Origin: Candidatus Latescibacterota bacterium
GTDB taxonomy: Bacteria; Latescibacterota; UBA2968; UBA8231
Length of the DNA: 64,000 nucleotides
Direction of reading: 5' to 3'
Assembly: GCA_965203175.1 (NCBI GenBank)
Contig: OZ241867.1
Coordinates: forward strand, 5,760,001-5,824,000
How positions within the stretch are numbered: the stretch's first letter is position 1; the number at the start of each line of letters is the position of its first letter. Made by a program: the position numbers and the translations under genes. The notes under the pieces were generated by a model. That model ran no database searches. It worked only from the letters and a program-made list of their open reading frames with translations, and was not told where the DNA came from. Of the stretch, positions 1 to 64,000 are shown one piece after another.

Positions 1-84
1 TACTGGGGAATCAGGCTCTCGTCCGCATCCCCACAGCAGCAGGATGGCGGCCAGTGCCGCAAAGGTAAAAACCTGCCGGTCCAC
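1..84 (-). CDS. Lipoprotein, N-terminal fragment (runs off left edge; not in ORF track)
   Basis: GTG at 84, 1 nt downstream of the peroxidase stop (86-88). Reads MDRQVFTFAALAAILLLWGCGREPDSPV..., a hydrophobic signal with lipobox LWGC. Confidence 0.7.
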   Translation of the reverse strand, partial: MDRQVFTFAALAAILLLWGCGREPDSPV

Positions 85-85
85 T

Positions 86-1696
86 TCAGCGCACGAGGGT
101 CATCCGCGCGATATAGCGCGTGCCACCCATCTGCGCCGAGACGAGATATACTCCACTGGCAGCCGCGTGCCCGCCCTCGTCGCGCCCATCCCATGTCAGC
201 TGATAGACGCCGGCTGGCCGGTATCCCCTAAAGAGCTGCCGCACCACCTGCCCCAAGATATTGTACACCTCGACATCGACTTCGCCCGCCTCCGGGAGTG
301 CCACTGAGATCGAGGTTGAGGCGTTGAAGGGGTTGGGAAAATTGAACACGCGCACGGCCACAGGTCGAGCCGACGGTGCGGGAACCGGGACCACGAGGCC
401 CGCCTCAGCGGCCAATTCGAGGCCGGCTGGCGGCAACCCGCTGGGTACCCGCGCTGGTACGTGAACCGCTATTGTCGAATCAGTCAGGGCATGCATGAAG
501 GCCAACAGGTCTTGTTTCTCCTCGTCGATCAGGCCTAGGGGGACTAATTCGGGATCGATATTCTCGGCGGGGATGGAGGCTTCGTCCCCACCGCCGCGGT
601 CGTAGAACTCGATGACATCCTCCAGTGTCGCCAGAGCGCCGTCGTGCATATAGGGAGCCGTCTGCACAATTTGGCGCAAACCCACCACGCGGAAAGCACC
701 GATGTCACTGCGGTTGCCCGTATTGAGAAAGCGGCCTTCGTCTTTCCCCGTCGGACGCGGGGTGCCCGTGTTGGTCGTAGCTGACGCTCGGCCCGGCCCG
801 ATCTGCTCGACTCCTTGGGCGCGAAAGCTCGAATCCGTAAACAGCGGGCCGCTGTGGCAGTTGACGCAGCGCGCCTTAGTGTGAAAGAGCTCAAGGCCGC
901 GCTTTTGCGCCGACGTCAGGGCCTCGTCGTCGCCGGCCACGTAGCGATCGTACGCGGTGTTGACCGTGTTTTGCTCGCGTTCAAACGCGGCGATGGCCCG
1001 GCCGAAGGTCGAGCGCGTAATGACCGACTGCAAGGGCGTCGGGTCGTGGGCACAACCAAGGCGCGGCAACTGCCGGGCCACAGAGTCGGCTTCGGCCGGA
1101 AAAGCTTGCTCGAAGAGCGCGACATATTCGGGGATCCCCCGCAACCTCGTCAACACACTATCGACGGCCATCTCGCGCTCATAGGCGTCGCCGCGTAACT
1201 CCACGCGCACGATGAGCGGCCGCAGCGCTTGGGCCTCCAAACCGCGGTCCTTGCCGTCCCACAGCATGAAGCCTTTGGTCGAGGGCAGTCCGGACTCGTC
1301 GCCGTTGTACCCGACGTTAAAGAGGGTCATGGTGTGCCGTGGCTCGGTAATCACGGTGTCGCCGGTGACCGCCGAACGCCCCGTCACCCGCTCCGGTCCC
1401 AAGCCCTTGCCCCCAACACCCACCGCGAGTGGTAGCCCATCGGCCATGCCAAAGGTCGGCAGGTGGCAGGTGCCGCAGGCCGTGTCCTTCTCGCCGCTGA
1501 GGATGGGGTCAAAGAACAGCAGGCGTCCCAACTCGACGCGGTCGGGATTGTAGGAGTTGTTCTCGGGATAGGGCACTGGCGGCAGCGGCTGGAGGCCGAA
1601 GCGCTGCCGCAAGTCGTCTTCCTGCCCCGGTGCGCTTGCGGCACTGGCGAACAGAGCCAGCGCAACGACGACTGCTATAGGCCTCTGTTTATTCAT
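86..1696 (-). CDS. Di-heme cytochrome c peroxidase (CCP/MauG family) with C-terminal FlgD-Ig/T9SS type A-like domain
   Basis: Signal peptide; LGRLLFFDPILS; two heme motifs CGTCH and CVNCH; TAPYMHDG; C-terminus NFPNPFN...VYNILGQ..WDGRD...SGVY. Confidence 0.9.
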   Translation of the reverse strand: MNKQRPIAVVVALALFASAASAPGQEDDLRQRFGLQPLPPVPYPENNSYNPDRVELGRLLFFDPILSGEKDTACGTCHLPTFGMADGLPLAVGVGGKGLGPERVTGRSAVTGDTVITEPRHTMTLFNVGYNGDESGLPSTKGFMLWDGKDRGLEAQALRPLIVRVELRGDAYEREMAVDSVLTRLRGIPEYVALFEQAFPAEADSVARQLPRLGCAHDPTPLQSVITRSTFGRAIAAFEREQNTVNTAYDRYVAGDDEALTSAQKRGLELFHTKARCVNCHSGPLFTDSSFRAQGVEQIGPGRASATTNTGTPRPTGKDEGRFLNTGNRSDIGAFRVVGLRQIVQTAPYMHDGALATLEDVIEFYDRGGGDEASIPAENIDPELVPLGLIDEEKQDLLAFMHALTDSTIAVHVPARVPSGLPPAGLELAAEAGLVVPVPAPSARPVAVRVFNFPNPFNASTSISVALPEAGEVDVEVYNILGQVVRQLFRGYRPAGVYQLTWDGRDEGGHAAASGVYLVSAQMGGTRYIARMTLVR

Positions 1697-2600
1697 CGTT
1701 CCCCCCTTTAAGCCAGAGTAGCGAGGAGTTTTTTATCTCGCCCCACGTCTTGCGGCGCTGCACCGTACCCGTGCCCATCTTGGCGCTGGCGGCACAGCGA
1801 AATCCCACGTCCGGGCCTTTGAAGTCCGGGGCATCCCGCGCTCGGTACGAGGGCCGCACATGGCTGGCGTCAACCGCATACGAGCCACCGCGCACGGCCT
1901 TGACCCCAGTGCTGTCCGGCCCCGCGGGATTGACATCTGGGCCAAAGACGTAGTAGCTCGGATGGTACCAGTCGTTGGTCCACTCGAAGACATTGCCCAC
2001 CATGTCGTAGGCCCCAAAGGGACTGGAGCCATCTCGCGTTTGGTAGCCGTCCCTATTGGAACCGTCGAAAAAGCCGACCGGGTTGGTGCTGAGGATGGCC
2101 CCGAAGCCGCGTTCGAACGGATCGTCGCTTTGGAAGTAATTGGCGCGAAAGGCATCGAGGCCGTCGCCCCAAGGATACTTGCGGCCGTCGTCGCAGCGCG
2201 CGGCGCGCTCCCACTCGGCTTCCGTGGGCAGTCGCTTGCCAGCCCACTGGCAGAAGGCCGCAGCGTCGTACCACGTCACCAGCGTAATGGGGTGATTTTG
2301 CCGCGCGGCCGTATTCTGCAGGGTCCACTCCGGTATCATCGCACCCGTGTCGCGCTGGTACTCTCCCCATTGCGCCACCGTGACCTCGTACTTGTCGATC
2401 AGGTACGCGTCGAGGTAAATCTCGCGCACGGGCTGCTCGTCAAAAGCTTCGCCTTCCATGCCCCGGGGGAAAAACCCGGCCGGCACTAGGACCATGACGG
2501 TGGGCCAACCCGTGGGCAGGTTGACGCTCCGCTCGACTTTCTCGTGCTGGGCGCAGACCGGCAGGGCGATCAGCGCGCTGAGGGCAATTCGACCAATCAT
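1689..2600 (-). CDS. Formylglycine-generating enzyme (FGE/SUMF1)-domain secreted protein with C-terminal TWGEIK motif
   Basis: IDKYEVT, RLPTEAEWERAAR, YPWG, DMVGNVFEW, RGGS, GFRC motifs; signal peptide; lacks the catalytic Cys pair; overlaps next gene by 8 nt. Confidence 0.88.
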   Translation of the reverse strand: MIGRIALSALIALPVCAQHEKVERSVNLPTGWPTVMVLVPAGFFPRGMEGEAFDEQPVREIYLDAYLIDKYEVTVAQWGEYQRDTGAMIPEWTLQNTAARQNHPITLVTWYDAAAFCQWAGKRLPTEAEWERAARCDDGRKYPWGDGLDAFRANYFQSDDPFERGFGAILSTNPVGFFDGSNRDGYQTRDGSSPFGAYDMVGNVFEWTNDWYHPSYYVFGPDVNPAGPDSTGVKAVRGGSYAVDASHVRPSYRARDAPDFKGPDVGFRCAASAKMGTGTVQRRKTWGEIKNSSLLWLKGGNDE

Positions 2601-2700
2601 ATTGGCATATTCTCCAGAAAGGACTTAGTTCGGGCTATTTAGAAAGTAAGATACAAATAGAGCAGAAATTCCGCTCCAGCCTGCGGGCAGCCTATTTGCC

Positions 2701-2729
2701 TTGCTCTGCGCCACAGGTATTTTTAACAT
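2701..2729 (+). promoter_or_regulatory. Candidate sigma70 promoter for cluster 1 (divergent AT-rich spacer)
   Basis: TTGCTC-17 nt-TAACAT in the 2601-2792 divergent intergenic region. Confidence 0.35.
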
Positions 2730-2792
2730 AGAAATTTAAGTAAGTGATTGGGACATTCCCTCTCTGCGATACGTGCCCGAAGGAAGGTATTT

Positions 2793-5141
2793 ATGAATTT
2801 TCGCATGGCCCTCGTCGCCGTCTTGGTCTTGGGCAGTAGCTATCCGCTAGCAGCCGATCAGATACGCTATGACTCGGCGCGCGACTGGCGGCAATGGGAG
2901 GATCTGCCTTTGGGCGCGGTGGAATTGACGCCGTCGGGCTCGATCCAGCCAACCCGGATTGAAAAGGCGACCGACGCCGTGCGCGATTTGGACAAATTCG
3001 GCGGCGGCATCCGCAACGCGGGATCCAATCTCAACACCACTCGTTTGGCCATTGACGGCAATCCAGCGACCGGCTGGGCACCCGATCCAGAAGCCGGTCC
3101 GGACGAGTGGTTTATCGAGATTGACTTGGGCCGCGCAGTCTCGGCCAAAAGCGTCACTTTGGTATTCGACGCGGAGGCTCCGCCCTTTGAACTTTTCGAC
3201 CTCCTGCTCTCGACCGGCGAGCCGGAAACCGACTTTATCGCCGCACCTATTGAAGGTTCCTTGGTCTATCGCGTCAAAGGGCGTATCAAGGAAAACACCC
3301 ACCATCGGGTGACGTACCAAATAGAACAAATCGACGAAGAGCCAATCCAATTCATCCGCTTTGAGCCACTGCTCCTAGTGCCCGATGCCCGTCTCACCGA
3401 GATCGAAGTCGAGACCATCGGCGACAACATCGCCCTCGGGCTATTGGAACGCGGCGGGTCGGTCGATATCAACATTAATCTCGCTAGCAACGAATCGCAG
3501 CCTCTCGGCAAAGCGAGAGCGCTCTTTGACGGCGACTTGTACGAGCGCTGGCGTGCTGGCACGGCCTCTAGGGGCCTCACCGATATCCTCGCCCACATGG
3601 TTCTCGACTTAGGCGCAGTCTATTGGGTCGATCAAACGCGGATCATCGGCGGCGTGGTCGTGCGCTCCGGCTTTGGTGGTGGCATTACCACTCGCCACTA
3701 CGTTCACCGCCGGCGCTGGGACTTCCGCTTCTACGAGTTTATGACCTCGGACGGCTCGCTTTCGCCCGACGGCACCCGCCTATGGACCAAGCACTTTTCC
3801 GGTGCCTCGCCTGGCAGTCAGACCTCCAAGGGCCTAGTCGATCACAACTTCGACCTGCTGCCGACGCGATTTGTCCGCATCTTCTGGAAGTACTGGGACA
3901 CCAGTTGCTATTCCTTGCAGCGGCTCGGCGAGGTGGGCGGTGCCAGCACGATCCCAGGCTGCGGAGCTGGTGGGACCACCGACGAGATTCAGATTTTCGG
4001 CGAGGGGTTCCCGTCGGAGGTCGATTTCCGCTCCCCTCTGATCGACTTAGGTGCCGGCAAGAACCTCAACTCCGTGGAGTGGAGCGGAGACGAGCCGCCC
4101 GGTACGCGCATTGAGATTCGCACCCGTACCGGCAACGAAATTTTGGAAACCTATAGCTTCTATGACAAAAACGGCAAGGAAGTCTCCGAGAGGAGATACA
4201 ACAAGCTCATTCCCAGCTTCAAAGGCCCGATCGATACCACTCTCGCCGCGGGCGGCGATTGGAGTGCGTGGAGTCGCATTTACAGCTTCTCAGGCGAGGC
4301 TTTTCTCTCGCCCTCGCCGCGCCGCTACCTCGAAATCGACGTGCGCATGACCTCGGATTCTCCGACTGTGGGGGCTTCTCTCGACCACTTGGCCGTCAAT
4401 TTCACCCAACCGCTCGCCGGCCGCGTACTCGGCGAAATTTCTCCTCAGCAGGCCCTACCGGGAGTACTGACGGAGTTTACCTACTACTTGCGGCCCGAAA
4501 ACGCCAGCGGATTCGACCGCCTCGCCGTCGAGTCGGACACACCGGTGCAATTTACGAGCGTCGCGCACAATGGCACCGCGCTCGACGACGCGCAGGTGGA
4601 CACCACCGCGAGCGGCTTCTTAGTCCATCTGCCCAACCACATCCGCACCGACCAACTCATCGAGCTAAAATTTGAATCCTCCGTATTTAGACAATCTACG
4701 CGCTTCGACGTCTTTTTGCAGGACAGCCGCCAAGACGAGAGCGTGCGGCAGCGCGTGGACCCGGGCGACGCCACCGACCAGATTGAAAGTAACACCAACA
4801 TCGTCAGCTTGCCGGTCTCCCAGGAGTTACTCGCCAATATGTCCCTTTTGTCCAAGGCAATTACCCCCAACGGCGATGGGATCAACGACGAACTGACGCT
4901 GGAGATCGCACTGGTCAATGTGCTGACACCGCGCCCTCTGCGATTGCGCCTGTACGACCTCGCCGGCCGGCCGGTGTACGACCGCAGCGAAGACAGCCGC
5001 GCTGGCCAGCGCGAACTCGTCTGGAATGGCCGCGACAGCCGTGGAGATCGCGTGGCCCCAGGCCTGTACGTGCTCGAAGTCCTCGTCGAGGGCGATGCTG
5101 GCGACGAGAAAGCGCAAGCGCTCATTTCCGTAGCCTACTAG
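2793..5141 (+). CDS. Secreted discoidin-like/WSxWS protein with PNGDG-type FlgD-Ig C-terminal domain (long subtype I)
   Basis: Start moved to ATG 2793 (AGGAAGG upstream, signal peptide MNFRMALVAVLVLG). IDGNPATGW, IDLG, DWSAWS..SPSPRRY, TPNGDGIND, YDLAGR, WNGRD, ends ISVAY. Confidence 0.8.
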   Translation: MNFRMALVAVLVLGSSYPLAADQIRYDSARDWRQWEDLPLGAVELTPSGSIQPTRIEKATDAVRDLDKFGGGIRNAGSNLNTTRLAIDGNPATGWAPDPEAGPDEWFIEIDLGRAVSAKSVTLVFDAEAPPFELFDLLLSTGEPETDFIAAPIEGSLVYRVKGRIKENTHHRVTYQIEQIDEEPIQFIRFEPLLLVPDARLTEIEVETIGDNIALGLLERGGSVDININLASNESQPLGKARALFDGDLYERWRAGTASRGLTDILAHMVLDLGAVYWVDQTRIIGGVVVRSGFGGGITTRHYVHRRRWDFRFYEFMTSDGSLSPDGTRLWTKHFSGASPGSQTSKGLVDHNFDLLPTRFVRIFWKYWDTSCYSLQRLGEVGGASTIPGCGAGGTTDEIQIFGEGFPSEVDFRSPLIDLGAGKNLNSVEWSGDEPPGTRIEIRTRTGNEILETYSFYDKNGKEVSERRYNKLIPSFKGPIDTTLAAGGDWSAWSRIYSFSGEAFLSPSPRRYLEIDVRMTSDSPTVGASLDHLAVNFTQPLAGRVLGEISPQQALPGVLTEFTYYLRPENASGFDRLAVESDTPVQFTSVAHNGTALDDAQVDTTASGFLVHLPNHIRTDQLIELKFESSVFRQSTRFDVFLQDSRQDESVRQRVDPGDATDQIESNTNIVSLPVSQELLANMSLLSKAITPNGDGINDELTLEIALVNVLTPRPLRLRLYDLAGRPVYDRSEDSRAGQRELVWNGRDSRGDRVAPGLYVLEVLVEGDAGDEKAQALISVAY

Positions 5142-5288
5142 GAGGATCTGTGGGCAAAAAAATCTTGACAGCCAAGTACATATTTATTTGTTTACCCAAC
5201 TATATATTATAAAATGCCCCGAAAAATCGCCGATGAAAGGAGGTTTGTAGTACCAACCACTGCACTTTTGAGCAACTCCGTAAATTCC

Positions 5289-5322
5289 GCCCGTTGAAGC
5301 TCTATGGCGGGCCTTTTCTTTT
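5289..5322 (+). terminator. Terminator-like hairpin in leader upstream of CBM9-like gene
   Basis: GCCCGTTG/TGGCGGGC stem (5 GC + 3 GU pairs) followed by CTTTTCTTTT. Confidence 0.4.
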
Positions 5323-5362
5323 CACTTTTTATGTCCAGCAACTATATGAGGAGGATTTAACA

Positions 5363-6274
5363 ATGCGCAAAGTCCTAGCTTTGACTCTAGGCGCGTTGCT
5401 CGTCGCTGGCACTGCCTTCGCGCAGGAGCCGGCTGAAGTACCGCTCTTTTTCGCCGTGGGTATCCCTAGCAACGCCTTGCCCACCATCGATGGCGACAAT
5501 TCCGACTGGGCTTGGGTTGATCGCAGCTTTGAGGTCACCATTGAAGACATGAATCCGCTGACCGGCGGTGCCGACGACGCCGATGACCTGTTCATCGACC
5601 TGATCATTGGCTGGAGCGATGCCAACAACCGCATTCACGCCATGGTTCACGTCCACGACGACTTCCTGATCGTCGATAAGAACCCCACCTGCACCTTCCG
5701 CGATGACAACTGCGAAGTGCATTTCGACCCCGACAACCAAGGCGGCGGTCCGTACTCGGCGCCCAACGACCAAGACTTGCAGCCGGCCTACCAGATGTGC
5801 CTGAGCTTCTCCGAGCAGTTCTCGCGCGTCCAGATGTACAACGGCGCGCTGGGTAACTTCGAGCAGGACGCCCTGAACTTCTGGTGGACCCATACCGACT
5901 TTGTCGATGCCGGTCACGTCAACGAAGGCCAAGAGTACTACTACGAGTTCAGCGCCGAGTTGATGGACCCGCTCTCGATCAGTGGTGGCCCGGACGCCAG
6001 CACGGTGTGGACGCTTGCGGCCGAGCAGACCATCGGCATGTCGATCTCGATTGACGACGCCGACGAAGGTCTCAACGCCAACGGCAACGATCCAATGTCT
6101 GAGAACTGCTGTGAGAACGGTTTCTGGTGGCAGGCCCAGTACAGCATGGCCGAGCAGTTTATGAACAGCGGCGGCATGCCCGACATCTTCCTGACGCCAA
6201 TTGAAGCTGTAGACACGGCAGTCGAGGAAACCTCTTGGGGCCAAGTCAAGTCGCTGGTAGGCGAAGAGCTCTAA
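5363..6274 (+). CDS. Secreted CBM9/DOMON-like sugar-binding protein with C-terminal TAVEETSWGQVK motif
   Basis: GAGGAGG then ATG 5363; signal MRKVLALTLGALLVAGTAFA; PTIDGDNSDW, HVHDD, DDNCEVHFDPD, IGMSISIDDAD are typical of the CBM9-like fold. Confidence 0.72.
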   Translation: MRKVLALTLGALLVAGTAFAQEPAEVPLFFAVGIPSNALPTIDGDNSDWAWVDRSFEVTIEDMNPLTGGADDADDLFIDLIIGWSDANNRIHAMVHVHDDFLIVDKNPTCTFRDDNCEVHFDPDNQGGGPYSAPNDQDLQPAYQMCLSFSEQFSRVQMYNGALGNFEQDALNFWWTHTDFVDAGHVNEGQEYYYEFSAELMDPLSISGGPDASTVWTLAAEQTIGMSISIDDADEGLNANGNDPMSENCCENGFWWQAQYSMAEQFMNSGGMPDIFLTPIEAVDTAVEETSWGQVKSLVGEEL

Positions 6275-6311
6275 ACCAAACTTTAGCAGTCTTCGTCTTA
6301 CAGTTAAGTTC

Positions 6312-6352
6312 ACAAGGGGAGGGGAATCGGTTCCCCTCCCCTTGTTTTGTTT
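6312..6352 (+). terminator. Rho-independent terminator / stabilising hairpin
   Basis: Perfect 15-bp stem ACAAGGGGAGGGGAA-TCGG-TTCCCCTCCCCTTGT followed by TTTGTTT. Confidence 0.85.
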
Positions 6353-6377
6353 ATGGGGACGAGAGGCAACACGCGCT

Positions 6378-8177
6378 ATGTTCAAATGGCGATTTAGGCT
6401 GTTGATCTGCATTCTGTTGGGCGCTAGGGCGGCCAGCGCCGTGGACGTGTGGACCGCGGGAGGCTCTGGCTTTGCATGGGACGATGTCGGCGAACTGACC
6501 GGACTCACCACCGATGCATCTGTCCTGCTCCCTGCCGTGGTGGACTCGACCACCAATGCCGTCGCAAACCTCACCCTGACGCGGCGGGGTGGCAACATCT
6601 CCTCACCGCAGTCGCGCGAGAACCTGACCGGCCTGCTCACTGACGGCAATGCCGAGACCTTCTGGCGCGTCACGCGCGAGCGACGCCCCGATGGCACCTC
6701 CATGGTCATCGACTTAGGCGCGATCCTGCCGATCAACCGCATTCGCTTTCAGGGCAACCCCGACATCTTCCTCCGCGCCTATGAGCTTTTTGTTCACGAC
6801 GGCAACCCCGCGCAACTGCGCGAGGATCGTCCGATCGCCTTCATCAACCAAGTCAGCGCCAATCTCGAACAGAGCGAATCGGATATTGACGCTCATATCC
6901 CCCTCCAGTTTGTGCGCTTCATCCGCCTGATTAGCCGCTCGGGCCAAGAGTTCATCATCGAGGAAGTCGAGGTCTTTGGCGATGGCTTCGCGCCCACTGG
7001 CAGCTATCTCTCCGAAGTCATCGACCTCGGCGAGGCGGCCAACTTTGGCCAAATTCGCCTGCCGACCCGCTTTGACCCCTTAACTAACGTGGTATTGCAG
7101 ACGCGCACAGGCTCGGTGCCCGACCCCAAAATTTTCTATCGCAAAACCGATATCTTTGAGGGCGAAGATCGGCAGGAAGAACCCATCTTGCCGATAGGCT
7201 CACCCGAGGCGGCCGACGAGTATGACGATCTGACCTCGTCCGACAAGGGCGCGATCATCGACAACATCGACGAGTGGAGCCCTTGGTCGGCACCATACGA
7301 GGACTTCTTTGGCGATCTACTCTCGCCGGGCAACCGCCGCTACGTCCAGTTCCGTCTGTTGTTTTCGTCCGAGGACGCGCGCCAGTCGGCCTTTGTCGAT
7401 TCGTTCTCCTTTGACTATTCGATTCCGACACTGGCTGAAGAACTGACAGCCGAAGTCACTCCGGCGACGGTCACCCTCGGCGAGAGCAACACCTTCGACT
7501 ACTACATTCGCTCGACTTTCGGTGATGCCAACGATGGGTTCGACCGCGTGGAAATCCGCACGCCTTTCAAGGCCACGGTCAATAGCGTCGAACTAGACGG
7601 GGGACCCGTCGCTTTTACAGAAGAGGACGCGCAGGACGAGAGCAGGCTAGCCATCCAACTGACCGACGACCGAGTGACTGAATCGGGCCAGCTTTTGCGC
7701 ATCCGCTTCGAGGCCATGGTAACGGTCTATGGCACCACTTTCTTTGCCAAGGTTTTCGACAGTCAGACCGGCGAACTCGGTCAAGACGTGGTGGCCGGAG
7801 ACGCTACCCCCGAAGCCCAAGCCGACCGCTTGTCCATCCAAGGTGCGTTGCGCCAAGAACTCGTCCTCGAATTGAAGGCCGATCCGCCGGTATTTAGTCC
7901 CAACGGCGATGGAGTCAACGACCAGCTCCAGGTGTCCTACATCTTGCTGCGCGCGCTCTCGCAGGTGCCCGCCGATCTAATCGTGTACGACCTCGCGGGC
8001 CGCCCAGTGCGGCATTTGCAAAAAAGCGGCGCGCTCAATGGCCCACAACAAGTGGCTTGGGATGGCTTGGACGAGAGCGGTACCACGGTACCGCCCGGAC
8101 TCTACCTCTTGCAGCTTTCCATTGATACAGATACCGGCTCTGAGGACCGGTCATTGTTAGTGGGACTAGCGTACTGA
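6378..8177 (+). CDS. Secreted discoidin-like/WSxWS protein with PNGDG-type C-terminal domain (short subtype II)
   Basis: Start at ATG 6378 (signal MFKWRFRLLICILLGARAASA). LTDGNAETFW, IDLG, EWSPWS..RRY, FSPNGDGVND, ends VGLAY. Confidence 0.8.
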   Translation: MFKWRFRLLICILLGARAASAVDVWTAGGSGFAWDDVGELTGLTTDASVLLPAVVDSTTNAVANLTLTRRGGNISSPQSRENLTGLLTDGNAETFWRVTRERRPDGTSMVIDLGAILPINRIRFQGNPDIFLRAYELFVHDGNPAQLREDRPIAFINQVSANLEQSESDIDAHIPLQFVRFIRLISRSGQEFIIEEVEVFGDGFAPTGSYLSEVIDLGEAANFGQIRLPTRFDPLTNVVLQTRTGSVPDPKIFYRKTDIFEGEDRQEEPILPIGSPEAADEYDDLTSSDKGAIIDNIDEWSPWSAPYEDFFGDLLSPGNRRYVQFRLLFSSEDARQSAFVDSFSFDYSIPTLAEELTAEVTPATVTLGESNTFDYYIRSTFGDANDGFDRVEIRTPFKATVNSVELDGGPVAFTEEDAQDESRLAIQLTDDRVTESGQLLRIRFEAMVTVYGTTFFAKVFDSQTGELGQDVVAGDATPEAQADRLSIQGALRQELVLELKADPPVFSPNGDGVNDQLQVSYILLRALSQVPADLIVYDLAGRPVRHLQKSGALNGPQQVAWDGLDESGTTVPPGLYLLQLSIDTDTGSEDRSLLVGLAY

Positions 8178-8241
8178 GCGCGGCCCGCAGCCAGCCCGCT
8201 ATGGCATATCAATATGCAGGACGGGCTAAGGGAACACGGCT

Positions 8242-10611
8242 ATGACAATCACTCGCGCACTATGCCTCGTTATGGTGTTGGGCAATTTCGCTTTTGGCGA
8301 GCGCGTCTCGTTTAACTCTCGCTCTGCTTGGCAAGAGTGGACGCACCCGGTCGGGGCCGTGGAACTCCAAGCGACTGGTCGGATCCAGCCTGTATCCGTG
8401 CGTAAAAACATCGACGCCGTGCGCAATGCCGAGCACTTTGGCGGCGGCATCCGCAGCGTTGGCAGCAATGCCCGCGACGCGGACCACATCATGGATGGCG
8501 ACCCAGCGACTAGCTGGTCTCCCGATCCGGCCGACGGCATTGAAGACGCCTATATCGAACTCGACTTGGGCCGCTTGGTCACGGCCTCCGAAATCGTCAT
8601 TACTTTCGACAAATCCGCGCCGCCCTTTGAGTTTTTCACCATCCTGCTGTCGAGCGGCGAGAAGTTCTTTACCAACGCATTGGTGCCTGTAGAAGGCACC
8701 TTAGGCTACGGCCTCTCCAAGGGAGTTGGCTTCAATGAGAGCCACGAGCTCGTCCTCGATCCCCGCCAGCGCACCTTGGGCTTGAGCGCGTCTGGCTCGG
8801 ACGACATTGGCGGTAGCTTTGCCGATGGCAGCGGCAGCGAGTTCAAGAAATCTTCGGGCCTGATTCGCATCATTCGCATCGAACTAGCCAAGTTCGTCGA
8901 GGGTGCCGGCCTAGCCGAGATTTCGGTCTCTACTATCGGCGACAACATCTCCCTCGGGATTATTGAGCGCGGCGGCAACATCGAACTCATCACCGACTTG
9001 CAGGCCGTGCTCTCCGGCGGCGAGAACATGGTTGACGGCGATATTGTCACCAACTGGGGCATGCAGACCTACCACCAGACCCAGACCGGCTTCGATATCT
9101 TCAATCGCATCATCTTCGACCTAGGGGCCCATTACTGGATTGACCAGATTCGCATCATCGGCGAGCCAGCCGGTGCCCCGTCGCGGATTCGCAGCCGCTA
9201 CGCCAACTTTTTCTGGTACCAGCTCCTCGCTTCCGACGGCTCGATTGCTCCAGATGGTACCCTGAATTTCCACGAGATTGCCTTTGTTGACGACAGCCCG
9301 CTGAACGAGACGGATATCCGCAACTTCGACCATCAATTCGAGTTGCAGAAAATTCGCTACATCAAGCAGTATTTCCCTTCCTCCCGCCACGGCGGCCAGC
9401 GCACGGGCACCCATGGCTCCTACCGCCTCTTCGCCCTGATTAGCGAGTTCCAGATCTACGGCGAGGGCTTTCCAGCCGAGTTGCAGTTAACCTCGCCGAT
9501 CCTCGACTTAGGCGAAGCCAAGGCCCTGACTTCGGTCGAGTGGGACTCCGAGACCCCGCCCGGCACGCGCATTGAGCTGCGCAGCCGCACCGGCAATGAA
9601 GTCGTCGAGAACATTCACTACTTCGACAAGAAGGGCAAAGAGATTACCGAGCGGAAGTGGAACAAGACGCCCAAGAGCCTGCGCGGGCCGACGAAAATCA
9701 CGATTTCCGTCGGCTCGGACTGGAGCGTATGGAGCGATCCTTATGTAACTTCCGGCGCGCTCTTTAACTCGCCCTCGCCGCGCCGCTATGTCCAACTCGA
9801 CCTGCGCCTGATTTCGGACGATCCTAGCACAGCACCATCGATCAACTCCCTTCACTTGAACACGGAAAATCCCATTGCTCTCGAAACTCGCGCTGAGGTC
9901 TTCCCCAGCCAAGTCGAACCGGGTGTCAAAAAGGACTTTACGTACTTCGTCCTGCCGATCTTTGGCGGGCGCTCGCAGGGCTTTGACCGCTTGACCATGA
10001 TCGCGTCCGTGCCTATTGATTTCACCAGCCTGAAGTTGGGAGACGAGTCGGTGGAGGTCGAAATCACCCCGGTCGCCGAAGGATTTGTCGTCGATTTACC
10101 AGCCACGATCCGCCGCTCGGAGCTAATCGAGCTTTCGTTTAGCAGTATCATTTACCAAAACCAGACGCGTTTCGACCTTTTCCTCGGCAACAGTAACCTC
10201 GGCACCGACGTGCGCCAACTCGTTGACCAAGGCGATGCCAAAGCCGATGTGCCGAGTGAATCCGTCTCCGTGCAACTGCCAATCAACGACCTCCTACTGG
10301 CCAACGTCGCCCTTTCGACGCCTGTGCTGACGCCCAATGGAGATGGGATCGGCGACGAGCTAGCCATTGAATTCGACGCGCTCAAGCTGGTGACTCCGCG
10401 ACCAATTCGGGTCCATATATACGACTTGGCCGGCCGCAAAGTGCGCGCGCTCGACAGCGGCGATGGGCTCGCTCGGCGCTACCACTTTTCTTGGAATGGT
10501 CGCGACGATGTCGGTGCGCTCGTGAGGCCGGGGACTTATTTATTACAAATCGAGATCGCCGGCGATTCCGAAACCGAGACGGTGCAGCGGATCGTACCGG
10601 TGGCCTACTGA
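8242..10611 (+). CDS. Secreted discoidin-like/WSxWS protein with PNGDG-type C-terminal domain (subtype I)
   Basis: Clear paralog of 2793-5141 (W..P.GAVEL...G.IQP, FGGGIR, RTGNE, DWSVWS..SPSPRRY, LTPNGDGIGD); ends VPVAY. Confidence 0.8.
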   Translation: MTITRALCLVMVLGNFAFGERVSFNSRSAWQEWTHPVGAVELQATGRIQPVSVRKNIDAVRNAEHFGGGIRSVGSNARDADHIMDGDPATSWSPDPADGIEDAYIELDLGRLVTASEIVITFDKSAPPFEFFTILLSSGEKFFTNALVPVEGTLGYGLSKGVGFNESHELVLDPRQRTLGLSASGSDDIGGSFADGSGSEFKKSSGLIRIIRIELAKFVEGAGLAEISVSTIGDNISLGIIERGGNIELITDLQAVLSGGENMVDGDIVTNWGMQTYHQTQTGFDIFNRIIFDLGAHYWIDQIRIIGEPAGAPSRIRSRYANFFWYQLLASDGSIAPDGTLNFHEIAFVDDSPLNETDIRNFDHQFELQKIRYIKQYFPSSRHGGQRTGTHGSYRLFALISEFQIYGEGFPAELQLTSPILDLGEAKALTSVEWDSETPPGTRIELRSRTGNEVVENIHYFDKKGKEITERKWNKTPKSLRGPTKITISVGSDWSVWSDPYVTSGALFNSPSPRRYVQLDLRLISDDPSTAPSINSLHLNTENPIALETRAEVFPSQVEPGVKKDFTYFVLPIFGGRSQGFDRLTMIASVPIDFTSLKLGDESVEVEITPVAEGFVVDLPATIRRSELIELSFSSIIYQNQTRFDLFLGNSNLGTDVRQLVDQGDAKADVPSESVSVQLPINDLLLANVALSTPVLTPNGDGIGDELAIEFDALKLVTPRPIRVHIYDLAGRKVRALDSGDGLARRYHFSWNGRDDVGALVRPGTYLLQIEIAGDSETETVQRIVPVAY

Positions 10612-10651
10612 GGGGACTGCTTTTGCCACCTTACAGCAAAAAGGACCTGCG

Positions 10652-12433
10652 ATGACCCGTGCCGCACTCGCATTAGCCTGCCTAGCGATGGGATATAGCA
10701 CTCCGGCCGTGGCCGCGGAACGGCTCAAAATAGGCGGCGATGGACTGGAGTGGGAGGGCAACTCGATCGTCTTCAACGCACTCGAAGTCACCGACGAAAG
10801 GGGGCTTTCGCCGCTGGAGGCCGACCCCGAGGAAAACATCCTGCCGCGCATCAAGGAACTCGGCGGCAGCGCTGAAACCTCGGTGACCACGGCCGCTGCG
10901 CGTTCCAGATATATAATCAACGAACTCATCGACGGTGACTACAGAACAGGCTGGCGCGTGTACACCAACCCCAACGGTGCCGAACTCAAAGTCGATATGG
11001 GCGCTATCTTCGTCCTCCATCGCCTCTATTTTCGCCGCGGCGTGCTCAACGACGACGAGCGCTCGCTACGCGGCTACGAGTTCTACGCCAACGATGGCGA
11101 TTCGCTCAACTTCATCGGCGGCAATCCCGTTTACGCGCTCATAGCACAAGACCGCTCGCACGGCCTGCCCGAACTGGACCTGAGCTTTCCGCCGACGCAA
11201 GTGCGCTTCTTTATTTTGCGCAGCACGGGCGAACGCGGCTTCCAGATGGGCGACCTCGAAGTTTTTGGCGTCGGCGTCGCGCCCTTTGCCCAGTACATAT
11301 CGCAAGTGATTGACCTAGGTGAAGCGGCCAACTTCGGGCCGGTCAATGTGTATGGCCGCATCGACGGCACCGCTCAAGCCCAGTTCAGCACCAAAACCGG
11401 CTTCGTCGCTACGGACTCGCTCTACTTTCGCCAGACGGGCATTCCCGGTGAATTCGAGGAAGTGGCCCTAGCGGATTTCGACCGTACACTCGACCCCTCG
11501 TACGCCGGCATCGTCCTCGAAAACGACCGCGATTGGAGTGCGTGGTCCCCGCCCTACGCCGAACTCCTCGGATCGCCGATCAATTCGCCGGACAATCGGC
11601 GCTACCTCCAGTTGCAATTCAAGCTCCTGTCGAACAGCTTGCTCGACAAAGCCGCCATTGACTCGGTGGTTTTCAACTACACGGTGCCGTCCCTCGCCGA
11701 TTCGGTCATTGCTGAAATAAGCCCGGCCACGGCGACCTTAGGGCAGGAGAACGAATTTACCTATCATCTGCGCTCGGTCGTCTCAAGCGGCAACCGCGGC
11801 TTTGACACCGTGATCATCCACACTCCGTTTGCAGCCCGCGCCACGGGCGTGCGCGTCGATGGCGTCGAGATTGACAACTTTACCACGGCGTCCGATTTGG
11901 GTCGCTTACAGGTGAGCTTTCCCGACCAACGCATTACCCGCAGTGGCCAAGAAGTCGCTGTGCGCTTCGCCAGCCTAGTAACCGTCTCTGGCACGGAATT
12001 TCGCGGCGAGGTCGCCGACAGCCAATCCGATGCGTTTCCACAGCGAGTCGCCTTTGGCAACGCGGCCGAGGAGGTTACCGACAACACACTCGTCGTCAGT
12101 GCCCGCATCGACGACGAGCTTTTTACCGGCGTCGTGTTCTCGTCTGCGGTAATCACGCCCAATGGCGACGGCATCAACGACCAGATCTCCCTCGACTACA
12201 TCCTGCTCAAGGCGACCCACGAGGTCGAAGTCGAGGTGGTCGTGTACGACTTGAGCGGCCGGCCGGTGCATCGCCTCTACAAAGCCCGCGATCGCTCCGG
12301 CCCCAACCAAGTTAGTTGGAACGGTCGCGACGACGACGGTACCGTGCCGCCGGGTATGTACTTGCTTCGCCTCAAGGCCGCCACCGACGCTGGCATCGCC
12401 ACGCAGATGCGGAGTATCGCCGTAGTGTACTGA
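10652..12433 (+). CDS. Secreted discoidin-like/WSxWS protein with PNGDG-type C-terminal domain (subtype II)
   Basis: Paralog of 6378-8177 (VIDLGEAANFG, DWSAWS, ITPNGDGIND); ends IAVVY. Confidence 0.8.
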   Translation: MTRAALALACLAMGYSTPAVAAERLKIGGDGLEWEGNSIVFNALEVTDERGLSPLEADPEENILPRIKELGGSAETSVTTAAARSRYIINELIDGDYRTGWRVYTNPNGAELKVDMGAIFVLHRLYFRRGVLNDDERSLRGYEFYANDGDSLNFIGGNPVYALIAQDRSHGLPELDLSFPPTQVRFFILRSTGERGFQMGDLEVFGVGVAPFAQYISQVIDLGEAANFGPVNVYGRIDGTAQAQFSTKTGFVATDSLYFRQTGIPGEFEEVALADFDRTLDPSYAGIVLENDRDWSAWSPPYAELLGSPINSPDNRRYLQLQFKLLSNSLLDKAAIDSVVFNYTVPSLADSVIAEISPATATLGQENEFTYHLRSVVSSGNRGFDTVIIHTPFAARATGVRVDGVEIDNFTTASDLGRLQVSFPDQRITRSGQEVAVRFASLVTVSGTEFRGEVADSQSDAFPQRVAFGNAAEEVTDNTLVVSARIDDELFTGVVFSSAVITPNGDGINDQISLDYILLKATHEVEVEVVVYDLSGRPVHRLYKARDRSGPNQVSWNGRDDDGTVPPGMYLLRLKAATDAGIATQMRSIAVVY

Positions 12434-12522
12434 CCGACATGGCCGAGCCATTTCGGTCGCCGATTTTTTACTGCGCGGTTAGCCGCGCCAAGCACAAGTG
12501 AACCGCCTAAGGGAGGGTTGTT

Positions 12523-15138
12523 ATGCGCAAAGTTATGTTCTGGGGGCTTGCCCTGCTGGTCCTAGCCGTTGTAGCGTCCAGCGTCCAAGCGGCGACCCCG
12601 GGGCGCGAGCGCGGCGCCACCTCGCAGGTTCGGATCGAGGGCTTCGACCCACTGATCCCGACCATGCGCAAGTGGTACGTGCCCCAAGATCTCTACTACA
12701 TCTATAATTGGGGAGGCTACAAGTACACCAACTACGCCAAGGAACCGTATCAGCGCTACGTCAGCACGCAGCTAGAGGGCACGGGCCAGTACGACATTTT
12801 CGGCAACTGGATCACCCGTGGCTGGCGCGTCTACGAGTGGCGCCAACAGCAGCCGCTGGCCTTTGGCAGCTCGGTCTTCAAAGACAGCCGCTTCAGCGGT
12901 TGGTTTCAAAACCTAATCGTGGCCGCGGACTCCAAGGGCCAGTACTACTCCGCTCTGACCGTCGGCGACTACATCCGCACGACCCTGACCCCACTGACCT
13001 TCAGCCGCTCGCGCTTCAACGGCGTCCAGTGGGACTTTGCGTCCGATAAGTACGAGGCTACGGTGCTGCTGTCGCGCGTCAATCAGCCGGTAAGGGCGGT
13101 ACAGGGGGCCAACCGAGTGCAAGACACGGACTTCACCAACTTCGTCGGCCTGCGCGGTACTGCCCAAATCGGCGATTTCATGGGCTTAGGAGTCACGTAT
13201 GTCAATACGAACTTCGGCTCGGCGAGTAGCAATTTCTCGGAAAACTCGCGCGCCGGCTTGCTGACCAGCAGCCAGAATTCGGGTAACGTCACCGAAATCG
13301 TCATCCGCATCTCCGACGACTCGCCCGGCGATGGCTCCGGTGCTCTATTCTTTTCGGCGCAGATGATCGTCGATGGCCAAGAGACCTCTGTTAATCCCAC
13401 CATTGAGGGCGGCCGTCAGCGCGAGGGCTTCCTCGAAGCCCTCGAAGAGGCTCCGATCCTCCTCCGCTACCGGGTGCCCGACCCGCTGGTGGTGCAAAAG
13501 GTCAGCTACGCCATGGTGCTCTCCAACGACTACCGAGTGGAGATTACCTCCAACTTGCAGACTAATATCAACGGCCAGCCCATCTTCTTGCCAGTCACCC
13601 GCTCCGAAGGCAACGTACGCGACAACACCAACCAGCGCGTCGTCCGCTTTGACTACGGACTGCCCTCGGCCAACCAAATCGCCAGCGTGGACTTGACCAT
13701 CGAGGATATATGGGGCCTAGAGGTGCGCGGCGAATTTGCGCGCAACACCCAGTTTCAGCGCTATCCCAACATCAACATCCAGAAACTGAGCAACCTCAAA
13801 AAGAGTGACCGCACAGCCGATGCTTGGTTTGTCAACGCCACGCGCCGCGTGGGCCGCTACTTTGGCTACGGCGAGGTGTTCAGCATGGACCACGGGTACA
13901 CCACGCGCGGGTACATCACCGACCAAAACGATGTCGTGGATTACGAAAACCAGCGCCAGAACTGGTTCGAGTACATCGACGACAACGATGATCAAGACCA
14001 GCTCGTCGATTGGCCGCGCTGGGGTGGTGCGGGCGGCGACAACGCCGTCTTCCCCGGCCTCGACGAAAACAACGATTTGCTCTCGGATTTCAACGAAAAC
14101 TCCAATCTCACCCCGGACTACGAAGAGCCATTCTTGCGCCACTACATCGACCCACCCGATTTCCTCTTCGGCGTCGATATGAACCACAACACCGTGGTGG
14201 ATCGCTTTGAAAACGACGACGAGGCCGACTATCCCTACCGCAAGGGCCATCGCGGCTGGAACGCGTACGGCGGGACCGAGATTTATCCAGGGGTCAATAT
14301 CACCGTAGGTCGCAATCGCGAGTGGCTGATCGCCGGCGAGGAGCGGTCAACAGCCGTGTACGCGGTGCTCAGCGCGGTGCGCGATATTTCTAGGACGGGC
14401 AAGTTCGAAGCCTTTCACATGATCAAGTCCGTCGAGGACAACATCGCCGACAACCTGCTGCAATGGGTGCAGCGCCCCGGCTCCATTGGCGGCTTGCAAC
14501 CTTTTGACGACCCCCTAATCACCAAAAACACCATCGTCAATCAGAGCTTCATCGGCTACAAGTACACCCGTGGCAACCTGACCTTTGCCAACAAGTTCCG
14601 CCTCGATCACTTCAATCAGCGAGACGAAGCAGCCGAGCGCCTCCGCGACAGCGCGTTCTACGGTGTGATCAACAAGGCGGACTATCCGTTTTCCATCGGG
14701 CGCAATATCACCTTGATCCCGCGCTGGAAAAACATGTGGCGCAAGCGCACCCAACCGCGCACCGTCCAGCTTGAGATCAACGAATTGAGCGAAATTTTCT
14801 CCCTGTCCGCCGTGTTCCCGGTGCTGACGAGAAGCCGCGTCGAGGTCGGGGTGGAAGCCGTAATCTTTCGCAATGCCGAGGAGATCCCCGACCCGCTGCC
14901 GCCCGAATACATCGATGACTTCATCGGCAAGGTGTTCACCGTGCAGTACACCAATCGAGTGCAGTATCAAGGGTACAGCATCACATCCAACGTTGGCTTT
15001 CAGGTCAACGACATCAACTTTGCCAACCTCTCCGACCAAGACGTGAGCAATACCATTGCCTTTATCGAGCTCTATGCTGGGCTAGAGGAGGAGCGCTTGG
15101 GAGGTCGGCCAGCCGAAAGAAGGGGATGGAGCTTCTAA
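12523..15138 (+). CDS. Large putative outer-membrane (beta-barrel-like) protein with Asp-rich Ca-binding loops
   Basis: GGGAGG RBS; signal peptide; aromatic-rich alternating strands; DDNDDQD, PGLDENND and DMNHN motifs; C-terminal Phe (GWSF); paralog of 40195-42831. Confidence 0.6.
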   Translation: MRKVMFWGLALLVLAVVASSVQAATPGRERGATSQVRIEGFDPLIPTMRKWYVPQDLYYIYNWGGYKYTNYAKEPYQRYVSTQLEGTGQYDIFGNWITRGWRVYEWRQQQPLAFGSSVFKDSRFSGWFQNLIVAADSKGQYYSALTVGDYIRTTLTPLTFSRSRFNGVQWDFASDKYEATVLLSRVNQPVRAVQGANRVQDTDFTNFVGLRGTAQIGDFMGLGVTYVNTNFGSASSNFSENSRAGLLTSSQNSGNVTEIVIRISDDSPGDGSGALFFSAQMIVDGQETSVNPTIEGGRQREGFLEALEEAPILLRYRVPDPLVVQKVSYAMVLSNDYRVEITSNLQTNINGQPIFLPVTRSEGNVRDNTNQRVVRFDYGLPSANQIASVDLTIEDIWGLEVRGEFARNTQFQRYPNINIQKLSNLKKSDRTADAWFVNATRRVGRYFGYGEVFSMDHGYTTRGYITDQNDVVDYENQRQNWFEYIDDNDDQDQLVDWPRWGGAGGDNAVFPGLDENNDLLSDFNENSNLTPDYEEPFLRHYIDPPDFLFGVDMNHNTVVDRFENDDEADYPYRKGHRGWNAYGGTEIYPGVNITVGRNREWLIAGEERSTAVYAVLSAVRDISRTGKFEAFHMIKSVEDNIADNLLQWVQRPGSIGGLQPFDDPLITKNTIVNQSFIGYKYTRGNLTFANKFRLDHFNQRDEAAERLRDSAFYGVINKADYPFSIGRNITLIPRWKNMWRKRTQPRTVQLEINELSEIFSLSAVFPVLTRSRVEVGVEAVIFRNAEEIPDPLPPEYIDDFIGKVFTVQYTNRVQYQGYSITSNVGFQVNDINFANLSDQDVSNTIAFIELYAGLEEERLGGRPAERRGWSF

Positions 15139-16433
15139 AGCCGCAGATGGCGGTCTTGGCCTTGGGATTGTGGGCCTGCGCCGACGCGCCGCCAGAAAGT
15201 GCGTCGGCGGTCTTGGCCCGAGTGGGCGAAACCGAGATTAGCGAGCGAGATTTTGCCGCTGCCTTGGAAAAGCTGTCCGACGGCAGCGAAGCCCAGCCCC
15301 TTGCGGATTGGCGTCGCCAATTTCAGGCCCTCATCGACAAGGAACTCCTGCTGATCGAAGCCCGCGCCCAAGGGTTAGACGAAGCGGTCGCCGGTGCAAT
15401 GGAGGCTTGGGAGCGCAAAGAACTGGTCGAGGAATTGCTCGTGCGCGAGATCGGCGAACAGTTTGCTCATGCAGAAACTGAGCTAGCGGAATTCTTTGCC
15501 GAATCGGGTGCGGCCCGCGAAATTCGCCTGCGTCGCTTGCCCGTACGCGATCGGGCTGCAGCTATGGAGGCCCTTAGAAAGGTTCAAGCGGGGGTGGATT
15601 TGGCCGGAGAGTGGAGCGAGAGCGGGTGGCTCAACGCGCTCAACGCGGGCGATGCGCGCATGGCCGCTCTGTTCCTGCAGGAAGTGGGGACTGTTGAGTT
15701 GGTGGAAACTGATGGGCAGTTTTTGGTGGTAGCCATTGCGGCCGAGCGCGAGGTCTCGTTGGCAGATCGCCGCTCGCTCGTGGAAGCGGCCCTAGACCGA
15801 CACAAGAAGCAACAGGCGAACTTGGCTTATCTAGAGAGATTGACCGGTCAGTACGCAGTGCAGTTAGACACGGCCGCGTTGCGGCAGGTCGCCACAGGTA
15901 CAGCACGGCCAGAAATGCGGTTGGTCCGCAGTGCCGCGGGCGATTGGAGCGCGGCGGACTACCAGCAGGCCCTCGCCCGACTCGGAGCGGACGCCGGATC
16001 GCAGCCGACCGATGTCAGCGCCCTTGGATTCAAGGTGACGCGGGCCTTTGTCGCCGACCAGATTCTGCCGCAGGAGGCGCGCAAGCACGGTCTGTACGCC
16101 GAGTTGGAGCCACGCCGTGCCAAGGTGCGCGCAAAGAAGCTGATCCAAGCCCTGTGGGAGCGAGAAATTTACGCGCACATCCAGCTTGACCCCGCGCAGG
16201 TGCGCGCCTTTTACGAGGCCAACGCGCAACGCTACGCCCGCTCGGGCGCGCTAGGGCGGGAACTACAAGCGCAAGTCGCGCGCGATTTGCGCGACGCGCA
16301 GGCCGCGCCCCTGTTCGACCGCTACATCGAGCAATTGCGCGAGAAATACGCCGCGGTTGTCGCCGTAGATGAAGGGCAGTTCGGGAAATTTGTCTCCCAA
16401 CGCAGACAGGCTGCAAATCCCGTCGAGCTATAA
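15126..16433 (+). CDS. SurA/PrsA-like chaperone lipoprotein (degenerate peptidyl-prolyl isomerase)
   Basis: Lipobox LWAC; VLARVGETEIS, LIDKELLLIEARAQGL, FYEAN..Y, LREKY motifs; rotamase core looks shortened. Confidence 0.7.
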   Translation: MELLKPQMAVLALGLWACADAPPESASAVLARVGETEISERDFAAALEKLSDGSEAQPLADWRRQFQALIDKELLLIEARAQGLDEAVAGAMEAWERKELVEELLVREIGEQFAHAETELAEFFAESGAAREIRLRRLPVRDRAAAMEALRKVQAGVDLAGEWSESGWLNALNAGDARMAALFLQEVGTVELVETDGQFLVVAIAAEREVSLADRRSLVEAALDRHKKQQANLAYLERLTGQYAVQLDTAALRQVATGTARPEMRLVRSAAGDWSAADYQQALARLGADAGSQPTDVSALGFKVTRAFVADQILPQEARKHGLYAELEPRRAKVRAKKLIQALWEREIYAHIQLDPAQVRAFYEANAQRYARSGALGRELQAQVARDLRDAQAAPLFDRYIEQLREKYAAVVAVDEGQFGKFVSQRRQAANPVEL

Positions 16434-16455
16434 GTCCGTCAGAGAGGAGTGTTCT

Positions 16456-17220
16456 ATGTACGCTTACCAAAAAATTTCCATCCTCGCTGCTGCGGCCCTC
16501 TTGTTGGGCTGCGGCCATTACCTAATCCCCGGGCGGTTTCAGCCCTTAGAGGTGGCCCAGCAGCAGACCGATATTCAAGGGTCGAGCATGAAAATCCTCG
16601 ACGACGGCACGGTCACCTTCGTGCAAAACCGCCTTGAAGTGTCCGTGCGGCCCATGACCGACGAGGAGATCAACCGCCAGTACCCGGCCGAGTCCACTAA
16701 CGCCAGCGGTCCGGCCGACGAGCTGCCGTCCAATCCGTTTACCTATGGCAATTGGATCGACCCGCGCACGGGCCAGGCACCGCAGCGTTTGTCCATCTTC
16801 AAGATCACGGTCAAAAACTACGAATACCCCAAAGTCAAGTTCGATCCGCTGATGGTGACCGTGGAGTCGGCCAATGGACGGCGCTATTATCCTTGGGGAA
16901 GTTATGACGTGGAGGAGTACTTCCGGCGTTTCCCCCTGGCCTTCAACGGCCTGGGCTATTTGCGCTACAACGAGCGCCGCGGCCTCTATAACCTAGCCAA
17001 GTACCCAGACGACGAGTTTTGCTTTTCAGGACAAGAGGTTGAAGGCTATGTGATCTTCTCCAAGATCCACGACGATGTCGCCGAGATCGCCGTCGAGATT
17101 CCCGAGTTCGGGCTGCGCTACAACTTCCGCGACGAACCCATAGAAACCATTGACCTCCACTTCCGTTTTAAGCGCGACATCAAAAAGGTCAAAAACATCG
17201 ACAAGGTGGCGGCCAACTAG
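16456..17220 (+). CDS. Conserved lipoprotein (Ig-like) of the cluster
   Basis: GAGGAG then ATG 16456; lipobox LLLGC; paralog of 43974-44729 (NPFTYGNW, KNYEYPKV, NGRRY, FSGQEVEGY). Confidence 0.75.
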   Translation: MYAYQKISILAAAALLLGCGHYLIPGRFQPLEVAQQQTDIQGSSMKILDDGTVTFVQNRLEVSVRPMTDEEINRQYPAESTNASGPADELPSNPFTYGNWIDPRTGQAPQRLSIFKITVKNYEYPKVKFDPLMVTVESANGRRYYPWGSYDVEEYFRRFPLAFNGLGYLRYNERRGLYNLAKYPDDEFCFSGQEVEGYVIFSKIHDDVAEIAVEIPEFGLRYNFRDEPIETIDLHFRFKRDIKKVKNIDKVAAN

Positions 17221-17245
17221 CTAGACAGGCCAAGCTGAATAGCCT

Positions 17246-17273
17246 AGGGGCAGGCTACGGCCTGCCTCTTTTT
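17246..17273 (+). terminator. Rho-independent terminator with cUACGg tetraloop
   Basis: AGGGGCAGGC-TACG-GCCTGCCTCT stem followed by a T run. Confidence 0.75.
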
Positions 17274-17280
17274 CTGTCCG

Positions 17281-20200
17281 GTGCCCGACACGCGTTCATC
17301 AATGCTGACTAAATTCCTCCTGTTTGCCACCGCGGCCTTCTTCCTGCTATCGGTCACAGCCTTTGATCCGGCCACCATTTCGCGCTGGATTGAACGAGCC
17401 ATCGGCTGGGTGCCACTGCGCGAAGCGCCAGCGACCGATGAAGCACCCTCCCTGCGCGAAGCCGTCGCGCAAATAAACGCCACCGATCTAGAGCGCCACC
17501 TCCGCATCCTCACCGCGGATTCATCCCGCGTCACCGGCTATGCGGGGGCCGCGAACGCGGCTCGCTATATCGAAGGGGAATTCCACCGCCTCGGCCTCCG
17601 AGTCACCAGCGAACTTTTCCCCCTTTCCGTTCCCCTAGATCGCGGTGGTCGGCTGCGCTTGGGCGGTTCGGACGTAGCCTTTCCCATCTACGGATTGTGG
17701 CCCAACCACGTGCGCTCACCGTCCCTGCCACCGGGCGGTGTCTCCGGCCACCTCATAGACTTGGGGCGCGGCAGCTTAGCCGAGATGGATGGGCAACGGC
17801 TAGCGGGCAGCATTGCGCTGATGGGATTTGGCTCGGGCAACGCCCACGTCGAAGCGCGGTCCTTGGGCGCGCAGGCCATTCTGCTGTACGACGATGGCCG
17901 CGTCACGCGCAGCGAGGCCGCGGAAAAATTCCTCCAAGTGCCCGTGGACATCCCGCGCTTTTGGGTAGAAGCGGCGGACGCGGAAATCCTGCGGCAGCAA
18001 GCGCGCAGCGGCGACGCACAGGTGCATCTCGAAGCGCGCATGGAGTGGGAGCAGGTCCAGGCGCGCAATATATTCGCCGTCCTCCCGGGTTTGGCCGAGG
18101 ATATGCCGCGCGGTCAGCGCCGCGAAATCCAGCAGTGGGACGAGCAAATCATCGTCCTGCAAGCGCACTACGACGCGATCTCGGTCGTCCCCGCACTCGC
18201 CCCTGGAGCCGAAAGCGCGACCGGCATGGCCGCGCTGCTCGAGATCGCGCGTTTGCTCGTCGCCGAAGGCACCCGCTACACCGTGCTCTTTTTGGCCACC
18301 CCCGGGCACTTTCAGGGCTTGGCCGGCGTCAACGATTTCCTCTACCGCCATGCGCGCAAAAGCGAACATTTCCGCGACCAGATCCCACCTGCCGAGCGCA
18401 TCGACTTCCGCCTCTTTGTCGGCCTTGACTTGGCCAGCTACAGCCCTCGGGTCGGCAGCTTTACCATGGGAACGTTCTACAACTCGGCTTGGCGCAACGA
18501 CGACTATCAGAAGAACCTGATGGCGCACTACGCCTCGCGCTTTGCCCGCTATAACCGCGAAATTTTCGCCGACTCGGCTCGCTACCAAGACGCCGTAGCT
18601 CCGCAGAAGCGGGTGTGGAAAAACTTCATGCCCGTGCGGCTGGCCCTCGACAGCGAGGCCGCGGCCTTCGTGGGCAAAGAGGCGCTCTCTTTCGTCACGC
18701 CCAACCAACTGCGTCAGCGCGTCGATACGCCCCTCGACCGGCTCGAATTTGTCGCGCTCGACAACCTCGCCGAACAGACCCGCACCATAGCCGGGCTGAT
18801 GCTCAAGGCCGCTGCCGATCCGGACTTTTTCAACGACACTAAGCTGACCCTGCGCGATTGGGGGCACAGCCTAGAGGGCAACATCTACTGGTTCGACCGC
18901 GACGTGAATTTCGCCGTGCCCAAGGCCCCAGTGCCCAACGCCCTCGTCACCTATCTCCAACCCGGTCCCAATTCCGTGGCCGGCGTGCGCACGCTTATGG
19001 CCACGCACGGAGACGAGAACGGCTACTTCAAGTTCGACATTGTGCGCAACCGCTTTGCCAACCGGATCCAAGCCTTTGAACTAGACGAATACGGGCGCAT
19101 TGTCTCCGCGCCCGACCTCGGCGAAGAAGGCGACAAAACCTATCCGGGTACCCAGCCGTATGGCTGGTGGGAAAACCGCATGTTGCAGGTCCTCTTTCGC
19201 TGCCGCGCCCTGAGCTTCTTGGAAGTGGTCGATCCGCGCTATCTATCGGCCATGGACCGCGTCAACGTCCTCGGCACCAACGACGCGCCGCCGCGCTCTT
19301 TTTCTCTCAACTACATCGAAAACCAGAGCGCAGTGCAGGACCGGGTGGTGCAGGCCGGCGTGGTGTTTGCCGAGCCAGGCACCCGCGTCAAGATCCTCGC
19401 CGGCGAGGGGGCCTTTGGCGGCGAGAGCGCGCTCGCCGGCGTGCGCTACATGCTCACCAACGCGGACTCCGCCTTGTTCGCCGACCTCGATCCAGCCCAC
19501 GTCGATATGGCGACCATTGAGCGGGCACAGGGCGGGGGCTTCCCAGTCGAACAGGGCCTTATTCCCTACCCGGCGTTGCAGGCGGCCCGCGACATCTGGA
19601 TCATCGACGAGGCGCGGATCAAACAAATGGTGCGCCACGGCATCGTTCTCGAACAGCTACAGGCCATGCACGGCCAAGCGCGGGAGGCCCTGATCGAGGC
19701 TCGCGACAAACTCGCGGCCTTCGATTACACCGGCTACCAGCGCGCCGTGCGCCGCGCCCTCGGGCTAGAGGCCCGCATTTACCCGGAAGTCAAGGCCACC
19801 GCCAACGACGCGGTCCGCGCAGTGATTTTCTACTTCGCGCTCCTGTTGCCCTTTGCCTTCTTCTGCGAGCGATTCTTCTTCGGCTTCCCAGACGTGCGGC
19901 GGCAAATCGCCGGCTTTGTCGGCATCTTCGTCCTCGTGTTTCTGATCTTGCGCTTCGTTCATCCGGCCTTCAAGCTGAGCAGCTCGCCGTACATCATCTT
20001 CCTCGCGTTTGTCATCCTCGCCTTGGGTGTCCTCGTCATCTTCATCGTCGTCACCCGCTTCAAGGCGCTTCTGCAACGGCGCAAGGGCGCAGTCTCGGGC
20101 GTGCACGAGACCGACGTGGGCCGCATTGCCGCGGGTTTTGCAGCCGTGCTGTTGGGCATCTCCAACCTGAGCAAACGCCGCCTGCGCACCGCGCTGACGG

Positions 20201-21927
20201 CCGCTACTCTGACCTTTTTGACCTTTACCGTCAATTCCTTTACCTCGGTCAAATCCAGCCTCGACTTCTATCGCCTGCCGCGCGACACCTCGCCCCTGTA
20301 CGAGGGCGGCCTCATCCGCGACCGCGCCTGGCGCGGCATGCAGGATTCCATCTTGGACTACGTGCAGAGCGCGTTCGGCGACCGCGCCTTGGTCGTGCCG
20401 CGCGCCTGGTACTTGTCGCCAGTCGAATCCGAACGAGCCTATATCGACTTTGTCGCCACTCCAACCGGCGCGGCCAGTTTCGCGCACGGCTTGGTGGGCC
20501 TACAGCCGGCTGAAGCCGAGGTCACGGGCCTCGACGCGCACATCTCGGCGGGCCGCTTCTTCGCCGCGGGCGATGACAAGACAGTCATCTTGCCCGACAG
20601 CCTAGCCGCGCTCGTCGGCATTGGCCCCGAGGACGTGGGCACGGCTTCCATCGCGCTCTACGGCGAGGAGTACCAAGTCATCGGCCTGTTTGACAGCGCA
20701 GCCCTGAAAGAAGTCCTCGATCTCGATGGCGAGCGCCTAACGCCCGTGGATACGGTCAAAGACGCCGGCCTCATCACGCGCGAGAGCACCGAAGATCCGC
20801 GCGCCTTGGCCGCCACCGCGGTCGAGACCTTCAACCACCTCGAAGTAATCAACACGCTCTTCTTGCCCTATGAGCGGGTCCGCGCCATGGATGGCCGCCT
20901 GCGCTCCATCGCCATTGCCGCGGACGCAGACGACCCAGAATTCGTCCGGCGCGTGGAGTCCTTTATGTCGCGGGTGGCCTTGACCCTGTTCGTCGGCCAA
21001 GGCGACCGCGTCGTGGCCTACAGCTCGATTGGCTCCACCGAAATAAGCGGGGCCGGCCAGCTTTTGGTGCCGGTGATCATCGCCGCCTTGATCGTGCTCA
21101 ATACCATGATGGGGGCCGTGTATGAGCGCGTGCGCGAAATCGGCATCTACAGCGTCGTGGGCTTGGCCCCCAGCCACATCGGCCTGCTGTTTTTGGCCGA
21201 ATCCACGGTCTTTGCCACCTTTGGCGCGGTGGTCGGCTACGCCCTAGGCCAAATCGCCCATCTGTTCATGCTGCAATACGGGCTGCTCGCCGGCCTGACG
21301 CTCAACTACTCGTCGCTCTCCGCAGTATGGGCTACGGTAGTAGTCATCGGCACGGTCTATTTATCGACCTTGTATCCAGCGCGCATGGCGGCCAACATGG
21401 CCGTCCCAGACGTGACGCGGCAATGGCAATTCCCTCCCCCCGTTGGCGACCACTGGCGCTTTGACTTTCCCTTCACGGTCGGCGGAGCCGAAGTCCCGAG
21501 CATGTACGTGTATCTCAAGTCGGTCTTCGCCGCGTATGGTGAAGGCTCGATCGGCGATTTCATCGCCCGCGACGTCGATTTATCCGTCACCACCGACGGG
21601 CCGGAGCCATCCTACGCCATTGCCATGCGCACTTGGCTGGCACCCTACGACTTGGGTATCAGCCAGCAGGTGCGCCTACAGGCAACTCCCACCGGCGAGC
21701 ACCACATCTACAAAATCGAGACCCACATCGAGCGCCTCAGCGGCGACGTGGCCTCTTGGCAGCGGATGAATCGCAAATTCCTCAACGTGCTGCGCAAGCG
21801 ATTCCTCGTCTGGCGCACCCTAGCACCGGGGATCCGCCAAGAGTACCGCGAGCGCGTGTCATCCGAATTTACCCCCAATGCTGAAGACGCACAGCATACC
21901 CTCAGTAGCGCCGGACAGCCGACATGA
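17281..21927 (+). CDS. Giant M28-peptidase-like / FtsX (MacB-type) permease fusion
   Basis: N-terminal SRVTGY, PA-like region, QAHYDA..PGAESATG; central TM bundle; LSKRRLRTALT; FtsX motif AVYERVREIGIYSVVGL; start could be ATG 17302. Confidence 0.78.
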   Translation: MPDTRSSMLTKFLLFATAAFFLLSVTAFDPATISRWIERAIGWVPLREAPATDEAPSLREAVAQINATDLERHLRILTADSSRVTGYAGAANAARYIEGEFHRLGLRVTSELFPLSVPLDRGGRLRLGGSDVAFPIYGLWPNHVRSPSLPPGGVSGHLIDLGRGSLAEMDGQRLAGSIALMGFGSGNAHVEARSLGAQAILLYDDGRVTRSEAAEKFLQVPVDIPRFWVEAADAEILRQQARSGDAQVHLEARMEWEQVQARNIFAVLPGLAEDMPRGQRREIQQWDEQIIVLQAHYDAISVVPALAPGAESATGMAALLEIARLLVAEGTRYTVLFLATPGHFQGLAGVNDFLYRHARKSEHFRDQIPPAERIDFRLFVGLDLASYSPRVGSFTMGTFYNSAWRNDDYQKNLMAHYASRFARYNREIFADSARYQDAVAPQKRVWKNFMPVRLALDSEAAAFVGKEALSFVTPNQLRQRVDTPLDRLEFVALDNLAEQTRTIAGLMLKAAADPDFFNDTKLTLRDWGHSLEGNIYWFDRDVNFAVPKAPVPNALVTYLQPGPNSVAGVRTLMATHGDENGYFKFDIVRNRFANRIQAFELDEYGRIVSAPDLGEEGDKTYPGTQPYGWWENRMLQVLFRCRALSFLEVVDPRYLSAMDRVNVLGTNDAPPRSFSLNYIENQSAVQDRVVQAGVVFAEPGTRVKILAGEGAFGGESALAGVRYMLTNADSALFADLDPAHVDMATIERAQGGGFPVEQGLIPYPALQAARDIWIIDEARIKQMVRHGIVLEQLQAMHGQAREALIEARDKLAAFDYTGYQRAVRRALGLEARIYPEVKATANDAVRAVIFYFALLLPFAFFCERFFFGFPDVRRQIAGFVGIFVLVFLILRFVHPAFKLSSSPYIIFLAFVILALGVLVIFIVVTRFKALLQRRKGAVSGVHETDVGRIAAGFAAVLLGISNLSKRRLRTALTAATLTFLTFTVNSFTSVKSSLDFYRLPRDTSPLYEGGLIRDRAWRGMQDSILDYVQSAFGDRALVVPRAWYLSPVESERAYIDFVATPTGAASFAHGLVGLQPAEAEVTGLDAHISAGRFFAAGDDKTVILPDSLAALVGIGPEDVGTASIALYGEEYQVIGLFDSAALKEVLDLDGERLTPVDTVKDAGLITRESTEDPRALAATAVETFNHLEVINTLFLPYERVRAMDGRLRSIAIAADADDPEFVRRVESFMSRVALTLFVGQGDRVVAYSSIGSTEISGAGQLLVPVIIAALIVLNTMMGAVYERVREIGIYSVVGLAPSHIGLLFLAESTVFATFGAVVGYALGQIAHLFMLQYGLLAGLTLNYSSLSAVWATVVVIGTVYLSTLYPARMAANMAVPDVTRQWQFPPPVGDHWRFDFPFTVGGAEVPSMYVYLKSVFAAYGEGSIGDFIARDVDLSVTTDGPEPSYAIAMRTWLAPYDLGISQQVRLQATPTGEHHIYKIETHIERLSGDVASWQRMNRKFLNVLRKRFLVWRTLAPGIRQEYRERVSSEFTPNAEDAQHTLSSAGQPT

Positions 21928-23834
21928 CCGCACGCGCCTTCCTCATCGGCTTGGGCCTCGTGGTCCTGATCAACATCGGGGCCCCGTACAGCATCTTCAT
22001 CCTCAAGTCCTCGCAGTGGGCGATCAGCTATCTGCCCTTGAGTGTGGTCTTTCTCTTTACCGGCTTGGTCTTTCTCAACGCCACGGCCAAGTCGCTGCTA
22101 AAAGTGCGCGGCCTGAGCACCAGCGAACTGGGCCTCATCTTCATCATGTCCCTAGTGGGAGCCTCGATTCCCACCTGGGGCACCTCCACGTACATGATCG
22201 CGGTTGTCGCCGCCCCCCAGTACTTTGCCTCGCCCGAGAATCAGTGGCAGAGCAAAGTAGTGCAGCACATCGAAGAATGGCTGGTGCCCAACGACGCGAT
22301 TGCCCTCAAGTGGTTCTACAACGGCCTGCCCGCGGGCGAATCCATTCCTTGGGGCGCTTGGATCGTGCCGCTCTTTTGGTGGACCAGTTTGGTGATGGCC
22401 ATCTTCTTTTTGTGCCAGTGCATGGTCGCGGCACTGCGCAAGCAGTGGGTCGAGTACGAGCGCCTGCCCTTCGCCCTGATGGAATTGCCCCAACAGCTCA
22501 TCGCCCCGCCGCAAGGCTCTAACTGGCCTAGCTTCGTGCGGCAAAAGGCGTTCTGGTTCGGCTTTGCCCTGCCCTTTTGCATGGTCATGTGGAACGTGGT
22601 CACGTACTTTACTCCGGCCTTCCCGCCCATCCCGCGCGATCTTTCCGACCCCATCCGCATTGGCCGCGAATTTCCCGCCATCAACACCAACATCAACTGG
22701 GCCATCGTCGGCTTCACGTACTTCGTCAATCTCGACGTGTCGTTCAGCATGTGGTTTTTCACGGTGCTAACCATGCTCCAACAGGGCCTGTTCAACCGCT
22801 TTGGCTATACCATTGCCGGCCGCGACGTGTACACCCTCGGCCATCCCGGCATCGGCTGGCAGTCTTTCGGCGCGCTAATCGCCCTCGTCGGCGGAATGCT
22901 GTGGATGGCGCGCGGGCACCTCGGCGCAATCTGGCGCAAAGCCGTGCGCAACGATGCAGACATCGACGATACCAACGAGCTGATGTCCTACCGGATGATC
23001 GTCTTTGGCGGCGGGCTGGCTCTGCTCTACATCGCCTTCTGGATGTGGCGGGCCGGCATGAACCCGCCCACGGTCGCGCTCTTCATCTTGGCCACCTTGG
23101 TCCTCTACGTCGGCATTACGCGCATCATCATGGAGGGCGGCTTGCTCTTCAGCCGCGCCCCGCTAGTCGGTCAGACCTTCGTCGGCTACGCGCTCGGGCC
23201 GCACGCTACCGCGCAGAGCAACATCGCCATGGGGCTGTCCTACGGCTGGCACCACGAGCTCAAGGGCTTCTTCATGGTCGCCGCGGCCAACAGCGCCAAG
23301 GTGTCTGGCTACATTCGCGGCAACCGCCGCTGGCTGAGCTTTTTCATCCTCCTCTCGGCACTGGTGGCCCTCGTCGTCTCCATGGCCTTTGCGCTCTACA
23401 TGGGCTACTCCTTTGGCGCGTACAACTACGGAGGGTGGATCTTCGGCACGGGTTCGCAAGTGCCCTACGTGGAAAGCCTGCGCAAAATCGACCTCAAGGC
23501 CCCCGATTGGACGCGGTTGGGCCACCTCGTCAGCGGCGCGGGTGCAATGGGACTTTTGACCTTTATGCGCTACCGCTTCTCGTGGTGGCCCCTGCACCCG
23601 ATTGGCATGCCGGTCGGCATCTGTTCCTACCCCATGACCATTATCGTCTTTTCGATCTTCGTCTCCTGGCTGGCCAAATGGGCTATTATGCGCTCGGGCG
23701 GCATCGGCCTCTACCACCGCGCCCAACCCTTTTTCATCGGCCTCATTCTCGGGTACTTCACCGCAATCGGCCTGTCCTTTTGCATTGATATGATCTGGTT
23801 CCCCGGGCAAGGGCACCCGCTGTACGGAAACTAG
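21924..23834 (+). CDS. DUF6785/DUF6784-like polytopic membrane (putative peptide) transporter
   Basis: Many TM segments; LRKQWVEYERLPF, WWPLHPIG, PFFIGLILG motifs; ATGA overlap with upstream gene; paralog of 31769-33733. Confidence 0.72.
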   Translation: MTARAFLIGLGLVVLINIGAPYSIFILKSSQWAISYLPLSVVFLFTGLVFLNATAKSLLKVRGLSTSELGLIFIMSLVGASIPTWGTSTYMIAVVAAPQYFASPENQWQSKVVQHIEEWLVPNDAIALKWFYNGLPAGESIPWGAWIVPLFWWTSLVMAIFFLCQCMVAALRKQWVEYERLPFALMELPQQLIAPPQGSNWPSFVRQKAFWFGFALPFCMVMWNVVTYFTPAFPPIPRDLSDPIRIGREFPAINTNINWAIVGFTYFVNLDVSFSMWFFTVLTMLQQGLFNRFGYTIAGRDVYTLGHPGIGWQSFGALIALVGGMLWMARGHLGAIWRKAVRNDADIDDTNELMSYRMIVFGGGLALLYIAFWMWRAGMNPPTVALFILATLVLYVGITRIIMEGGLLFSRAPLVGQTFVGYALGPHATAQSNIAMGLSYGWHHELKGFFMVAAANSAKVSGYIRGNRRWLSFFILLSALVALVVSMAFALYMGYSFGAYNYGGWIFGTGSQVPYVESLRKIDLKAPDWTRLGHLVSGAGAMGLLTFMRYRFSWWPLHPIGMPVGICSYPMTIIVFSIFVSWLAKWAIMRSGGIGLYHRAQPFFIGLILGYFTAIGLSFCIDMIWFPGQGHPLYGN

Positions 23835-23837
23835 CGC

Positions 23838-25820
23838 ATGGCTCAAGACGACAAAAAATCACCCGAGCTGATTCCCTCGGACCTCCAATTTGAACCGGGT
23901 TTCAACCTCAAGACCCTGTGGGCCGCGCTGTTTGTCGGCTTCATCATGCTGCCCGGGGCCATCTACTTGGGGTTGGTGACTGGCCAGAGCATGGCCGGCG
24001 GTGCCGAGTGGGTGACGCTCATCCTCTTCATCGAAATCGCCAAGCGCTCCTTTGCGCGCCTGCGCACCCAAGAGGTGATCATTCTCTACTGGGTAGCCGG
24101 CGGCCTAGTCATGATGGGCGGCAAGTTGGGCACAGGAGCCGAACTGTTCGGCGGACCTTTTGGCGGGCTGATCTGGGACCAGTACTTGATCCAATCGCCC
24201 CAAGCCGACGGCTTGCACCAGCACATCCCCGATTGGGTGGTGCCCCCGCGCGGTTCACAAGCCCTAGAGGGACGCTCCTTTTTGCACCCCGACTGGCTCA
24301 AGCCCATCGCCCTGCTGCTGACCGTCATCGTGATGCAGAAGGTCAACAGTCTGTCCTTGGGCTACGTGCTCTTCCGCATCACCAACGACATCGAGCGCCT
24401 GCCGTACCCACTGGCCGCAGTGCAGGCTGGCGGCGCGACCGCCCTCGCCGAGAGTTCGGGACCGAGCCAAGGCTGGCGCTGGGAGGTCTTTAGCATCGGA
24501 GCCTTTATCGGCATTATCTGGGGACTGTTCTACGTAGTCATCCCCACGATCTCGGGCATTTTCTTCACCGAAACCGTGACGATCCTGCCGATTCCGTTTA
24601 TTGACCTGACCGTCTCCCTCAAGGAAATGCTGCCAGCCAGCATCATGGGCATTGGCACGGACCTCGGACACGTCATGGTCGGCTTTGTCCTGCCTTTTTG
24701 GATCGTGGTCGGCTCCTTTGCCGCGGCCTTCCTCGTCAACATCCTCATCAACCCGGTACTCTACTCGTACGACGTGCTGCACACCTGGGAGCCGGGCATG
24801 TCGGCAATCCCAACGCAGATCGCCAATTCCTTCGACTTCTGGCTCAGCTTCTCCATTGGCGGCGCAGTCCTCGTGGCCGTGATGGGTTTTGCCATGGTGG
24901 GCAAGACCCTGTGGACTTTGCGCGGGGTTAAGCGCGAAGGCGACGATAGCGGGCTACCCGCAGGACGCGGTGACATCCCCATCCCCCTCGCCTTGGGCAT
25001 CTGGGCGGTGAGCACGCTCGGCTTTGTGGTCTTGGTGTGGTATTTGGTGCCGGAATTTCCCTGGTGGATCAGTGCGTTCTTCGGCTTTGTGTGGACGCCG
25101 ATTTACTCGTACATCGGCGCGCGCATGATCGGCCTGACCGGCTCGCCGCAAGGGGCGTCCTTCCCCTATCTGCGCGAAGGCTCCTTCTACCTGTCGGGCT
25201 ATCAGGGCGCGGCCGTGTGGTTTGCGCCGATCCCGCTCTTCCAGTGGGGCTACGAAGCCGCGGCCTTCAAGCAATTAGAACTGACCCGCACCCACTTCGG
25301 CAGCATCGTCAAGCTGGCCGGCGTGACCTTGCTAATCATGTTCGTCTGCTCGTTTATATTCTGGTCTTTTATCTGGAAGCTTGGGCCGATTCCCTCGTCG
25401 GCCTATCCCTACGTGCAGAAGTTTTGGCCCTTCCACGCCACCATGCAGGCGTTCTGGGCCAAATCAACGCTCGCCGAGGGCGGCAATGAGCTGATCAGGT
25501 CCATCATTCGCTGGGAATACGTGCTCACGGGCGCGCTGGGCAGCGCGGGAATCTTGGGCGGGCTATCACTCTTGCGCTGGCCGGTCGCCCTGTTCTACGG
25601 CTTCATCGGCGGCGTGGGCGCGTGGCCGCACTTTCTGCTGCCCAACTTCATCGGTGCCTTGCTGGGCCGCTATCACTTGCAGAAGCGCTTTGGCGAAGCC
25701 CGCTGGCGGGCGTACGCGCCAATTCTCTTGGCGGGCTATTCGTGCGGAATGGGATTGGTCGGCATGTCTTCCATCGCGCTGGCGCTGATTTCTAAAGCAG
25801 TGTCGAGCATTGTGTTTTAG
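23838..25820 (+). CDS. OPT-like membrane transporter
   Basis: Many TM segments; FEPGFN, AEWVTLILF, DIERLPYP, PIPSSAYPY; 3 nt after previous stop. Confidence 0.65.
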   Translation: MAQDDKKSPELIPSDLQFEPGFNLKTLWAALFVGFIMLPGAIYLGLVTGQSMAGGAEWVTLILFIEIAKRSFARLRTQEVIILYWVAGGLVMMGGKLGTGAELFGGPFGGLIWDQYLIQSPQADGLHQHIPDWVVPPRGSQALEGRSFLHPDWLKPIALLLTVIVMQKVNSLSLGYVLFRITNDIERLPYPLAAVQAGGATALAESSGPSQGWRWEVFSIGAFIGIIWGLFYVVIPTISGIFFTETVTILPIPFIDLTVSLKEMLPASIMGIGTDLGHVMVGFVLPFWIVVGSFAAAFLVNILINPVLYSYDVLHTWEPGMSAIPTQIANSFDFWLSFSIGGAVLVAVMGFAMVGKTLWTLRGVKREGDDSGLPAGRGDIPIPLALGIWAVSTLGFVVLVWYLVPEFPWWISAFFGFVWTPIYSYIGARMIGLTGSPQGASFPYLREGSFYLSGYQGAAVWFAPIPLFQWGYEAAAFKQLELTRTHFGSIVKLAGVTLLIMFVCSFIFWSFIWKLGPIPSSAYPYVQKFWPFHATMQAFWAKSTLAEGGNELIRSIIRWEYVLTGALGSAGILGGLSLLRWPVALFYGFIGGVGAWPHFLLPNFIGALLGRYHLQKRFGEARWRAYAPILLAGYSCGMGLVGMSSIALALISKAVSSIVF

Positions 25821-25846
25821 GCTTTGGGTGTGCAACATCAGGTTGC

Positions 25847-25895
25847 AAAATGCCCCCTTTTTCGTACGTATAATGCACGAAAAAGGGGGCATTTT
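25847..25895. terminator. Bidirectional terminator between convergent genes
   Basis: Perfect 19-bp inverted repeat AAAATGCCCCCTTTTTCGT ... ACGAAAAAGGGGGCATTTT with an 11-nt loop. Confidence 0.85.
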
Positions 25896-25902
25896 TATTC
25901 CT

Positions 25903-26946
25903 TTAACCACTCACCTCAACCCCCACCTTCGCCGCACCCGCCACAATCTGCGCCCACGTCTCATCCTCTATAAAGATTCCCTCCACCTGCCGCTTCTCTG
26001 CCATCGCCCGCTCGCTATCTCCAGGCATCAAGATCGCCTCAACTCCCGGTGCAGTGGCTGCGGATTTGACAAACTCGATATACGTGTCGGCCTCGGCGAA
26101 ATAAGCGTCTAATCCCACCAGCTTTTCCACATCGAGTACCAACAGCAATGCCCCGTTGCGGAAGCGCCGATCCTGGGCGAGGCACCCAGCTCCGGCCAAC
26201 GCACCAGCCAACAACTCAACCGCCACATTCAGACCGTAGCCCTTGTGACCGAGACTGCCGCCCAAGGGCAGGATGGTGCCGGGCGGATCGGCGTACAGGG
26301 TGTTGGGATCGTTGGTCGGCTGGCCTTCGGCGTCGAGCAGCCAGCCGTCGGGCACTTCGGCACCGCGATTGCGCTGCACCCGCACCTTGCCCTCGGCGAC
26401 CGCCGACGTGGTCATGTCGAGGACGACCGACGGGCCGCTGCGCGACGGAAACGCCATGGCGATTGGATTGGTGCCGTGCCGGGCCTCGCGCCCGCCCCAC
26501 GGAGCCATGCGGCAGGTCGGCGCACCATTGACAAACATCAGGGCAATAGCAGTCTCCTCCGCAATGCGCTCCACATAGCTGCCGAGGCGGCCGATGTGAT
26601 TGGCTTGGCGGACGGAGATAGCGGCCATACCCGTGGCCTGTGCCTTCTCCAAACCCATATCCACGCCGCGACTCATCGCCACCTGCCCAAAGCCCCAATG
26701 CGCGTCGAGCACGGCGAGCGTCGGAGCCTCGTGAACCACTTCGACAGCGGCGTCTGGCACAATATCGCCAGCTTCGACTTGTCCCAAGTACTGGGGGATG
26801 CGGATGACGCCGTGCGAATCGTGGCCGACAAGATTGGCCTCGACGAGCAATTCGGCAACCACGCGCGCCTCGTCAGCGCGCATACCAGCCGCGGCAAAAA
26901 TGGAGGCGGTGGTTTCGGTCAAGGACGCTGGAGAAAAGACCGGCAT
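25903..26946 (-). CDS. Ldh_2 family (malate/L-lactate/ureidoglycolate) dehydrogenase
   Basis: True start MPVFSP at 26946 (TAATG coupling). GHDSHG, HIGRL, GTNPIA, DMTTS, GKV, GHKGYGL motifs. Confidence 0.9.
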   Translation of the reverse strand: MPVFSPASLTETTASIFAAAGMRADEARVVAELLVEANLVGHDSHGVIRIPQYLGQVEAGDIVPDAAVEVVHEAPTLAVLDAHWGFGQVAMSRGVDMGLEKAQATGMAAISVRQANHIGRLGSYVERIAEETAIALMFVNGAPTCRMAPWGGREARHGTNPIAMAFPSRSGPSVVLDMTTSAVAEGKVRVQRNRGAEVPDGWLLDAEGQPTNDPNTLYADPPGTILPLGGSLGHKGYGLNVAVELLAGALAGAGCLAQDRRFRNGALLLVLDVEKLVGLDAYFAEADTYIEFVKSAATAPGVEAILMPGDSERAMAEKRQVEGIFIEDETWAQIVAGAAKVGVEVSG

Positions 26947-27383
26947 TACTCTTTCGCTCCGCTGGCGATCCACGCGCGGATTATCTCCACCTGCTCTGCA
27001 GGCAACGGATTGCCCGGCGGCATTTGCTGGCTGATGATTTCGTCGTCGCCGCGCACCTTCAGGAGCAGGTACGACTCGTCGGGATTGCCCGGGTCGACGA
27101 GCAGGAAACCGGACCTCTGCTCGCTGGCGACGCCGACGATGCGAGTAGCAAAGTCGCCCTCCAGCGACAAACCGGCCGCGGGATCCCCGCCGCTGTGGCA
27201 ACCCGAAAAGGCGCAACTGATCGCAAAGACCTCGCTGACCTGTGCCAAGCTAGCCTCGGTAAGTTGGCCTGCGCCGTCCAACCCGTCCGGTCCCACCGTC
27301 GAGTCATCGCCCCCGCAACTGGCCCACAACAGAGCCGCGGTTAACAGCAGCGACAGACGCATAAGTCGTAGCAACATATTCAT
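26946..27383 (-). CDS. Small c-type cytochrome lipoprotein (planctomycete cytochrome c-like) with CX4CH motif
   Basis: Lipobox LWASC; CAFSGCH; VDPGNPDESYL; QMPP; IRAWIASGA. Confidence 0.72.
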   Translation of the reverse strand: MNMLLRLMRLSLLLTAALLWASCGGDDSTVGPDGLDGAGQLTEASLAQVSEVFAISCAFSGCHSGGDPAAGLSLEGDFATRIVGVASEQRSGFLLVDPGNPDESYLLLKVRGDDEIISQQMPPGNPLPAEQVEIIRAWIASGAKE

Positions 27384-27541
27384 ACCCCTCGTAGCAGTTG
27401 GTGTTTACGCGGTAAAACGCGGCGCAAGTATATAAATCGCCCTTTGGGAGGTCAATCTCCCCAGGTGACACACCTTCGCTAAAGTGTTAAATTCGCAGGC
27501 TGTTCAGATTTTTCGCCCCTGCAACCACCACAGGAGTACGC

Positions 27542-29083
27542 ATGCACCTGAGTTGGATTGACTACGCCATCGTCCTCGTCTATGTCGGCGGCACCATCGT
27601 CGCCGGCACGTTGGCGCGAGGTGCCATCAAGGGCATCTCTGACTTCCTCGTCGCCGGCCGCGGCCTCAAAACCCACATGGCCGTCGCCACTATGGTCTCG
27701 ACCGGCCTCGGGCTGGTCACAGTCATGTACATGGCCGAGGAGGGCTTTAAATACGGCTTTGTGCCCTTCGTCTTTGGCCTCATGGCCCTGATCACCACCC
27801 TGATCATCGGCCGCACGGGCTTCATCGTCAGCCGCCTGCGCCATTTGCAGGTAATGACCGTGCCCGAGTTCTACGAACTCAAGTACACGCGCGGCGTGCG
27901 CCTGCTCGGCGGCATCATCCTCGCCCTCGCCGGCACCCTCAACATGGGGCTTTTTCCCATCCTCGGCAGCAAGTTCGTCGTCGGCTTCACCGGCCTCGAC
28001 AAGGAATACGTCAACTACGTCATGATCGGCATGTTGCTCATCGTCGTCTTCTACACGCTGATGGGCGGCATGGTCTCGGTGGTGCTAACGGACTTTGCCC
28101 AGTTCGTGCTGCTGTCATTGGGATTTTTCTTCGGCACGTATGTCATTCTCAATCACCCGCAACTCGGCTGGGACAACCTCGTCCAAACCGTGCAAGTCCA
28201 CAAAGGCGACATCGGCTTTGACCCCATAGCCAACCCCGACTACGGCATCTCAATGATCTCGTTTTTATTTTTTGTCGGTTTGGTCGGCGTGGTATGGCAA
28301 CCCGAAATGATGCGGCCGCTGAGTGCCGAAAGCCCCAAGGTGGCCCGCCGCGTGTTTTGGATCGCCGCAGCCACAGTCATGGGACGGGCGATGGTGCCGA
28401 TGTTTTGGGGCATCGCAGCGCTGGCTTACTTTGGCAACCCCGAGGCCGACCCCCACTACGCCATGCCCGAAATGCTCGGCAAAATCCTGCCCATCGGCAT
28501 AGCTGGTCTGCTCATGGCCGGGATGTTCGCCGCCTTCATGTCCACCCACGACAGCTACCTGCTGGCCTGGAGCGGCGTCATCGTCCGCGATGTGGTCTCG
28601 CCGATCAAGGCCATGCTCGCCAAGTCGAGGGGTGGGCGCGAGGCAGACGGCACTTGGGGGGGGCTGTCGAGCGAGCGCGAGATCTACTGGACCCGGGCCA
28701 TCGTCGTCATCCTCGCCGCCTTCTTGGCCATTTTCGGCGCGCTCTACCAGCTTCCCGAGACGGCTTTCCGCTTTATGTACGTCACCGGCACCATCTACTT
28801 CGCCGGCTGCGTCGGCACCGTGGCCTTGGGGCTGTACTGGAAAAAGGCCAATACCCCGGGTGCGTACTGCGCCCTGATACTGGGCGCGCTGGTGCCGCTC
28901 AACTTCCTGATCATGAACGAAAATCAGCACTTGGTACCCGAGTTTTTGTTGCCGTTAGTCGAAAACTCCAATCTCGTCGGGATTACCAGCCTAGCCTTGG
29001 GCGGCCTCGCCATGCTGGTCGTCGCCTCGCTCACGCAGCGCTCGCATCCGCCTCGTCCCCTAGACTTTAGCAACATGGAGTAG
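27542..29083 (+). CDS. Sodium:solute symporter (SSS) family transporter
   Basis: AGGAG RBS; DFLVAGR, TVPEF, YTLMGG..SV..TD, AAFMSTHDS, WKKAN motifs; about 13 TM segments. Confidence 0.92.
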   Translation: MHLSWIDYAIVLVYVGGTIVAGTLARGAIKGISDFLVAGRGLKTHMAVATMVSTGLGLVTVMYMAEEGFKYGFVPFVFGLMALITTLIIGRTGFIVSRLRHLQVMTVPEFYELKYTRGVRLLGGIILALAGTLNMGLFPILGSKFVVGFTGLDKEYVNYVMIGMLLIVVFYTLMGGMVSVVLTDFAQFVLLSLGFFFGTYVILNHPQLGWDNLVQTVQVHKGDIGFDPIANPDYGISMISFLFFVGLVGVVWQPEMMRPLSAESPKVARRVFWIAAATVMGRAMVPMFWGIAALAYFGNPEADPHYAMPEMLGKILPIGIAGLLMAGMFAAFMSTHDSYLLAWSGVIVRDVVSPIKAMLAKSRGGREADGTWGGLSSEREIYWTRAIVVILAAFLAIFGALYQLPETAFRFMYVTGTIYFAGCVGTVALGLYWKKANTPGAYCALILGALVPLNFLIMNENQHLVPEFLLPLVENSNLVGITSLALGGLAMLVVASLTQRSHPPRPLDFSNME

Positions 29084-29088
29084 TGTAA

Positions 29089-29268
29089 ATGGACGTCGAA
29101 ACTTGGAAAGTCCTGTGGCAAATCGTCTTTATCGCCGCCAGCGTCCTCTTTTACGGCATTGTCATCGCCGTCGCCTACAAGGCCTTTGGCGACGTGGTCA
29201 AGATGATCCGCAACATGGCCGCCGGCCGCGGGGCCAGCGAAGCCGCCGCTGACTCCGAGCGCGCGTGA
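29089..29268 (+). CDS. 59-aa single-TM protein, likely SSS accessory subunit (missed by ORF track)
   Basis: ATG 29089 after GGAG; MDVETWKVLWQIVFIAASVLFYGIVIAVAYKAFGDVVKMIRNM...; TGA overlaps the GTG of the next gene (GTGA). Confidence 0.75.
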   Translation: MDVETWKVLWQIVFIAASVLFYGIVIAVAYKAFGDVVKMIRNMAAGRGASEAAADSERA

Positions 29269-30863
29269 CGCGGCGCACCCTCTTGGGAGCTGCTTTAGCG
29301 TGCCTGTGGGCCGCGCTGGGCCGCGCCGAGGTGCAGTTTGTCGAGGTGGCAGCCGAGGCCGGAATCGCCTTTCGCCATCAGAATGGAGCCAAGGGACAAA
29401 AGTATCCAATGGAGACCATGGGCTCGGGCACGGCCTTTTTCGACTACGATGGCGACGGGTGGCTCGACCTATACTTCGTCAACAGCGTCGGACCGGGCGC
29501 ACTCTACCGCAACGCGAGCGCCGGTCAGTTCACCAATGCAACCGACCAAGCCGGCGTAGCCAATTCGGGCTACGGGTTGGGCTGTGCCGCAGCCGACTAC
29601 GACTCAGACGGCGACTTGGACTTGTACATCACTGCCTACGGCCCCAATATCCTCTACCGCAACGAGGGCACTAGCCGGTTCGCCGATGTCACCGACCAAG
29701 CTGGCGTGGCCGGGCCAGTCCTAGTCAATCCAGCGATGAGTACAGGCGCGGCCTTTGCCGACTACGATTTGGACGGCGACTTGGATTTCTTCGTCGCCAA
29801 TTACGCCAAGTTTCGCCCCGAGATACACGAGCCCTGCATCCGCTCCGGCGGGATTGCGGTGTACTGCGGGCCAGAGGCCTTTGAGCCGCAGCGCGACGTG
29901 TTTTATCGCAACGCAGGCGACGCTACTTTTGCCGATGTCACCGAGGAAGCCGGGCTGCTGTCGGATGCCGCCAAGGAATTAGGGGCCTTTTTCATCGACT
30001 ACGATGCAGACGGCGATCTCGACCTGTACGCGGCTGGCGACCGCACCCCTAACTTGCTCTACCGCAACGACGGCGGCCGCTTTGCCGAGATCGGCGCTTT
30101 AGCCGGGGTCGCTTACAACGACGCGGGCAAGCCGCTGGCCGGCATGGGGGTTGACGTGGGCGACTACGATGGCGACGGCCGGTTTGACTTCTTCGTCACC
30201 AATTACCAGTGGGAAACCAACAGCCTGTACCGCAACCTCGGCAACGGGTTTTTCGCCGACGTGACCTTTCAGTCCGGGCTAGGGGTCCCCAGCTTGCAGT
30301 TCCTCGCGTGGGGCACCCTCTTCATCGACTACGACAATGACGGCGACCGCGACCTGTTTGTCGCCAACGGCCACCTCGACGACAACATCCACCTGTTCGA
30401 CGCCGTGACGTATGAGCAGCAAAACCAACTCTTCCGCAATCAGGAGGGACGCTTTGCCGACGTGAGCAATCAGGTGGGACCGGGCTTGCTGTTGCGGCAA
30501 GTGAGCCGCGGCGCGGCCATGGGCGATTACGACAACGACGGCGACCTCGATATCTCAGTAGCCAACAACAACCAGCCAGCCGCCCTCTTGCGCAACGACG
30601 GCGGCAACTCCCAGCACTATTTGAGCTTGCGGTTGGTTGGGGACTCCGTCGGGGCCGAGATCCGCGTTGCCGCGGGCGACTGGGTCCGGTGGGATGTGGT
30701 GCGCGCCGGATCGAGCTACATGTGCCAAAGCGCACTGCGCCCCTTTTTCGGGTTGGGAGATCGCACCCGCGTCGACGAGGTGGAAATCCATTGGCCCAGC
30801 GGCACTGTGCAGCGCTTACAAGACGTCGCAGCCGACCAGATCCTGACTGTGTACGAGCCTTGA
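29265..30863 (+). CDS. CRTAC1-family FG-GAP repeat protein with ASPIC/UnbV C-terminus
   Basis: Signal peptide; repeated DYDGDG/DYDNDGDxD; LYRN; FGLG..VDEVEIHWPSG. Confidence 0.92.
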   Translation: MTRRTLLGAALACLWAALGRAEVQFVEVAAEAGIAFRHQNGAKGQKYPMETMGSGTAFFDYDGDGWLDLYFVNSVGPGALYRNASAGQFTNATDQAGVANSGYGLGCAAADYDSDGDLDLYITAYGPNILYRNEGTSRFADVTDQAGVAGPVLVNPAMSTGAAFADYDLDGDLDFFVANYAKFRPEIHEPCIRSGGIAVYCGPEAFEPQRDVFYRNAGDATFADVTEEAGLLSDAAKELGAFFIDYDADGDLDLYAAGDRTPNLLYRNDGGRFAEIGALAGVAYNDAGKPLAGMGVDVGDYDGDGRFDFFVTNYQWETNSLYRNLGNGFFADVTFQSGLGVPSLQFLAWGTLFIDYDNDGDRDLFVANGHLDDNIHLFDAVTYEQQNQLFRNQEGRFADVSNQVGPGLLLRQVSRGAAMGDYDNDGDLDISVANNNQPAALLRNDGGNSQHYLSLRLVGDSVGAEIRVAAGDWVRWDVVRAGSSYMCQSALRPFFGLGDRTRVDEVEIHWPSGTVQRLQDVAADQILTVYEP

Positions 30864-30935
30864 TCGAGGCGGCATTGCACGAGCACACCCTAGGTATTGT
30901 ATTTATACCCCGTCCTTAAAAGAGGAGACCGCATC

Positions 30936-31751
30936 ATGCAAGCCCTTGCCACTTTTGACGATGCACACCACGAGCAGTTCATGGATCAAGGCTACGTGCG
31001 GCTGGGCAAAGTCCTGTCCCAGGACGAATTGGCCGCCTTGCAGCAACGCATCGACGACATCATGCTGGGCCGCGTCCGCTACGAACACATGCGCTTACAG
31101 GTCGTCGAAGAGGACGGCGAAGTGCGCCGCACCATGGGCAACCAGGTGCAGACGCTCGCGTACCGGCGCATCGACGACCTAGAGCAAGACCCGCTCTTCC
31201 TCGCCTATATTCAGCATCCGCTCTTCCACCAGATTACCCGCCGCTACATCGGCGAGGAAGTCTCGGTCTTCCGCTCGATGTTTATGAACAAACCGCCCGA
31301 ACTCCGCCGCGGGTTGCCCTGGCATCAGGACGTGGGAATTGGCTGGCGCATCGACACCAATCCCATCGTCACCGTGTGGACGGCGCTCGACGAGGCGACC
31401 ACTGCCACCGGCTGTATGCAGATCGTGCCGGGCAGCAACAAGCACGGCATCATCAACGAGCGGCATTTTCTCCCCGCCGAGCAAGAGCCCCAATACACAC
31501 CCCCGGAGGCGGTGATCGACTTGGAAGCCGAGGCAGGGGAGGCCATTCTACTGCACAATTTCCTGCTGCATCGCTCTGGGCCCAACTCCACCACGTCGGC
31601 CCGCCGCGCTTTCAGCGTAACCTATATGGACTCCAAAACCCGCTCCCGGGAAACCGGCCAAACCTTTCCCGTGGTCTTCGGCACACAGGCGCTGGACCCG
31701 GCGACGGTAGATGGCAAACCAGCCGAATTGGTCGCCAAGTTTCACGGCTGA
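30936..31751 (+). CDS. PhyH-family Fe(II)/2-oxoglutarate dioxygenase
   Basis: GAGGAG then ATG 30936; WHQD, WTALD, GCMQIVPGS, HRSGPN...RRA. Confidence 0.9.
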   Translation: MQALATFDDAHHEQFMDQGYVRLGKVLSQDELAALQQRIDDIMLGRVRYEHMRLQVVEEDGEVRRTMGNQVQTLAYRRIDDLEQDPLFLAYIQHPLFHQITRRYIGEEVSVFRSMFMNKPPELRRGLPWHQDVGIGWRIDTNPIVTVWTALDEATTATGCMQIVPGSNKHGIINERHFLPAEQEPQYTPPEAVIDLEAEAGEAILLHNFLLHRSGPNSTTSARRAFSVTYMDSKTRSRETGQTFPVVFGTQALDPATVDGKPAELVAKFHG

Positions 31752-31768
31752 TTCTCTCGCGCTAGCTA

Positions 31769-33733
31769 ATGTCACCAACACCCGAGCAGACCGTGCCTAA
31801 GGAGTCAGACGCAGTACCGGCTTTTACTGCCAAATCCGTGCTAGTCGGATGCGCCGGAGCCTTCAGCGTGTCGGCTGGGGCCGCCTACGGCACCCTCTAC
31901 TTACACGGCTCCTTTATGGCTCTGGGCACCAGTATGCCTGGAGCGGTGTTCATCCTCTTCCTACTGACCCTTTTTATCAATCCCCTGCTCAAGCTCGTAC
32001 ACCCGAGCTGGGGGCTCAATCGGCGCGAACTGCTGGTCGTCTATGTTATGATGGTGATGGCCTCGCCGATTCCAACCCTCTTCGTCGCCAAGTTCCTCAG
32101 TGCCATTAGCTATCCCTTCTACTACGCCACGGCTGAAAACGAGTGGCGGCAACTGATCCATCCCTATATCCCCGACTGGCTGATGGTCCACGACGTGGAA
32201 ACCGTCCGCAAATTCTACGAGGGCAGTGGACGGGACGAACCGATTCCTTGGGAAGTATGGCGCAGCGTCATCGGGGTGTGGACGCCCTTTATCTGTGCCC
32301 TCTTCCTGATGATGATTTCCTTCATGGCGATCCTGCGCAAACAGTGGATCCAACACGAGCGGCTGATCTACCCGCTGATGCAGGTGCCGCTGGCCATGAC
32401 CGAGGAGGGCGAAGACGACCAAAAGCTAAGCCCCTTTTTCAAAAACCCCGTCATGTGGGCCGGCTTTGCCATCCCCGCGCTGTGGGGCACGTTGCACGGG
32501 CTATACAATTACTTTCCCGAAACCATCCCCATCGCCCAGAACGTCGATCCAATACGCATGGACGTGCCGGTTTTCCGCCGCACGGCCGACCTGTACGTCG
32601 CGCTGCGCTTCAACATCATCGGCTTCTTTTACTTTCTCAAGACCGACATCGCCTTCAGCCTGTGGTTTTTCAACCTGCTTTCTTTTGCGGTGCGCGGCAT
32701 TTTTGGCATTCTCGGCGTGGTCAGTAGCGAGACAGGGGGTGCCGGCCACGCAGTACGCGATCCTTTCTTGGCCTACCAATCGATGGGCGCGATTCTCGTG
32801 CTCTTTTTGGGCGGCATCTGGACGGCGCGCAAGCATCTGCGAAGCGTGTGGCGCAAGGCCTTCAAAGGCGACGAGAACATTGACGACAGCGACGAGATCC
32901 TCTCCTACCGCGCAGCCCTGATTGTGCTGACGGTCTCTTGTCTGGTGATAGTAGGTTGGCTGTGGCTGGCTGGACTACGACCGGTCTTCGGGCTGGCCAT
33001 TCTCTTCTTGGGCGTCGTCATCATCTTTGGCTATTCGCGAGTGGTGGCCGAGGGCGGGCTTTCGGACGGCTCGCCGCCGGTGGTGCCAGCGGGGATTTTA
33101 GTGTCCGCGGTAGGTTCGTCGGTCATCGGAACCCAAGGCCTAGTCGTGCTGGCGACGACCTTCCTGTGGACCACCGGGCGCAATTTCGTCATGGTCTCCT
33201 GCGCCAACAGTCTGCGACTGGGCGAGGAGTTGGGGCGCAACCGCCGACCCCTCTTTTGGATCATCGTCTTGGCGCTAGTCGTGGCCGTGGGTGCGGCCGT
33301 GTGGATGGTGATGCTGCTCAGCCACAAATACGGGGCGATCAACCTGTGGATCTGGAGCGGCGGCAACTACAGCTATGTGGAGAAGGTCCTTCGCACGCCG
33401 ACCGACTTCTACGGCTGGGGCTGGGTCAATATGGGGATTGGCGCGGCGATTATGACCGGATTGATGGTCGCGCGCTGGCTCTACGTCTGGTGGCCGCTGC
33501 ATCCACTGGGCTATGTGATCGGGCCGATCTGGATCATGGACCACTTGTGGTTCAATATGTTCATCGCTTGGGGGATCAAGGTCCTCGTGCTCAAATACGG
33601 AGGCGTGCGGCTCTATCTGAAGACGCGGCCCTTTTTCATGGGAATGATCCTCGGCTATTTCACCCCCGGCGGGTTCTATCTGATCGTCGACCATTTCACC
33701 GGCATGACTTGGAACGTGATATTCTGGGGTTGA
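31769..33733 (+). CDS. DUF6785/DUF6784-like polytopic membrane transporter (paralog 2)
   Basis: LRKQWIQHERLIYP, WWPLHPLG, RPFFMGMILG; same architecture as 21924-23834. Confidence 0.72.
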   Translation: MSPTPEQTVPKESDAVPAFTAKSVLVGCAGAFSVSAGAAYGTLYLHGSFMALGTSMPGAVFILFLLTLFINPLLKLVHPSWGLNRRELLVVYVMMVMASPIPTLFVAKFLSAISYPFYYATAENEWRQLIHPYIPDWLMVHDVETVRKFYEGSGRDEPIPWEVWRSVIGVWTPFICALFLMMISFMAILRKQWIQHERLIYPLMQVPLAMTEEGEDDQKLSPFFKNPVMWAGFAIPALWGTLHGLYNYFPETIPIAQNVDPIRMDVPVFRRTADLYVALRFNIIGFFYFLKTDIAFSLWFFNLLSFAVRGIFGILGVVSSETGGAGHAVRDPFLAYQSMGAILVLFLGGIWTARKHLRSVWRKAFKGDENIDDSDEILSYRAALIVLTVSCLVIVGWLWLAGLRPVFGLAILFLGVVIIFGYSRVVAEGGLSDGSPPVVPAGILVSAVGSSVIGTQGLVVLATTFLWTTGRNFVMVSCANSLRLGEELGRNRRPLFWIIVLALVVAVGAAVWMVMLLSHKYGAINLWIWSGGNYSYVEKVLRTPTDFYGWGWVNMGIGAAIMTGLMVARWLYVWWPLHPLGYVIGPIWIMDHLWFNMFIAWGIKVLVLKYGGVRLYLKTRPFFMGMILGYFTPGGFYLIVDHFTGMTWNVIFWG

Positions 33734-33741
33734 TTAATTAT

Positions 33742-33772
33742 TTGACAGGCACCTGCTATTTTGTGTTATATT
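33742..33772 (+). promoter_or_regulatory. Candidate promoter for cluster 2
   Basis: TTGACA (33742) and extended -10 TGnTATATT (33764-33772); spacer is long (19 nt). Confidence 0.45.
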
Positions 33773-33810
33773 CGCCGTGAGATTTTCTGCTTTTTTAGGA
33801 GATGGCCGGT

Positions 33811-35862
33811 ATGAAATCCAAGCTCTGTTTGGCAGCAGCGTGTATGGCCATAGCCCAAGTCTGCACGGCTGGAGCGCAGGTGTCGCAATTTCGCCTCGGC
33901 GGTGCCGATGGCCTCGACTGGGAAGAGCAGACGCTGGTCAACTTGATGGTCGATAACACCACGATCCTTGGCTCGATCCAACCGCTGGAACTCAAGCCTG
34001 ACGTCAATGTGGTTACCCAGCTACGCCACTGGACGCGCTATCGGCAGCCAATTGACATCGACTACCAAGAGGGGATGCCTCGCGTCTGGCGGGCAATCGG
34101 CGATGTCTCTCGGCCCGGCCACGTCTCCAACCCGATGGAATTTATCGACGGCGATCTCAACACTTTTTACGAAGGGCGCGATTTTCAGGGCAGCGGAGGA
34201 CTAGGGGGTATCTGGGGCGAGTTTTACACGCTCGATATGGGCATGCAGATTCCCGCCGATCACTTCAAATTGGTGCCGCCCGAGGGCAACGACCCCTTCT
34301 TCCAAGAGCCATACCGACCCAACTACAAATTCGAAGCCTACGAACTGACGGCCAGCAACGACAAGGTGGCTGTCGAAAGCCAACTACCCCCGCAATTTCG
34401 CTCAGGTGTCGCCGGCACGCAGGAGACGGACTACTATCTACCGCTGGATAAACTGTTGGCCAAAGTAGATCAGAACTTCGACGCAGTTATCGAGGTCGAC
34501 TTCCCGCTCCAGTATCTGCGCTTTTTCCGCATGCGGGTGCTTCCAGATGCCCCACCAAAGTTCACGCGCTACGCGCTGGCCGAGTTAGAAGTATATGGCC
34601 GCGGTTTCGTCCCCCGGGCACGCTGGCTATCGCAGGTGATCGACATGGGGGATCTGGTCAATGTCGGCGAGGTGAACTTCGGCTTGAGTACCTGGCGGCG
34701 CGATGGAGATCAATTAGTCGAATCTCCCGCCGCCAAGGCCGGAGTCAACATCGAGATCAAGACCGGGCTGGACGACGGCCCCATCGCTTATCACTCGTAC
34801 AACGACTTGGCCCAGCCCGTGGAAGTGGAAAAAGACGTGTACGCCAAGCTCAAACCACGCGTGTGGCCGTGGGATCCCCCGGCCGTGGGTTGGCAGGGTA
34901 TCATCGCCGATGACATAAATAATTGGAGCTTCTGGTCGCCGCCGATCCGGGTCCCGGGACAACGGCCTCGCGTGCCCAAGGGGCGCTATATTCAGCTACA
35001 AATCCAGTTAGAGACCGAAGCCTTGTGGGAGTTCGCCCGCCTCGATTGGGTCACCATCGAAACTTCCCCACTTTTGGCCGACCGGATCTTGGGCGAGGTC
35101 GCTGCGGTTGACCAATTGCGCCCCGACGGCAAAGTGCCACAAGTGCCTGCGGGCGAACCGACCGAGTTCGTCCTCGACTTGCGCGCCGAATTTTCCGACG
35201 CCGGCCAGCAGGGGTTTGACGCAGTGCGGTTGGGCCTACCTTCTACGGGCCAGTTGCTGGGACTGGAGATGGGCGATCCGCTGGCGACGGTAGAGCCGGA
35301 CAGCATCGTCGACGAAGGGGGTGAGTTGGCGATCTACTTGCCGCAGATGATCGGACCGGATACCAGCGACGAGCTTCGGTTGCGGCTAGAAACGACCGTG
35401 TACAGTGCGTCCGACCAGTTGCGCGCCGAGGTCTTTGCACGGCAGGGTGACTCGCTGCCCCAAAGCGTTGAAGGCGGTGATGCTAGCGACGAATTGGGCA
35501 CCGACCAGTTGCGGGTATTAGTCAGTTCCGGTTCTCTCGAATCCTTGCTATCCGACGTAGTGATCACACCCGCGATCTTCACGCCCCAAGGCGACGCCAT
35601 CAACGACCAAGTGGCCATTGAATACACCTTGTTCAGCGTGCTTGATGTGGTCGAAGTGGACGTCGAGTTGCTGACTTTGGCCGGTCAGCGAGTGCGAAGC
35701 CTATCAGGTGGAGTGCAAGGTGCTGGGCATCACGCGTTGCAATGGGACGGCCGCGACGAGGCCAATCAACTCGTAGCGCCAGGTTTGTATCTGGCGCGCA
35801 TTGGGGCCAACACCGACCGCGGCCGAGTGGTGCGCTTCGGGGCGGTGGCAGTAGCCTACTAG
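33811..35862 (+). CDS. Secreted WSxWS protein with PNGDG-type C-terminal domain (subtype II)
   Basis: AGGAG 9 nt before ATG 33811; LGGADGLDW, FIDGD, IDMG, NWSFWS, FTPQGDAIND; ends VAVAY. Confidence 0.8.
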   Translation: MKSKLCLAAACMAIAQVCTAGAQVSQFRLGGADGLDWEEQTLVNLMVDNTTILGSIQPLELKPDVNVVTQLRHWTRYRQPIDIDYQEGMPRVWRAIGDVSRPGHVSNPMEFIDGDLNTFYEGRDFQGSGGLGGIWGEFYTLDMGMQIPADHFKLVPPEGNDPFFQEPYRPNYKFEAYELTASNDKVAVESQLPPQFRSGVAGTQETDYYLPLDKLLAKVDQNFDAVIEVDFPLQYLRFFRMRVLPDAPPKFTRYALAELEVYGRGFVPRARWLSQVIDMGDLVNVGEVNFGLSTWRRDGDQLVESPAAKAGVNIEIKTGLDDGPIAYHSYNDLAQPVEVEKDVYAKLKPRVWPWDPPAVGWQGIIADDINNWSFWSPPIRVPGQRPRVPKGRYIQLQIQLETEALWEFARLDWVTIETSPLLADRILGEVAAVDQLRPDGKVPQVPAGEPTEFVLDLRAEFSDAGQQGFDAVRLGLPSTGQLLGLEMGDPLATVEPDSIVDEGGELAIYLPQMIGPDTSDELRLRLETTVYSASDQLRAEVFARQGDSLPQSVEGGDASDELGTDQLRVLVSSGSLESLLSDVVITPAIFTPQGDAINDQVAIEYTLFSVLDVVEVDVELLTLAGQRVRSLSGGVQGAGHHALQWDGRDEANQLVAPGLYLARIGANTDRGRVVRFGAVAVAY

Positions 35863-35863
35863 C

Positions 35864-37825
35864 ATGGAGTTCCAATCAATGGGCTTGCGCACGACAATTT
35901 CTCGCCTTGCGACACTGTGCACAGTCGCTGCGGTCCTCGTCTCACAACCAGCGACTGCGGAAGTCCGCCAGTGGATAGTTGGCGGGGACGAAGGAGCCGC
36001 TTGGCGGGAGCACGAGTTGCTCTCCACCGCGATGAGTTTCGATGTGCCGGGTGCCATCCAACTCGTAGCCTTTACCTCTGAGGACAACGTCATTCCGAGC
36101 CTGACTTGGGTCGATGGGTTTCCCACTGGCTACGTAGAGGAACGCGCCCAAGCGCTGGTCTGGGACAACATAGCGGTTGTGCGGCCTCTCTTGGAGATCG
36201 TCGATGGCATCGACACAACCTCCACCCACCTCGCGTTTAAGCGCTTTGGCATCCCCCAAGACGGCACCAAGTTTTTCTTTGACTTAGGGGCCCGCTTCCC
36301 CGCCAATCGGATTGAGTTTTTTCCGCGCTTGGAGGGCGTTAGTTCGGAAGGGCGGCCGTTCAGCGAAGACTACATCCGCGGCTACGTGCTCAAAGTCAAC
36401 GACGGTGCCAGCTTCAACGAGCGAGACGAGCCGATATACGCTCCCATCAAGCGCGTTGACTTTACCCGCGAGAACACGGCGCAGATCGACTTTCCTCTGC
36501 AATTTGTCCGTTACATTGAACTAGAAGTTACCTCGGCCAGCCCATTTGAATTGGCCGAATTCCAGCTCTTCGGCACGGGATTTGCGCCGGCCGGTTCCTA
36601 TCGGTCAAAGATCATTGACCTCGGAGAGCCAGCCAATTTCAGCCGTGTGGAATGGACGTTGGAAAAGCTGCGCCAGAGCGGCGACGAGCTAGTCGTCGAG
36701 CCAGCCGCCGATGCCAATTTGACGGTAGTAATGCGCACCGGCCTAGACGACAACCCCCGGGTCTATTACGAGTACACCGACCTCTTTACCCGCGAGCGGC
36801 AAGTCGTCACTGAAGACGAGTATAAGTCCCTCGATGAGAGCGTGCGCGGCCCAATTGACGACGACCAAGTCAACTGGAGCCTGTGGTCGGCCCCCTTCAC
36901 CGAGTCCGGCCAGCCCATCCAGCTACCCAGCCCAAGGCGCTATTTCCAGTTTGAGGTGCGGATCGAAAGCGGCGCGATTCTCGACGGCCTGCGGCTCACA
37001 TCGCTGAGCGTCGAACACACGATCCCACCTGTGGCCCAGATCTTGGTGGCCGAGATTTCCCAGTTAGACGTCCCCCGTCCCCCCGGCGATGTGCCCATTG
37101 TGACCGCCGGAGACTTTACGACATTTGCTTACGATGTCGTAGCCCAAATCGAGGAGACAGACACGGGCTTTGACGCCCTGCGCATCCTCACACCCCAATC
37201 AACGCCAGTGTTTCGGCAGTTCTTCACCGGAGAAGACGGGGTTGAGGTCACACCCGACAGCGTGAAAGCGGAGCTGGGCAGCCTGACCATTTTCTTTTCC
37301 TCGCAGCGACCGGAGACCGGCATTTACCGAATGCGCGCCGTGTTCGACACGCAGATTTTCATCCAAGGCACCTCGGTCGAGGCCGAGGTCTTCGACTCGC
37401 AGGCCGAGGACAGCGGCGTACCACAGCGGGTGCAGCCCGGGGACGCCAACCCAGAAGTGCTAACCAATGCTCTGCGGGTGCTGACGACGGCCGCTTCGGC
37501 CAGCCGGTTGGTATCCTCTTTGGCGGTGAGCAGCCCGGTCTTCACCCCCAACGGGGACGGAATCAACGACCAAGTAGAGCTGATCTACAGCCTGTTGCAA
37601 CTGGTAAAGCCGGTTGAAGTCGCAGTTGAAATTTTTGATTTGGCCGGTCGCCCAGTGCATACCATCCTCGAAGCCGAAAGCACCAGCGGTGCCTATGCAG
37701 TGGCTTGGGACGGACGCGACGACCAAGGGCAGGTAGTCCCGCCGGGGCTGTACCTCGCCGTGGTCCAAGTCCACACTGAGAGCGAAACATTCATGCGTTC
37801 CAGCAGCATGGGTGTGGCGTATTGA
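35864..37825 (+). CDS. Secreted WSxWS protein with PNGDG-type C-terminal domain (subtype II)
   Basis: VGGDEGAAW, IIDLGEPANF, NWSLWS..PSPRRY, FTPNGDGIND; ends MGVAY. Confidence 0.8.
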   Translation: MEFQSMGLRTTISRLATLCTVAAVLVSQPATAEVRQWIVGGDEGAAWREHELLSTAMSFDVPGAIQLVAFTSEDNVIPSLTWVDGFPTGYVEERAQALVWDNIAVVRPLLEIVDGIDTTSTHLAFKRFGIPQDGTKFFFDLGARFPANRIEFFPRLEGVSSEGRPFSEDYIRGYVLKVNDGASFNERDEPIYAPIKRVDFTRENTAQIDFPLQFVRYIELEVTSASPFELAEFQLFGTGFAPAGSYRSKIIDLGEPANFSRVEWTLEKLRQSGDELVVEPAADANLTVVMRTGLDDNPRVYYEYTDLFTRERQVVTEDEYKSLDESVRGPIDDDQVNWSLWSAPFTESGQPIQLPSPRRYFQFEVRIESGAILDGLRLTSLSVEHTIPPVAQILVAEISQLDVPRPPGDVPIVTAGDFTTFAYDVVAQIEETDTGFDALRILTPQSTPVFRQFFTGEDGVEVTPDSVKAELGSLTIFFSSQRPETGIYRMRAVFDTQIFIQGTSVEAEVFDSQAEDSGVPQRVQPGDANPEVLTNALRVLTTAASASRLVSSLAVSSPVFTPNGDGINDQVELIYSLLQLVKPVEVAVEIFDLAGRPVHTILEAESTSGAYAVAWDGRDDQGQVVPPGLYLAVVQVHTESETFMRSSSMGVAY

Positions 37826-37841
37826 GAAAGGAGCGATAGCC

Positions 37842-40154
37842 GTGAAACGACTATGGCTTAGTTTGCTGACGCTGGTTTTGCCAGCGAGTTTTGCCCATTC
37901 TCAAGAGGTTTTTGAAATAAACACTAAGGCGCAGTGGGAGACGTGGATCTACCCGCTTGGGGCTGTTGACCTGCGAGGGGATGGATCAATCCGGCCGGTC
38001 AAGTTCGAGCAGCCCTTTAACGCCGCACCGAGTTCCCCCCTGTTCACGCACGAGATAAAAGCCACTTCGTCATGCGCCAAGCCCTGCATTCAGGCCGGTG
38101 GAGTCTGGAAGGTCGGATCTAATGAGGCCGACGCTTCTCTGATTATCGACGGCGACACCACCACCTATTGGAAACCCAGCCAAGACGACCCGATCGACAC
38201 TTGGTGGCTCGAGATCGACTTGGGCAGGATGGTGGCCGTCAAGGAGGTTCGCCTGCACTTCCCCGACGAGGAAGGAGCGCGCCCGCTGCGGGCACTCCGG
38301 GTCTTTGGCTCCGACGGCAAGTTCCAGAGTATCACTGATAACGTCTTCCTCTTCAACCTCATCGGCGGCACGACCAAGCGCAACGAAGAGACCCTCTTGT
38401 CGTATCCAGTGTCCTTCGGCGAGGCTACCAAAAGGGTGCTGAGCTTTGGCCAGCCCGCCGAGGACGCTGACGCCTCCACGGCCTTCGCGCCCACCCAATA
38501 CATCCGCATCATAGCCGACGTCAAGAGCGAGGACGCGGCCCTTGCAGAAGTCGAGGTCATCTCGTTTGGACAAAACATCTCCCAAGGGACCGTGGGGCGA
38601 GGTGGGATCATCGACGATCAGGGCAAGGAGCGCGCTCCGGCGATAATCGACGGCAATGTCAATACCTTCTGGGAGGAACTCAACTGGAGTGAGACCGGCC
38701 AGTTTATCGCCCAATGGCGCTGGGATCTGGGCGCTGTCTTTTGGATCAACCGCGTCATCTTCGTAGCGTTTCAGGAGACCACCACTTGGGGTCGGCCGCG
38801 CATCTTGCGCCACCGGCTGCTGGGGTCAGCCGGTGAACTCAAGCCCTCCGGCGACATCGACTTCGACATTCTCTTCGACTTCCCCGCGCCAGGCGATTGG
38901 CACAATCCCGAGCCGATTACTTATCTCATGCACCCGTACCGGCCCCTGCGCCATCTCGAAATGATCTTCGGGGGCAGCAGCAGCGGCGCGATAGCCGAAG
39001 CTGTCGTCGTACCCACCGGCTATGTCGCCGAAGTGGAATTGCGTTCGGATTTCCTCAAGGTACACGACCGCCCCAAAGTTTTCCGCACTCTCGAATGGGA
39101 TGCCGACTTACCCCCAGGAACGCAAATTATGGCGCAGACGCGCTCGGGCAGCGGCCTCGACGAGGGCAATACGTACTACCACCGCAAAGGCCACGAAGTA
39201 ACCAAGGACGAATATGACGCCTTGAAGAAACGGTGGAAGGGCGATATCGTGCCCTACATTCGGCCGACCCAGGATTGGAGCGGCTGGAGCAATACCTACC
39301 TGTTCTCCGGCCAAGAGTTTCTCTCGCCCAGCCCAAGGCGCTACGTGCAGTTCAGGGTGCTGCTCAAATCGGACAGCCCAGACGTGGCCCCCACCCTAAA
39401 GGGGCTGCGGCTCAACTACACGGACTCGTTCCTCAACGGGGCGCTCGGCCAAGTCACCCCCAACGAGGCCCAAGTGGGCCAGCCGGAAAACTTTACGTAC
39501 GTATTGCAACCGGACTTCAAATCTGGAGACAAGGGGTTTAACCGCCTGCGGCTAAACACGCCGTCTCAAGCAGCAGCCGAGAGCGTGGTCATTCGCGTCT
39601 CCGGTGCCGAGATCGAGCCGGTCTCCCTAGAGCTGTTGCCCGACTCGCTGGTAGTGGAACTGCCGCAACTCATTCGGCGGCAAGAGGTTGAAATTGACCT
39701 GCAGGTCAACGTATTCGCCAATCCCTATCTCTTTTCTGCCTTTGTCGGCCACACCGACGAAATGGAGTTCTGGCAGCAGGTCGATCCGGCCGGGAGGGCG
39801 GCCACCACGGTATTTCTGCCCGAAGTGCCCGCGTCCGAGAGCTTGCTCGACAAAGTCTCCATTGCGCCCAAAGTCCTCACGCCCAACGGCGACGGGATCG
39901 GCGACCAAGCCGAGATTCGCTTCGCGGTATTGAAGGCAGACGCCCCGGTAGCGGTCGATATCTATGCGCTCGACGGGCGGCAGGTCGGCTCGTTGGTGGG
40001 CGGCCGCAGTAGCGACGGCTTTCTCGTCTATACGTGGAATGGCGCAGATGACGAGGGCCGGCGCGTGCCCCCGGGGATTTACGTGTGCCGAATCGAGGTG
40101 GACGCGCAGGCCGATGTCCAGAATCTGACGCAGGTCATCAACGTAGCGTACTAA
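37842..40154 (+). CDS. Secreted discoidin-like/WSxWS protein with PNGDG-type C-terminal domain (subtype I)
   Basis: AAGGAG then GTG 37842; WETW..PLGAVDL, IDGDTTTYW, DWSGWS..SPSPRRY, LTPNGDGIGD; ends INVAY. Confidence 0.8.
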   Translation: MKRLWLSLLTLVLPASFAHSQEVFEINTKAQWETWIYPLGAVDLRGDGSIRPVKFEQPFNAAPSSPLFTHEIKATSSCAKPCIQAGGVWKVGSNEADASLIIDGDTTTYWKPSQDDPIDTWWLEIDLGRMVAVKEVRLHFPDEEGARPLRALRVFGSDGKFQSITDNVFLFNLIGGTTKRNEETLLSYPVSFGEATKRVLSFGQPAEDADASTAFAPTQYIRIIADVKSEDAALAEVEVISFGQNISQGTVGRGGIIDDQGKERAPAIIDGNVNTFWEELNWSETGQFIAQWRWDLGAVFWINRVIFVAFQETTTWGRPRILRHRLLGSAGELKPSGDIDFDILFDFPAPGDWHNPEPITYLMHPYRPLRHLEMIFGGSSSGAIAEAVVVPTGYVAEVELRSDFLKVHDRPKVFRTLEWDADLPPGTQIMAQTRSGSGLDEGNTYYHRKGHEVTKDEYDALKKRWKGDIVPYIRPTQDWSGWSNTYLFSGQEFLSPSPRRYVQFRVLLKSDSPDVAPTLKGLRLNYTDSFLNGALGQVTPNEAQVGQPENFTYVLQPDFKSGDKGFNRLRLNTPSQAAAESVVIRVSGAEIEPVSLELLPDSLVVELPQLIRRQEVEIDLQVNVFANPYLFSAFVGHTDEMEFWQQVDPAGRAATTVFLPEVPASESLLDKVSIAPKVLTPNGDGIGDQAEIRFAVLKADAPVAVDIYALDGRQVGSLVGGRSSDGFLVYTWNGADDEGRRVPPGIYVCRIEVDAQADVQNLTQVINVAY

Positions 40155-40194
40155 TTAGCCCATTCGGCAAAGCCTCTTGAGGGAGGGGTATCTC

Positions 40195-42831
40195 ATGTAT
40201 TTGTTTCGCATCCGATCGGCATTGTGTGTAGTACTCTCGCTGCTAGCTCTAGACTGGTACAGCGCTTCGGCCCAGTTGACTACAGGCTATCGGCCCATAG
40301 CCGAGCCAGGGATCTACGGAGTGCGCATCCACCCCGGCGCCCTAGCGCCCAACCGCCGCAAGTTCTACCTGCCGCAAAATCTCTTCTACGAATACGGTTG
40401 GCGGGGCTGGGAGTACAGCAACTACGCCCGCGACGAATACGAGCGCTACGTCGATATACAGCTAGAGGGCAACCGCCACTACGATGCCTTTGGCAACTAC
40501 ATCGCCCGCGGCTGGACGATTTACGACTGGACCGAGAACAACCCCCTGCGCCAGGGCAGCGGCATCTTCAAAAGCCCGCGCTATAGCAGTTGGTTCGACC
40601 GCGTGGTGATCTCGTCTGCCCACAAGGGCCAATTTCACACCGCGCTGACAGTAGGCGACGCCATTCGCACCACCCTAACCCCCCTGACCTTCTCTAAACC
40701 AACCTTTAACGGCATCCAGTGGGACTTCCTCTCCGACAAGTACGCATTCACGTTCCTCGGCTCGCGCATCAGCTCACCGGCCAACCCGGCCGGGACCCAG
40801 TCTCAGGCCGCAGCCCTGGTGGAAAACTCCACCCGCCTGCTCGGTGGCCGGGGCGTGGCCCAAGTGGGAGACTTTGCCAAGGTGGGGGCGACGTGGGTCA
40901 GTGCCCACAACGCGCGGAGCACCCTCGACATGGGCGACAATTCGCTCAAGGGCGTGTTGACCACGCCGCAGAACACGGGCAGCGTCGAGACCGTGACGAT
41001 CCTCATCTCAGACGATTCTCCCGAGTCGAGCGAAGACGGCGCGCTGCTATTTTTCGACCGAGTGCTAATCGACGGCGAGATTCACCCGGAAATCACCCCA
41101 ATCGTCCGCGGCGGGATCCGCACCGGCGGCAGCTTGGAAGCCAAGGGTGTGGACAACATCGAACTGATCTACGACATCCGCAACAGCTTCCGGCCCACCG
41201 AAAAGGTGCCAACCTATCAGGAGGCGAGTAAAATCGAGTTCGAGTTGATTCTGGCCAACGACTACCGAGTAGCCGTCACGTCCAACGTGCAAACCGACCG
41301 CTTGGGCGATCCAGTCTTTTTGCCCGTGGCGCAAGCCGAAGGCGAAATATCCGACGGGTCGAACCAGCAATTTCTGCGCTTTGAGTACGGGCTGCCCACC
41401 GGCAGCGATGTAATAGGGGTAGATTTTGAGATTCTAAGCCTCGGCGGGTTAGACCTGCGCGCCGAGTTCGTGCGCAACCGGCGCTTCCGGCGCTTCCCCA
41501 ACCAAAACCTAGAGCAACACACCCTCGCCGAAGACAAGGGAGAGGCCGGTTATGTCACCGCGTCTTACGCTTCTTATCCGTGGTTTGCCTACGGCGAGAT
41601 GTTCACCATGGACCCCAATTACAGCACGACTGCGTTCATGGCCAACTCGCTGGGCGGCATCGATTACAGCAGTGAAATTTTCCACCTCTTCGAATTCGTC
41701 GATGACAACGACGACCAAGATCGCTTTGCCGACTGGCAGCGGGCCGGCCAATTCGGCACCGGGATAGGCGCTTCGGGCGGCTCGGTGGGTGCCGACTTAG
41801 CGGTGTTCCCCGGGCTAGACGAGAACAACGATTTCGTCTCCGACTTCAACCAAAACCGCAACTCGCGGCCCGACTACGACGAGCCTTTCCTGCGCTATGA
41901 GGTCGATCCGCCGGCTTTTCTCTTCGGCATGGACATGAACAACAACACCCTGATTGACCGCTTTGAAGACGACCGCCAGCCCGACTATCCCTACGACCGC
42001 GATCACCGTGGCTACAACGCCTACGGCGGCTTTATGCTCAGCGAGGACGCACAGCTAACCCTCGGCCGCTTGAGCGAACGCCAGCTAAGCTCGGCGCGCA
42101 AGAGCAAAGCCAACTACGGTTTGTTCACCGTGCGCTGGAACTTCCCGGGCTTGCGGGTCGCGCTCTTTGAACACGCGAAACTCGTGTCAGACAACATCCG
42201 AGAAGACCGCTTGCTGTGGGTTGACCCAACGGGACGGACGGACTTTACTGATCCGCTCGACAACCAAGACACTTTCGTTAACAGCATCTACTTGCAGGCG
42301 AACTACAATCGCATCCGCAACTTCAGGGCGACCGCCAAAGTCAAACACGAGCTTTTCAACCAGCGGGGTGAGCAGGCTGCCGACAAGCGCGACCGCTCGT
42401 TTTTCGGGCTGATCACCAAAGCCGACTACACCATTCCCATCGGCGCGGATCTGACCATCTGGCCCAAGTGGAAGAGTACCTTCAGGCGCGAAACCCCCAC
42501 CGATCTGTCGCAGGCCAATATCCGCGAGCTAGAGGAAACCCTGTTCTTGGTTTCGCGCTATGCGATCCTCGAACAGACTTGGATCGCGCTCGGCCTAGAG
42601 TTCAGTTGGTTTGAAAACTTGCGCGACCGGCCGGCCGAGCTACAAGTCGGTTATGCCGAGGACTTTACCAGCCGCGTCTATTCGATCCTGTTCTCCAATA
42701 CTTCGGCCTATTTGGGGTACCAGCTAACCTTGAATGCGGGCCTGCAGCTAGAGGAACAAAACTTTGAGGCCGAGAAGCGCAACACCTCGCTTGGGTTCAT
42801 TCGCATTTTCGCCAGCACCGGCCAAGAGTAA
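40195..42831 (+). CDS. Large putative outer-membrane protein with Asp-rich loops (paralog 2)
   Basis: GGAGG then ATG 40195; shares IRTTLTPLTFS, FNGIQWDF, DDNDDQD, VFPGLDENND, DRFE.D...DYPY with 12523-15138. Confidence 0.6.
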   Translation: MYLFRIRSALCVVLSLLALDWYSASAQLTTGYRPIAEPGIYGVRIHPGALAPNRRKFYLPQNLFYEYGWRGWEYSNYARDEYERYVDIQLEGNRHYDAFGNYIARGWTIYDWTENNPLRQGSGIFKSPRYSSWFDRVVISSAHKGQFHTALTVGDAIRTTLTPLTFSKPTFNGIQWDFLSDKYAFTFLGSRISSPANPAGTQSQAAALVENSTRLLGGRGVAQVGDFAKVGATWVSAHNARSTLDMGDNSLKGVLTTPQNTGSVETVTILISDDSPESSEDGALLFFDRVLIDGEIHPEITPIVRGGIRTGGSLEAKGVDNIELIYDIRNSFRPTEKVPTYQEASKIEFELILANDYRVAVTSNVQTDRLGDPVFLPVAQAEGEISDGSNQQFLRFEYGLPTGSDVIGVDFEILSLGGLDLRAEFVRNRRFRRFPNQNLEQHTLAEDKGEAGYVTASYASYPWFAYGEMFTMDPNYSTTAFMANSLGGIDYSSEIFHLFEFVDDNDDQDRFADWQRAGQFGTGIGASGGSVGADLAVFPGLDENNDFVSDFNQNRNSRPDYDEPFLRYEVDPPAFLFGMDMNNNTLIDRFEDDRQPDYPYDRDHRGYNAYGGFMLSEDAQLTLGRLSERQLSSARKSKANYGLFTVRWNFPGLRVALFEHAKLVSDNIREDRLLWVDPTGRTDFTDPLDNQDTFVNSIYLQANYNRIRNFRATAKVKHELFNQRGEQAADKRDRSFFGLITKADYTIPIGADLTIWPKWKSTFRRETPTDLSQANIRELEETLFLVSRYAILEQTWIALGLEFSWFENLRDRPAELQVGYAEDFTSRVYSILFSNTSAYLGYQLTLNAGLQLEEQNFEAEKRNTSLGFIRIFASTGQE

Positions 42832-42853
42832 GAAGAACCGGCGAACATTGAAC

Positions 42854-42882
42854 TTGCTAAGCCCCCTTAAAAAACGTAATAT
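42854..42882 (+). promoter_or_regulatory. Candidate internal promoter for the second CBM9-like gene
   Basis: TTGCTA-17 nt-TAATAT in a 109-nt spacer. Confidence 0.45.
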
Positions 42883-42940
42883 AGTGCGTCTTAGAAGATG
42901 AATCGTCGATAGCTACACCACTATCCCACGGAGGGAACGT

Positions 42941-43870
42941 ATGAAAAAAATCCTTTTTCTTTCTGTCGTTTGCGCTGCAGCGTTCGCCTTAGTCAGTCCG
43001 GCTAACGCGCACGTCGGCGCTGAGTATTTCATCCCAGGAGTGCCCAACCCCAGCGCCATGACCATCGATGGCCTCGAAGACGATTGGGGCTGGTTGGACG
43101 AGGAATTTATCCTCACGACCGAGGGCATGTTTACCGCCGGGGGTGAGACCATTGAGAAGGAAGACTACGACGTCAGCATTCTGATGGCGTGGAGCACGCC
43201 ACCGGATAATCGCTTCTACTTCTTCATTCGCGTTCAAGACGACACCCTGCGTCTAATCGAAGAAGACCAGAAACGCTGGTGGAACGACGACTGCATTCAG
43301 ATCACCTTCGATCCGGATCACTCGGGCGGCGACTTCTTGGGCGAAAACGTCGATCAGGTTCTCAACGCGCAGCGCTATCACCTGCGCATCAAGCCGCTGC
43401 CGGGCCAGCCCGTGGCGTACAACAGCTTGCTCGAATACATCGACTTGCCGCCGATCGGCTGGAGTTCGGATATGTTTGAGGGCGAACCTACGGGCGACAT
43501 CTTCGAGATCGCCTGGACCGTCAATCCACCGGATGCCGAGCATTTCTCGACCAATGTCTCTTACACCTTCGAGTTCCGCAACGCTTTTTGGGACATCCAC
43601 GGTGTGACCCAAGACGAGGCGATTCGGCACATATTCGAAAATGATCAAGTGACCCATATCGGCGTGCGTCCGCTCGATGGCGACGGCGGCGAGACCGGTG
43701 CCAAGCATCAGCTTTATCCGCTGGGTGGCTCCACAGGTCAAGACCAGAAGGGCGACCAGATGCTCGACTATATCCTGCTGGAGGCCGACGAAGTCGAAAT
43801 CGAGGACACGGCGGTCGAAGCCACAAGTTGGGGTCGAGTCAAGAGTCATTTGAACAGCCAGCTCGACTAA
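42941..43870 (+). CDS. Secreted CBM9/DOMON-like protein with C-terminal TAVEATSWGRVK motif (paralog 2)
   Basis: GGAGG RBS; signal peptide; TIDGLEDDW, RVQDD, DDCIQITFDPD; paralog of 5363-6274. Confidence 0.72.
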   Translation: MKKILFLSVVCAAAFALVSPANAHVGAEYFIPGVPNPSAMTIDGLEDDWGWLDEEFILTTEGMFTAGGETIEKEDYDVSILMAWSTPPDNRFYFFIRVQDDTLRLIEEDQKRWWNDDCIQITFDPDHSGGDFLGENVDQVLNAQRYHLRIKPLPGQPVAYNSLLEYIDLPPIGWSSDMFEGEPTGDIFEIAWTVNPPDAEHFSTNVSYTFEFRNAFWDIHGVTQDEAIRHIFENDQVTHIGVRPLDGDGGETGAKHQLYPLGGSTGQDQKGDQMLDYILLEADEVEIEDTAVEATSWGRVKSHLNSQLD

Positions 43871-43905
43871 GCAAAGGCTGTATTGCATCAGCCGTCTAGC
43901 AAAGA

Positions 43906-43935
43906 GAGGAGGGGCAACTGCCCCTCCTCATCTTG
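43906..43935 (+). terminator. Hairpin downstream of CBM9-like gene
   Basis: GAGGAGGGGC-AACT-GCCCCTCCTC 10-bp stem with a weak T tail. Confidence 0.6.
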
Positions 43936-43973
43936 TATTAATAGCTTTGGCCAACAAAGAAGCGAGGATAGCC

Positions 43974-44729
43974 ATGAAGCCATTGGGTAGCTTGCTCCTA
44001 TTGCTAATCGCGCTCGCCGGATGCGGCTTAAAGTTCGGGTATCGGCACTTTACCGGTCCGGTGGTGCCCGCGGAAATCGCGGACGACAACTACTTGGTCG
44101 GCGACGACCACAGCATCACTTTCGTCAAAGATCGTCTAGAGGTAGCGATGTTGCCCATGTCGTCCGAGGCCCTGAATCGGCAATTCGCCGGCGTCTCAGC
44201 GGCTCCTGAGGGCTTTACCCTGCCCAATCCCTACGCCGTGGCTACCAATCCCTATACCTATGGCGATTGGACGCCGCCCGGCGAAGAGGAGGCTCCGACG
44301 CGATTTACCGTATTTTTGGTCAAAGTCAAAAACTACGCCTATCCCAAAGTTCGCCTAAATCCAGCCAACATCGAATTGATCGCCCCCAACGGGCGTCGCT
44401 ACGAGGCGCTCAGTCTCCTCTCCCTGACCGAGTACTATTGGCCCTACGCCCAAGCCTACGGCGGCAATGCGCGCAAGGGGTTCAAGGAGCGGCGCGATCT
44501 CTTGAATCGCACCCTGTTTGCCGACGACATGATCTTCAGCGGCCAAGAGCAAGAGGGATATTTGGTCTTTCCCCCTCTCGACCGCGACGTCGAGGAATTC
44601 ACGCTGTGGGTCCGCGATATGGTGCTGAGATTCGACTTCCGCGACGCACCTGTGGAGACTGTGGATATACCCTATGACTTCCAGCGCGAAGTGTACTACG
44701 CCCGGACTCGGCGTGCAGATAAGAGTTGA
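43974..44729 (+). CDS. Conserved cluster lipoprotein (paralog 2)
   Basis: GAGG then ATG 43974; lipobox LAGC; NPYTYGDW, KNYAYPKV, NGRRY, FSGQEQEGY. Confidence 0.75.
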   Translation: MKPLGSLLLLLIALAGCGLKFGYRHFTGPVVPAEIADDNYLVGDDHSITFVKDRLEVAMLPMSSEALNRQFAGVSAAPEGFTLPNPYAVATNPYTYGDWTPPGEEEAPTRFTVFLVKVKNYAYPKVRLNPANIELIAPNGRRYEALSLLSLTEYYWPYAQAYGGNARKGFKERRDLLNRTLFADDMIFSGQEQEGYLVFPPLDRDVEEFTLWVRDMVLRFDFRDAPVETVDIPYDFQREVYYARTRRADKS

Positions 44730-44730
44730 A

Positions 44731-46401
44731 ATGGCGGCGCGTGCGATCGGTTGTTTGTCTCTGGTCATTATCGCCGCCTGTAGTTCCCCCCAAGACGATA
44801 CAAGCATCGTAGCCCGCGTGGGCGAAGTCGCTATTACTTTCGAAGATTTACAGCGCTTCAAAAGCGACATGCCTCCCCTCCTACTCTCTGAGCGTGAAGG
44901 CGTCGCTGCATTCGACGAATACCTCCAAGCAATGATCGACATGGAGCTCCTGTTGCTAGAGGCGCGAAGGAGACAGATTGACAGCGACCCAGATTTTATA
45001 GAGCAATGGGAACAGGAGCGGGGAAAAAAGCTCTTCCAGGAATTCGTCAAGCTGGAAATCCAAGACAAAATCGACCTGCCGCAAGAGGAAATACAACGGC
45101 AGTGGGGCGAGAGCAAGTGGAACCGGCTACTAAAACTTGCCCGTATCCGCTCAGGTACCGCCGACGAGGCCGCCCAGGCCCTGCGTGTCCTAGAGAATGG
45201 GACCCCGTTTGAGGAACTGTCCGGCCAACCCCTGACCCACCTTCAGCAAGGGAGTCACCAGGGGGAGTTGAACTCCTACGTTGGACGGGACAATATCGAA
45301 GAGTTCGGGGTTTCGCTCGATGTGGCGGAGGTGCTCTTTGATCTCGCTAAAGGCGAGACTAGCGCGCCGCTGAAGGTCGAAGCCGGCTACGACATATATA
45401 AGGTGTTGGACGAACGTCCCGCGCCGGCCAGCTATTACTTAGTCTTTTCCCAAGGGGTGCTAATGGCCACCTTCGGCGAACGTCGGCGAGCGCTCATTAC
45501 CGAGTTGATGGGGGAATACAATGTCGAACTGGATCCCCATAGTATCGCCGAGTTAGCCACCAGCGTCGCCCAAGACAATGTGGAGGCTATCGACGCAGAG
45601 GGCATTCTGGGCCGATACGACGGTGGCCAGATCACACTAGCTGATTTCCTAGCGCTCTACCCGAAGGTGCGTCGGGTCGCCTCAGTGGGCACCGACAGTA
45701 GCGGTATTGATGAGTTCGTCCGGCTCTATCTGGTGCCCGAGGTACTCTTCCCCGTGGCAATCGAACGCCGCGGCTTGGCGCAGGAGTCGGCGATATCCGA
45801 CTGGCTGCGGATGAAAAAACGCGCGATGCTCATCGAAGAGCTGCGCCGCCGCGACGTGGAAGAGCACGTCGATCTGAGCGAAGATGTGCTTCGACGCTAC
45901 TACGAGGCCAATCAGCATCGTTTCATGGAAGATCGAGAAGTGACCGTGCAGGAGATCCTAGTTGCCACCCAAGAAGAGGCGGAGGCGCTAGCGGCACGCA
46001 TTCGAGCGGGTGCAGATATGGCGGCCTTGGCTGCAAGTCGCAGCATCCGCCAAGGCCGCGACGAGGGGCACTTCCACATCCACTCCTTTGAGCGGGTGGT
46101 TTTCGGTGAGCTGTTGACAGAGGCCCTAGCCGCGGAGGTTGGCGTGCTCACTGGTCCGGTGGCCATCACTGAGACTCCACACCGCCAAGGTGGTTTCTCG
46201 CTGTTTAAAGTCCTAGAAAAGACCCCTGAAAAGCCCAAGCCATACGACGAGGTAGTCAAACAAGTTCGCTACTGGTGGACCAAGGGGGAGGAAAATCGCC
46301 TCTATAAAGAACTGACTGACCGCCTGCGGGAAAAGTATGCCGCACAAATCTCCATCTACGAGGATCACTTGGCGACCATGTATGACGCGGCTCAGCTATA
46401 G
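44731..46401 (+). CDS. Parvulin-type peptidyl-prolyl isomerase / SurA-like lipoprotein
   Basis: ATG 1 nt after upstream stop; lipobox IAAC; two rotamase-like regions (GTPFEELS; QEILV..EEAEAL..RIRAGADMAALA). Confidence 0.78.
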   Translation: MAARAIGCLSLVIIAACSSPQDDTSIVARVGEVAITFEDLQRFKSDMPPLLLSEREGVAAFDEYLQAMIDMELLLLEARRRQIDSDPDFIEQWEQERGKKLFQEFVKLEIQDKIDLPQEEIQRQWGESKWNRLLKLARIRSGTADEAAQALRVLENGTPFEELSGQPLTHLQQGSHQGELNSYVGRDNIEEFGVSLDVAEVLFDLAKGETSAPLKVEAGYDIYKVLDERPAPASYYLVFSQGVLMATFGERRRALITELMGEYNVELDPHSIAELATSVAQDNVEAIDAEGILGRYDGGQITLADFLALYPKVRRVASVGTDSSGIDEFVRLYLVPEVLFPVAIERRGLAQESAISDWLRMKKRAMLIEELRRRDVEEHVDLSEDVLRRYYEANQHRFMEDREVTVQEILVATQEEAEALAARIRAGADMAALAASRSIRQGRDEGHFHIHSFERVVFGELLTEALAAEVGVLTGPVAITETPHRQGGFSLFKVLEKTPEKPKPYDEVVKQVRYWWTKGEENRLYKELTDRLREKYAAQISIYEDHLATMYDAAQL

Positions 46402-47746
46402 GGCACTAGGTTTTCTCGCCTGCGCATTGCTTTGCGCTTGCGACGGCGACGGCGACAGCGATCACTTAGCAGAAGCCAAGCGTCTAGCGACAGAGGGCAA
46501 ATACACCGATGCCGTCGCCGCGTGTACCCAGATCCTCGCAGCCAACCGCCAGCACCTTGAAGCTCTCTTGCTCTTGGCCCGCCTCAATCTGGTTCAAGGT
46601 CATCTAGCGCAGGCGGCGCAACTGGCCGAACAGGCCGTACAGCTAGCCCCTGATCACGCCGATACCTATCTCCTTTTGGGCGATATCTACGTCCGGCAGC
46701 GACGCAATGCCGATGCCGTGCTCATCTATCAAGAGGGTCTGCACGCCGCCCCCGAGCGGGGGGACTTCTACCGCAAACTCGCCAGAGCCTACGCCGACGA
46801 CGGACACTACAGCGAAGCCATAGAGGCCCTCCAGCAAGCCCTCAAACGCTCCGACGACGCGGCCATCCACTACAATTTGGGCGTGGTCTATGAGCGGCAG
46901 GCGCGCTACGAAGAGGCCAGCCGCGCATTTACCCGCACCACTGAGATAGACACAGCCTATGGCGACGCTTATTTCCGGTTGGGGCAAATCCGCGGCAATC
47001 AGGGCCTATTCGAAGAGGCTGCGGCTAACTTCGCGCGCATGATCAGCCTGGATCCAGACTACGCCCCGCCCTACACTGGGCTTGGCCAAGTCCGCATGCA
47101 GCAGGGCCGCTTAGACGAAGCCGAGCGCCTCTTTAAGCAAGCCATTGTCCTTGATCCTTTTGAGGCCGAAGCCTACCACCGACTCGGCACGCTCTTTTTG
47201 CGGCAGGGAGCCCAAGATCAAGGCGAGAAGCTCTTAGCCATGTTCAAACGCATCCAACCCGTCAGCGCCGACATCGAGCGTTTCCGCTATATCCTCAATA
47301 TCTACCCCGACGACGCCAACGCGCACTACAACCTAGGGGTGCTCTACGGAGGTCTTGGTCGCTACGCCGAGGCGGGCGTTGAGTACGCCTCGGCATTGCG
47401 CATCAACGACCAAGATCTCAGTGCCCGCAACAACTTGGCCAATGTTCTACTGCGGCAGGGACGCATTGACGAAGCGATCCACCACTACGAGATCGTGCTG
47501 GCGCTCAATCCGCGCTATGCCCAGGGCTTTAACAATCTGGGCTCGGCCTATATGATGAACGGCGATTTGCAGCAAGCCATCCAGGCTTTTGCCAAGGCGC
47601 TCAAGCTAGCGCCGGACAACGCCGATACTCACTTCAACCTTGCCCGTCTTTACAAAAGCCAGGGGCTGGATGCACGGGCCGATGCTGAGATGAAAATCTA
47701 CAATCAGCTTGTACAGGCGGCTAAAAAGAAAGAACACAGTGAGTGA
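46382..47746 (+). CDS. Tetratricopeptide-repeat lipoprotein
   Basis: Lipobox LCAC; about 10 TPR units (HYNLG, YTGLG, NNLG..., A..L.P). Confidence 0.9.
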   Translation: MTRLSYRALGFLACALLCACDGDGDSDHLAEAKRLATEGKYTDAVAACTQILAANRQHLEALLLLARLNLVQGHLAQAAQLAEQAVQLAPDHADTYLLLGDIYVRQRRNADAVLIYQEGLHAAPERGDFYRKLARAYADDGHYSEAIEALQQALKRSDDAAIHYNLGVVYERQARYEEASRAFTRTTEIDTAYGDAYFRLGQIRGNQGLFEEAAANFARMISLDPDYAPPYTGLGQVRMQQGRLDEAERLFKQAIVLDPFEAEAYHRLGTLFLRQGAQDQGEKLLAMFKRIQPVSADIERFRYILNIYPDDANAHYNLGVLYGGLGRYAEAGVEYASALRINDQDLSARNNLANVLLRQGRIDEAIHHYEIVLALNPRYAQGFNNLGSAYMMNGDLQQAIQAFAKALKLAPDNADTHFNLARLYKSQGLDARADAEMKIYNQLVQAAKKKEHSE

Positions 47747-49256
47747 AGAACAGCTAAACTACCAAAACCGCTTGCTGCTCTACGGCACCGTAACCATCTC
47801 CGGGGCGGCGGTGATGATGCTAGAGCTATTGGGCACGCGCATCATCGGCCCCTTTTACGGGGTCAGTCTCTACGTGTGGTCTTCGCTCATATCCGTCGCT
47901 TTGATCGCCTTGGCGCTGGGTTATTATCTCGGCGGCTTGGTCGCCGACAAACAGACGCACTTTCGGCTTTCCTACGCGATAGCACTCGCCGGGCTGACGA
48001 CGGCCGCGATTCCGCTTGTCTGCCGCCCGATCTTGTTATGGACTAATGATCTGGGGCTGCGCGCCGGGGCCTTCACCAGTGCCCTGCTGCTTTTTTCTCT
48101 GCCGCTGACCTGCCTCGGGATGGTGGGGCCACAGGTAATCGAACTGGCGGCGCGGCGGCGGGCTGGCGTGGGCATGGCAGCCGGCTCGGTCTTTGCCGTC
48201 AGCACGGTCGGCAGCGTGGTGGGCACCTTGCTGTTGGGGTTTTTCTTGCTGCCGGCCCTTGGGTCGCGGGTGATCCTCTACGGAGTTAGTGCGGCTTTGA
48301 TCCTGTTAGCACTCATCGTGGCACTATACGAGCGACGGTGGGGGCACGCAGCGGTAGGACCGGTCGCAGCCGCGGCGATTGTGACCGGCGCGACGCTCTG
48401 GTTACAGACCGACCCAAAGCCGACCGAATACGGGAATTATCGCCTAGTCCACCAAGCCGAAAGCCACTACGGCTGGGTGCGGGTCGTCGATGACCGCGAC
48501 CGCCGAGTGCGGTGGATGCTGTCGGACGCTTCAGTCATCAGCGCGCTGCGGCTCGACACGCGCGGGCCGGTGCTCAGCTACCAAAAAATCATCGCCGACC
48601 TGCCCCAATTGCACCCAGAGGGGCGCAATGCGCTGCTGATCGGCCTCGGCGGCGGCTACATTGCCATGGCCTTTGCGGCCCAAGGCATTGCCACCGACGC
48701 GCTAGAACTGGACCCAGAGGTGGCTAAAGCCGCGCAGCAATACTTTCTCTACGAGCCATCGGGCGCGCTGCTGGTCGGCGATGCCCGCTACGAAATCCGC
48801 CGCTTGGACCAGCAATACGACTTCATCGTCCACGACTGCTTTACCGGCGGATCTGTGCCCAGCCACCTGCTGAGTGTCGAAATGCTCCGCGAGCTCGACC
48901 GGCTCCTCAAAGACGACGGCCTCTTAGCCCTAAACTTCGTCGGCTTCACCGAAGGGCCAGAAGCCGATGCCGCGGCGGCCGTGTACCGGACGCTGGGCGA
49001 GGTCTATCCGCACCGGCTAGCCCTCGTCTCGCTGCCGGGCGAAGCGTTTAACGACTTTGTCTTCTTAGCTGCGCGGCAGCCGATTTCCCCGACGGATGAG
49101 GCCGCGTGGCTCGCGGCACACGAACATCCCATGCCCGCCAAGGGCGAACTCATCACCGACGACTTCAACCCGCTTGAACGGCTGCAAGTGGCCAAAGCCG
49201 AGCGCTACCGGGCCCTCTTGCTAGAGCGCATGGGGCCGATGCTGCTGGCCTTCTGA
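47739..49256 (+). CDS. Fused MFS-like membrane domain / spermidine-synthase-like SAM-dependent protein
   Basis: MLELLGTRII.PFYG; STVGSVVG; LIGLGGG; ELDPEV; GDAR; DCF; ITDDFNP. Confidence 0.85.
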   Translation: MSEEQLNYQNRLLLYGTVTISGAAVMMLELLGTRIIGPFYGVSLYVWSSLISVALIALALGYYLGGLVADKQTHFRLSYAIALAGLTTAAIPLVCRPILLWTNDLGLRAGAFTSALLLFSLPLTCLGMVGPQVIELAARRRAGVGMAAGSVFAVSTVGSVVGTLLLGFFLLPALGSRVILYGVSAALILLALIVALYERRWGHAAVGPVAAAAIVTGATLWLQTDPKPTEYGNYRLVHQAESHYGWVRVVDDRDRRVRWMLSDASVISALRLDTRGPVLSYQKIIADLPQLHPEGRNALLIGLGGGYIAMAFAAQGIATDALELDPEVAKAAQQYFLYEPSGALLVGDARYEIRRLDQQYDFIVHDCFTGGSVPSHLLSVEMLRELDRLLKDDGLLALNFVGFTEGPEADAAAAVYRTLGEVYPHRLALVSLPGEAFNDFVFLAARQPISPTDEAAWLAAHEHPMPAKGELITDDFNPLERLQVAKAERYRALLLERMGPMLLAF

Positions 49257-49272
49257 CAAAAGGAGTGTTGCC

Positions 49273-49791
49273 GTGCTAAAAATTCTCAAGGTTCCCGTGG
49301 AGCCATTGACCCCCTCGGCTTTTGCCCCTTTCGGGCAAGTCATCTCCACCTTTGACGAGGCCAAACCCGAGGTCGTGGTGGGCGCACTCGTCGAGCGCGC
49401 ATACACCGTGCGGGCCGAGGTCAAAGACCCCTCATCCGACCAGCTCGACCTATCCGAAGGCCGGCTGCGGGCGCACTTTGCCTTTCACGACGACGCTGGG
49501 CAGTCCTTCTATCCGAGTCGGCACTGTCCGACCGTATTTTTCGTGGCCCCGATCCAGCCCATGATCGAGCCGGAGGATCTGCGCGCCTTTTACTCCGACG
49601 GCAGCACCGGCATCTGCATGCACCTAAAGGTGTGGCACACCATGCCCGTGTGCCTGCGCGGCGAGGAGGTGTACTTAACCGCGCGCGGCAACCAGAACTA
49701 TCACGACCACTCAGTCGATGTCCACTTCGACCAAGACCGCGGCTTGGCCCTGCTGCCCGACATGAGCAGCGTCCCCAACTGGCAGGAGTAG
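49273..49791 (+). CDS. Ureidoglycolate lyase (AllA)-like cupin
   Basis: AAGGAG RBS; EPLTPSAFAPFGQVI; H....QSF; LRAF; VWH. Confidence 0.68.
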   Translation: MLKILKVPVEPLTPSAFAPFGQVISTFDEAKPEVVVGALVERAYTVRAEVKDPSSDQLDLSEGRLRAHFAFHDDAGQSFYPSRHCPTVFFVAPIQPMIEPEDLRAFYSDGSTGICMHLKVWHTMPVCLRGEEVYLTARGNQNYHDHSVDVHFDQDRGLALLPDMSSVPNWQE

Positions 49792-49794
49792 CCA

Positions 49795-51039
49795 ATGGAC
49801 AAGGTGCGCTTGGCCCTCGTCGGCTGCGGCGGCATGGGCACCCGCCATCTGTACGGCCTCAAGCAGCTAGCCGACTCCCCCTTCGATGCAGTCGAACTGA
49901 GCGCGGTTTGCGACATCAGCGCGGAAAACGCCGAAATGGCCGCTTCCGAAGCCGAGAAACTCCTCGGAGTCCGCCCCAAGGTCTGCACCAACATGGAGGC
50001 GATGGTCCAGCAGGTGCCGGACCTGGAAGCCGTGGACGTGGTGACCGATCCTTCGGTGCATCACACCGTCGTCTGCGAAGCCCTCGACTTGGGATTGCAC
50101 GTGCTAGTCGAAAAACCGCTGGCCATCACGGTGAGAGCCTGTCAGCGAATCATCGACGCAGCTGCGCGCAACGAGCGCATTGTCTCCGTAGCTGAAAATT
50201 TCCGCCGCGATCCTTCGGCCCGCATCGTGCGTCACTTGATCGACACCGGTGCCATCGGCACGCCCTATATGGGGATGTACCACTCGCTCGGCGCGGGCAA
50301 CTCCATCTTTATCACCCCTTGGCGCCACCGCCGGGAGTTGGGCGGTTTTATCCTCGACATGGCCGTGCACTTCACCCACATGATCCGCTACCAGTTGGGG
50401 GATTTTGCCGAAGTCTATGCCGATGCGCGGATGATAGAGCCGGAGCGGCAAAAAGCGGCAGCCATGTCCATGGACTACGAATTCTACAAAAAGCGCTTCG
50501 CAGCCATGCCCGAGCGCATACCCGCCGCGGCCGAGGACACGACCCAAGCGATCTTCAAAATGGAGAGCGGCGCGACCCTAAACTGGATCGTCGGAATCGC
50601 CGGCCACGCAGGCGCGCACCGCGAGCTAATCATGGGCACCGACGGCAGCATTGACGGCTTTGGCGTGCGCGGAGGGCGCATAACGCTTGCGCGGCGCGAT
50701 GCCGAGACTCTGAGCCAAGAGGACATCCTAGCGTCTGCCGAGGGCGCGGGACTAGCATTCGACCCGCTAACTCGCCACCTCTTTCCGAGCGGCGTCTCGG
50801 CCGGCGACCCGCTCGTCGATTTGAAGCTAATCGCGTATGAGCTACACGAAATGGCGGAAGCCGTTCGCGGCCAGCGCACCGTCGAAGTGGATGGCCGCTG
50901 CGGCCTGAAGGACGTGGCCGCACTCTACGCGGTCTTCGAGTCGTGGTGCGCCGGTGGCCCAGTGGCGCTCAGCGCGGTCGAATCCTGCCAATCATACGCC
51001 TATCAAGCAGAGATAGACGCCGCCTTGGGCATCGACTAA
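49795..51039 (+). CDS. Gfo/Idh/MocA family oxidoreductase
   Basis: VGCGGMG; HVLVEKP; AENFR; DMAVH. Confidence 0.92.
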   Translation: MDKVRLALVGCGGMGTRHLYGLKQLADSPFDAVELSAVCDISAENAEMAASEAEKLLGVRPKVCTNMEAMVQQVPDLEAVDVVTDPSVHHTVVCEALDLGLHVLVEKPLAITVRACQRIIDAAARNERIVSVAENFRRDPSARIVRHLIDTGAIGTPYMGMYHSLGAGNSIFITPWRHRRELGGFILDMAVHFTHMIRYQLGDFAEVYADARMIEPERQKAAAMSMDYEFYKKRFAAMPERIPAAAEDTTQAIFKMESGATLNWIVGIAGHAGAHRELIMGTDGSIDGFGVRGGRITLARRDAETLSQEDILASAEGAGLAFDPLTRHLFPSGVSAGDPLVDLKLIAYELHEMAEAVRGQRTVEVDGRCGLKDVAALYAVFESWCAGGPVALSAVESCQSYAYQAEIDAALGID

Positions 51040-51063
51040 TCACGCCAATAAAAGGAGATTGCC

Positions 51064-51606
51064 ATGTGGAACCTCGTCAAAATCCCAGTAGAACCGCTCG
51101 TACCCGAGACGTTTGCCCCCTTCGGCCACGTAATTCGCACCTTTGAGGAGCGCAAGCCGGACAAAGTCAAAGGCGGTTATGCCACCAACGCGTACCCAGT
51201 CCTTGCCACGCCGGGATCCGAGCCCAAAGATGGCCCCGACTGGTACGTACCCCATCCGCAGCGCGTGCCCATCTCCGAGGGGCTGGAACGCGCCCATTTT
51301 GCCTTTCACACGGATGCCGGCCAATCGTTTTACCCCAGCTTACACTCGCCGAGCGTGTTTCTCGTCGGAGCGATCCAAGACGACATCCAAGCCGAAGAAC
51401 TGCGCGCTTTTTACTCGGCGGGCGACGTAGGCGTCTGCTTGCACCTCGGAGTGTGGCACACCATGCCCATCTGCGTCGAGGGCCACGACGTGTATCAGAC
51501 CACCCGCGGCGACCAAGACTACCAAGCGCACTCCGTGGAAATCGACTTCGACTTGGAGCGCGGGCAGTCCATTGTGCCGGACATGGACAATTTTAAAGGA
51601 GTTTGA
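51064..51606 (+). CDS. Ureidoglycolate lyase (AllA)-like cupin (paralog 2)
   Basis: AAGGAG RBS; EPLVPETFAPFGHVI; HFAFH.DAGQSFYPS and VWHTMP shared with 49273-49791. Confidence 0.68.
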   Translation: MWNLVKIPVEPLVPETFAPFGHVIRTFEERKPDKVKGGYATNAYPVLATPGSEPKDGPDWYVPHPQRVPISEGLERAHFAFHTDAGQSFYPSLHSPSVFLVGAIQDDIQAEELRAFYSAGDVGVCLHLGVWHTMPICVEGHDVYQTTRGDQDYQAHSVEIDFDLERGQSIVPDMDNFKGV

Positions 51607-51610
51607 GCAA

Positions 51611-51931
51611 ATGCGACGAGTTGGTTTTCAGATGCAGGTCAAAAAAGATCGAATCGTCGAGTACAAGGAAGTGCATCGCCAAGTATGGCCCGAAGTCTGC
51701 GCGGCTCTCACGCGCCACAGCTGGCACCGCTACTCGCTCTTTATGAACGCAGACGGCCTCGTCTTCGGCTATTTTGAGACTGAGACGGATTTTGCCACGG
51801 CCCTCGACGGCTTTCTCGCCGAAGAGGCCACGCAGCGCTGGGGGGAAGCCAACGAGGGATTAGTCGAAATACCAGAGGGCGGCCCCAAAGACGCGCTAAT
51901 CGAACTAGAAGAGGTCTTCCACCTCGACTAG
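51611..51931 (+). CDS. rhaM: L-rhamnose mutarotase family protein
   Basis: AAGGAG then ATG 51611; EYKEVH..VWPE, YSLF, LEEVFHLD C-terminus. Confidence 0.8.
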   Translation: MRRVGFQMQVKKDRIVEYKEVHRQVWPEVCAALTRHSWHRYSLFMNADGLVFGYFETETDFATALDGFLAEEATQRWGEANEGLVEIPEGGPKDALIELEEVFHLD

Positions 51932-51935
51932 CACC

Positions 51936-54176
51936 ATGAATTCCTTGCGCCGCGACCAAGTGGCCATCGGCTTGGTCGCGGCCATGCTGGTGGCGCTAGA
52001 AATCGTCTGGACGCGGATATTCTCCGCTGAATTCTTCTATTCCTTTGCCTTTCTCGTAGTTTCCCTCGCCGTACTGGGCCTCGGCCTCGGGGCGCTGTCG
52101 CTGCGCTTCTGGCCAGCGTGGGCTACTTCGCCGCGAATCGGCACGGCCGCGCTCTTGGCCAGTGGAACCGCCGTGCTCGGGCCGGCTGCTGTAACGCGCC
52201 TGCCCATCGAATTCGTCGCGCTGGGGCGCTCTGGGGGCGACCTCGCCTTGCTCGCCGTGGGCGTGGGGCTGCTGGTGCTGCCCTATCTGGCCGGCGGGGC
52301 CTTCTGCGCCGCGCTCTTGCGCCGCCACCGCCAAAACACCGCCCAGCTCTACGCAGCCGACCTCGTGGGAGCAGCCAGCGGTGGCCTAGCCGCAATCGCC
52401 GCGATGAACATTTTTGGGGTGCCGGCCGCAGCCGTGCTGTGCTGCATTCCCGGTGCCCTAGCCGGATGGGGGCCTAGCCGCTACCAGCGCACAGGGGCAC
52501 TGGCCCTACTCGTCGCACTTGTCGGCGCGACCTTTGCAGCCGATACCGCGCTCGTGTCCAAGGCACCTGCCAAGGCTCCCATCGTCGCCGAGCGCTGGGA
52601 CGCCATGGGCCGCATCCGGGTCTATGCCTACAGCGCGGCCGAGCGCGGCATCGACATTGACGGCGCAGCCAACATGCTGCTCTACCGCGTGCGCGACGAC
52701 TGGCGCGAGGGACTGCCTGCGGTCGCACCCGAGTTTGCACTCGACCTGCGGCCACTGGTCCGCGCACTCTCACCCGAGCGGGTGATGGTGGTCGGGGCCG
52801 GTGGGGGCAGTGAAGTGATGCAGGCCAAATGGGGCGGCGCGCAGCGCGTCGATGCGGTCGAAGTCAACGCTGGCCTCAACGAGATGCTCACCCACGGGAC
52901 CCAAGCTGCGTTTTTTGGCCACCTGTACAAAAGTGACGGGGTCGCGATTCACAGCACAGACGCCCGCGTCTATGCCCGACAGCACCCGACCGCGTTTGAC
53001 CTGATTATCTCGCGCAGTTCCAATACGTTCGCCGCGCTCTCGTCTGGGGCATTTGCCCTCGCCGAAAACTACCTATTCACCACCGAGGCCCTCGCCGATT
53101 TCTATCGCGCCCTGACCGCAGACGGGATTTTGCTAATTGAACACCAAGTGTACATACCGCGTCTGACCAGCGCCGCTTTAGAGTCGCTGCGAGAACTGGG
53201 GCTAGCCGCGGAAAGCCACCTCGCGGTGTACGACCTGCCCACGCAGCGACGGCAGGTGTTGGTCTTGGGACGGCAGCCACTGGCGTGCACCCTAGTCGAT
53301 ACGACCTTACCGGCCCTGTTTGCCGCAGCCGACCCGGCGAGTCGCACCCTCCATCCGACCCCCGCAGCCAAACACCTAATCAGCCGGATTGTTGCCGATG
53401 GCTGGGAAGCGCATTGGCCCACCGCAGCCATCGACATCAGCCCGCCGACCGACGACCGGCCCTTTGTGGCGCAGATGGGGCGCTGGGACCGCTTGGATCG
53501 CGGGCGGCAGCAACAGGCATTGGCCTTTGAGTTTGCCGGATTTCCGCTGGCGCGGCTGCTGGTGGTGGCCGTACTGGCGATCGTCGTCGCGGTGGGAGTG
53601 CCCCTCTTGCTCTTGCCGCGACGATGGGGGCACACTGGATTGTCGGGAGTCGCTTGGCTGTACTTCGCCGCCATTGGCATGGGTTACATGTTGATCGAGG
53701 TAGTGTGGATCCAGCAATACAGCCTGCTCTTGGGCCATTCGGCCTATACGTTTCCAATCGTCCTGTTGGCACTCTTGCTGAGTTCGGGCGCGGGAAGTTT
53801 CTACTCGCAGCGCGGCGGCCCGTGGCTGCCGTTCGTCTTTGTCGCCGCGTGGACATCGGCGCATCTGGTGCTCTTTCCTCACATAGTGGCAATCTGTGGA
53901 GGGCTTGATTGGGGAGTGCGGGTTGCCATAAGCTGCGCGTTGATCGCCCCGCCGGGCTTCTTGATGGGCATGCCCTTTCCGCGCGCCGCGCGCTACGTCG
54001 GCGAGTGCATCGACTGGGGATTTGCCGTCAACGGCGTGGCCTCGGTCTTCGGCGCGACCTTAGCGGTTTTCATCGCCCTGCATTGGGGCTTTGCCATTGC
54101 ACTGTGGGCCGCGGTCGGCTGCTATCTGGGGGCCCTGCTGCTGATGCGTAGTATGGCGCGGTTAAAGAAAATGTAG
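51936..54176 (+). CDS. Membrane protein with central spermidine-synthase-like SAM-binding domain
   Basis: LEIVWTRIFS; LYAADLVGA; VGAGGG; VEVN; ENYLFT.EA; TDDRPF; MGMPFP; NGVASV. Confidence 0.8.
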   Translation: MNSLRRDQVAIGLVAAMLVALEIVWTRIFSAEFFYSFAFLVVSLAVLGLGLGALSLRFWPAWATSPRIGTAALLASGTAVLGPAAVTRLPIEFVALGRSGGDLALLAVGVGLLVLPYLAGGAFCAALLRRHRQNTAQLYAADLVGAASGGLAAIAAMNIFGVPAAAVLCCIPGALAGWGPSRYQRTGALALLVALVGATFAADTALVSKAPAKAPIVAERWDAMGRIRVYAYSAAERGIDIDGAANMLLYRVRDDWREGLPAVAPEFALDLRPLVRALSPERVMVVGAGGGSEVMQAKWGGAQRVDAVEVNAGLNEMLTHGTQAAFFGHLYKSDGVAIHSTDARVYARQHPTAFDLIISRSSNTFAALSSGAFALAENYLFTTEALADFYRALTADGILLIEHQVYIPRLTSAALESLRELGLAAESHLAVYDLPTQRRQVLVLGRQPLACTLVDTTLPALFAAADPASRTLHPTPAAKHLISRIVADGWEAHWPTAAIDISPPTDDRPFVAQMGRWDRLDRGRQQQALAFEFAGFPLARLLVVAVLAIVVAVGVPLLLLPRRWGHTGLSGVAWLYFAAIGMGYMLIEVVWIQQYSLLLGHSAYTFPIVLLALLLSSGAGSFYSQRGGPWLPFVFVAAWTSAHLVLFPHIVAICGGLDWGVRVAISCALIAPPGFLMGMPFPRAARYVGECIDWGFAVNGVASVFGATLAVFIALHWGFAIALWAAVGCYLGALLLMRSMARLKKM

Positions 54177-54248
54177 GGCCACATTAGATCAGGTATGTCC
54201 GAGACATGCAGGGCGGGTCTACTTCGGGTCCGGATCGCATCGGTACAG

Positions 54249-55802
54249 TTACGAACTCGGCGAGTCGACGAACTGAAACGCGTACAGCTTGCAGTCGCGC
54301 ATGACGAAGCGGATCCGGATCGGTTTCCCAGATAACGAACTGACATCCTCGCGCTCCCCCCAGCGCACCGGCATGCGCACCGAATTGCCGCAGATGTAGG
54401 ACGCATCGTCCTCTGTGTAGCCGCTGACCGGCCGGCCGGACTCATCCTGAAGCTCCACGCGCACCGCGCCGCCGCCGCCGGTGTCGAGATTCAGTTCCAA
54501 ACGCTCGCCCTCGAAGCGGACAATCGGCGTAACGATTTCGCCGCCGCCGTAGCCCGCATCCGCCGATACAAACCCGTCCAACCGAAGAATCGCGCGACCA
54601 ATGCCGGAAAGGAGGCCCTTACCCGCCGGGTCGAGGAGGCCGTCGTGATCCCTGTTGGTGCCGCTGTAGTAGATCCAAATTTCATCACCCATCCGCACCG
54701 GATGCGGCATGGCCCAGATCATGCGCGAGGAGAAACTGCCTTCGGGCCCCGGGCTCAGAAAAGGCCGACGTCCGCCACAGCGCTGGAAGTTCACTCCGTC
54801 GCGGCTCACCGACAGGCGCGCGTCGAAGCGGCTGGGCCCGTAGATCTGCTGGGTCTCGGTGCGCACGACGTCCATGTCGTCGCGGACCGTGGTCACCACC
54901 GGCTCGCGGTTGAACCAGTACCAATTGGCGTTGGCGAGCATGACGTACACGCCGTTCGGGTCCGGGTACTTGAATACAGTTGCGCCGTAATAGTCCATCG
55001 GCGTCCTGCCGTAGGGTTTTTCCGGCGCGGTTGGATCCAGCGGCGCGCCGGTCTCGTAGGTCGCCAAGTCTTCTTCGTCCGGCCACATGACCGTCTCCTG
55101 ATTGTCCCAGTTGACGAGATCGTCAGACTCGAGCCGTCTGACCGTCCGGTAGTTCTCGTTTCCCTCGGCGGTGGTGTGGCGTTTGGCGACCCAGCGGCGG
55201 GTGTAGAGGACGTAGCGCCCGATGGCCGGATCCCAGAAAATGATGCTCTGCGTATCCCAGCCACCCCGGTGCGGGAGCTGCAAGCGGCGAAGGAATTTCC
55301 AGTGGATGCCGTCCGGCGAGCTGTGCATGTGGAACTGCATCGCCACATCGGGATTGTAGACCTTCGACTGGTTCTTGTAGCGCTCCTCGGGTGGGGCATG
55401 CGGGTCGATCCAGACCGAGCTGCCACCGAGCTTGCTCGGGATGACGACGTTGTTGGCGGTCGACCCGCTCTCTTCGATCAGGTGCAGCTCCGGCTTGTCG
55501 AAGTGGATGCCGTCCGTCGATTCGGCATAGCCAACGTAGGCCTGGTCGAGGCTGAGCTCGGATTCCTCCTTTGCCCTGCGCACGTGATACCACAGTTGGA
55601 TGCGACCGTCATCTTCCCCCAACACGCTGCTGTAAATGCCAAAGCTCGTGTCGGACGGATCCTCCCACGGGGCGTCGACGGTCACCACCGGCTCCGGGGC
55701 CTGGTAGGGTGGATTCATGGTGAGCTCCACTCCATTGCCAGTGGCGATGAAGCGATCGTCGACGAAAAGCTGTTTGCTCGATCCAATATCTATAGGCTGC
55801 AT
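54249..55802 (-). CDS. GH32/GH43-like beta-propeller protein with C-terminal beta-sandwich
   Basis: KQLFVDD, YAESTDGIHF.KP, SPDGIHW, SRDGVNF, LRLDGFVS, LYAFQF; GAGG RBS. Confidence 0.65.
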   Translation of the reverse strand: MQPIDIGSSKQLFVDDRFIATGNGVELTMNPPYQAPEPVVTVDAPWEDPSDTSFGIYSSVLGEDDGRIQLWYHVRRAKEESELSLDQAYVGYAESTDGIHFDKPELHLIEESGSTANNVVIPSKLGGSSVWIDPHAPPEERYKNQSKVYNPDVAMQFHMHSSPDGIHWKFLRRLQLPHRGGWDTQSIIFWDPAIGRYVLYTRRWVAKRHTTAEGNENYRTVRRLESDDLVNWDNQETVMWPDEEDLATYETGAPLDPTAPEKPYGRTPMDYYGATVFKYPDPNGVYVMLANANWYWFNREPVVTTVRDDMDVVRTETQQIYGPSRFDARLSVSRDGVNFQRCGGRRPFLSPGPEGSFSSRMIWAMPHPVRMGDEIWIYYSGTNRDHDGLLDPAGKGLLSGIGRAILRLDGFVSADAGYGGGEIVTPIVRFEGERLELNLDTGGGGAVRVELQDESGRPVSGYTEDDASYICGNSVRMPVRWGEREDVSSLSGKPIRIRFVMRDCKLYAFQFVDSPSS

Positions 55803-56043
55803 GATGTCCTCGTTGCAGGCCCGCGTTTCGCGCGCCCGCGGTTTGTCTATCGTGGACAGTTTGCAATTGGGGCGAATCTATGGCAATTGAACCAATACGC
55901 CTATGGGCTTGACTGAGGGGGGACAAGACGATACCTTGGCCACAACAGGTTCCTTGGAAGAGAAGGCATTGATTTTTGGTCATGCCCAAGCTACTAAGGA
56001 GCCTGTCTTTTTTCAACCGCGCCGACCAAAAAAACGACGATTC

Positions 56044-57201
56044 ATGCAGCAAAGCCATTCCGTGTTGTACTGGGACGACGCTCGGTATTCCAGCTTCCCG
56101 ACCGTGGTAAAGGGAGACCGCGACGAACTCTGGGTCGGTTTCAACTGGAACTCCCACACGCCGCTGGCGCGCGGCGTCGAAGGTGCAGCGAACTCTCATT
56201 CAGGTGGACTGGCGGGAGGCGCAACTGGTCACGTGGAACTGTTCTCGCCGGATGGCGGAGATAGCTGGTTCGAAGAGGGGAAGGACGACCAGTACCGCGA
56301 GTGCCCAGAGACGCTGAGAAGCGCCGTGCTGAGCGACGGCACCCAGATCAGGATCTCCAGGCCCGTTAACGTGTACCCACCCGAACGCAGGAAGGAGTTC
56401 GCGCGACGCGGTTTTGCGGTGGAGGAGTTCCCCGAACGAATCCATGTGGAGCACAGCCTGCAGATGTCGCGCAAGCGACCGGGAGCAAGCGACTGGGAGC
56501 GTCGTCTGCTCAAGAGCGGCGAAGAGCTGCCGTTCTTCGCCCTGATCCGCAACGGGACCGACCTGAAGAGCTGCGTTCTCGCCGACGATACCATCGTGAG
56601 CCAGGTGTACGGCAGCGCCTCAGCAGGCGATCCCTTCCGGGCCTGGGTGCTGCGCTCCGAAGACGGCGGCGACACCTATGAGATGGTGACGATGGCGTAC
56701 GACGGCGGCGAGCATCCGTTCAACGAGAGTTCCCTCCTAACGCTGCCGAACGGACGCATCGTGGCGATGGTGCGCACGGCCAGCGGCAGCAAACGCATTC
56801 CACAAGAAGAGAAGTACCTGTTCCAGACGCACTCGGACGACGGTGGGAAAACCTGGAGCGAGGTCCGAAGGACCGAGATGTGGGGATACCCTCCGCACCT
56901 GTTGCTGCTAAGCAGCGGCAATGTCCTCTGCAGCTACGGATACCGGCGGGCTCCATACGGGGTGCGGGGCTGCTTGTCTCGCGACGGCTGCGAAACATGG
57001 GAAATCGCAGACGAGATCGCACTGCGCGACGACGGTCTCACCACCGATGGAACGGTGACCGGGAAAGGCACACCCGCCGATCTAGGTTATCCGCGAACAG
57101 TCGAACTCTCGGACGGCTCGCTGTTCACCGTGTACTACATGACCCTTGGCGACAGCGTAACTCACGTGGCGGCGACCCGGTGGGCGCTGGATCAAGCGTA
57201 G
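56044..57201 (+). CDS. Sialidase-family (BNR/Asp-box) beta-propeller protein
   Basis: Asp-boxes SPDGGDSW, SEDGGDTY, SDDGGKTW, SRDGCETW; DLGYP; start uncertain (55903 or 56044). Confidence 0.8.
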   Translation: MQQSHSVLYWDDARYSSFPTVVKGDRDELWVGFNWNSHTPLARGVEGAANSHSGGLAGGATGHVELFSPDGGDSWFEEGKDDQYRECPETLRSAVLSDGTQIRISRPVNVYPPERRKEFARRGFAVEEFPERIHVEHSLQMSRKRPGASDWERRLLKSGEELPFFALIRNGTDLKSCVLADDTIVSQVYGSASAGDPFRAWVLRSEDGGDTYEMVTMAYDGGEHPFNESSLLTLPNGRIVAMVRTASGSKRIPQEEKYLFQTHSDDGGKTWSEVRRTEMWGYPPHLLLLSSGNVLCSYGYRRAPYGVRGCLSRDGCETWEIADEIALRDDGLTTDGTVTGKGTPADLGYPRTVELSDGSLFTVYYMTLGDSVTHVAATRWALDQA

Positions 57202-57237
57202 GGCACGGCGGCGACCGTAGAAAGATTACAATTACAA

Positions 57238-58626
57238 ATGGCAGATTGTATTCTCCAAACTTTGATACCAGACATCGAACGCTTGGCCGCAACAACGGTC
57301 GCCAAGTATAGACTGCCCGGCATGGCACTCGGCATTATCCGCGATCGAGAACTCGCTTGGTTCGGCGGGTTTGGCGCAGCAGATCTCAATGCGGGCAAAA
57401 AACCCACTGAAAGCACGATTGCCCGCGTCGCCTCAGTGACCAAGACGTTCACGACAACTGCGATTATGCAGTTGCGGGACGCGGGACAACTCAAGTTGGA
57501 AGATCCACTAACACAGCACATTCCCGAATTTGCTTCAGCTCGCGCTATCCGCGGCGATGTCAATGGTGTGACGCTCCGACGATTGTTGACCCACCGCTCC
57601 GGCCTGGTCACCGAGTCGCCGACGCCCGGTTGGAATGATCTCCACTTCCCCAGCCGCGAGGAGATGCTTGGCAAACTGCCGGAGACGGGGATTGTCATCC
57701 CGCAGGACTCCACTTTCAAATACTCAAACCTTGCATTTGGATTACTCGGCGAAGTGGTGTACAGGCTCACCGGCACGCCATACATCGAATACGTCCACGC
57801 CAATATCATTGAGCCGCTCGGCCTAACATCCACAGTCTTCGACCTCACGGACGAATTGCGTCCTCACTTCTTTGTCGGTTATAACCCGACGCCCTACCAA
57901 GACCGTCCTGAACGCGCTCCTTACGCCCACCTGAACGGGATTGCAGCGGCGGGTCAACTGCATTCCACCGTTGGCGACTTGGCAAAGTGGGTATCGTTTC
58001 AATTCCAGACCGACGGCGGAGATCGCCGTGGGGCACAGGTACTCAAGGGACCAACACTGGTGGAGATTCAACAACCGCAATACGTCGAGCCGGACTGGTC
58101 GGCGGGGCAATGTCTAGGCTGGCGAGCAACCCGCATCGGCGACCATGTCTATCACAATCACGGCGGCGGGATTCACGGCTTTGGCACACAGGTGTGGTTT
58201 AACGTTCCACGGAAAACCGGCGTAGTTGTTCTCATCAACATGTGGCCCCCGCACGGAGGCCTTGAGATTGCAGAAGAAGTACTTGAAATGGTACTAAATG
58301 CCGACGAAGCAGTGCCGCTTGTACCAGAGCAACCAGCGCTTGAACCAACACCAGAGGCATTGCGGCGCTTTGTCGGTTATTATCGCGCCGAGCCGGGCAT
58401 TGATGTGGACATTGAGGTGCGCGACGGCAGCCTGCGGCTTGCGGCGCACGGTGGGTCTGCGTATTCCCTACACGCCCCGGCAGTCCTCGAACCGACGGAC
58501 AAAGAGGAGGAATGGCTCGTTCGCGAAGGTCGCGCAGCCGGAGAAATCGCCCTCTTTACGTTTGACGACGACGATCGCGTAATAAGCTACGAGTTAGGAG
58601 CTTTTGTGTTCAAAAAGTTGGTGTGA
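57238..58626 (+). CDS. Serine hydrolase, beta-lactamase class C / AmpC-like family
   Basis: SVTK (SxxK), LLTHRSG, YSN, HGG motifs. Confidence 0.9.
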   Translation: MADCILQTLIPDIERLAATTVAKYRLPGMALGIIRDRELAWFGGFGAADLNAGKKPTESTIARVASVTKTFTTTAIMQLRDAGQLKLEDPLTQHIPEFASARAIRGDVNGVTLRRLLTHRSGLVTESPTPGWNDLHFPSREEMLGKLPETGIVIPQDSTFKYSNLAFGLLGEVVYRLTGTPYIEYVHANIIEPLGLTSTVFDLTDELRPHFFVGYNPTPYQDRPERAPYAHLNGIAAAGQLHSTVGDLAKWVSFQFQTDGGDRRGAQVLKGPTLVEIQQPQYVEPDWSAGQCLGWRATRIGDHVYHNHGGGIHGFGTQVWFNVPRKTGVVVLINMWPPHGGLEIAEEVLEMVLNADEAVPLVPEQPALEPTPEALRRFVGYYRAEPGIDVDIEVRDGSLRLAAHGGSAYSLHAPAVLEPTDKEEEWLVREGRAAGEIALFTFDDDDRVISYELGAFVFKKLV

Positions 58627-58661
58627 CGAAGTGGCCCCTGCTCCACACCTGACTCACCTCT

Positions 58662-59387
58662 CTACCCAATTTCTGTGAGAACCGCTTTCAGTCGTTCCGG
58701 ATAGTTTGTCAAAATCCCATCAACGCCGATCTCGATGTAAGCTTGCATATCTTCAGGAGTATCCGCGTAGAAGACATGCACAACTCGTCCTGCCGCATGG
58801 GCCTTTTGCACAAACTCCCGAGTCGTTATGTCCCGTCCCGGCTGCATCGTCCGCAGCCCCATCTCTACTGATTTTCGGATATATTCCTCTGGGGTGCGAT
58901 CCGCGCGAAAGAGCCGGCACTCAATCTGCGAGTCAATCTCGGCAAAAATTCCAACGCTTTCATCGCTGCATGCCAAAATAGAAGCCTCTACCATCTGAAA
59001 CTCGCGCAATGCCTGTGCAACCTTGCGTTCATAGAGACCGTCTGGATTGCCTCCTTCTTTGAGGTGGACATTGAGTCTAACCTTCCCTTGTACGAGGTCT
59101 AATGCTTCCTCCCATGTTGGCACGCGCTCACCCTGAAACTGTTCACCAAACGCTCTTCCGGCGTCAAGGGCTTTGATTTCAGTTAGTGTGAGTTCGGCAA
59201 TCGCGCCCGTGCCATCTGTCGTTCGGTCTACGGTTGAGTCGTGCGTGACAATTAGATGGTCATCCTTTGTCATGTGGAGATCTAGCTCAATCTCATCAAC
59301 GTCAATTTCCAATGCCTTCTGAAAGGCGATCAACGTATTTTCGGGATAGTTCCCCGACGCACCCCGATGAGCAACATTAACGACCAT
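58662..59387 (-). CDS. Glycerophosphodiester phosphodiesterase family protein
   Basis: AHRGAS..PENT, ELD, HD, GVDGILTNYP; AGGAGG RBS. Confidence 0.9.
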   Translation of the reverse strand: MVVNVAHRGASGNYPENTLIAFQKALEIDVDEIELDLHMTKDDHLIVTHDSTVDRTTDGTGAIAELTLTEIKALDAGRAFGEQFQGERVPTWEEALDLVQGKVRLNVHLKEGGNPDGLYERKVAQALREFQMVEASILACSDESVGIFAEIDSQIECRLFRADRTPEEYIRKSVEMGLRTMQPGRDITTREFVQKAHAAGRVVHVFYADTPEDMQAYIEIGVDGILTNYPERLKAVLTEIG

Positions 59388-59474
59388 TTTTTATACCTCC
59401 TGAAGTTACTAGGCGAGCCTGCGATGGCAGCACCGTTGCAATGGCAGCCGTATTCCCGTCGAGCGTCGTGAAAA

Positions 59475-62135
59475 TTACGGCGTGCTACGGTACGGCACCA
59501 CCACAAACGCCACCCCCGTAGGCGAGTGCCGAGGATTTTCGTACACAGTCAACAGCGAACCGGCCACTACATCAGTTGCACGCTGCATGTGCCCCGAAGG
59601 CCAGCGCACGCGCACCACATCCGCTCGTTGATGTGCGCCTAAGCCGACAATCAAGGTCGCGCTGTTTTGGGCCGAAAAGCCCTCGCCGGCTCGATGCTCG
59701 CGCAGCAGCGTCCTCCCACCGACATCCACTTCCACCTGCACGCCATATCCATCGCGCACGCTCCATTCGCGTGAGACCTCGTCGCGGTCATTACCCCCCA
59801 CAAACCGCAACGCGAGGATATGCCCCGCCTTGCTGCGGTTGGCAAACAGCTCGCAGAACGGCTCGTTAGCATTGACGACGGCCAAATCAATGCGGCCATC
59901 GCGGTCGAAGTCCAAGGCAGCAAAAGCGCGACCATCCGCAGGCGAATCCGCCGCCGACAGACCCGACACGTCGATAAAGTCGCTACCTTCTACATTGAGA
60001 AAGAAGCGGTTGCGCTGGTATCCGCTGAGCGAGGCCCCAGCGTCGAGCCGCGCACCCACATTGTACGCCCCATCCGTCCGCCCATGGCGCACGACCGTGC
60101 GCCAAAACAAGCTTCAGGTATCCTCGGGAAGAGCGACTTCAGACGGCGGGGTGTAGTATCCACTCAGGGCGTAGATATCGAGGTCGCCGTCGTTGTCAAA
60201 GTCCAAAAACTGGCCGCCCCAGCCCCAGCCGCCGTCCTCCACCGGCGAGTCTGCAACGAGAGTGAAATCCTCATTGCCGTTCCGCAGGAGAGAGTTGCCC
60301 CGGGCCAAAGGGGCAAACGCCGCACCCGCCCACCCGGCAGCTTCCGTGATACGGCGACCAGCGCTGCTGTGCATGTTGGTCACGTACAGGTCTTGGCGAC
60401 CATCCCCGTCGTAATCGGCCCAACTCGCGCCCATGCCAAAGCCCGGATCCGCAGCCCCACTCTCCGCAGTGACATCGACGAGGGCACCGCCGTCATTGCG
60501 GAACAAGTTGTTAGCGGCAAAGTCATTGGCGAGGTAGAGATCCGGGTCGCCGTCGCGGTCGTAGTCGGCCCAAGTCGCCTGTAACGTATTGCGCCACACG
60601 GCGGCGGTTGGCTCAAAGCGACCGTCGCCAAGGTTGCGCAGCAGGACGTTAGGCGGCCCGGGCGCATCGTAGATGAGGTGGCCGATGCGGTCGCGGCTCA
60701 GGTCGTAGAGTGCGCGAGCGTGATCTGCAGACAGGAAGTCGGCCAACAGCGCACCACCCCAAGGCTCAGCTCGGGACGCGGAGGTAACCGTGGCGAGCAA
60801 CATCCGCGCGGCATACGTGGAGAAGTACGCATCGAGCAGACCGTCGCCGTCGTAATCGGCCGCTGAGATCGAGGCCACGAGGAACGGCAAGACGCCATCG
60901 CCCAAGTCGCGGGGAGCGAAGTGCCCGTCCTCGTTGATCATGTAGAGACTCGGCGCAAGCGTGCGGCCGAGGAATACATCCGGGTCGCCATCGTTGTCAA
61001 AATCGGCGAAGAGCGCGGTCGCGGTGTGGTGCTCCACATCGAGGCCGTATTGAGCTGCGCGCTCAGTGAACGTGCCGTCGCCGCCATTGTGCAACAGCAT
61101 GTTCCTACCCTGGCGCACGGCAATGTACAGGTCGTCGTACCCATCGGCGTCGATATCCACGACGCTAATGCCGGGATGGCGGTCAAAGGCCTGACGAGTG
61201 AAATAGCGATGCGGCGCGACGAACGCAGAGTCGCTAAACGACTGGCGCACCAGTTCGGCGTGGCGCGAGAACCTAGCCCGGGCGCGATCCTCGTCGCGCG
61301 GGAGCGCCTCATCGAGAACTTCGGCAAACAGCGCCTGCTCCCGAGTGATCATCTCCAGCGATTCGGTCTCCCAGCGCTGAATCCGCCAAGTGTCATCTTC
61401 CTGTTGCTGCCAGTCAAGCATTAGCCAAGCCCGAATTTGCGCACGCTCCCCGTCTTGTGTCTGCGCCGAGGCGTCGAAGCGCAGACGAGCTTGGTAGATC
61501 GTCTCTTCCGCGTCGAGAAAATGGCCAGTCTCAATGTGGAAGGCTGTATAGTCGAAGAAATGTACCGCAGCCAAGAGCGAATTCCACAGTTGAATGTCTG
61601 CGCCGTGAACCTGCTCGGCAGGTGCAATCCTCCATTGCTGGCGCTTAATCCCCAATGCCGGGACGATCTCGGTCGCCTCCGCGGTCTGCTCCACATCCGC
61701 AACAGCAACCGTAGCGGCAAAAAGCGCGCGAGCCGGCGCGGCGGGCAGTTGCCCTTGGTACATCCCCAAGGCGAGAAGTGGCAGAACCTCGCCGCTCAGA
61801 TGCTGCTGCACCGCTTCGCTGCGATCAATAGTCGCCAAGAGCCGGTTGCGTTCCTGCACCCTTTGCAGTGAGCGGGTCGTGCCGTATCCTCCAAGGACGG
61901 CAAATGTGCCAAAGGCGAGGACAACGAACACAATAGGAACTAGCGGCAGCCGAGGGCATCGCCAAACGAGCCAACCACCGCCAAAGAGCAAGGCGATCTG
62001 AAGGACGATGATACCCTCGATGCCAAGCGGATGCCCCGGAAAAAAATGCGCGAGGGCCAGCGGGTTGAAGGCCAAACCACTGAGCAGCAGAGCCACACCG
62101 GCGAGGCGCACGGCGGCGCGCGGGCGACTGGTCAC
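59475..62135 (-). CDS. Membrane-anchored CRTAC1/FG-GAP/ASPIC-UnbV protein, probable selenoprotein (in-frame UGA at codon 674)
   Basis: ORFs 60114-62135 and 59475-60110 are in frame, separated only by TGA+AGC (...PEDT-U-SLFWR...). FG-GAP repeats continue across the junction into an ASPIC/UnbV end. A SECIS-like hairpin follows the UGA. Confidence 0.8.
60085..60104 (-). promoter_or_regulatory. Bacterial SECIS-like stem-loop
   Basis: Minus strand: TGA-AGCTTGTTT-TGGCGCAC-GGTC-GTGCGCCA. Perfect 8-bp stem; G-led loop 17 nt after UGA. Confidence 0.72.
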
Positions 62136-62294
62136 CGGTCGTACCCTCCGCCTAGCAAATCAGAGATCAACCCTAGCCAGTACGAGACTGATTTACCCCA
62201 TTGGATGTAGTTTTTGTCCCGACAAGACAGCATAGTATATTAGACGCCAAACAGCCGCTCAGCCTCGGCAGATTCTAATAAAAGGAGGACGCTC

Positions 62295-63545
62295 CTGTTC
62301 GCTAAAATCGCCCGCCACGCCCTCGATCGGGTGCCCTTGTCCATCATCTTCGACGATTCCACAGTGCTAGTCAACCTCAACTATTTCTTCCTCCGCGACC
62401 GCACCATCGCCGAGGGCCGTCCCCAGCGCTGGGAGGATTTGCCAGTGGTCCATCCCGAGTCCTTTACCCGCGAATTCGCCGAATGGTGCCTAGCAAGCGG
62501 CGTCCGAGGCAAATTCTCAGTAGTCCCCTGCCCAGCGGCCCTAGGGCGTATCGACGAGGGTTTGCCCCTCTTCAGCAAAGCCCAGCAAGACGAATGGTTG
62601 GCCATGTGCCGCGAGGTCATCGTCCCCGCTTTCGACATCACGCCCGAGATGCTCACCCACACGTTCGTGTTAGATCCCAAAACCTTGCAGCCGCTGCCCT
62701 CTAGAATATGGGAGCAATACGATTGGGCCGCGCTGCCCGAAGACCAAGAAGAGTTGGTCACCGAGTACATCGCCCAAGCGTGCCGCATTCTAGTCGCTGT
62801 GGGCCTGACGCCGCAAGGAGTAACTTCGCCGGGCGGCTTCGGCGGTCGCACCCTGCCCTTTTACGCCCGCTGTGCTGGCGAGGCCGTGCGCCAAGTCACG
62901 GGCAACCCAGTGCCCTATTTTTTTCAGCGAGTCTCTAGGGAGGACACAGTGGACACCCCCGTGTGGTATCCCGATCGCCAAACCGGACAAGCCACCGGAG
63001 AAATCATCGCCTCCACTGGTGACTGGACCGGCAGTTGGACCGGCTATGGCGAGGTCGATCCCGACAAGTACATCACTCCCGACCTAGAAAGCGGTCGCCT
63101 ACCGGCCCTCATCGACGCGGGTGAACCGGCTGTGCTCATCAGCCATTGGCAGGGATTCTATGGGCTACACGATGAGGACCGGCGCGGCTTCAAGGCTTTC
63201 AAGAAGGTGGTGAGTCGCCTCGCCGAGCGCGATCCGAGGGGAGAGCGCACCCAATGGAGCACCTGTAGCCAAATCACCACCTATGCCTGCGCCCGCGCAA
63301 TGGCCGAGATCGCAGTAGAGGGCAACACCATCCGCCTCGACCTGCCGGTGCAGACCCCTGACCTGACCCTGCGCCTGACGAATGGAGAGGTGCGCTCAGT
63401 GCGGGTGGATGGCCGCCCATTGACGCGAGTTGCGAACCGCGCCGCTTTCAAAAGCGATACTTTCCTGCTAGAAGACGGAGCTACTTTAGTCGCCTTTGAC
63501 CCGGCCCAACGCCGAGTGCTAGTAGAAGTAGATTCGCTAAATTAG
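62295..63545 (+). CDS. Polysaccharide-deacetylase-like hypothetical protein; probable CTG start
   Basis: IIFDD, GKFSVVP, EMLTH, SPGGFG, SHW motifs; AAGGAGG 6 nt before in-frame CTG 62295; the track's GTG 62331 has no RBS. Confidence 0.6.
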   Translation: MFAKIARHALDRVPLSIIFDDSTVLVNLNYFFLRDRTIAEGRPQRWEDLPVVHPESFTREFAEWCLASGVRGKFSVVPCPAALGRIDEGLPLFSKAQQDEWLAMCREVIVPAFDITPEMLTHTFVLDPKTLQPLPSRIWEQYDWAALPEDQEELVTEYIAQACRILVAVGLTPQGVTSPGGFGGRTLPFYARCAGEAVRQVTGNPVPYFFQRVSREDTVDTPVWYPDRQTGQATGEIIASTGDWTGSWTGYGEVDPDKYITPDLESGRLPALIDAGEPAVLISHWQGFYGLHDEDRRGFKAFKKVVSRLAERDPRGERTQWSTCSQITTYACARAMAEIAVEGNTIRLDLPVQTPDLTLRLTNGEVRSVRVDGRPLTRVANRAAFKSDTFLLEDGATLVAFDPAQRRVLVEVDSLN

Positions 63546-63695
63546 ACGGAGACTATAACATGGACTTACGTTTATATATTTATCGCCTATAACAAACGTA
63601 TGTATTTATACGATAAACGAGATAGCTTCTCACAGGGGGTTCGAACAGTGAGCCTACCTAAGTACAGGATAACCCCTAATCCATGGAGAAAGACC

Positions 63696-64000
63696 ATGAA
63701 ACTTCTACTTACCTTCGTCTTTGCCCTTGCCGCTTGCTCTCCGAGCAACCCACCACCGCCCACAGCTCCCGCTAGTAAAGCCAATTGCCCCTTATGCGGC
63801 TTCATGGGCGATGACCGATACACCGCAGCCGACGATACTACGGACACCACAACCGACGATACTACCGACACCACAACCGACGATACTACCGACACCACAA
63901 CCGACGATACTACCGACGCCACAACCGACGATACCACAGATACCACAGCCGACGATACCACAGATACCACAGCCGACGATAACTTTGACATAGAGTTGGT
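63696..64000 (+). CDS. Lipoprotein with CxxC and Asp/Thr repeat linker (runs off right edge; not in ORF track)
   Basis: GGAG then ATG 63696; MKLLLTFVFALAAC lipobox; ..KANCPLCGF..; about six (A/T)DDTTD(T/A)T units then NFDIEL. Confidence 0.78.
   Translation, partial: MKLLLTFVFALAACSPSNPPPPTAPASKANCPLCGFMGDDRYTAADDTTDTTTDDTTDTTTDDTTDTTTDDTTDATTDDTTDTTADDTTDTTADDNFDIEL
63828..63980 (+). repeat. 24-bp coding tandem repeat, 6 full units plus a partial
   Basis: Unit approximately (A/G)CCGACGATAC(T/C)AC(C/A/G)GA(C/T)ACCACA at 63828, 63852, 63876, 63900, 63924, 63948, partial 63972. Confidence 0.95.

Follow-up and report, generated by a model that had tools for sequence, protein, structure and literature searches.

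Two diverged copies of one gene set

We analysed 64,000 nucleotides of a Candidatus Latescibacterota genome (GCA_965203175.1, OZ241867.1, 5,760,001–5,824,000, forward strand; the window). The ORF list and Pfam searches agreed with the gene order and content that a sequence-only reading had given for two clusters. Cluster 1 encodes, in order, a lectin-like protein of type I, a CBM9-like protein, lectin-like proteins of types II, I and II, an 871-aa protein, a SurA-like lipoprotein, a second lipoprotein, an M28/FtsX protein, a DUF6785+DUF6784 protein and a 660-aa polytopic protein. Cluster 2 encodes a DUF6785+DUF6784 protein, two type II proteins, one type I protein, an 884-aa protein, a CBM9-like protein, a lipoprotein, a PPIase and a TPR protein. 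As proposed earlier, seven gene types are common to both clusters, at 26–40% identity in an all-against-all blastp comparison: 40.0% over 888 columns for the outer-membrane proteins g08 and g22, 29–40% for type I, 29–38% for type II, 36.5% for the lipoproteins (g10 and g24), 30.9% for the DUF6785 proteins (g12 and g18), 25.9% for the CBM9-like proteins and 25.8% over 411 columns for the PPIase-like proteins (g09 and g25).

Cluster 2 had been taken to start at position 31769. Comparison with the closest modules indicates that it probably starts earlier, at g16 (29265..30863, + strand), whose product has FG-GAP and ASPIC-UnbV domains (Pfam). Of the four modules nearest to cluster 2, L067, L072 and L080 have an FG-GAP gene, while L071 shows just a partial match where the locus is cut off. 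The PhyH-family dioxygenase gene g17 (30897..31751, +; Pfam) is a recurrent neighbour, and PhyH genes are also found at L020, L025, L033, L037 and L054.

Lectin-like proteins with a type-B-like C-terminal domain

The type I genes g03 (2793..5141), g06 (8242..10611) and g21 (37812..40154) and the type II genes g05 (6342..8177), g07 (10652..12433), g19 (33802..35862) and g20 (35864..37825) all lie on the + strand. They encode non-catalytic, all-beta proteins that combine discoidin/CBM32 and Ig-like domains with a C-terminal domain (CTD) like that of T9SS type-B cargo. The ORF of g03 opens at a TTG at 2748, with the ATG at 2793 inside it, ahead of a signal peptide; its product has F5/8 type C (discoidin; 37.2 bits) and Ig-like domains followed by a C-terminal FlgD_ig/CHU_C domain (CHU_C, 31.3 bits), and is 39.5% identical to g06. 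Pfam also matched F5_F8_type_C in g21 (45.6 bits) and g05 (23.0 bits), FlgD_ig in g05, g07, g19 and g20 (28.9, 31.0, 37.7 and 37.6 bits), and CHU_C in g05, g07 and g20 (26.8, 27.8 and 31.1 bits). FlgD_ig reached its cut-off in six of the seven proteins and CHU_C in four. The two types are mutually related, with 25–31% identity over the C-terminal 400–600 residues, and g05 and g07 are 38.5% identical (blastp).

We modelled g06 with AF2 (pLDDT 90.1). In Foldseek, its all-beta fold aligned with discoidin/CBM32 domains in tandem (neuropilin b1b2; TM 0.50 on the target) and with arrays of Ig-like domains; S-layer proteins were among the type I matches, and no catalytic domain was found. A profile search of the PDB matched the lectin-like proteins to CBM32 and F5/8-C domains and to the Ig domain of FlgD. 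Most of the 120 listed homologues of g21 carry PF13585, and one is named by NCBI as a ‘T9SS type B sorting domain-containing protein’. On the type I and II proteins, g07 among these, the NCBIfam models for type-B and type-A sorting domains scored 16–21 bits, below their cut-offs of 35 and 23. The sequence-only reading had seen no SusC/TonB, pilin, flagellar or core T9SS genes, and our scan of 39 ORFs in the window found none. However, because the type I and II proteins end in FlgD_ig/CHU_C, the family of T9SS type-B signals, its statement about T9SS holds for core genes only, and the view of a system unrelated to T9SS needs revision.

A large outer-membrane barrel of an unnamed family

The gene g08 (12523..15138, +) encodes an 871-aa protein with a signal peptide and an aromatic C-terminal residue (...GWSF), and g22 (40177..42831, +) encodes its 884-aa paralogue. 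We predict with confidence that this protein forms a large beta-barrel in the outer membrane and represents an undescribed family. The AF2 model of g08 (pLDDT 84.9, pTM 0.85) is a large beta-barrel with a beta-sandwich inserted at residues ~240–370 and, at ~460–575, an acidic loop region that contains EF-hand-like motifs. There was no Pfam match for either paralogue and no NCBIfam match for g08. Foldseek returned only generic large barrels (SlpA, MtrB, LptD and ushers) at TM ≤0.28; the best was SlpA (8ae1_A, E 1.3e-9, TM 0.27), followed among others by the usher FimD (E 1e-4; TM to ushers ~0.2), with BcsC and a polysaccharide secretin ranking low. Pfam and Foldseek revealed no plug, TonB box or detectable kinship to SusC or other TonB-dependent transporters (TM to these ≤0.23), Pfam gave no PorP_SprF or Usher match, and neither Pfam nor the model showed an SLH domain or coiled coil.

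Relatives of g08 form 680 clusters at 50% identity (E ≤1e-3). Among distant family members, 11 of 53 had sub-threshold SlpA_C matches, and in one distant branch 41 of the 120 members listed had a precomputed PF21620 match; this SlpA_C match spans only ~70 positions of the profile and falls in the acidic loop region. Profiles of the barrel family matched no PDB sequence, SlpA included.

The CBM9-like gene is followed by a hairpin

Of the two CBM9-like secreted proteins, g04 (5294..6274, +) matches Pfam CBM9_1 at 25 bits (cut-off 23.4) and g23 (42941..43870, +) falls below the cut-off at 16.8 bits; seven of 15 family members match the model. Both end in a C-terminal tag (TAVE..SWGxVK in g04). 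Directly downstream of g04 lies a strong stem-loop of 15 pairs followed by a T-rich tail (6312..6345, +), and a GC-rich palindromic stem-loop of 10 pairs lies downstream of g23 (43906..43929). A stem-loop with a T tail is also present 3′ of the lipoprotein gene g10 (17246..17269, +). A strong hairpin follows 88% of 60 CBM9-like genes, compared with 0–26% for the other module genes (2% of 194 type I and II genes). This pattern suggests that the CBM9-like protein is made in excess.

Lipoproteins and inner-membrane proteins

The sequence-only reading had assigned a PPIase to each cluster. In cluster 2, g25 (44674..46401, +) is indeed a parvulin-type PPIase lipoprotein (Rotamase_2, 71.2 bits; Rotamase, 36.3 bits), but its counterpart g09 (15126..16433, +; lipobox-like LWAC) is a SurA/PrsA-like lipoprotein with sub-threshold SurA_N_3 and SurA_N_2 matches and no rotamase domain. 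The conserved lipoproteins g10 (16369..17220, +; lipobox LLGC) and g24 (43947..44729, +; lipobox LAGC) belong to an unnamed family whose alignment (A5) has a mean column identity of 46%; g10 had no Pfam, NCBIfam or PDB match, and the nearest ESM Atlas clusters have no Pfam family in common. Cluster 2 ends with the TPR lipoprotein g26 (46337..47746, +; Pfam TPR families). In NCBIfam, g26 weakly matched PrsT and PgaA, and g09 and g25 weakly matched EpsD, all below cut-offs.

Three kinds of polytopic protein are encoded alongside. The 1548-aa g11 (17281..21927, +) joins an M28 peptidase (36.3 bits) to an FtsX-like permease (44.5 bits) and has hydrophobic segments. The DUF6785+DUF6784 inner-membrane proteins are g12 (21924..23834, +; 373 and 87 bits) and g18 (31769..33733, +; 413.5 and 98 bits), and DUF6785 clusters lie near OPT clusters in the ESM Atlas. 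The 660-aa g13 (23838..25820, +), previously called OPT-like, has no Pfam match even at E ≤10; that label draws only on language-model features, a 0.98 ESM Atlas similarity to ‘peptide transporter’ clusters in which 15–33% of members carry PF03169.

The gene set is conserved, co-diverging and repeated within genomes

We next to these results place a survey of 47 loci with at least 22 kb around a barrel relative, taken from the best 80 of 460 loci. Type I or II genes were present in all 47 (mean 3.2 per locus), CBM9-like and lipoprotein genes in 42 each, PPIase-like genes in 37, TPR genes in 26, DUF6785 genes in 22, FG-GAP genes in 21 and g11-type genes in 13. Because the loci come from the best 80 of 460 and almost all from one phylum, part of this co-occurrence reflects shared descent. 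At least five gene orders of the module occur around barrel relatives in other genomes. The modules most closely related to cluster 2 (64% barrel identity) retain all ten of its genes but order them differently, as two divergent operons. Across 40 modules, distances among barrel, lipoprotein, CBM9-like and PPIase-like proteins were strongly correlated (Mantel r = 0.95–0.99, p = 0.001; r 0.97 for the SurA-like PPIase family and barrel). Among the best 80 of 460 loci, the single chromosomes OZ244790.1 and OZ244897.1 carry four each, and 13 listed paralogues of the distant barrel branch share one longest-contig size (5,870,491).

The gene set is therefore conserved, co-diverging and repeated within genomes. 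The 26–40% identity of the paralogues, the recurrence of the set elsewhere and its co-divergence bear out the earlier proposal of an old, co-selected module rather than a recent duplication. Searches of Pfam, NCBIfam, the PDB and Foldseek gave no full-length match of the component set to a characterised system, and we found no published description of the module in the literature.

The neighbouring genes vary. Among 72 flanking ORFs at 20 loci were three sulfatases, three MFS transporters, ABC sugar-binding and permease genes, three enolase-superfamily dehydratases, UxuA, a DHDPS-family protein, a PL4-like lyase, a GH130 enzyme, an M19 dipeptidase, an amidase and an asparaginase-like protein. 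The enzymes (sulfatases, sugar-acid enzymes or peptidases) and transporters (MFS, ABC or OPT-like) differ from copy to copy, and few glycoside hydrolases lie inside modules. Neither the window clusters nor the 72 flanking ORFs yielded a glycosyltransferase, polymerase, flippase or exosortase. Such changing neighbours next to a constant module resemble polysaccharide-utilisation loci (PULs).

A possible surface capture and uptake system

Our preferred explanation, to which we give a probability of about 45%, is that the module is a multi-copy surface capture and uptake system specific to Latescibacterota and carried many times per genome by its uncultured members, PUL-like in role and built from different parts. 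The type I and II proteins would be exported and held at the cell surface by their CTD, with the cognate barrel as outer-membrane partner, by analogy to PorP/SprF and type-B cargo in Bacteroidota, and would bind a glycopeptide or glycan. The surface complex may be completed by the lipoprotein and the probably abundant CBM9-like protein, and the SurA-like lipoprotein may chaperone module-specific clients in the periplasm; in this sense, the lectins may be assembled on the barrel with their own chaperone. Fragments might then cross the outer membrane via the barrel; at the inner membrane, their route would be the OPT-superfamily-like DUF6785/6784 protein or, in other copies, an MFS, ABC or SSF transporter. 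DUF6785 is present in only 22 of 47 loci, so the module is not tied to a single inner-membrane transporter. If correct, this would probably be the phylum's own way to catch and import food polymers.

Like the SusC/SusD PULs of Bacteroidota, the module occurs in many diverged copies that pair a constant outer-membrane core and surface lectin-like proteins with variable enzymes and transporters. By contrast, it has no TonB-dependent transporter, plug domain, SusD-like protein or evident energy-coupling element, and its surface proteins carry a CTD, not a lipid anchor. A role for the barrel as an alternative to SusC is suggested by the variable catabolic and transporter genes nearby. The plug-less barrel without a TonB box, the few glycoside hydrolases, the patchy DUF6785, the sub-threshold sorting-domain scores and the share of co-occurrence due to common descent count against our preferred explanation. 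A further point against it is that in SlpA of D. radiodurans, the best fold match, metal-binding insertions occupy the pore, and the study's authors question whether it serves as one (PMC9388160).

Export of an exopolysaccharide through the barrel and TPR lipoprotein, as in AlgE/AlgK, PgaA or BcsC, is highly improbable: the TPR lipoprotein occurs in 26 of 47 loci, and the PrsT/PgaA and EpsD scores and low-ranking BcsC and secretin folds point that way, but the TPR matches are generic repeats, the neighbours are catabolic and the biosynthetic genes named above were not found in the window clusters or the 72 flanking ORFs. An envelope scaffold or S-layer-like coat with antigenic or functional variants, in which a SlpA-like barrel anchors an abundant small protein (the CBM9-like one) and Ig-array proteins, seems improbable to us. 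SlpA of Deinococcus-Thermus (28–30 strands, SlpA_C PF21620) is likewise a single chain that forms a very large barrel, with acidic insertions that probably bind metal. It is the best fold match of g08, its SlpA_C domain gives sub-threshold or precomputed matches in distant family members, S-layer proteins are among the type I matches and the hairpin suggests a very abundant product. However, the TM of 0.27, the ~70 matched positions and the lack of any PDB profile match argue against this reading; SlpA is a single abundant tether with an SLH domain and coiled-coil stalk, neither of which the module barrel has, and three to more than 12 diverged copies per genome in different catabolic loci would be unexpected for a structural coat.

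Somewhat unlikely, in our judgement, is a dedicated export and anchoring device for adhesion to particles or host matrix and not for import, in which the barrel, aided by the SurA-like chaperone and lipoprotein, either translocates the co-encoded CTD proteins itself (usher- or two-partner-like, with no need for a T9SS core) or acts solely as a PorP/SprF-like shuttle and anchor. Each module pairs a single barrel with two to five proteins that bear the CTD, and ushers of similar size are among the fold matches of g08. Adhesion systems typically contain discoidin, FG-GAP and TPR proteins, and a module-specific chaperone in 37 of 47 loci that co-diverges with the barrel would be expected more of a pathway with dedicated clients than of a porin. 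Chaperone-usher systems (FimD/PapC with FimC/PapD) similarly encode a barrel of ~800–880 residues along with a periplasmic chaperone and several secreted subunits that are paralogues of one another. In them a hairpin follows the major pilin gene, much as one follows the small, probably abundant CBM9-like subunit here. Yet the module has no Usher, PapD or pilin match, its chaperone is SurA/parvulin-like and not Ig-like, its subunits are many-domained proteins of 600–800 residues and the likeness to similar-sized ushers is generic (TM ~0.2). Bacteroidota type-B cargo binds and depends on cognate, often genetically linked PorP/SprF barrels (SprB–SprF, PG1035–PorP; PMC9143113, PMC12618676), a close parallel to the non-catalytic adhesin-like proteins, their CHU_C/type-B-like end and the adjoining co-diverging barrel. 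The module differs in its phylum, Latescibacterota and not Bacteroidota, in its ~870–1000-residue barrel of unnamed family with no PorP_SprF match, in having several cargo genes per barrel and in its added CBM9-like protein, lipoprotein, SurA-like chaperone and inner-membrane transporters. Adhesion alone would also leave the changing catabolic and transporter neighbours and the internal OPT-like and DUF6785 genes unexplained. Finally, g01, a cytochrome c peroxidase in the window, has a related CTD and no such barrel beside it (Pfam, blastp), a sign that a general route of export is encoded elsewhere in this genome.

Two diverged copies of one gene module

Pfam and NCBIfam scans, together with all-against-all blastp, reproduced gene for gene the two clusters that the sequence-only reading had described, and ORF calling placed nearly uninterrupted plus-strand genes from 2.7 to 47.7 kb of the window (G+C about 60%). 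By blastp, seven gene types were common to both clusters: type I (g03, g06 and g21, 29–40% identical), type II (g05, g07, g19 and g20, 29–38%), a CBM9-like protein (g04 and g23, 25.9%), a barrel of 871 or 884 aa without a family match (g08 and g22, 40.0% over 888 columns), a SurA/PrsA-like lipoprotein (g09 and g25, 25.8%), a small lipoprotein (g10 and g24, 36.5%) and a DUF6785+DUF6784 membrane protein (g12 and g18, 30.9%). This divergence between paralogues excludes a recent duplication, as that reading had argued. Its statement that core T9SS genes are absent also held, as Pfam found none among the 39 window ORFs scanned. Judged by their sequences, types I and II are a single superfamily, in which the N-terminus of type I is about 200 residues longer than that of type II (blastp). 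Scans for sigma-70-like promoters found fewer sites in the window than in shuffled sequence, and are therefore uninformative for this phylum.

The module recurs as a unit in other genomes

A scan of one genome per species found at least 460 stretches encoding a barrel relative, of which we kept the best 80 loci, called their ORFs and matched these to the window proteins with phmmer. The components do co-occur around barrel relatives elsewhere, as expected of the co-selected module that had been proposed from sequence. Among the 47 loci with full 10-kb flanks (out of the best 80 of at least 460), type I/II genes were found in 47 (mean 3.2 genes), the barrel in 46 (simple ORF calling missed one), the CBM9-like protein and the lipoprotein in 42 each, the PPIase-like protein in 37, the TPR protein in 26, DUF6785 in 22, FG-GAP/ASPIC in 21, M28/FtsX in 13 and the OPT-like protein in 11. 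Gene orders were of at least five kinds. The modules nearest to cluster 2 (loci L067, L071, L072 and L080; barrel 64% identical) contain the same ten genes (FG-GAP, DUF6785, II, II, I, barrel, CBM9-like, lipoprotein, PPIase and TPR), reshuffled into two divergent operons. Thus, the content of the module is conserved and its order is not, and the FG-GAP gene at 29265–30863 should probably be counted in cluster 2.

The MAGs that encode the nearest homologues of the 871-aa protein bear the title Candidatus Latescibacterota or, where the records are older, Gemmatimonadetes; by title, the best 80 of the at least 460 loci comprised 58 Latescibacter-, 19 Gemmatimonad-, one Planctomycetota and two 'uncultured bacterium' entries. 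Because a Gemmatimonadetes-labelled MAG and Latescibacterota-labelled records alike carry barrels 96% identical (best segment) to that of the window, these labels probably reflect the submitter rather than biology. Several chromosomes carried more than one of the best 80 loci (four each in OZ244790.1 and OZ244897.1, three each in OZ244561.1 and OZ247580.1). A search of representatives matched 680 clusters at 50% identity (E ≤ 1e-3), and hhalign aligned a distant branch, 25% identical, with the window family across 838 columns at a probability of 100, which marks the two as homologous. Thirteen distant-branch paralogues among the matches listed share one longest-contig figure, 5.87 Mb, which suggests that the expansions are larger still in some genomes.

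Pairwise distances of the barrel, lipoprotein, CBM9-like and PPIase-like proteins correlated at r = 0.95–0.99 (Mantel p = 0.001) across 40 modules, each with exactly one full-length copy per component. On these distances, the parts of the module diverge jointly, without swapping between modules; the correlation shows a unit and not physical contact, because block duplication alone would give the same result. The unit, its parts and its repetition are the established part of our reading. Three unnamed families form the core of the module: the barrel, the lipoprotein and the CBM9-like protein, which carries a C-terminal tag. Loci L076 and L079 each have two barrel genes less than about 10 kb apart, both with I/II genes, and we saw no lipoprotein, CBM9-like or PPIase-like gene within ±10 kb; this arrangement, which in L076 has an LRR protein between the two barrel genes, may be a minimal form of the module.

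The barrel falls outside the named classes considered

An AF2 model of the barrel (pLDDT 84.9, pTM 0.85; 72-sequence alignment) showed a large beta-barrel of roughly 22–28 strands, an approximate count, with a beta-sandwich inserted at about residues 240–370 and an acidic, loop-rich segment at about residues 460–575. In the alignment, the invariant motifs of the acidic segment (DDNDD..D, PGLDE..D..D.N.N.N..PDY.EPF and D.NNN..ID..END) look like EF-hand or dockerin-type calcium loops. Neither g08 nor g22 had a Pfam match at E ≤ 10, bar one at chance level, or an NCBIfam match, and of the barrel profiles A2 and A7, searched against PDB sequences, one gave a chance-level match and the other none. 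Foldseek against the PDB returned generic large barrels only (SlpA, MtrB, LptD, ushers and TonB-dependent transporters; TM ≤ 0.28).

We considered several named classes for this protein. PorP_SprF family barrels have about 300 residues; PorP/SprF was rejected for the window proteins, which have 871 and 884 residues and no Pfam or NCBIfam match to that family. A SusC/TonB-dependent transporter was rejected for want of a Plug or TonB_dep_Rec match (Pfam), fold similarity to such transporters being E about 1e-4 and TM 0.19–0.23. A fimbrial usher, defined by an Usher family match and a 24-strand barrel with a plug and N- and C-terminal periplasmic domains, was rejected in the absence of an Usher match in Pfam; FimD and PapC aligned at E 1e-4 and TM 0.17–0.22. 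LptD and BAM/TAM were rejected as well: LptD gave a generic large-barrel match (TM 0.17) with no match to an LptE-like partner, and no POTRA or Omp85 match pointed to BAM/TAM. A predicted complex of the barrel (residues 85–860, alignment A2) with the lipoprotein (residues 62–283, alignment A5) gave no verdict, scoring 0.00 in both runs with the controls not folded, and speaks neither for nor against such a complex.

Types I and II are lectin-like proteins with a putative sorting domain

The AF2 model of g06 (pLDDT 90.1; 77-sequence alignment) was all-beta. Foldseek and PDB profile searches resolved types I and II into tandem discoidin/CBM32 domains, Ig-like domains and a FlgD Ig domain, with discoidin/CBM32 matches to neuropilin b1b2 (TM on target 0.50), the ZmpB CBM32 and the galactose oxidase N-domain, and found no enzyme fold. 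The last 90 or so residues matched FlgD_ig and CHU_C about equally well. CHU_C (PF13585) reached its 27-bit cut-off in four of the seven proteins (g03 31.3, g06 29.8, g07 27.8 and g20 31.1 bits) and lay under it in g05 (26.8) and g21 (23.4), with no match in g19; NCBIfam TIGR04131 scored 16–21 bits (cut-off 35). Among the matches listed, most of 120 g21 homologues carry a precomputed PF13585 match, and one bears the NCBI name 'T9SS type B sorting domain-containing protein'. The alignments show a nearly invariant TPNGDG..D in this domain, a motif that we take to be characteristic of T9SS signals of type B.

A related tail (FlgD_ig, 48.5 bits; 34–47% identical to the I/II tails in blastp) is carried by the cytochrome c peroxidase g01 (86–1696, minus strand), which makes the tail a probable general sorting signal in this organism. 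This protein is a di-haem CCP_MauG with a FlgD_ig/Por_Secre_tail-like C-terminal domain, and the redox enzyme thus appears to share with types I and II the signal that directs them to the cell surface. Two very large proteins lie beside modules elsewhere. The first, of 1884 aa (L031:14804–20458), combines He_PIG Ig domains with a FlgD_ig/Por_Secre_tail-like tail at its C-terminus; the second, of 1038 aa (L033:14298–17414), is rich in WD40 repeats, matches the tail-bearing g01 and has no tail domain among the Pfam matches listed. A passage in PMC11285876 states that T9SS may occur in other FCB phyla, Latescibacterota not being named in it, and our literature search found no paper linking Latescibacter* with type IX secretion or T9SS.

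The CBM9-like protein and other components

The CBM9-like protein is about 300 aa long, and its signal peptide lacks a lipobox. CBM9_1 (PF06452; cut-off 23.4) scored 25.0 bits in g04 and 16.8 in g23 and matched weakly in 7 of 15 family members at E ≤ 0.01, and in the PDB the family profile matched some 50 residues of 1i82, the CBM9 of a T. maritima xylanase (E 1e-4). The C-termini share a conserved tag, TAVE..[ST]WGxIKxxF, or roughly TAVE..[ST]WGx[IV]K followed by 3–10 residues, encoded at 6230–6274 (g04) and 43826–43870 (g23). It ends the CBM9-like proteins of 49 ORFs in the loci. We know of no named family for this TAVE..WG tag, which looks like a lineage-specific sorting or docking signal. 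Unrelated secreted proteins, PD40 beta-propellers among them, finish with the same tag, and the FGE-type enzyme g02 (1689–2600, minus strand) has it close to its C-terminus; further carriers are L021:388–1329, L021:1375–2346, L025:2539–3063, L058:710–1645 and L064:21340–22266.

A strong hairpin (≤ −20 kcal/mol within 40 nt, searched up to 90 nt downstream) followed 88% of 60 CBM9-like genes, at 6312–6345 and 43906–43929 in the window. By the same criterion, it followed 2% of 194 I/II, 26% of 81 barrel, 13% of 55 lipoprotein and 6% of 49 PPIase-like genes, and 0% of DUF6785, FG-GAP and TPR genes. This distribution suggests differential expression within the operon. We read the hairpin as a putative internal terminator or stabiliser, which would make the CBM9-like protein the most abundant product.

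The small lipoprotein has a lipobox and a mean column identity of 46% but belongs to no family, its profile (A5) finding nothing in the PDB below E 0.1. Of the chaperone-like pair, g25 matched Rotamase_2 above cut-off (71.2 bits); g09 matched SurA_N_3 (20.1 bits) and SurA_N_2 (18.9 bits), both under cut-offs, and had no rotamase match in Pfam. Both membrane proteins are securely DUF6785/DUF6784 (PF20581/PF20580), with 373.2 and 87.0 bits in g12 and 413.5 and 98.0 bits in g18, all above cut-off; our literature search found no paper on DUF6785. The ESM Atlas placed these proteins and the 660-aa polytopic protein g13 near OPT transporters. OPT (PF03169) was rejected for g13, which had no Pfam match to it at E ≤ 10; the one line of support was an ESM Atlas feature similarity of 0.98, with 15–33% of cluster members carrying OPT. 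In cluster 1, g11 is an M28 peptidase domain fused to FtsX-like segments.

A surface capture and uptake module and its alternatives

The genes around the core vary. Among 91 unmatched ORFs of at least 180 aa from 20 diverse loci, we scanned 72, omitting 19 near-duplicates from closely related loci. These encoded three sulfatases; three MFS transporters, two ABC sugar-binding proteins with permeases and an SBP_bac_5 protein; three enolase-superfamily dehydratases, UxuA, a DHDPS-family protein and short-chain dehydrogenases; PhyH dioxygenases; a PL4-like rhamnogalacturonan lyase, GH130, a sugar kinase and a rhamnosidase-like protein; and an M19 dipeptidase, an amidase, a creatininase and an asparaginase-like protein. 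In the window itself, Pfam identified an FGE-type sulfatase-maturing enzyme, an Ldh_2 protein, an SSF symporter and PhyH. Polysaccharide-utilisation loci (PULs) follow the same logic, a constant envelope core with changing catabolic and import genes.

We favour a surface capture and uptake module, at a probability of roughly 0.45. Types I and II would be exported, probably by a T9SS-like route, and the cognate barrel would be their partner at the surface, a role that PorP/SprF barrels have for type-B cargo (PMC9143113, PMC12618676). Glycans or glycopeptides would be bound by their discoidin domains, the surface complex would be completed by the lipoprotein and the presumably abundant CBM9-like protein, and the SurA-like protein would serve clients specific to the module. 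Products would cross the outer membrane by way of the barrel, and OPT-like, MFS, ABC or SSF transporters would then take them further in. In the main rival account, which we hold less probable than the capture module, the barrel would only export or anchor the lectins, and the purpose would be adhesion. Less likely again is a self-contained new outer-membrane machine, in which a SlpA_C-like barrel, aided by a SurA-like chaperone and a lipoprotein of its own, would translocate and hold the CTD-bearing lectins without a PorKLMN/SprA-type T9SS, the same barrel taking up the captured material. If true, a sister lineage of Bacteroidota would have evolved an alternative both to T9SS–PorP anchoring and to SusCD import.

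A SlpA-like scaffold or coat is improbable. The best fold match of the barrel was D. radiodurans SlpA (Foldseek, PDB; E 1.3e-9, TM 0.27), and SlpA_C (PF21620) matched 11 of 53 distant homologues (the 53 scanned of the 72 members of A2) at 16–30 bits (cut-off 35), over profile positions about 226–330 of 656 only, which correspond to the acidic region; PF21620.6 was precomputed in 41 of 120 distant-branch members among the matches listed. The window proteins themselves had no SlpA_C match in Pfam, and a full-length match was not found. SlpA is described in PMC9388160 as a 30-stranded barrel with metal-binding insertions in the pore and an SLH/coiled-coil tether. By contrast, the window barrels lack such a tether: Pfam found no SLH match, which rejects a SlpA/OmpM outer-membrane–peptidoglycan tether, and the sole pre-barrel helix in the AF2 model, signal peptide aside, spans residues 55–58. 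Exopolysaccharide export is very improbable. For an exosortase/PEP-CTERM system, also rejected, EpsD and PrsT matched only below threshold and no exosortase was found.

The module resembles both PULs and type-B cargo–PorP pairs functionally but belongs to neither: PorP/SprF, SusC, usher and SlpA_C were all rejected for the barrel, neither it nor the lipoprotein has a family, and CHU_C reaches its cut-off in only part of the I/II proteins. We found no published description of it, although supplements and subscription journals may hold more. A link between FG-GAP/ASPIC genes and SusCD pairs is unsupported, as no paper joining UnbV and SusD was found, and plays no part in our reading. The Latescibacterota, uncultured and widespread, degrade polymers of algae and animals. 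A 2015 genomic analysis of the phylum assumes that their substrates cross the outer membrane by non-specific porins only (PMC4454575); with a conserved module in several to many copies per genome, the phylum would possess a dedicated apparatus for capture. The module would, moreover, take the coupling of type-B CTD cargo to a cognate barrel beyond Bacteroidota and PorP/SprF, supply a marker set for annotating loci in metagenomes, as SusCD pairs mark PULs, and give DUF6785/DUF6784 a first genomic context.

Further genes in the window

Directly after the TPR gene of cluster 2 lie polytopic membrane proteins fused to a spermidine-synthase-like methyltransferase fold (47709–49256 and 51936–54176; g27 matches NCBIfam 'fused MFS/spermidine synthase' at 206 bits). 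A relative ends the module in locus L042 (L042:11110–13503), and such fusions may be another gene type that recurs beside the module. A GFO/IDH/MocA oxidoreductase is flanked by two ureidoglycolate-lyase-like paralogues (49273–49791 and 51064–51606) that are 53% identical. On the minus strand, a 211-aa ASPIC/UnbV ORF (59475–60110) comes directly after a 673-aa FG-GAP ORF (60114–62135); jointly they match g16, a single FG-GAP/ASPIC gene, in architecture, and the pair at 59475–62135 may have arisen from one gene by a split or a frameshift, or may reflect an error in sequencing.
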